The notes under the pieces were generated by a model that was given only the letters and a program-made list of their open reading frames with translations, did no database searches and was not told where the DNA came from. This document shows, one piece after another, positions 1 to 34,736 of a stretch of DNA of 34,736 bases (position 1 is its first letter; every line of letters starts with the position of its first letter). This DNA comes from Raja brachyura. Taxonomy: Eukaryota. The DNA is taken from contig CAUPSL010000466.1 of the NCBI GenBank assembly GCA_963514005.1, positions 1 through 34,736 on the forward strand, read 5' to 3'. Position numbers and translations under genes: made by a program.

Positions 1-150
1 AATCCACGTGTTCGCAGTCGAATCTACCCCATCAGTCAATCGTAGCTGATCTACATTTTCCTCTCAATACCATTCGCCTGCCCTCTCCCCATAACCCTTG
101 ACACACCTACCAATCTTGACTGTCAATCTCGGCCTTCCAAATACATATTT

Positions 151-300
151 TCTGGTTTGTAGATTAATTGGCCCTCAGTAAATCGCTCCCAATGCGTAGG
201 GAGTGATAAGAAAGTGGGCTAGCATAGAACTAATGTCAACGAAATATCGATGAACGCGTGGACGCTGTGGGATAAAGAGCCTTTTCTCTATGCTGTATCT
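151..300 (+). mobile_element. HE1-like V-SINE, 3' half (degraded)
   Basis: GGTTTGTAGATTAATTGGCC...GTAGGGAGTG...AAAGTGGGCTAGCATAGAACTA...ATGCTGTATCT resembles the body and tail of the elasmobranch HE1 SINE. A duplicate lies at ~23090-23240. Confidence 0.65.
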
Positions 301-401
301 TTCAAACAATTTAATCAACCGTTCAAGGTTATTTGACTGTTTTACGTGTTCTCTTTGATCTGGGTCGCCATGCTGACTCAACACCTCCGTCTCTTTCTCA
401 G

Positions 402-630
402 ATGATTCGTCGGTGACGGTCCACCAGACTTTGGAGGCGATGGCCGGATCTCCCGGACAAAAGGTTAGGTGGTGTACTATCGAGGACGGCAATAGCAATC
501 ATGTGATGTACTACTGGTACAGACAATACCCGGGAGGAAGGGGGCAGAGAACCTGTTCTTCTCTTACGTTGCCGATAACGTGCAGAGAGGGGCACCGGTG
601 CAGCCAGAGAGTTTCCATCTGCCAAACAAG
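402..630 (+). pseudogene. TRBV: 3'-truncated TCR V exon (psiV-a1), TRBV30-like family
   Basis: Acceptor ctctttctcAG ends at 401, followed by (D)DSSVTVHQTLEAMAGSPGQKVRWCTIEDGNSNHVMYYWYRQYPG. After a frameshift it reads ENLFFSYVADNVQR...FHL. There is no second Cys and no RSS. The leader would lie upstream of the window. Confidence 0.85.
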
Positions 631-704
631 GTTACACGGATTATGGATCGGACACACACCCCTTCCTTTATTCGGGCCACTCAGAGATGATCTTAGAGCG
701 AAGT

Positions 705-712
705 TCATGTGA
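705..712 (+). promoter_or_regulatory. candidate V promoter element TCATGTGA (E-box)
   Basis: About 60 bp upstream of ATG 774. Identical at 23643-23650. The aligned position upstream of the third leader is TGACGTGA (13717-13724). Confidence 0.35.
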
Positions 713-773
713 GCAGCTTTGTCGATCCTGCCCTCACCGATCTCAAAGCGGAGAGAACTAACTCGGAACAAAG

Positions 774-810
774 ATGCTTCTGATACTGCGTTTGCTCCTC
801 TGCGTCCACT
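774..810 (+). CDS. TRBV: leader (signal peptide) exon of V-b1
   Basis: ATG CTT CTG ATA CTG CGT TTG CTC CTC TGC GTC CAC T|GTGAGT encodes MLLILRLLLCVH plus a phase-1 donor that matches the acceptor ending at 1591. Confidence 0.85.
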
Positions 811-1024
811 GTGAGTGAAAGCGTATAACCTATTCCTTATTTGCTGCCCTCTTCCTTTCTTCTTCGCATTCCATGTATTTGACCTCGTTCCTCCGATAGA
901 TTACGTCTCAATCAATCTTCGTCTCCGCTTCCTCTTCTACTCGGGCTCTTTTTCCCTTTTGCACCAACCCCTCTCCCTCTCCGCTCTCCATCATCTCGTA
1001 TTCATCCTCTTCCTTACCTCCTTA

Positions 1025-1098
1025 GGGAGCGGCACAGTGGCACAGATGCTGCTTCACCGCCGCCACACACCCGGGATCGATTCTGACCTCGGGTGATG
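1025..1098 (+). mobile_element. HE1-like SINE, tRNA-derived 5' head, in the V intron
   Basis: GCGGCACAGTGGCACAG...CCCGGGATCGATTCTGACCTCGGGTG has A-box and B-box-like sequence. Copy at 23963-24038. Confidence 0.65.
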
Positions 1099-1591
1099 CC
1101 GACTAATTAGTACCTCCGCTAGAAATATGCAAATGACCGTCTCCACAGCCGTCTGTGCAATGATTTCCACAGATTCACTGGCTAAAGGGATTCCTCCTCA
1201 TCTACATTTTAAGTATACATCCTTTTATCTGAGTCTGTGCCCCGTGATTCTGCAATCTCGCATTACCCCGAAACGCACCTCATACGTTAACCCTATGATC
1301 TCCGGAATCATTTTCGTTAATCTGCTCTGGATCCTCTCGAACGAACGCATTCCCTTGATCGGACGTGGGACCCATGACTGCTCGAAATATGCGAAATGAC
1401 ACCTCACCAGCGCCGAAAAAAGCCTCAGCATTACCTCGTTAAACAGTGCGTTTCACTAGGACGAACAGTCTATTTTTCTGGCTGTACATTTCAATCAATT
1501 CAGTTAATCCAAGAAAATAATTTTATTTTCTCCCCGTCCTCTTTGCTCCGGGACTCGGTCTTTACTCAACGCCTCCCCGTCTTTTACGCAG

Positions 1592-1890
1592 ATGCAACCT
1601 CGGTGACGGTCCATCAGACTCCGGACGCTCTGTCTGCATCTCCCGACCAGAAGGTGGAGGTGAAGTGTATTGTTAGAGGACGGTAGCAGCAGCAACTATA
1701 GGTATTGGTACAGACAATACCCGGGAGCGGGGACACATATCCTGTTTTCTTCAGCAGGAGAGGGAAAACGTGCAGCCAGATAATTCGGTGGCCGGATTGA
1801 AGGCAGAGAGACCGAACCTCAACGAGTTCTATTTAAAGTCCTCCGTCTTAGAGGCGGATTCGTCGGCCGTGTATTTCTGCGCCTGGTCTA
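1592..1890 (+). pseudogene. TRBV: TCR V exon V-b1, frameshifted as assembled
   Basis: Acceptor ttttacgcAG ends at 1591. The exon is 299 nt versus 297 nt in its paralogue, with an extra T at 1673/1674 and an extra A in 1765-1768; TAG stop at 1684-1686. Otherwise it has Cys, WYRQ and YFCAWS. Confidence 0.85.
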
Positions 1891-1929
1891 CACAGCGACT
1901 CGAAGAAACGAGGGTGACACACAAAAACC
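1891..1929 (+). promoter_or_regulatory. recombination signal sequence, 23-bp spacer
   Basis: Heptamer CACAGCG 1891-1897, 23-nt spacer 1898-1920, consensus nonamer ACAAAAACC 1921-1929. Confidence 0.95.
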
Positions 1930-2148
1930 TCACACATCCTTCCATTGACAATGAGCGCCCCCTCGGGCAGTGAGACCCCTTGTGCTGCTCCCCCCGTCAT
2001 TCTATATTTCTTCCCTTAGATCGTTTCTGTCCTTCATCAAACCTGCAGACCCATGTGCCTACCAAAAAGTATCAAAAACGCTAATATCGTATCTGCCTCC
2101 ACCACCACCCCGACAGCGCACTACTTGCGGAGCTGAGACATACCGAGA

Positions 2149-3030
2149 NNNNNNNNNNNNNNNNNNNNNNNNNNNNNNNNNNNNNNNNNNNNNNNNNNNN
2201 NNNNNNNNNNNNNNNNNNNNNNNNNNNNNNNNNNNNNNNNNNNNNNNNNNNNNNNNNNNNNNNNNNNNNNNNNNNNNNNNNNNNNNNNNNNNNNNNNNNN
2301 NNNNNNNNNNNNNNNNNNNNNNNNNNNNNNNNNNNNNNNNNNNNNNNNNNNNNNNNNNNNNNNNNNNNNNNNNNNNNNNNNNACAGACNNNNNNNNNNNN
2401 NNNNNNNNNNNNNNNNNNNNNNNNNNNNNNNNNNNNNNNNNNNNNNNNNNNNNNNNNNNNNNNNNNNNNNNNNNNNNNNNNNNNNNNNNNNNNNNNNNNN
2501 NNNNNNNNNNNNNNNNNNNNNNNNNNNNNNNNNNNNNNNNNNNNNNNNNNNNNNNNNNNNNNNNNNNNNNNNNNNNNNNNNNNNNNNNNNNNNNNNNNNC
2601 GGGCAGACAGACAGTGCGCTAGAGAGATATAGTTTGGTAGAGATGGAAATTAAATTCATGTAGAGTGAGCAAGAGAGAGAGAGATGTAGGGAGAGATAGC
2701 AATAGCGAAAGATGGAAATAGACGAAATTGAGAAAGCGAGGGGGAGAGCTGAAGAGAGAGATAGTACGTTAGAGATTCAGGGAGAGCAACATGGGTAGAT
2801 AGATAGAAAAACTAATAGACAGATGAATAGGTGGAGGTCAGCACAAACACACGAACAGTCGAAACGATAGAGAGCTGGGCATGTGTTCGGGTGAGGGAGA
2901 TCACGGCGAAGGTCAGCAAGCACATGAGAGATTAAGAGACGATGAAAATAGAGAAAGTTAACGCGGCCAATCCACCGACGATGAATAAGCTTCAGAAATC
3001 TAGACGGAACTAGAGAGGCAGAGTATTCGA
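2149..3030. repeat. N-masked and GA-rich low-complexity tract
   Basis: N runs with an island (acagac), flanked by degenerate (GA)n. N runs sit at the homologous site in copy 2 (25089-25279). Confidence 0.7.
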
Positions 3031-3084
3031 TGGCGGGTGGAAGGAGATTGGTCATAATGATGCAGGGGGCATGTCCGACCCATA

Positions 3085-3775
3085 ATCCGCGAATCCATAT
3101 GCGGAGTATTTTAAGATCCTGGGAACCATCATCTCCTAGGACCTTAAATGGGTGGCTACCATCGATTCCACGGTCAAAAAGGCACAACTTAGGACGTACT
3201 GCCTGCGGCAGCTGAGGAAGCACAAACTACCACAGGCAATGATGCTCCAATGCAATATGGCCATCGTAGAGTCTGTCCTCATCTTTACATCTCGGTCTTG
3301 ATTGGCTCAGCCACCAAGCACGGCATCCAGAGGCCGCAGCGAATCGTCCGATCAGCTGATAAGGTTATTGGCTGCAACCTTCCCTCCATTGAAGAACAGT
3401 ACAGTGCAAGGGCCAGGAAGCGAGCGGGTAAGATCATCTCCGACCCCTCTCTCGGTGGCCACAAACTCATTGAATCACTTCCTTCTGGAACGCGACTCCG
3501 GACTGCCTACGCTGCCACAGCCATACACAAAAACAGCTTGATTTAACGAGTAGCAGCTCTAATCAATACCCGAAAATCTGCAGCCTCCTTTTGCACTGGT
3601 ACTTTATTTAATTCACATGTGTGATCAACAATGTTTTATTATTGATGCTTAATGTTTTATGTGTCATTCCTAACTGTACATCGTTGTCACTTTCGGGCAA
3701 ATTCCATGTATGTGAATGCTTAGCCAATAAAGTTATTCATTTTCATTAATTCATTAATTCATTTATTCATTCATA
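3085..3775 (+). mobile_element. old 5'-truncated Rex1/Babar LINE fragment
   Basis: Translates FKILGTIIS*DLKW...VKKAQLRTYCLRQLRK...QRIVRSADKVIG...RARKRAGKIISDPS. Ends with AATAAA and an (ATTC)n-like tail. Confidence 0.8.
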
Positions 3776-3779
3776 CCCA

Positions 3780-4023
3780 GCTCTCTATGGACCTTCAAGG
3801 AACCATGCACATGTACTCCTAGATCCCTCCGCTCTACAACACTAACCAGAGGCCAACCATTTACTGTATAGGACCTGCCCTTATTCGACGTCCCAAAATG
3901 CAACACCTCACGTTCTCTGAATTGAATACGATCAACCACCCACCTGGCCAATCGATCCGGATCCTGCTGCATTCGTTCACAGCCATCTTCAATAGCTGCA
4001 AAATCAGTAACTTTTGTATCATC
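3780..4023 (-). mobile_element. CR1 RT fragment
   Basis: QQDPDRLARW...EVLHFG...ERRDLGVHVHGSLKV on the minus strand. Confidence 0.8.
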
Positions 4024-4082
4024 ATTTTGAATCCGAATCGGTCAATTCCGCTCTGCCGATCCCCCAACCGCTCTCATGCAAG

Positions 4083-4811
4083 TCCCTTTCCTTCTTTCTC
4101 TATTTCTCTCTTTCTTTCTCTCATTTTTCTCCTTCTCTTTTTCTCTCTTTATCCTACCCACTTTCTATCTTTCTCTCCTTTCTTATTTTTCTCTTTCTCT
4201 CTTTCTCTATATCGCGCTCGCTCTGTCACCCTCCTCTACCCCCCTCTCTCTCTCTTTCATTCTTTCTTTCTTTCTTTCATTCTTTGTTCGTGCTTTCTTT
4301 CAGTGATTCTTCATCTTTCTTCCTTTCTCGCTTTCTTTCTCTCTTTTTTTCTCTCGTTCTTTCTCCCTTTCCCCATCCTCTCTCACTTTCTCTCATGTGT
4401 NNNNNNNNNNNNNNNNNNNNNNNNNNNNNNNNNNNNNNNNNNNNNNNNNNNNNNNNNNNNNNNNNNNNNNNNNNNNNNNNNNNNNNNNNNNNNNNNNNNN
4501 NNNNNNNNNNNNNNNNNNNNNNNNNNNNNNNNNNNNNNNNNNNNNNNNNNNNNNNNNNNNNNNNNNNNNNNNNNNNNNNNNNNNNNNNNNNNNNNNNNNN
4601 NNNNNNNNNNNNNNNNNNNNNNNNNNNNNNNNNNNNNNNNNNNNNNNNNNNNNNNNNNNNNNNNNNNNNNNNNNNNNNNNNNNNNNNNNNNNNNNNNNNN
4701 NNNNNNNNNNNNNNNNNNNNNNNNNNNNNNNNNNNNNNNNNNNNNNNNNNNNNNNNNNNNNNNNNNNNNNNNNNNNNNNNNNNNNNNNNNNNNNNNNNNN
4801 NNNNNNNNNNN
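4083..4811. repeat. CT-rich low-complexity tract and N run
   Basis: Pyrimidine-rich degenerate (CT)n/(CTTT)n followed by Ns. Confidence 0.8.
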
Positions 4812-4920
4812 GAAAATCGAATGTAGACAAAAATGCTGGAGAAACTCAGCGGGTGCAACAGCATCAATGGAGCGAAGGAATTGGGCAACGTTTCGGGCCG
4901 AAACCCTGCTTCAGACTGAT
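4812..4920 (-). mobile_element. Penelope-like pseudo-LTR fragment with degenerate minimal hammerhead motif
   Basis: Same sequence as the pLTR at 30415-30510. Minus strand reads CTGAAGC-AGGGTTTCGGCCC-GAAA-CGTT, with core A9 changed to C. Confidence 0.65.
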
Positions 4921-6590
4921 CAGTCGATAGCATTGTTACATATTCTGATTCACATTTTACCCCCTAGGTAGAGAACACCTTCACTGAACACTTTATGTTT
5001 CATATCTCGACATTACTGATTAAAGTTTAAAAAAATATCAAAATACTGAGTTTTGAACGATCGGCTTCAACTGATGACGTCACAATGGCTAGGCGAGCAG
5101 TGATCAGCTTCCAACACACTTCGATACAAAGTTACAAGGCAGAAAGACAGAAGACAGAAACACTCTGCACTTTTTACATCAATGGGATGTTTCAACATGA
5201 GGGGAAGAGGCAATTGGTATTGCAGTTGGAACTGGTGCGGCAGGCACGGGAAGAGCACTTGGATTTTCTTAAAGTCCACTGCTGAGGGCGACAGGAGAGT
5301 GCTGGAATATTACGTTCAGGGATGGGTTACGTTGCGTTGGGGGAACGGCTGAGTGCTGGAATATTGCGTTGGAAGACCAGACCATTGGGGCAACAGACAT
5401 GTTCTGATTCACATTTTTCATTAAAATCATTAAAATCATTCCTTCCAGCTTCCAACACACTTCGTTGCAATGTTGCGACACAGGAACACGCTGAACTTTT
5501 CACCTTATAGTAGAGGGAGGGCGAATTGCTATTGCTACACGTGGGGGAAGTGCAATTTGATTTTTTTTTCAAAGCCCACGGCTGAGGGAGGTAGTGGAGT
5601 GCTGGAATCATACGTTCGGAAATGGCTTGAGTTGGAGGAACACGTGAGGGGCTACGCGTATGGAAAGGGTGCTTTGGGGGAGCAGACCCAAGGTGTCTGC
5701 ACTTGGTCTAGGAAGATATGCCTATTAAAACTCTGATCGTGTGTATAGGTGTATATGTGTGTGTGTATATGGGTGTGTATATGTGATTGTTTTATATCTT
5801 CGCAAACATACTACGTGGCAACGATTACATTTTTACATGTTCTGATTCACATTTTCCCCTCTAGGCAGAGATGAACAACGCTGAACATATTACGCTTTAT
5901 TTCTCGACTTATTCTCGACGTATTATTGTTTAATGTTTATAAAAATCAAAGGACTTTGAATTTAAAACGGCCAGCTTCCACTGATGACTTCACAATGGCT
6001 CGGCTGCCAGTGATCAGTTTCACTGAAGACCAACTTCAACTGGTGACGTCGCAATGGCTCGGCTAGCAGTGATCAGAATCACTGACGATTTCATTCTACA
6101 TTTTCCAAGTTAGTCACGATTAAAGTTTTATAAATACCAACGTTAACAAGATGTTTTTCTCTTAAACTTCTCCGTCGCAGCTTCCAACACACTTCGATAC
6201 AATGTTACAAGACACAAACCCTCTGAACTTTTCATCTCAATGGGAATTTTCAACAGAAGGTGAAGGGCCAATTCTCTATTGTAGTTGTGACTTCTACGGC
6301 AGGCAGGGACGTGCAATTGTAATGTTTTTAAGTCCACTGCTGAGGGAGGCAGGGGAGTATTGGAATCTTACGTTCGGGAACGGCTTGAGTTGGAGGACCA
6401 CGCCACCCGTGGGAGCTAATGGTAGGGAACGGGCGTTTGGGGGATGCAGACCCAACGGTCTGCTCTTGGTCTGATATTTATAAAAAGTCTGAAGTTGTAT
6501 GTTTGGCTATGTGCGTTTATATGTGTGTGTATATGTGGTTATCTTTAGGTCTTCGCAAAAGCAGTACTCGGTAGCAATTACATTTTTATA
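4921..6590 (+). mobile_element. head-to-tail array of non-autonomous Helitron-like elements (unit 1 ends 5711, unit 2 5712-6473, unit 3 starts 6474)
   Basis: Units end with a hairpin GCAGAC..GTCTGC, ~7 nt, then CTAG (5682-5711; degenerate at 6446-6473). They start with an AT-rich stretch and a GT microsatellite and share internal blocks (GCTTCCAACACACTTCG at ~5107, ~5448, ~6180). Confidence 0.65.
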
Positions 6591-9500
6591 TATTATTTTT
6601 CAAAAATATATTTTTATTGGAAGCAATGCATATTGCTAATGATATAACAGTTTTTCAAATACACATTTAACTTGTTTCAAAAGTTATACAAATATTACGA
6701 AATGATTTATATAAGCTTCGATTTTTTTTAGAAAGTAAAGAAGTAAAAGAATAGGTGTATAATGAACGAAGATGGTGATTAAATAATATTGATTATGAGT
6801 ATTCAAGAAAAAAAAATAATAATAATAAGATAAATTAAAACAATTTAAAAAATTGAAAAAAAACAAACAATAAAAACAAAAATAAAAAATAATACAAGCA
6901 AACGATTATTATATATTTAAAAAAAGATTGAAGTATACATCTTAACAATGAATGGAACAATTTCACATAACAATATCTATAGAGACGTGTATACAAATCT
7001 CAAAATAGATCATTTAATCTAATCCTACAACCGGGATTTATTGAGTTACAATGCTGAGCTCAGCTACCCCTTCAGATAGTCAGTGAATGGAGACCATATT
7101 TGTTCAAAAAGTTCATATTTGTCCATTAGACAAACCTGATTCTCTCCAAATGCAACGTTCTGAACATTTCCACTGTCCACATTTTAATTGTGGGGGATAA
7201 TGTTCCCTTCCAGAATTTTAATATATTTTTTTTTCCAATAATCAAACAGTAATCAAGGAAATTTATTTGATTTACTGTTAATATTAGGTTTGAATCTGAA
7301 ACTCCTAATATTAGGGTTAATATTAATAATAATAAACTTAGGGTCGGGATCCAATTTGATTTTAAGAACTACAGAAATGATTTAAAAAATATCGGTCCAA
7401 AAACTATTAAGTTTTATAATGATACAAAACTATGCGTTAAATTAGCTTCTGTATTCTGACATTTATCACAAATAGAGGAGATGTTAGGAAAAATTCTATT
7501 TAATTTCGTTTTTGAATAATGTAATCTATATAATACTTTGAATTGTATTAAGATATGTCTGGCATTTAACGAACCACGGTGTATACGTTGTAGACATCAT
7601 TCCCAAATATCTTTCATTATAGATAAGCCTGTTTCATTTTCCCATAATTGGCGGCATGATTCTGTTGTTGGAATTTCCCTATTCAAAAGAGTATTAAATG
7701 TATACGCTATTAGTTTTTCTGTATTTGGGTGCTTGTTAAGCAATTCTTCCAGTAATCCTGGTTCTCTATTTTTATAGTCTTGCATGTTTGACTTAATACA
7801 GTCTCTGATTTGTAAGCACCTAAACAAGTTATTTGGATGCAATCCATAGATATCTTTTAACTCTTGAAATGAGAGAAAGTTTCCTTTCCTGTAAAGGTGT
7901 TCTATCCTTATAATTCCTAAATGTTTCCATTGTCTAAACCCCTTATCCAATATAGAGGGTTTAAATAAAGGATTATTCATAATTGGTAAGCAAAGCGACA
8001 TATTATCGAAATGTAGAGTCTTAACTATTTGTTTCCAAATACGTCTATTGCTATAAATTATATCCGCTCTATCGCTTCCTTCAACGTCTATTGCTATAAA
8101 TTATAGGGTTTTCTCTATACATTTGTTTGTACTTCCCTTGGAGCAAAGAGAATCGAACATATCAAAAGGTAAACGTCCTTGGGGGAGTGTTTGCTAGTGC
8201 TGTCGGGGAGGATTTAAACTAATGTGGCAGGGGGATGGGTACAAGAGCAGAGAGGCAGGTGGGTATAAACGAGGGTGGAGGCAATAGGGAGCAAGGTGAA
8301 AAGTAAAAGTGGCAGGCAGACAAAACCAGGGCAAAAATCAAAAAGGGGCACTTCTCAACAAAATTGTATAAGGGGTAAGAGCGTTGTAAAAATAAGCCTG
8401 AAGGCTTTGTGTCTCAATGCAAGGAGTATTCGTAATAAGGCGGATGAGTTGAACGTGCAGATAGCTATTAATGAGTATGATATATTTGGGATCACGGAGA
8501 CATGGCTCCAGGGTGACCAAGGCTGGGAGCTGAACATCCAGGGATATTCTATATTCAGGAGGGATAGAGAGAAAGGAAAAGGAAGTGGGGTAGCGTTGCT
8601 GGTTAGAGAGGAGATTAACGCAATGGAAAGGAAGGACATGAGCTTGGAGCATGTGGAATCGGTATGGGTGGAGCTGCGAAACACTAAGGGGCAGAAAACG
8701 CTAGTGAGAGTTGTGTACAGGCCACCTAACAGTAGTAGTGAAGTTGGGGATGGTATCAAACAGGAAATTAAAAATGCGTGCGACAAAGGCAAAACAGTTA
8801 TAATGGGTGACTTCAATCTACATATACATTGGGTGAATCAAATTGACAGGGGCGCTGAGGAAGAGGATTGTTTGCAAAGTATGCGGGATAGTTATCTAAA
8901 TCAACATGTAGAGGAACCAACGAGAGAGCAGGCCATTTTAGACTGGGTAGTGAGTAATGAGGAAGGGATAGTTATCAGTCTTATTGTGCGTGCTCCCTTG
9001 GGCAAGAGTGACCATAATATGGTCGAGTTCTTCATTAGGATGGAGAGTGACATTGTTAATTCAGAACCAATGGTTCTGAACTTAAGGAAAGGTAACTTTG
9101 AGGGTATGAGACGTGAATTGGCCAAGATTGACTGGCAATCAATTCTAAAAGGGTTGACGGTTGATACGCAATGGAAGACATTTAAAGACTGCATGGATGA
9201 ACTACAAAAATTGTTCATCCCAGTTTGGTAAAAGAATAGATCAGGGAAGGTAGTGCATCCGTGGGTAACAAGGGAAATCAGGGATAGTATCAAAGCAAAG
9301 GATGATGCGTACAAAGTAGCCAGAAAAAGCAGCATACCAGAGGACTGGGAGACATTCAGAGACCAGCAGAGGAGGACAAAGGGCTTGATTAGGAAAGGAA
9401 AAATAGATTATGAAAGAAAACTGGCAGGGAATATAAAAATTGACTGCAAAAGTTTTTATAGATATGTGAAGAGAAAGAGATTAGTTAAAACAAATGTAGG

Positions 9501-12500
9501 TCCCTTGCAGTCAGAAACAGGTGAGTTGATCATGGGGAACTAGGATATAGCGGACCAATTGAATAACTACTTTGGTTCCGTCTTCACTAAGGAAGACATA
9601 AATAATCTGCCGGAAATAGCAGGGGACCGCCGGTCAAAGGAGGACTTGAGTGAAATCCAGGTTAGACGGGAATTGGTGTTGTGTAAATTGAATGGATTAA
9701 AGGCCGATAAATCCCAGGGCCAGATAGGCTGCATCGCAGAGTACTTAAGGAAGTAGCTCCGGAAATAGTGGATGCATTAGTGATAATCTTTCAAAACTCT
9801 TTAGATTCTGGAGTAGTTCCTGAGGATTGGCGGATAGCAAACGTAACCCCTCTTTTTAAGAAGGGGGGGGGAGAGAGAAAACGGGGAATTACAGACCAGT
9901 TAGTCTAACATCGGTAGTGGGGAACTGCTAGAGTCAGTTATTAAAGATGGGATAGCAGCACATTTGGAAAGTGGCGAAATCATTGGACAAAGTCAGCATG
10001 GATTTACGAAAGGTAAATCAGGTCTGACGAATCTTGTGGATTTTTTCGAGGATGTAACTAGTAACGTGGATAGGGGAGAACCAGTGGATGTGGTGTATCT
10101 GGACTTCCAGAAGGCTTTCGACAAGGTCCCACATAACAGATTAGTATATAAACTTAAAGCATACGGCATTGGGGGTTCAGTATTGATGTGGAGAGAGAAC
10201 TGGCTGGCAAACAGGAAGCAAAGAGTAGGAGTAAACGGGTCGTTTTCACAATGGCAGGCAGTGACTAGTGGGGTACCGCAAGGCTCAGTGCTGGAGCCCC
10301 AGCTATTTACAATATACATAAATGATCTGGATGAGGGAATTGAAGGCAATATCTCCAAGTTTGCGGATGACACTAAGCTGGGGGGCAGTGTTAGCTGTGA
10401 GGAGGATGCTAGGAGACTGCAAGGTGACTTGGATAGGCTGGGTGAGTGGGCAAATGTTTGGCAGATGCAGTATAATGTGGATAAATGTGAGGTTATCCAC
10501 TTTGTTGGCAAAAATAGGAAAACAGACTATTACCTAAATGGGGGCCGATTAGGAAAAGGGGAGATGCAGCGCGACCTGGGTGTCATGGTACACCAGTCAT
10601 TGAAAGTAGGCATGCAGGTACAGCAGGCAGTGAAGAAAGCGAATGGTAAGTTAGCTTTCATTGCAAAAGGATTTGAGTATAGGAGCAGGGAGGTTCTACT
10701 TCAGTTGTATAGGGTCTTGGTGAGGCCAAACCTGGAGTATTGCGTACAGTTCTGGTCTCCAAATCTGAGGAAGGACATTATTGCCATAGAGGGAGTGCAG
10801 AGAAGGTTCACCAGACTGATCCCTGGGATGTCAGGACTGTCTTATGAACAAAGACTGCATACACTCGGTTTATACTCTCTAGAATTTAGGAGATTGAGAG
10901 GGGATCTTATAGAAACTTACAAAATTCTTAAGGGGTTGGACAGGCTTGATGCAGAAAGATTGTTCCCGATGTTGGGGAGGTCCAGGACAAGGGGTCACAG
11001 CTTAAGGGTAAGGGGGAAATCCTTTAGGACCGAGATGAAAAGTTTTTTTTTCACACAGAGAGTGGTAAGTCTCTGGAACTCTCTGCCACAGAGGGTAGTT
11101 GAGGCCAGTTCATTGGCTATATTTAAGAGGGAGTTAGATGTGGCCCTTGTGGCTAAGGGGATCAGAGGGTATGGAGAGAAGGCAGGTACGGGATACTGAG
11201 TTGGATGATCAGCCATGATCATATTGAATGGCGGTGCAGTCTCGAAGGGCTGAATGGCCTACTCCTGCACCTAATGTCTATGTTTCTATGTAAACAGTCC
11301 TCCTTTTCCATTTGAAACCAACCTGGTTCCTGATCCATATTTATCAACCAAAAAATCATATTCTTAATCTGAACCGCTCAAAAATAATATAAAAAATTCA
11401 TGTTTTTTTACTTATTCTATGACTTTTATAATCCCAAATAAAGCTATTAGCGATAGAATCGATTTTTTAAAAAAAGTTTTAGAGAGGTATAAAGGGATAG
11501 ATTGAAATAAATATAATAATTGTGGTAGAAAAATCATTTTCATACCATTTATGCTGCCGATCATTGATATTGGTACTGTTTTCCAATGTAGAATATTCTT
11601 TTTTAGTTTGTTCAATAATTGTGGATAATTTGATTTCAATAAAGAATTATAAGATTTAAATACATTAATACCTAGATATTTAATTTTGTCCCTAACTATT
11701 TTCAATGGGAATTGTTGTTATATATGTTATTTAATTCTAGTTATACGCATAATTTCACTTTTATTCCAATTAATTCTATATCCTGAAAATGGACCAAATT
11801 TAGTTATAACATTTAGTCAATTAGGAATACTAATCTCCGGTTTCGTAATGTATATTAAGACATCATCTGCATATAAAGATATTTTATTCGTTGTGGTATT
11901 GGTATTATATCCATATATTTCTGGGTCTGATCTAATCTTTTCGGCTAATGGTTCTATTGCAAGAACAAATAATAAAGGTGATAACGGACATCCTTATCTG
12001 CAACCACTAAAGATATTACATTTTGCTGATAACATTTGATTTGTTAGTATTCTTGCTGTTGGGTTAGAATATAACTTTTTAACCCATTTACAAAATATAT
12101 CACCTAGTTGAAATTTCTGCATTATCTTAAATAAGTAAGGCCATTCAACCTGATCGAATGTTTTTTTCCGCATCAAGGGATATGACAGCTAATTCAATAT
12201 CATTAACTCTTTTTGAATATATGATATTGAATAGACGTCTCAAGTTATAAGTGGAATAACGTTTGGGAATAAAGCCTGTTTGATCATGATGTATTAATTT
12301 ATTAATCACTAAACTTAACCTTTGGGGTAAGATTTTAGTTAATATTTTTTGATCAGTGTTTAAAAGAGCAATTGCTCTATATGATCCAGGATCTCCCAGA
12401 TCCTTATCTACTTTAGAAATTAGTGTAATTGTGGGCTCATTTAAAGTTTCTGGTAACTTTGCTTGTTCGTAAGCGTATTTATATATTGTTTGTAAACGTG

Positions 12501-12510
12501 GGGAAATCAA
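6590..12510 (-). mobile_element. 5'-truncated L1, minus strand, interrupted by a CR1
   Basis: RT pieces (LISPRLQTIY...DPGSYRAIALLNTDQKIL...DQTGFIPKR; KIKYLGINV) and a C-terminal piece (NNPLFKPSILD) clearly homologous to the L1 at 14323-20429. Reverse-strand polyA signal at ~6613-6618. Confidence 0.9.
8175..11289 (+). mobile_element. CR1 (HER1-like) LINE: end of ORF1 plus disrupted ORF2 (APE endonuclease and RT)
   Basis: ORF1 tail VLGGVFASAVGEDLN*. EN: LNARSIRNK, ITETWL, VYRPP, MGDFN, SDHN (8275-9231). RT: YLDFQKAFDKV, SGVPQGSVL, KFADD (9964-11199). Octamer-repeat tail. TSD GTAAAC at 8169-8174 and 11290-11295. Confidence 0.95.
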
Positions 12511-12858
12511 ATTACGTTGGGAGACCTCACCATTGGGGGAACAGACATGTTCTGAGTCACATTTTTCATTAAAATCATTAACATAATTCCTGCCAGCTTT
12601 CAACACACTTCGGTACAATGTTACGACGCAGGAACACCCTGAAGTTTTCACCTCACTGGAAGGGGAGGGCGAATTGCTAATGCAACACGCATGGGAAGTG
12701 AAATTGGATTGTTTTAAACCCACTGCTGAGGAGGCAGGGGAGTGCTGGAATCATACGTTCAAGAACGGCTTGTGTTGGATGACCACGCCTCCCGTGGGGG
12801 ATACGGTAGGAGACGGGTGTATTCGGGAGCAGAGCCAACGTGTATGCAATTTGTCTAG
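12511..12858 (+). mobile_element. 3' part of Helitron-like unit 3
   Basis: Homologous to 5360-5711. Ends GCAGAGCCAACGTGTATGCAATTTGTCTAG|T. Confidence 0.65.
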
Positions 12859-12897
12859 TATATATTAATACCTACAAACACACACACACAGCCACAC

Positions 12898-12898
<1 letters not shown>

Positions 12899-12954
<56 letters not shown>
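12899..12954. repeat. (TA)n microsatellite
   Basis: Perfect TA run preceded by (CA)n. Confidence 0.95.
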
Positions 12955-12959
<5 letters not shown>

Positions 12960-13025
12960 CCAAGTGCAGACCCGTTGGGTCTGCTCGCCCACCGCCCCCG
13001 CTCCCTACCCCAAGAACACACGGGA
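12955..13025 (-). mobile_element. Helitron-like 3' terminus in inverted orientation
   Basis: TTAGACCAAGTGCAGACCCGTTGGGTCTGC is the reverse complement of the unit end and has a perfect 8-bp hairpin stem. Confidence 0.6.
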
Positions 13026-13033
13026 GTATATAT

Positions 13034-13519
13034 ATAGAAACATAGAAACATAGAAAATAGGTGCAGGAGTAGGCCATTCGGCCCTTCGAGCCTGCACCGC
13101 CATTCAATGTGATCATGGCTGATCATCCAACTCAGTATCCCGTACATGCCTTCTCTCCATACCCCCTGATCCCTTTAGCCACAAGTCCCACATCTAACGC
13201 CCTCTTAAATATAGCCAATGAACTGGCCTCAACTACCTTCTGTGGCAGAGAATTCCAGAGACTCACCACTCTCTGTGTAAAGAATGTTTTCCTCCTTTCG
13301 GTCCTAAAGGAATTCCTCCTGATCCTTAGACTGTGACCCCTTGTTCTGGACGCCCCCAACATCGGGAACAATCTTCCAGCATCTAGCTTGTCCAACCCCT
13401 TAAGAATTTTGTAAGTTTCTATAAGATCCCCCCTCAATCTTCTAAATTCCAGCGAGTACAAGCCGAGTCTATCCAATCTTTCCTCATATGAAAGTCCTGA
13501 CATCGCAGGAATCAGTCTG
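13034..13519 (-). mobile_element. CR1 3' fragment
   Basis: (AGAAACAT)n tail; GLSYEERLDRLGLYSLEFRRLRGDLIETYKIL...FFTQRVVSLWNSLP. Confidence 0.95.
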
Positions 13520-13777
13520 CGCGCGCATATAGTACGGATATATATGTATGGATATAGTATTGGTACAGATATATCTATATGTGTGTGTATATATGTGCCG
13601 CTGTTACACCAGCATTTTTTGTCGACCACTCTTCCTTCTTCTCTAGAATTAACCCTCTCTCCCTCTCACTCTCGACATACATAATGGGTCGCTGAGAGGT
13701 GTGCAAAGCGCGAAGTTGACGTGAGTGACATTTCTCGCTCAAGCTCTCAGGACTGGGAGAAAATACTGGAATGAACA

Positions 13778-13814
13778 ATGCTTCTAACACTGCGCCTGAT
13801 CCACCCCGTTCACT
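13778..13814 (+). pseudogene. TRBV: leader exon of psiV-c
   Basis: ATG CTT CTA ACA CTG CGC CTG ATC CAC CCC GTT CAC T|GTGAGC (MLLTLRLIHPVH), 37 nt like the leader at 774. The upstream ~100 bp and the downstream intron also align. Confidence 0.8.
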
Positions 13815-14063
13815 GTGAGCGAAAGTGGATTAAGTGTTCCTAAATTCTTTGCCGCTCACTTAATTTCTTCTTCGTATCGCCTTTCTTTGACCTCGTTTAT
13901 ACAATAGACGTGATCTCAATCCATCTTTGTCGCGGCTTCGTTTTCTTCTCACACTCTTATGCCTTTAGACACCCCTCTCCTCTTCCATCCCAATCCCACA
14001 CTCATCTCGTCTTTAATCCTCTTCTTTACTGGACTAGGGTGGGTTGGGGGGGGGGGGGGGGCA

Positions 14064-14322
14064 TAGCGGCGCTGTCGCACAGTTGGTAGAGCCACAGCAT
14101 CACAAACGCCGGAGACAGGGACCCTGACGTCGGGTGCTGTTTTGGTAGAATTTGCACGTTGTCCATGTGAATCACGAGCGGTGTCCTGTGGTTGCCCCTT
14201 TTGCTTCCCATGTCACAAGGACGTACAGGGTTTGAAAGGGTAATTGATAGGGTAATTACATTCTAAATGGCCCCTTGTTGCTAGTGAGTGAAATTGGGAA
14301 AACATATAAATATTGTGAATGG
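14064..14322 (+). mobile_element. HE1-like SINE split by the L1 (continues ~20443-20480)
   Basis: GCGGCGCTGTCGCACAGTTGGTAGAG...CCTGACGTCGGGTGCTGT...TTTGCACGTTGTCCATGTGA. Resumes TGATCTGTGGTTGGTGTGGAC after the L1. Confidence 0.65.
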
Positions 14323-17300
14323 AGACTTCCGGTGGCGCCATGTTCTAAGAGGGAATCGCGCCAGATCAGCTCCGCAAAAATCTGCAGAAGAAACGGGGGT
14401 AAAGGGGACAGCTAACGGTACTTACCGCAGGAGAACGACTTGGAACGGCTCCGGGTGCGATTGCAAGGTGCGTGACGTCATCAGGCGCGCGACCCCAGTA
14501 AGACATTTAAAATGCAGCACTCCCCCCCCCCCCCCCCCCACTGCAAAAAAAGTTGTAAAAAGGGAGGTAGGCCTCACTGGAGCCTCGGGCTCGAGTTTGG
14601 CTGCCTCCCGGGAAGAGATCTCACTGAAGAAAAGTGAAATGGAGGAACTTAAAAACTCCATGTTAGGTGAGATGAAGAAACTGCTGAGAGAAATGAAGAA
14701 GTAATATAAAGATGAAATAAAACATTTAAGAGCAGATATCCAGGTGTTTCATGAAAGAATTAAAGATGAATTAACAAAAGAAGTCATAACGACGGTAAAG
14801 ATCATGATGAATGAATGGAAAGAAAAGGCGAACGCTGAGTTTCAAACCCAAATGGCTGAGGTAAACGACAAGGTTGCTGGGATAGAAAAAATAATGGATG
14901 CGAAGATAGATCCTATTTTAAACTCATTCGACCAACAAAATGATGCAATTAAAGAACTGACTGAACTTGCTGTATCAAGTAATAAGGAGAGAGAGAAGCT
15001 ACGCGCCGAGAATAAACGCCTCTCAGCGCTACTACGCAAAATAAATGAGAAATGTATTGATTTGGAGGGACGACAAAGACGTAAGAATCTGCTTATAGTA
15101 GGATTGAGCGAGGGTCGTGAAGGAAATCAAGACCCGCGAAAATTTGCTGCAAAACTCCTAAAGGACATTCTGAATTTGGATCAAGAACCCCTGTTGGGAC
15201 GTGCGCACAGGGCTTTAAGACGGGCCCCTGGGAGAGGTGCACCACCAAGAAAAATGATTGTAAAGGTGGCTTATGATCACGTCTTCGAAGAAATGATGAA
15301 GATAATAATAAGAAAGAGAAATCTGAAATATGAGGGAGACAACTTCAGTATTTTCAGAGATTACCCAGCGGAAGTGGCTAAGAGAAGATCTTTATTCACA
15401 GAAACAAGAGGCATTCTGAGGAATATAAAGGATACAAAGGATCTGAGATATGGCTTCATGTACCCAGCAACATTGAGAGTAACCTACGATAACAAGGAAT
15501 ACCGTTTCGTTAAGCATACTGAAGCACTGGAATTCGCTCGAGATATACAGAAGAAGGCAGAAGAGGAAGCAGAAGAAGAAGCACTGGAGGAAGAAGAAGA
15601 TGACTGAACTTTTATCACCGGCCTGCGGTTATGAATTACTCACCGAGAAAGAGGAGGAATAATGGACACGAAGTTGTAGTTTTGTATTAATTATTAAATT
15701 TTCAATTATTCCCCGAATATAGTATTACTTATTATAATACTAATTGTAATAGAAACTAGTAACTAGAAACTAGTAATATGAATAATAGAAATAACTACTA
15801 AGTATATAAAGTTAGTACCCCACCCCAATATACACAGCATCCGAGATAGGAGCTGGAACAATTAACATTTTTTTTTTAAACGGAAGTCACTAGATTAATA
15901 GCCACGCTAGTGTGGCTTCCACTAATGCACACTGCACATTATATAAGTGTAGTTTCTTTTTTTTCTGGGCACCCTATTAACACCCTTTACTCTTTTTTTA
16001 TTTACATTTTTTATTATTTTTTATATATTAAATATTTGATCTTATATTATATATTATATGAATGTAGTTACGATCGATATTGTATAATTAGTTTAAGAAG
16101 ACATGTATATGGATTAATGGGGATAATAATTTTCATCAGATTGATGTTTGGGTGTAACGTAGAGCTGGAGGGGTCGAGAAGGCTACTCAAAAAAAAGCCA
16201 CCCTAACAGTAAAATGCAAGACATGAATGTGAAGACTGGGGGTGATGGAATTACCTTCTGTAGTTGGAATGTTAAGGGAATTAATGAACCAATTAAAAGG
16301 GGAAAGGTGTTAGCTCAGTTGAACAGATTGAAATCAGACGTTACTTTCCTTCAAGAGACTCATCTTAAAAAAGATGCTCAACATAGATTAACAGCTAAAT
16401 GGATTTCAAAGGTGTATCACTCTTCATTTATACATAAATCCAGAGGAGTTGCAATAATTATTCGTAAAGGTATACCTTTTAAACAAAGTTCTATAATAGA
16501 GGATAAAGATGGTAGATATGTAATAATTACAGGGGAATTATATTCAAAAAAAGTAATTTTTATGAATATATATGCCCCTAACTTTGATAATCCATTATTT
16601 TTTAAGAAAATATTTAATAATATTCCTATATCCACTCAATATAATTTAATAATTGGGGGTGATTTAAATTGCACTTTAGATAACTATCTAGACAGATCTT
16701 CTACAAAAAGGAAAGCTGCCTCTAAATCAAGTAAACTTATAAATTATTTTATTAACACATCTAATGTTAAGGATATTTGGAGATTAGATAATCCATCCGG
16801 ACGAGAATATTCCTTTTTCTCGCCCGTATTTGGAACTTACTCGAGGATAGATTATTTTCTAATAGATTCAAAACTACTTCCTTTCACGTATGATGCAAAA
16901 TATCACAATATTATTATTTCAGATCATGCGCCACTAACATTCAAGATAAAATTAAAATATATATTTAACAAAACTACTGCTTTGAGATTTAATCCACAGA
17001 TATTAAAGGACAAGGACTGTTGTAATCATGTGGTGGAACAGATTAATTTATTTTTTGAAACTAATGACAAACCTGAAATTTCACCATCACTACTTTGGGA
17101 TACATTTAAAGCATTTATGCGTGGTGCAATAATATCAGCACAAGCATATTTTAATAAAGAAAATCGAAAGATGGAACAAAAGTTAGAAAATTAGATAAAA
17201 CAACTAGATAGCGAAAATATAAAACATCCTTCTAAAGAGTTAAGTAATAAAATTGCAATAGTAAAATATAGACTAAATAAAATATATTCTAACCAGGTCA

Positions 17301-20300
17301 TTAAACTTTTTCAACAAACCAAACAAGTGCATTTTGAATTTGGAGACAAACCACAAAAATTGCTAGCACGACAACTTAGAAAATTAGATGATGAAAAAAT
17401 GATACATAGAATTAGATCTGCGCATGGAAATATATTGACTATACCAAAATACATTAATGACAGATTTCTACAATATTATCAAAATTTTTATTCATCGAAA
17501 TTAACAGGACAAACAGATGGAATGGAAACATTCCTACAAGAATGTCAAATTAATAGTTTAGATCAGGAAGGTAGACACTTGTGAAATGCTGAAATAACAG
17601 TAAAAGATATTGAAGAATCAATTGGTTCGTTATGGAATGGAAAAGCTGCGGGCCCTGATGGCCTGAGTGCAGAATTTTATTAAAAAATTCAAGATCTGAT
17701 TTCCTCAAGATTACATACAGTGTATAGATATGCATATGAACAAGGAAAATTACCAGAATCTTTAAATGAATCCACAATTACACTCATTCCTAAGGTAGAC
17801 AAGGATTTGGAAGATCCTGGATCATATAGAGCGATTGCCCTTCTAAATACAGAACAAAAAATATTAACTAAAGTTTTATCTCGGAGATTAAGTCTGGTGA
17901 TCTCTAAATTAATACATTATGACCAAACAGGTTTTATTCCAAAACGCTATTCATCCCATAATCTTAGACGCTTGTTTAATATTATATATTCAAAAAGAGT
18001 ATGGGACACGGAATTAGCGGTTATATCGTTAGACGCAGAAAAGGCATTCGATCATTCGGTGGAATGGTTATATTTATTTAATATAATGGAAAAGTTTCAT
18101 TTGGGGGATAGATTTTGTAAATGGGTAAGAATTCTATATTCGAATCCTACTGCAAGAATTTTAACTAATCAAATACTATCAGCTAAATTTAAGCTCTCTA
18201 GGGGATGCAGACAGGGATGTCCGTTATCGCCTTTATTATTTGCTTTGGTGATAGAGCCTCTGGCGGAAAGAATTAGATCTGAACCTGAAATATATGGCTT
18301 TAATACTGACACAACAACTAATAAAATATCTTTATATGCAGATGATGTTTTGATTTATATTACAAAACCGGAAATTAGTATTCCCAAGCTGTTTAATGTT
18401 ATAACTAAATTTGGCACATTTTCTGGATATAGGATTAATTGCAACAAAAGTGATATTATGCCTATAACTGGAATAAATTTAAATATATTACAACAATACC
18501 CACTAAAAATAGTTACAGAAAAATTTAAATATTTAGGAATTAATGTAACTAAATCCTATAACTCATTAATTAAATCTAATTATCCTCAGCTACTAGATAA
18601 ACTTAGAAAAAACATTTTATATTGGAAAACACTTCCTATATCTATGATTGGTAGAATAAATGCTATAAAAATGGTTTTTCTACCACAATTGTTATATTTG
18701 TTTCAGGCTATTCCTTTTTTACTCCCGAAAACCTTTTTAAAAAAAATTGATAATATTGTTAATAGTTTTATTTGGGACTATAAAAATCATAGAATAAGTA
18801 AAACACATTTATGTAAATCTAAGATAAATGGAGGATTAGCACTTCCAAATTTTTAATATTATTTCTGGGCTGTCCAGATTAAGAATATGAATTTCTGGTG
18901 GGTAAATATGGATCATGAACCAATGTGGTTAAAGATGGAAAAGGAAGACTGTTTACCTTTCAACGTAGGCTCGATTCTCTTTGCCCCAAAGGAAGTACAA
19001 AAAAAAATTAGAGGGAAAACCCTATAATTTATAATAATAGACGCATTTGGAAACAAATAGTTAAGACTTTACATTTAGATAATCTCTCACTTAGACTACC
19101 AAATATGAATAACCCATTATTTAAACCCTCTATATTAGATGGGGGGTTTAGACATTGGGACGATTTAGGAATTAAAAGGATAGAGCACCTTTATAGAAAA
19201 GGAAAATTTATTTTATTCCAGGAGTTACAAGATATCTACGGATTGTCTCCACAACACTTGTTTAGGTACTTACAAATTAGAGATTATATTAAATCTAATA
19301 CACAAGATTATAAAAATAAAGATCCAGGATTATTAGATGAACTGTTTAACTTGCACCCAAATACAGAAACATTAATAGCTTATATATATAACATTATTTT
19401 GGATAAGGAGAATCCAATAACTGAAACATATCGTCAAGCATGGGAAAATGAAATTGGATTATCTATAACAAAAGAAAATTGGGAAGAAAGTTTACAACGA
19501 ATACATTGGTGTTCGTTAAATGCCAGACATACACTGATACAATTTAAAGTATTATATAGATTACATTATTCGAAAACTAAATTAAATAGTATCTTTCCCA
19601 ATCTCTCCTCTATTTGTGATAAATGTAAGAATTTAGAAGCAAATTTAATACATAGTTTTGTTACATGTCCCAAATTGAATTATTACTGGACAGAAATTTT
19701 TAAAGTTATTTCTGAAGTTCTTAAAGTTAGATTGGACCCTGACCCAAAGTTAATAATATTTGGAATTCCGGACTCAAATTTGGTACTTACAGTAAATCAA
19801 AGAAATGTCTTTGATTACTGTTTGATAATAGGGAAAAAAATCATACTGAAATTTTGGAAGGGAACATTATCCCCCACAATTAAAATGTGGGCAGCAGAGA
19901 TGTTGGAGACGTTACATTTAGAAAGAATTAGATTTGTCCTATTGGACAAATATAATTCCTTCGAACAGATATGGTCTCCATATATACAGTATTTAGAGAA
20001 GTAGCTGTTCTTGGCATCACAGCTCGACGGGTACCCTACGGGATTTGATGAGAATAATTCATTTTCATACTAGGATTAATATGCATGTCTCTATTGATAT
20101 TATCATTTGTAATAGTTTTATTTACAATATATTTTGTTGTTTTTCATTTATATATATATATAATATTTTTTCACCTTTTTGTTAGTGTTTTTTTTGGGGT
20201 TTTTTTCTTTTCTCTTTTTTCTTATATATAATCAAATTATTATTTAATCACATCTTTATTGATTTATAACTGCTCTATTCTTTTTCTATCTTTATTTCCA

Positions 20301-20429
20301 AAAAAATAGAAGATAATAATTATAAATGTGTTATTTGTATAAATATTGAATTAAGCTGATGTTTGTAAATTTGTTTTAAACATTGTAAATTGGTTACTTC
20401 TAATAAAAAAAGTTATAAAAAATATATAT
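14323..20429 (+). mobile_element. full-length L1 retrotransposon, inactive
   Basis: 5' end GACTTCCGGTGGCGCCATG. ORF1 ~14512-15607 (coiled coil, DLEGRQRRKNL, RAHR, YPATLRV; in-frame TAA 14702-14704). ORF2 16214-20004 (SWNVKG, LQETH, SRIDY, SDH, RQGCPLSP, YADD, CxxC..H..C) with stops and frameshifts. AATAAA 20402-20407. TSD ATATTGTGAATGG at 14310-14322 and 20430-20442. Confidence 0.95.
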
Positions 20430-20816
20430 ATATTGTGAATGGTGATCTGTGGTTGGTGTGGACCACACGGGACCATAAAACCAAAACACATCTGACCAGA
20501 ATTAGGACATTTTGCCCATAAAAACTACCCCGCCGTTCATTCATGGCTGATCTACATTTCCCTCTGTACCTCCTTCTCCCCATAACCATTGACGCGCTCA
20601 TAATTTGCTAACTTTGACCTCACTAGCGCCTTATCAAGCTTCAGCATTACAGCCTTGACATACGTCACGGTGGGTCGGAGGATCTGTTTTCCTAGCTGTG
20701 CCGTTGAATCAATTCAGATAATCGATGGCAGACTTTATTTTATTTTCTCCCTGTTCACTGCTTCGCGTCTCCGTGTTAGCCTATCGCCCACCCCCAACAC
20801 CGCGACTCTTTCATAG

Positions 20817-21057
20817 ATGCCACCTCGGTAACTGTTGTGTGCATTGTAGAGGGCAGTACCAGCAGCAATAATGAGATGTATGGTACAGACAATACCCGGG
20901 AGAGGAGCCACAGAACATGTTCTACTCTTCAACAGACGATTACGTGGCCACAAAGATAACGTGGGTTTTAGGGCAGAAAGACCGAACACGAATTGTACCT
21001 AAATTCCACCGGCTGGAAGTGGAGTCACCGAACGTGTATTTCGACGCCCGGTGACCT
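20817..21057 (+). pseudogene. TRBV: decayed TCR V exon psiV-c
   Basis: Acceptor ctttcatAG ends at 20816. Reads DATSVTV, an FR1 deletion, then CIVEGSTSSNNEM / WYRQYPGEEPQNMFYSS / GFRAERPNT / VYFDAR*. Second Cys lost. RSS remnant CACCACG-22-ACCAATAAG at 21058-21095. Confidence 0.85.
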
Positions 21058-22203
21058 CACCACGACAACGGAAACGCAGAGGAGACACCAATAAGCGGCC
21101 TCGTCCGGCCGTGAGTTATACGCACTGTCGCCAACATTCGCGCCTCAAGTCTGTCTATCTGACACATTCCATTGCCAACTATGCAACTATTTGCCGGTTT
21201 AATTATCATTGTGTAATTCCGCCTTCATCAATATACACGTTGGCTTCACTTCCCCAATCACTTACAAACCTGTGAATGCGGGACTATATTGCAAATATTA
21301 GACTTGTAGCAATGTCACACCGCTCTGCTCGTTGCAGAGTCGTTTCACGGGAGGTTCAGAGGCGGGGCGTGGGGAGGGGGAGTGGTGGGTGACGTGGATT
21401 TGGAAGGCTGCGAAGAGTTTAGCAGTTATGATTCCAGCGGGAAGAAAGAGTGAGAGTTGGGTGGGAACGAGTTGGGTANNNNNNNNNNNNNNNNNNNNNN
21501 NNNNNNNNNNNNNNNNNNNNNNNNNNNNNNNNNNNNNNNNNNNNNNNNNNNNNNNNNNNNNNNNNNNNNNNNNNNNNNNNNNNNNNNNNNNNNNNNNNNN
21601 NNNNNNNNNNNNNNNNNNNNNNNNNNNNNNNNNNNNATAGAGACGGATAGGATGAGGCATAAAGGAGAGTGATAGACTTAAATAGAGACAGTTATAGCAG
21701 TAAATAAACACTGAAAGAGTGAGTGATGCGAGCGAGCAAGTGTGTGAGTGTGAGNNNNNNNNNNNNNNNNNNNNNNNNNNNNNNNNNNNNNNNNNNNNNN
21801 NNNNNNNNNNNNNNNNNNNNNNNNNNNNNNNNNNNNNNNNNNNNNNNNNNNNNNNNNNNNNNNNNNNNNNNNNNNNNNNNNNNNNNNNNNNNNNNNNNNN
21901 NNNNNNNNNNNNNNNNNNNNNNNNNNNNNNNNNNNNNNNNNNNNGGTCCTGGGGAGACAGGGGCTGGAGGGAATGCCTGACAAATGAAACGGAAGGGAGG
22001 AACATGAGGGAGAGCTGGCGGGGAGGGATTCGTCAGAGTGGAATTGACGATTGGAATTGGTTAATGGAAGAAGGGGGGCGTTTTCAGCCCTTACTAAATG
22101 CGGCCATGTATTTGATGGAGATACGAAATGTTTGGACGCGAATAGAGTTATCGCTCAATTCCCAAGCAAATATTGTTACTAAGGGAATAATCTCCTGAGA
22201 AAT

Positions 22204-22239
22204 ATGCTCTGATACCGCATCTGATGCTATCCTTCCACT
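22204..22239 (+). pseudogene. TRBV: frameshifted leader exon of psiV-a2
   Basis: ATGCT-CTGATACCGCATCTGATGCTATCCTTCCACT|GTGCGTGAAA aligns to the leader at 774 with a 1-nt deletion, giving TGA at codon 3. Confidence 0.75.
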
Positions 22240-22405
22240 GTGCGTGAAACAAAACAAATACCTTCTTCTTTCTTCCCTTCACCCGCTCTTTATCTTCCCC
22301 CTTTACTCGCTCTATCGCTATTCTCAACGCGCAGTCATAGACATAGGTGACACACAAAAACATCACTTCCTCCTCCGGTGGCAGTAAGTGCCCCCCTCCG
22401 GCCAT

Positions 22406-22879
22406 GAAACATAGAAACATAGAAAATAGGTGCAGGAGTAGGCCATTCGGCCCTTCGAGCCTGCACCGCCATTCAATATGATCATGGCTGATCATCCAAC
22501 TCAGTATCCCGTACCTGCCTTCTCTCCATACCCCCTGATCCCTTTAGCCACAAGTGCCACATCTAACGCCCTCTTAAATATAGCCAATGAACTGGCCTCA
22601 ACTACCTTCTGTGGCAGAGAATTCCAGAGACTCACCACTCTCTGTGTAAAGAATGTTTTCCTCATTTCGGTCCTAAAGGAATTCCCCCTTATCCTTAGAC
22701 TGTGACCCCTTGTTCTGGACTCCCCCAACATCGGGAACAATCTTCCAGCATCTAGCTTGTCCAACCTCTTAAGAATTTTGTAGGTTTCTATAAGATCCCC
22801 CCTCAATCTTCTAAATTCCATCGAGTACAAACCGAGTCTATCCAATCTTTCCTCATATGAAAGTCCTGACATCCCAGGA
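22406..22879 (-). mobile_element. CR1 3' fragment in the psiV-a2 intron
   Basis: Tail repeats plus PGMSGLSYEERLDRLGLYS...; nearly identical to 13034-13519. Confidence 0.95.
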
Positions 22880-23340
22880 CTTTTTGTGCTGCTCACCAAT
22901 CTCTCTGAGTATATCTCTTCCCTGGATGTTTACGTCCTTAATCCACGTGTTCGCAATCGAATCTACCCCATCATTCAATCGTAGCTGATCTACATTTTCC
23001 TCTCAATACCATTCGCCTGCCCTCTCCCCATAACCCTTGACATACCTACCAATCTTGACTATCAATCTCGGCCTTCCAAAGACCTATTTCCCGGTTTGTA
23101 GATTAATTGGCCCTCAGTAAATCGCTCCCAATGCGTAGGGAGTGATGAGAAAGTGGGCTAACATAGAACTAATGTCAACGAAAGATCGATGGAAGGCGTG
23201 GACGCGGTGGCATAACGAGCCTTTTTCTATGCTGCATCTTGCAAACAATTTAATCAACCGTTCAAGGTTATTTGACTGTTTTACGTGTTCTCTTTGATCT
23301 GGGTCGCCGTGCTGACTCAACACCTCCGTCTCTTTCTCAG

Positions 23341-23569
23341 ATGATGCGTCGGTGACGGTCCATCAGAATTTGGAGGCGATGGCCGGATCTCCCGGACAGA
23401 AGGCTAGGTGGTGTACTATCGAGGACGGCAATAACAATCATGTGATGTACTACTGGTACAGACAATACCCGGGAGGAAGGGGGCAGAGAACCTGTTCTTC
23501 TCTTACGTTGCCGATAACGTGCAGAGAGGGGCACCTGTGCAGACAGAGAGTTTCCATCTGCCAAACAAG
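23341..23569 (+). pseudogene. TRBV: 3'-truncated TCR V exon psiV-a2
   Basis: Acceptor tctttctcAG ends at 23340. Reads VTVHQNLEAMAGSPGQKARWCTIEDGNNNHVMYYWYRQYPG, with the same frameshift and truncation as psiV-a1. Confidence 0.85.
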
Positions 23570-23711
23570 GTTACACGGATTATGGATCGGACACACCCCC
23601 TTCCTTTATTCGGGCCACTCAGAGATGAGCATAGAGCGAAGTTCATGTGAGCAGCTTTGTCGATCCTGCCCTCACCGATCTCAAAGCGGAGAGAACTAAC
23701 TCGGAACAAAG

Positions 23712-23748
23712 ATGCTTCTGATACTGCGTTTGCTCCTCTGCGTCCACT
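23712..23748 (+). CDS. TRBV: leader exon of intact V-b2
   Basis: MLLILRLLLCVH + T|GTGAGT. 792-bp intron to the AG ending at 24540. Spliced product begins MLLILRLLLCVHYATS/VTVHQTP. Confidence 0.9.
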
Positions 23749-24540
23749 GTGAGTGAAAGCGTATAACCTATTCCTTATTTGCTGCCCTCTTCCTTTCTTC
23801 TTAGCATTCCATTTATTTGACCTCGTTCCTCCGATAGATTACGTCTAAGTCAATCTTCGTGTCCGCTTCCTCTTCTTCTCAGGCTCTTTTCCCTTTTGCG
23901 ACCAACCCCTCTCCCTCTCCGCTCTCCATCATCTCGTCTTCATCCTCTTCCTTACCTCCTTAGGGAGCGGCACAGTGGCACAGATGCTGCTTCACCGCCG
24001 CCACACACCCGGGATCGATTCTGACCTCGGGTGATGCCGACTAATTAAGTACCTGTCAATCTCCGCTTAGAAATATGCAAATGGCCGTCTCCACAGCCGT
24101 CTGCGGCAATGATTTCCACAGATTCACTGGCTAAAGAGATTCCTCCTCATCTACATTTTAAATATACATCATTTCATCTGAGTCTGTGCCCCGTGATTCT
24201 GCAATCTCGCATTATCCGAAACGCACCTCATACGTTAACCCTATGATCTCCGGAATCATTTTCGTTAATCTGCTCTGGATCCTCTCCAACGAACGCATTC
24301 CCTTGATCGGACGTGGGACCCATGACTGCTCGAAATATGCGAAATGACACCTCACCAGCGTCGAAAAAAAGCTTCAGCATTACATCGTTAAACAATACGT
24401 TTCACTAGGACGAACAGTCTATTTTTATCGCTGCACATTTCAATCAATTCAGTTAATCCAAGAAAATAATGTTATATTCTCCCCGTCCTCTTTGCTCCGG
24501 GACTCGGTCTTTACTCAACGCCTCCCCGTCTTTTACACAG

Positions 24541-24837
24541 ATGCAACCTCGGTGACGGTCCATCAGACTCCGGACGCTCTGTCTACATATCCCGACCAGA
24601 AGGTGGAGGTGAAGTGTACTGTAGAGGACGGTAGCAGCAGTAGCTACAGGTATTGGTACAGACAATACCCGGGAGCGGGGCCACATATCCTGTTTTCTTC
24701 AGCAGGAGAGGGAAACGTGCAGCCAGATAATTCGGTGGCCGGATTGAAGGCAGAGAGACCGAACCTCAACGAGTTCTATTTAAAATCCTCCGTCTTAGAG
24801 GCGGATTCGTCGGCCGTGTATTTCTGCGCCTGGTCTA
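24541..24837 (+). CDS. TRBV: apparently functional T-cell receptor V exon (TRBV30-like)
   Basis: Open Ig V-set exon ATSVTVHQTPDALSTYPDQKVEVKCTVEDGSSSSYRYWYRQYPGAGPHILFSSAGEGNVQPDNSVAGLKAERPNLNEFYLKSSVLEADSSAVYFCAWS with both Cys and the core Trp, directly followed by an RSS. Confidence 0.92.
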
Positions 24838-24875
24838 CACAGCGACTCGGAGAAACGAGGGTGTGCACAAAAACC
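24838..24875 (+). promoter_or_regulatory. recombination signal sequence, 22-bp spacer (23-type)
   Basis: CACAGCG 24838-24844, spacer 24845-24866, ACAAAAACC 24867-24875. Confidence 0.92.
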
Positions 24876-25755
24876 TCACACATCCTTCCATTGACAATGA
24901 GCGCCCCCTCGGGCAGTGAGGTCCTTGTGCTGCTCCCCCCGTCATTCTATATTTCTTCCCTTAGATCGTTTCTGTCCTTCATCAAACCTGCAGACCCATG
25001 TGCCTACCAAAAAGTATCAAAAACGCTAATATCGTATCTGCCTCCACCACCACCCCGACAGCGCTTTCTTTGTGGAGCTGAGACATACNNNNNNNNNNNN
25101 NNNNNNNNNNNNNNNNNNNNNNNNNNNNNNNNNNNNNNNNNNNNNNNNNNNNNNNNNNNNNNNNNNNNNNNNNNNNNNNNNNNNNNNNNNNNNNNNNNNN
25201 NNNNNNNNNNNNNNNNNNNNNNNNNNNNNNNNNNNNNNNNNNNNNNNNNNNNNNNNNNNNNNNNNNNNNNNNNNNNNNNACAGTGCGCTAGAGAGATATA
25301 GTTAGGTAGAGATGGAAATTAAATTCATGTAGAGTGAGCAAGAGAGAGAGAGAGATGTAGGGAGAGATAGCAATAGCGAAAGATGGAAATAGACTAAATT
25401 GAGAAAGCGAGGGGGAGTGCTGAAGAGAGAGATAGTACGTTAGAGATTCAGGGAGAGCAACATGGGTAGATAGATAGATAAACTAATAGACAGATGAATA
25501 GGTGTAGGACAGCACAAACACACGGACAGTCGAAACGATAGAGTGCTGGGCATGTGTTGGGGTGAGGGAGATCGCAGCGAAGGTCAGCAAGCACATGAGA
25601 GATTAAGAGGCGCTGAAAATAGAGAAAGTTAACGCGGCAAATCCACCGACGGTGAAAAAGCTTCAGAAATTTAGACGGAACTAGAGAGGCAGGGTATTCG
25701 ATGGCGGGTGGAAGGAGATTGGTCATAATGATGCAGGGGGCATGTCCGACCCATA

Positions 25756-26329
25756 ATCCGCGTATCCATATGCGGAGTATTTTAAGATCTTGGGAACCAT
25801 CATCTCCTAGGACCTTAAATGGGTGGCTACCATCGGTTCCACGGTCTAAAAGGCACGACAGAGGACGTACTGCCTGCGGCAGCTGAGGAAGCACAATCTA
25901 CCCCAGGCAATGATGGTCCAATGCAATATGGCCATCGTAGAGTCTGTCCTCATTTTTACATCACGGTCTTGATTGGCCCAGCCACCAAGCACGGCATCTG
26001 GAGACTGCAGCGAATCGTCCGATCAGCTGATAAGGTCATTGGCTGCAACCTTCCCTCCATTGATGAACAGTACAGTGCAAGGGCCAGGAAGCGAGCGGGT
26101 AAGATCATCTCCGACCCCTCTTCCCGTGGCCACAAACTCATTGAATCACTTCCGTCTGGAACGCGACTCCGGACTGCCTACGCTGCCACAGCCATACACA
26201 AAAACCGCTTGTTTTAACGAGTAGCAGCTCTAATCAATATCTGCAGCCTCCTTTTGCACTGATACATTATTTAATTCACATGTGTAATCAACAATGTTTT
26301 ATTATTGATGCTTAATGTTTTATGTGTCA
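25756..26329 (+). mobile_element. old Rex1/Babar 3' fragment (duplicate of 3085-3775; tail resumes 29482-29605)
   Basis: LQRIVRSADKVIG...RARKRAGKIISDPS. Confidence 0.8.
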
Positions 26330-29300
26330 AAAAATCAAGACGGCGGCGCCCTGTGCGGCTGCGGCTGCATTGGCTCCCGACAGAAACAGAAATTTAAAGG
26401 TAAAAAATCACACACTTACTTGTTCAGTCCAGAGTCTGATGGTCGCTTTTCGGTGCGACTGTCAGTCCGGGTTGAAACTGCATGCGTCCAGCAGTTCCCC
26501 GGCCGTTGATCGGGTTACTCTGGAGACTCTACGGAGTCTCGGACTGCTGCGTCGGCTGGAGCCAGCGGCCTACGAAGCCGCGGAGTCTCCTACCAGTACT
26601 GGCCGCACTCGGAGGAGGAGGAGGCGGTGCGACAGGAAGCAGAAGCGCGGCACTCGCGGAGGACTAACGGCGAAACTGAAGGCTAACCCCTGCAGGACAC
26701 CGCTTCCGTCTATTCTGCTCGCTAACGTCCGCTCCCTGGAGAATAAGTTGGACTACCTGAGGCTGGACCTGGTAACCAGACGGGAGGTGAGAGATTGCTG
26801 CGCCCTGATCCTAACAGAGACGTGGTTAAACTCCTCTGTTCCCGACGGCGCCATTAGCGTGGAGGGGTTAACAGCATTCAGGTTGGACAGAAGCCACGCT
26901 CTCAGTGGGAAATCCCGGGGTGGTGGTGTGTGCATTTACACTAATAACATCTGGTGTAATAATGCCACAGTGGTGTCAAATTATTGCTCCCCAGACATTG
27001 AGTTTTTGACAATAAAATGCAGACCCTTCTATATGCCCAAGGAATTTACCATTTTAACCATCACAGCCGTGTACATCCCACCCAGTGCAAACTCTAAGGA
27101 GGCCCTGAATGCTCTTTATCGTTCCATTAGACCTACAATCTACACATCCAGATGGTGTCTTCATTGTTGCTGGGGATTTTAACCAGGCCAACATGAAGAC
27201 TGTTCTCCCACATTACTACCAGCATGTAGACTTTGCAACCAGGGGAATGAACACACTGGACCAGCATATACTAACATCAAGAAGGCATTCAAGGCAGTCC
27301 CCCGCCCCCACCTTGGCTCCTCAGACCATATCTCTGTGATGCTAATTCCTGCATACAGGCCCCTGCTTACCAGAGAAAAACGAACTGTGAAGCAGGTCAG
27401 GGTTTGGCCAAAGGGAGCTATGACAACACTACAGGACTGTTTTGAATGCACGGACTGGGAGATGTTCAAGAAGGCTGCAACTGTCAGTCAACACATCAAC
27501 CTGGAGGAGTACACTGTGTCAGTGTCTGCTTACATGGAGAAGTGCATAGAGGATGTCTATGTCACCAAGACCATCACTGTACGGGCCAACCAGAAACCCT
27601 GGATGACCACAGAGGTACGTGGAATGCTGAGAGCACGTAATGCCGCGTTTAAATCCGGCGACGTGGTGGCACTCAGATCCGCAAGAGCCAATCTGAACCG
27701 AGTCATCAGGCTGGCCAAGCGTGCCCATGGTCATAAAAATCAGAGCTTCTTCCAGGACCCCAAGAACACCAGGCGCATGTGGCAGGGAATCAAATCAATC
27801 ACTGACTATAAGACTGCTCCACCACCCTGTGATGACAACATTGAGTTCCTCAATGAACTCAACAACTTTTTTGGACGGTTCGAGGCATTAAATAACACAC
27901 CTGCAAGCAAAGGTATTCCTCACTGTGATGAACAGGCACTCAGTCTTGACATAGTGGATGTACGGAGGACCCTAAAAGGCGTGAACGCACGAAAGGCGGC
28001 AGGCCCTGATAACATACCAGGGCGGGTGCTCAGGGAGTGTGCTGATCAGCTGGCACACGTCCTTACGGACATATTTAACACCTCGCTGAACCAGGCTGTC
28101 GTCCCATTATGTATCAAGACTGCCACCATCATACCAGTACCAAACAAATCCAACATACAATGTGTCAATGACTACCACCCTGTAGCACCCACCCCCATAA
28201 TGATGAAGTGCTTCGAGTGGCTGGTCAGGGACCATATTACCCCCAGACTCCCCTCCACACTTGACCCATACCAGTTTGCTTGCAGGCCAAACCGCTCCAC
28301 AGAGGACGCTATATCCCACGTACTCCATCTGAGCCTGGAACATTTAGAGAAGAAGAACACCTATGTGCAAATGCTGGTCGTGGATTTCAGTTCAGCATTC
28401 AACACAATTATCCCCCAGCAGCTGATAAGCAAACTGGTTCCATTGGGCCTCGGCACCCCCATGTGTAACTGGCTCTGGACTTCCTCACTGACCGACCCCA
28501 GTCTGTGAGGGTTGGAAATAACACCTCTAACACGATCTCTCTGAGCACCGGCTCCCCTTTGGGCTGTGTCCTGAGTCCACTGCTGTTTACCCTGATGACC
28601 CACGACTGTTGTGCCAGGTTTAGTACAAACCACATAATGAAGTATACAGATGACACAACAGTGGTGGGCCTCATCAGGGACGACAATGAGCTGGCTTAAA
28701 GCGAGGAGGTGAAACAACTGGTGGACTGGTGCAACACGAACAACCTGATCCTGAATGTCGAAAAAACTAAGGAGGTCATCGTCGACTTCAGGAAAAACCG
28801 GAACAGTCCCATACCACTTCACATCAATGAAGCGATGTGGAGGTGGTCAGTAGCACAAAGTTCCTGGGGGTACAGATCACTAACAGTCTGACCTGGTCGA
28901 ATAACATCTCATCAACAGCGGTTGCACTTTCTGCGCCGCATGAGAAGAGCTCACCTCCCCCATCCCAGCCTCACCACTTTCTACAGGGGCACCATAGAGA
29001 GTATTTTGACCAGCTGTATCTCTGTCTGGTTTGGGGACTGTAAAGCCTCTGACTGGAAGTCCGTGCAGAGAATGGTGAGGACAGCGGAAAAAAATCATCG
29101 GGACCTCTCTCTCTCCTCAATCGGGGATATTGCGACCAAACGTTGCGTGTCTAAGGCCAGCAGTATTATAAAAGACCCCACACATCTCCATCACGGACTG
29201 TTCACTCTGCTGCCCTCGGGCAAAAGATATCGCAGCATAAGGAGCAGAACATCAAGGTTCTGCAACAGCTTATTCCCACGAGCCATCAGACTCCTGAATG

Positions 29301-29481
29301 CCATGTAATGGGCTGCCACCATTGTCTATTGATCCTTTTATCCTTTTTATCCATTTTATCCATGTTTATCCTTCTGTTAATTATCGTGTTGCACAGGGAG
29401 CCAAATGCAACGTAATTTCGTTTGGAACTGCATATATCAATGTATTTCTAAATGACAATAAAGTTTGTTTGACTTTGACTT
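26330..29481 (+). mobile_element. near full-length Rex1/Babar LINE (APE + RT, disrupted)
   Basis: 5' [93 protein letters not shown] + (TTTGAC)n tail. TSD TGTGTCA at 26323-26329 and 29482-29488. Confidence 0.92.
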
Positions 29482-29609
29482 TGTGTCATTCGTAACTGTA
29501 CATCGTTGTCACTTTGGGGCAAATTCCATGTATGTGAATGCTTAGCCAATAAAGTTATTCATTTTCATCAATTCATTAATTCATTAATTCATTTATTCAT
29601 TCATACCCA

Positions 29610-30330
29610 GCTCTCAATGGACCATCAAGGAACCATGCACATGTACTACTAGATCCCTCCGCTCTACAACACTAACCAGAGGCCAACCATTTACTGTATA
29701 GGACCTGCCCTTATTCGTCGTCCCAAAATGCAACACCTCGCATTCTCTGTATTGAATACGATCAACCACCCACCTGGCCAATCGATCCGGATCCTGCTGC
29801 ATTCGTCCACAGCCATCTTCAATAGCTGCAAAATCTTTAACTTTTGTATCATCTGCAAACTTGCTAATCTTGCCCTGCATGTTCTCATCCAACTCATTGT
29901 TGCAGATAATAAACAGTAACAGGCCCAGCACCGAACCCTGAGGCACATAACTAGTCACAGGCAGTGTGAGAATCAACCTTCCAACATTCCCATCTGATTT
30001 ATTCCATGGAGCTAGTTTGATATCCATTGCGCTATCTCTCCGTGGATCCCTTGCGATCTAACCTTCCAAAGCAGCCTATGATGCGGAATATTGTCGAACG
30101 CCTTACTGAAGTCCATGTACACAACATCTACAACTCTGCCCTCATCAAACGTTTACGTAATATCTCCTAAAAAATCAATCCGATATTTGAAACACGACCT
30201 CCCACATACAAAACCATGCTGACTATCCCTTATCAGGCCTTGCCCATCCAAAGGCCTGATATCTTATTGCTCAGAATACTCTCCAGTAGCCTACCAACTA
30301 CAGATGTTAAGCTCACCGGCGTATAGTTCG
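29610..30330 (-). mobile_element. old CR1 RT fragment
   Basis: VPQGSVLG...KISKFADDTK...QQDPDRL...RRDL. Confidence 0.85.
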
Positions 30331-30414
30331 CAGCATTTCCACACGAAAAGGGTACAACGTTTGCCACCCTCCAGTCTTACAGCACCTCTCAGTGTGTAGG
30401 GAGTGGATGACAAT

Positions 30415-30966
30415 AGGTAGACAAAAATGCTCGAGAAACTCAGCGGGTGCGGCAGCATCTATGGAGCAAAGGAATAGGTGACGTTTCGAATCGAGACACT
30501 TCTTCAGATTGATGTGGGGGTGGGGAGCGGGAAGAAGAAAGGAAGAGGCGGGGACAGTAGACTGTGTGAGAGCTGGGAAGGGGAAGGGCATGAGGGAGAA
30601 AGCAAGGACAACCTGAAATTTGAGAAGTCAATGTTCATACCACTGGGGTGTGAACCACCCAAGCGAAATATGAGCTGCTGCTCCACAAATTTGCGGTGGG
30701 ATTCATTCTGGCCATGGAAGAGGGGCGTGATTCGGAATGGGAGGGGGAGTTGTAGTGCTGAGCCAAGGGGAGATCAGGTTAATTAAAGCGAACTGACCGG
30801 AGGTGTTGGGCGAAGTGATCGTCAAGTCTGCGCTTGGTCTCACCGATGTAGAGCAGTTGACACCTATAGATAGATTCGCTCCATAGATGCTGCCTCACCC
30901 GCTGAGTTTCTCCAGCATTTTTGTCTACCTTCGATTTTGCCAGCTTCTGCAGTTCTTTCTTAAACA
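30415..30966 (-). mobile_element. Penelope-like element remnant (GIY-YIG C-terminus, pLTR and inverted pLTR piece)
   Basis: CQLLYIGETKRRLDDHFAQHLRS and EQQLIFRLG...GMNIDFSNF on the minus strand. 30415-30465 and 30880-30930 are inverted copies. Confidence 0.85.
30480..30507 (-). ncRNA. minimal hammerhead ribozyme motif of the Penelope pLTR (probably decayed)
   Basis: Minus strand CUGAAGA-AGUGUCUCGAUUC-GAAA-CGUC: intact core boxes and a GUC site, imperfect stem II. Confidence 0.55.
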
Positions 30967-31054
30967 TATAAGACATTCGGATAACCTTTGACTACTGTGA
31001 ATGTGTGATGAATTTTCAGCGTAGACTCCAAAGGCCATAATATCGTAAGACATA

Positions 31055-33812
31055 CAGTGGCTTGCAAAAGATTTCATACCCCTTGAACTTTTCCACATTA
31101 GTCACGATACAGCCATAAACGTAAATGTATTTTATTGGGGTTTTATGTGCTAGACCAACACAAAGTGGTGCATAATTGTGACGTGGAAGGAAAATGATAC
31201 ATGGTTTCCATATTTTATAACAAATAAAACACTGAAAAGTGTGGCGTGCAAAAGTATTCAGCCCCCCTGAGTCAATACTATGTAGAACCACCTTTCGCTG
31301 CAATTACAGCTGCAAGTCTTTTGGAGTATGTCTCTACCAGCTTTGCACATCTAGAGACTGAAATGTTTGCCCATTCTGTTTTGCAAAATAGCTCAAGCTC
31401 AGTCAGATTGGATGGAGAGCGTCTGTGAACAGCAATTTTCAAGTCTTGCCAGAGATTCTCAATTGGATTTAGGTCTGGACTTTGACTGGGCCATTCTAAC
31501 ACATGAATATGGTTTGATCTAAACCATTCCATTGTAGCTCTGGCTGTATGTTTAGGGTCGTTGTCCTGCTGGAAGGTGAACCTCCGCCCCAGTCTCAAGT
31601 CTTTTGCAGACTCTAACAGGTTTTCTTCCAAGATTGCCCTGTATTTAGCTCCATCCATCTTCCCATCAACTCTGACCAGCTTCCCTGTTCCTGCTGAAGA
31701 AAATCATCGCCACAGCATGATGCTGCCATCACCATGTTTCACAGTGGGGATGGTGTGTTCAGGGTGATGTGCAGTGTTAGTATTCCGCCCCACATAGCTT
31801 TTTGCATTTAGGCCAAAAACTTTAATTTTGGTCTCATCAGATCAGAGCACCTGCCTCCACATGTTTGCTGTGTCCCCCACATGGCCTGTGGCAAACTGCA
31901 AACGGGACTTCTTATGGCTTTGTTTTTCAACAATGGTTTTCTTCTTTTTTAATTCAATTCAATTCAATTCAATTCAACTTTAATGTAATTGCACAAATAC
32001 AAGTATAGGTACAACGAAATGCAGTTTAGCGTCGTTCGTAGTGATAGCGATATAGAAAAATAAATACAGAGTTCAGTGATAGCAATATGGAAAATAAATA
32101 CAGGGTGCAGACAAATCTGTCAGCGGGACTCCGAGTTCAGTAGTCTGATGGTGTAGTTGTAGAAGCTGTTCCTCATCCTACTAGTGCGGGACCTGAGGCT
32201 CCTGTACCGCCTCCCCGATGGTAGGAGGGCAAACAGTCCATGGTTAGGGTGTGAGGGGTCCTTGATGATCTTCCCGGCCCGCTTCAGACACCGTTTACGG
32301 TGGAGGTCATCCATGGCAGGGAGCGGGGCACCGATGATGTACTGGGCGGTTTTCACCACCCGTTGTAGTGCCTTCCTGTCTGCCACGGTGCAACTGCTGT
32401 ACCATACCGTAAGGCAGGTGGTCAGGATGCTTTCGATGGTACAGCGGTAAAAGTTCGTCAGGATCTGGGGGGACAGGTGGGCTTTTTTGAGCCTCCTCAG
32501 AAAGTAAAGGCGCTGCTGTGCCTTTTTGATCAGCTTTGAGGTGTTGAGGGACCAGGACAGATCCTCCGAGATGTGTACCCCGAGGAATTTGTAGTTGGAG
32601 ACCCGCTCCACCTCCGTCCCGTTTATATGGATGGGGGTGTGTCTGCCCCCTCTGTTCTTCCTAAAGTCAACAATGATTTCCTTCGTCTTCTGGGAGTTGA
32701 GGACGAGGTTATTGTTGGCACACCAGGTAGTCAGGTGCTGGACCTCCTCCCTATAGGCTGATTCGTCATTGTCACTGATCAGTCCTACCACCGTGGTGTC
32801 GTCGGCAAATTTTATGATGGCGTTGGAGCCATACTTGGGGATGCAGTCATGCGTGAAGAGGGAGTAGAGGAGAGGGCTGAGCACACAGCCCTGTGGCACG
32901 CCGGTGTTCAGTGTTATACTGGAGGAGGTGAGGTTGTTGACCCTAACAGACTGTGGTCTGTTAGTGAGGAAATCTAGTGTCCAATTGCAGAGGGGGGTGG
33001 GGATGCCAAGACCGCTGAGTTTGGTGATCAAGCTAGTGGGTATGACCGTGTTAAAGGCAGAGCTGAAGTTCCATAACTGTTCACTTTTCACTGTTCCATA
33101 AAGGCCCGATTTGTGTAGTGCACGACAAATAGTTGTCCTGTGGACAGATTATCCCACCTGAGCTGTGGATCTCTGCAGCGGCTCCAGAGTTACCATGGGC
33201 CTATTGGCTGCTTCTCTGATCAATGCTCTCCTTGCCAGGCCTGTCAGTTTAGGTGGGCGGCCATGTCGTGGTAGGTTTGCAGTTGTGCCATACACTTTCC
33301 ATTTTCGGATGATGGATTGAACAGTGCTGCGTGAGATGTTCAAAGCTTGGGATATTTTTTTATAACCTAACCCTGCTTTAGACTTCTCCACAGCTTCATC
33401 CCTGACCTGTCTGGTGTGTTCCTTGGGCTTCATGATGCTGTTTGTTCACTATTGTTCTCTAACAAACCTCTGAGGCCTTCACAGAACAGCTGTATTTATG
33501 CTGAGATTAGATTACGCACAAGTGGACTCTATTTACTAATTAGGTGACTTCTGAAGGCAATTGGTTGCACTGGATTTTATTTAGGGGTATCAGAGTAAAG
33601 GGGGCTGAATTCCTTTGCACGCCACACTTTTCAGTTTTTTATTTGTAAAAAAAATTGAAAACCATGTATCATTTTCCTTCCACTTCACAATTATGCGCCA
33701 CTTTGTGTTGGCCTATCACATAAAATCCCAATAAAATACATTTACGTTTGTGGTTGTAACGTGACAAAATGTGGAAAAGTTCAAGGGTTATGAAAACTTT
33801 TGCAAGCCACTG
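31055..33812 (-). mobile_element. Tc1 (DD34E, IR/DR type) DNA transposon, interrupted
   Basis: TA|CAGTGGCTTGCAAAAG...CTTTTGCAAGCCACTG|TA with ~210-bp TIRs and inner direct repeats. N-terminal HTH with GRPPK (33149-33433). FQQDNDPKH...[12 protein letters not shown] with 34 residues between D and E (31278-31658). Confidence 0.95.
31950..33071 (-). mobile_element. 5'-truncated Rex1/Babar LINE inserted into the Tc1 transposase
   Basis: Open ORF FSSAFNT...[10 protein letters not shown]...KFADDTT...[13 protein letters not shown]. (TTGAA)n tail at 31951-31977. Confidence 0.92.
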
Positions 33813-33984
33813 TAGGTGCAGAAATAAATCATTGAGTCCACTGTTCTGCCCCGTCATTCAAACGTGGCTCATCTATTTTCTCTTCGCAATCCAATTCTCC
33901 TGCCTTTCCCCCGTAACATTAGTTATGAAAAAGGAACCTGTCAATCTGGACTTTTAATTACCCAACAGACGATATGCAACAGAT

Positions 33985-34545
33985 AATAGATGCAGTAGTA
34001 GGTCATTCGGCCCTTCAAGCCTGCACCGCTATTCAATGTGATCATGGCTGATCATCAACAATCAGTAGGATATGGAGGATCAGTAGGAACCCCGTTCCTG
34101 CTTGCTTCCCTATTTCCCAGACTCCGCTATCTTCAAGATCCCTGTCTAGCTATCCCTTGAAAGTTTCCAGAGAACCGGCCTCCACCGCCCTCTGCGGCAG
34201 AGAAGTCCACAGTCTCACAAATCTCTGTGTGAACAAAGTGTTTATTCATATCCGTTCTAAACGGCTTATCACGTATGCTTAAACTGTGGCCCCTGGTTCT
34301 GGACTTCCCCAATCTCGGGATCAGGTTTCCTTCGTCTAGCTTGTCCATACCCTTATTAATCTTATATGTTTCCACGAGATCCCCTCTTATCCTAAATTCC
34401 AGAGTGTACATGCTTGGCGCTCAATTCTCTCACGATATGACAGACCCGCGATATCAGGAATAAACCTTGTGAACCTACGCTGCACTGCCTCGAAAGCAAG
34501 AATGACGGTCCTCCAATTTGGAGATCAAAACTGCACACAACACTC
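33985..34545 (-). mobile_element. older CR1 3' fragment
   Basis: YTLEFRIRGDLVETYKI...SRTRGHSL and a CR1 3' UTR hairpin region. Confidence 0.85.
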
Positions 34546-34736
34546 CAGGTGCAGAATGGTGATGGTGTTGTGTTGATTTGCAGCGAGCGAGACGGTGGAG
34601 ATATGTGGGGCAGCAAGAGCGGCAGGAAAGGATAGACAGCGAGACATAGATGTAGACACAGTTAGAGAGAAACAGACAGCCAGAGAGAGAGAAAGAGAGC
34701 AAGAGGGAGAGAGACATCGAGAGATAGACTGCGAGA

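What the first reader, a model, noticed from the sequence alone, without database searches (positions are those of the whole stretch)
402..24875. Tandemly expanded TRBV30-like (CAWS) V-gene family in a probable cartilaginous fish
Seen: five related + strand V segments in 25 kb with shared 36-37-nt phase-1 leaders and WYRQYPG; the two complete ones end YFCAWS plus a 23-type RSS. Known: human TRBV30 has TIHQWP..CTVEG..YWYRQ..LLFYSVG.G..ASRP..F.L.S..CAWS and is a single inverted V at the 3' end of the mammalian TRB locus. Inference: the same lineage may predate the chondrichthyan/osteichthyan split and is here an amplified, actively turning-over family rather than a lone gene.
Basis: partly seen in the sequence, partly recalled or inferred. 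Interest (0 to 1): 0.7.

Follow-up and report, generated by a model that had tools for sequence, protein, structure and literature searches.

The report
Skate TRBV30-like T-cell receptor segments
This skate DNA holds five T-cell-receptor beta variable segments, only one of them intact, from a multi-copy family that likely shares an ancestor with the lone, backwards-facing human segment TRBV30, which would make that lineage as old as jawed vertebrates.

Summary
The five V segments are real, but only one (24541) is intact. V1592 has two 1-bp insertions, and four of the five come from one ~3.7-kb, ~95%-identical duplication. The window is a whole 34.7-kb contig of a skate (closest protein: little skate, 79%) with no D, J or C. 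The family has about 21 segments (4 intact) on eight small contigs, in mixed orientation; one contig carries a canonical TRBD. CAW(S)-ending Vs also occur in stingray, manta, bamboo shark and catshark. With the motif cut out of the alignment, all 28 CAW Vs fell in one 31-tip group with bony-vertebrate TRBV30-like genes (FastTree 0.94; IQ-TREE 99/85 in one set, unresolved in another). AU tests reject an elasmobranch-only origin (p=0.008) but not two rival placements (p=0.17-0.2). Verdict: a fragment of an ordinary TRB locus in birth-and-death turnover, probably of the TRBV30 lineage, and shared by elasmobranchs rather than skate-specific. Multi-copy inverted Vβ groups are already described in tuatara, newt and axolotl, and the bamboo-shark TRB map is published; I found no paper tying shark Vβ to TRBV30.

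The parts
402..600 (+). Pseudo-V (type A): acceptor, FR1 to WYRQYPG recognisable; 3' half degenerate, no second Cys, no RSS; leader off contig
   Evidence: the same degenerate tail is in little skate model P0001
774..810 (+). Leader exon (37 nt, phase 1, GT donor) of V1592; intron 781 nt
1592..1890 (+). Full-length CAWS V exon (type B) put out of frame by two 1-bp insertions (1673, 1765)
1891..1929 (+). RSS: CACAGCG, 23-nt spacer, ACAAAAACC
1..3666 (+). Copy 1 of the duplicated block (pseudo-V A + leader + V B + flank)
   Evidence: 95.6% over 2157 nt and 94.7% over 1058 nt to 22940-26329
13778..13814 (+). Leader exon (37 nt) most likely of pseudo-V 20817; 13686-14029 is 68% like 23612-23955
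   Evidence: pairing with V20817 inferred from position
14323..20429 (+). LINE (endonuclease and RT ORFs, stops present) inserted in the leader-V intron, flanked by a 13-nt direct repeat at 14310-14322 and 20430-20442
   Evidence: sequence, Pfam PF03372 and PF00078; L1-like label from my own knowledge
20817..21076 (+). Pseudo-V (type C): FR1 deletion, second Cys lost, degenerate RSS
22204..22239 (+). Broken leader (36 nt, stop in codon 3) of pseudo-V 23341
23341..23538 (+). Pseudo-V (type A), duplicate of V402
23712..23748 (+). Leader exon (37 nt, phase 1) of V24541; intron 792 nt
24541..24837 (+). Intact CAWS V exon (type B), V-set domain with both Cys and the FR2 Trp
   Evidence: a contig of run X2 is identical over 24364-25000 (X2 may be the source sample)
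24838..24875 (+). RSS: CACAGCG, 22-nt spacer, ACAAAAACC
   Evidence: contigs of two other organisms carry a 1-nt insertion here (table 4)
22940..26329 (+). Copy 2 of the duplicated block; followed by an RT-bearing retroelement (about 26330-29481) that copy 1 lacks; homology resumes at 29482-29853

Best explanation
The window is a fragment of a skate T-cell-receptor V-segment array, with one intact and four broken segments, that likely belongs to the TRB locus and likely descends from the same ancestral Vβ gene as mammalian TRBV30. Shown: V24541 has a spliceable leader, an open V-set exon and an RSS; the family has about 21 segments on eight small contigs, four with intact reading frames, in both orientations; one of these contigs has a 12-RSS/D/23-RSS TRBD. 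Inferred: in thymocytes RAG joins the V's 22/23-spacer RSS to the 12-RSS of a D-J join, by deletion or by inversion according to orientation (inversional Vβ joining is shown for mouse Tcrb, PMC10772921, passages), giving a TCRβ chain whose CDR3 begins CAWS. Inferred: the array evolves by block duplication, retroelement insertion and decay. Inferred: the jawed-vertebrate ancestor already had at least two Vβ groups; this one stayed multi-copy in elasmobranchs and shrank to one inverted gene in mammals.
For: V-set domain. The first two-domain TCR β chain in the PDB list is Mel5 (E 4.6e-13, ranked behind multi-V constructs), which is TRBV30 (PMC5887915). Of the top 150 representatives, CAW-ending Vs come from stingray, manta, bamboo shark, catshark, gar, bichir (automatic name TRBV30), two teleosts, frogs, newt, caecilian, and one unnamed protein that matches Mel5 β at E 6e-46. 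With sequences cut at the second Cys, 28 of 28 CAW tips of 177 fall in one 31-tip group (FastTree 0.938); the 75-row IQ-TREE gives the matching branch SH-aLRT 99.1 / UFBoot 85. For 16 of 16 elasmobranch Vs of this group the best-scoring domain outside the group is a member of the bony clade (17 of 162 candidates), and the mammalian TRBV30-like V scores its top 4 of 13 G000 Vs on the four CAWS ORFs. An all-elasmobranch TRBV clade is rejected (p-AU 0.008). TRBD: the only match of the D pattern in G000 is on C964, which also holds family members and a conventional TRBV. TRBC exons lie on two other small contigs. Catshark model P0017 has CAWS V, J and C with a TCRβ-like membrane segment.
Against: No D, J or C on this contig, and no overlap places it in a locus. 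No TRBJ was found on ten contigs or by two genome patterns. In the 45-row tree the union is not one side of a branch (a long TRG-like branch falls inside; 14% of bootstrap trees hold it). AU tests do not reject grouping the elasmobranch Vs with conventional TRBV (p 0.20) or with non-TRB Vs (p 0.165); these groups were named after I had seen trees. References were retrieved by likeness to the query, which favours the grouping. Identity to the mammalian TRBV30-like V is 33 of 92 against 28 of 92 for a conventional mouse Vβ, and the mammalian V ranks only 12th for V24541. V24541's spacer is 22 nt.
Confidence: 0.7

Rival explanations
1. They are TRBV segments, but the likeness to TRBV30 is retained ancestral state or convergence (including the Trp after CA); elasmobranch and bony-vertebrate CAW Vs are not one lineage.
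For: Short domains (91 columns); open backbone in the 45-row tree; AU p 0.20 and 0.165 for rival placements; query-biased references.
Against: The CAW motif was left out of every alignment yet 28 of 28 CAW tips co-group in the largest tree; 99.1/85 in the 75-row tree; 16 of 16 best hits and the reverse top 4.
Confidence: 0.2
2. The array is a displaced (orphon) or second TRB-like locus, as with squamate TRE, rather than part of the main TRB locus; most copies cannot rearrange.
For: No D/J/C on the contig; 17 of about 21 segments broken; catshark P0017 carries a C whose best skate TRBC match is only 39% identical, while a sawshark TRBC matches at 45-52%.
Against: Family members sit on the TRBD contig beside a conventional TRBV; a bamboo-shark model holds a CAWS V and a conventional V together (P0029); the published bamboo-shark locus has two D-J-C units in one locus (PMC10322711, supplementary file 16); TRBD and TRBC are on small contigs too, so the whole locus looks fragmented.
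Confidence: 0.1
3. Part of the apparent turnover is an assembly artefact: copy 1 is a second haplotype or an error-rich copy, and V1592 may be intact in the animal.
For: 14 of 15 indels in block A are 1 bp, 8 of 15 in base runs, including both V1592 insertions; similar 1-bp indels break near-copies on C591 and C1598. X2 contigs show no copy-1 allele at 24785 (contigs drop variants).
Against: 73 substitutions in block A and 46 in block B, with no 1-bp indel in block B; a retroelement follows copy 2 only; several copy-1 letters occur in contigs of other organisms (table 3); a third, 85% copy on C199 and the V + pseudo-V pair in little skate.
Confidence: 0.2
4. A non-rearranging immunoglobulin-superfamily gene family, or V segments of another chain.
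For: AU does not reject grouping with non-TRB Vs (p 0.165).
Against: RSS directly after the exon in all four intact members; G000's Ig-light, IgH-like and TRA/D-like Vs lie on other contigs at about 27-40% identity and outside the group; TRBD linkage on C964.
Confidence: 0.03

Closest known systems
Human TRBV30 / mouse TRBV31 / opossum TRBV28 (PMC2275272, passages; Mel5 β chain, PDB 3HG1)
   Same: V exon ending CAWS; groups together in two of three trees with the motif removed.
   Different: Single gene, inverted and 3' of C in mammals; here about 21 segments in both orientations, position relative to C unknown; 33 of 92 residues identical to the mammalian TRBV30-like V.
3'-inverted TRBV clade of amniotes and its sister, squamate TREV (PMC11754216, passages and supplements)
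   Same: A multi-member clade containing TRBV30; five members in tuatara; includes non-inverted axolotl genes.
   Different: That paper traces the inversion to amniotes, some amphibians and salmonids. Its trees hold three nurse-shark Vβ; the text I saw does not place them in the clade, and the figure layout was unreadable.
Bamboo shark TRB locus map (PMC10322711, supplementary file 16, part 1)
   Same: Elasmobranch TRB with mixed orientations: 35 V, 2 D, 14 J, 2 C; 30 of 35 Vs lie 3' of and opposite to the nearest C.
   Different: Coordinates only, no sequences or lineage labels, so I could not tell which are CAWS Vs; 7 of 19 supplementary files were not searched.
Little skate gene model LOC129715124 (P0001)
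   Same: Same leader type, 79% identical V, same CAWS end, followed by the same type-A pseudo-V.
   Different: Annotated as uncharacterised; an automatic model that fuses two segments.
Nurse shark expressed βV2/βV3 (PMC5931798, primer table passage)
   Same: Primer peptides YVEQSP and AVYYCAC / VYFCA resemble catshark P0095, which joins the elasmobranch CAW group in the 75-row tree.
   Different: Ends CAC, not CAW; the link rests on primer motifs, and P0095's placement is open in the 45-row tree.

Membership tests
Rearranging antigen-receptor V segment | Leader exon, intron, V-set exon with two Cys and FR2 Trp in one frame | tested here: met
   V24541 only; not met by the other four
Rearranging antigen-receptor V segment | RSS directly 3' of the exon | tested here: met
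   V1592 (23-nt spacer), V24541 (22-nt spacer)
TRBV | Physically linked to TRBD-J-C | tested here: inconclusive
   None on this contig; family members share C964 with TRBD; TRBC on C411 and C1564; no TRBJ found
TRBV | Groups with TRBV rather than TRA/G/D or Ig V | tested here: inconclusive
   Nearest to bony TRBV30-like Vs in trees and scores; AU does not reject a non-TRB grouping
TRBV | Used in rearranged V-D-J-Cβ transcripts | not testable with these tools
   No suitable read set was offered; P0017 is a predicted model, not a rearranged cDNA
TRBV30/TRBV31 (inverted) lineage | Germline end C-A-W-S | tested here: met
TRBV30/TRBV31 (inverted) lineage | One clade with TRBV30 in V-domain trees | tested here: inconclusive
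   0.938, 99.1/85, not recovered in the 45-row tree but not rejected, p-AU 0.50
TRBV30/TRBV31 (inverted) lineage | Lies 3' of TRBC in inverted orientation | not testable with these tools
   Locus is in unordered contigs; on C964 two family segments are opposite to D and one split segment is parallel to it, all 5' of D
TRBV30/TRBV31 (inverted) lineage | Single copy (mammalian state) | tested here: not met
   About 21 segments; also not met in tuatara (PMC11754216)

The most novel reading that the evidence does not exclude
TRBV30 is the relic of one of the founding Vβ groups of jawed vertebrates, and in skates this group is the main Vβ repertoire (about 21 of 24 segments and 4 of 5 intact Vs found in this assembly); in sharks it may pair with its own, deeply diverged Cβ, a split of TRB that foreshadows squamate TRE.
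Probability: 0.2. Interest if true: 0.62.

Novelty: new member of a known kind. Interest (0 to 1): 0.36.

Why it matters
If the grouping holds, the odd inverted TRBV30 of mammals is not a mammalian or amniote oddity but the survivor of a Vβ group older than the shark/bony-fish split (about 450 million years, from general knowledge). That gives a concrete comparative target: whether the germline Trp at the start of CDR3β and the clade's CDR1/CDR2 serve a conserved ligand or pairing role, and when the inversion arose. It also supplies coordinates for an unannotated, fragmented skate TRB locus. Ancient Vβ families and birth-and-death turnover are expected, so the surprise is moderate.

Tried and rejected
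Word-based protein search at near length found nothing; the longer-length search found only the little skate model. PDB search with the TRBC exon returned multi-domain Ig chains in the top 60 and did not name the chain; its TRBC label rests on the sawshark match and the membrane segment. TRBJ searches were blank, which in this fragmented assembly shows nothing. No RNA holder listed; the one possible RNA run covered repeats and a sliver of the V end. A second read-laying on copy 1 gave no answer, so whether V1592's insertions are real stays open. Whether G000 has a second, catshark-type Cβ stays open: the C-domain search scored 150 of 222 candidates and found nothing above 40%, and the membrane exon was not searched. 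I considered using the 37-nt leader to pick out CAWS Vs in the bamboo-shark table (16 Vs with intron start 38, all in the flanking arrays) and dropped it, because conventional-type Vs here have 37-nt leaders too. No end-to-end overlaps order the contigs. No TRG V was extracted from the 20 kb fetched on C4. PMC3222143 (nurse shark TCR survey) was not held. Rows dropped before trees: of 244 reference domains 237 were well formed and 164 were kept after thinning; 3 non-V G000 hits were removed; the 75- and 45-row sets were hand-picked subsets, with P0095 added by hand.
Full report
Observation. The window is the whole of contig C515 of G000, a 2.7-Gb assembly in 1647 contigs. Five related V-like exons lie on the + strand at 402, 1592, 20817, 23341 and 24541. 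Bases 1-3666 and 22940-26329 are two copies of one block (95.6% and 94.7%), so there are three V types. Leaders of 37 nt sit at 774, 13778 and 23712, and a broken 36-nt leader at 22204. Only leader 23712 + V24541 splices to an open 111-residue product ending YFCAWS; its RSS has a 22-nt spacer. V1592 is full length with a 23-nt RSS but carries two 1-bp insertions. The other three lack the second Cys and a usable RSS. A LINE with a 13-nt flanking repeat lies between leader 13778 and V20817.

Organism. The only longer homologue in the word-based search is a little skate model at 79% identity that has the same leader type and the same V + pseudo-V pair. The window is therefore from a skate or close relative.

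The family in this genome. Protein and DNA searches put the closest relatives (42-63% protein identity for the long matches) on seven other small contigs, apart from Ig-light, IgH-like and TRA/D-like Vs on large contigs. I fetched those seven contigs and the two TRBC contigs whole. A profile gave 24 hits; removing one conventional V and merging two pairs of halves leaves about 21 segments, in mixed orientation on four contigs. Four splice to open frames with an RSS (C515, C692 spacer 24, C1442 spacer 23, C1598 spacer 23). A conventional Vβ query found three TRBV-type matches, one intact (150 of 190 candidates scored). These counts are lower bounds, and conventional arrays may be missing from the assembly.

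Link to TRB. C964 carries a 12-RSS / GGGACAGGGGGA / 23-RSS segment, the only match in G000; the conserved squamate TRBD is GGGACAGGGGGC (PMC11754216, passages). The same contig has the intact conventional V and three broken family segments. C1564 and C411 hold C exons 86% alike that match a sawshark protein named TCR β-like at 45-52%, and at 60-72% in the membrane exon. No J segment was found. So the locus is present but in pieces, and the window's place in it is inferred.

Other species. Among the best 150 of 530 representative hits, CAW-ending Vs that I looked up (30 proteins in three calls) came from Hypanus, Mobula, Chiloscyllium, Scyliorhinus, gar, bichir, Megalops, Paramormyrops, three frogs, newt and caecilian; one unnamed protein matches the Mel5 β chain at E 6e-46, and Mel5 is TRBV30 (PMC5887915, passage). 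Five bamboo-shark models with CAWS Vs share a scaffold length and have neighbouring locus numbers. Multi-copy CAWS Vs are thus general in elasmobranchs.

Trees. All alignments were cut at the second Cys, so the CAW motif is an independent character. FastTree on 177 domains put 28 of 28 CAW tips in one 31-tip group (0.938; the three others are gar and sturgeon CAG Vs). IQ-TREE on 75 rows gave the matching branch 99.1/85 (run completed). On 45 rows the group was not recovered (14% of bootstrap trees) but cost only 0.08 log-likelihood units (p-AU 0.50); a clade of all elasmobranch TRBV was rejected (p 0.008). Grouping the elasmobranch Vs with conventional TRBV (p 0.20) or non-TRB Vs (p 0.165) was not rejected. 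For 16 of 16 elasmobranch Vs the best outside score was to the bony clade. The references were gathered by likeness to the query, which favours this outcome, and most chain labels outside the looked-up proteins are my reading of end motifs. I put shared ancestry at about 0.75 and the whole explanation at 0.7.

How it likely works. Standard V(D)J joining of the V's RSS to a D-J join (established knowledge), by deletion or inversion; orientation-independent joining is shown for mouse Tcrb (PMC10772921, passages). Use of V24541 is untested. Duplication of V-containing blocks (C515 twice, C199 at 85%, C692/C1598 at about 91%), retroelement insertion and frameshifts fit birth-and-death turnover, though 1-bp indels in base runs could partly be consensus errors.

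What is known. TRBV30 orthologues in opossum and mouse (PMC2275272, passages); an inverted-TRBV clade with five tuatara members and non-inverted axolotl members, sister to squamate TREV (PMC11754216); inverted clusters in newt (PMC12698447, passages); axolotl and salmonid loci (PMC12529555, PMC10464911, passages); six expressed nurse-shark Vβ families (PMC5931798, passages); translocon TCR loci in cartilaginous fish (PMC6795676, passages); and a bamboo-shark TRB map with 30 of 35 Vs inverted to the nearest C (PMC10322711, passages and supplementary file 16). Eight literature searches found no paper that ties shark or skate Vβ to TRBV30; the library lacks most subscription papers. From recall only, not seen: Hawke et al. 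1996 argued that some Vβ family diversity predates the shark-mammal split, and Rast et al. 1997 described skate TCR chains; either may anticipate this. The scan's notes held nothing on this locus.

Verdict. Real, partly mis-described, and mostly expected biology: a piece of a skate TRBV array, probably of the TRBV30 lineage. New member of a known kind; interest 0.36.

Noticed in passing
G000:C964:7262-7273 (minus), L051: Canonical TRBD between a 12-RSS and a 23-RSS; no J found in the 7.2 kb downstream on the contig; an intact conventional TRBV lies about 4.3 kb upstream in the opposite orientation.
   Followed up: yes
G000:C411 (37624, 21490, 7764) and C1564 (9081, 14320): Two TRBC first exons, 86% alike, and three membrane exons: duplicated C cassettes; on C411 one C exon is followed by two membrane exons 16 and 30 kb downstream.
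   Followed up: partly
P0017 (catshark) versus P0088 (sawshark): Two quite different TCRβ-like constant regions in sharks; the skate C exons found match the P0088 type better. May correspond to the two C genes in the bamboo-shark map.
   Followed up: partly
window 14323-20429: Near full-length LINE with a 13-nt flanking repeat inside a V intron; an 89%-identical copy lies on C964 (44320-50068), and decayed inverted pieces at window 6847-8062 and 11290-12512.
   Followed up: partly
window 8269-11291 and about 26330-29481, 32120-33148: Further RT-bearing retroelements; the one after 26329 interrupts copy 2 of the duplicated block only.
   Followed up: partly
window 4925-6602 and 12511-12868: An unidentified 200-450-nt repeat in several 70-80% identical copies, split around the 6.8-12.5-kb retroelement stretch.
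   Followed up: no
G000:C692:17843 and C1598:495: A V subfamily whose two copies both have a 24-nt RSS spacer with near-perfect heptamer and nonamer; spacers across the family run 22-24.
   Followed up: no
G000:C4:73953973-73954224: C1-set exon that may be the TCR γ constant region (my reading); no V was extracted from the 20 kb around it.
   Followed up: partly
G000:C30 11.87-12.93 Mb: More than 25 tandem light-chain-like V-C clusters within about 1 Mb.
   Followed up: no
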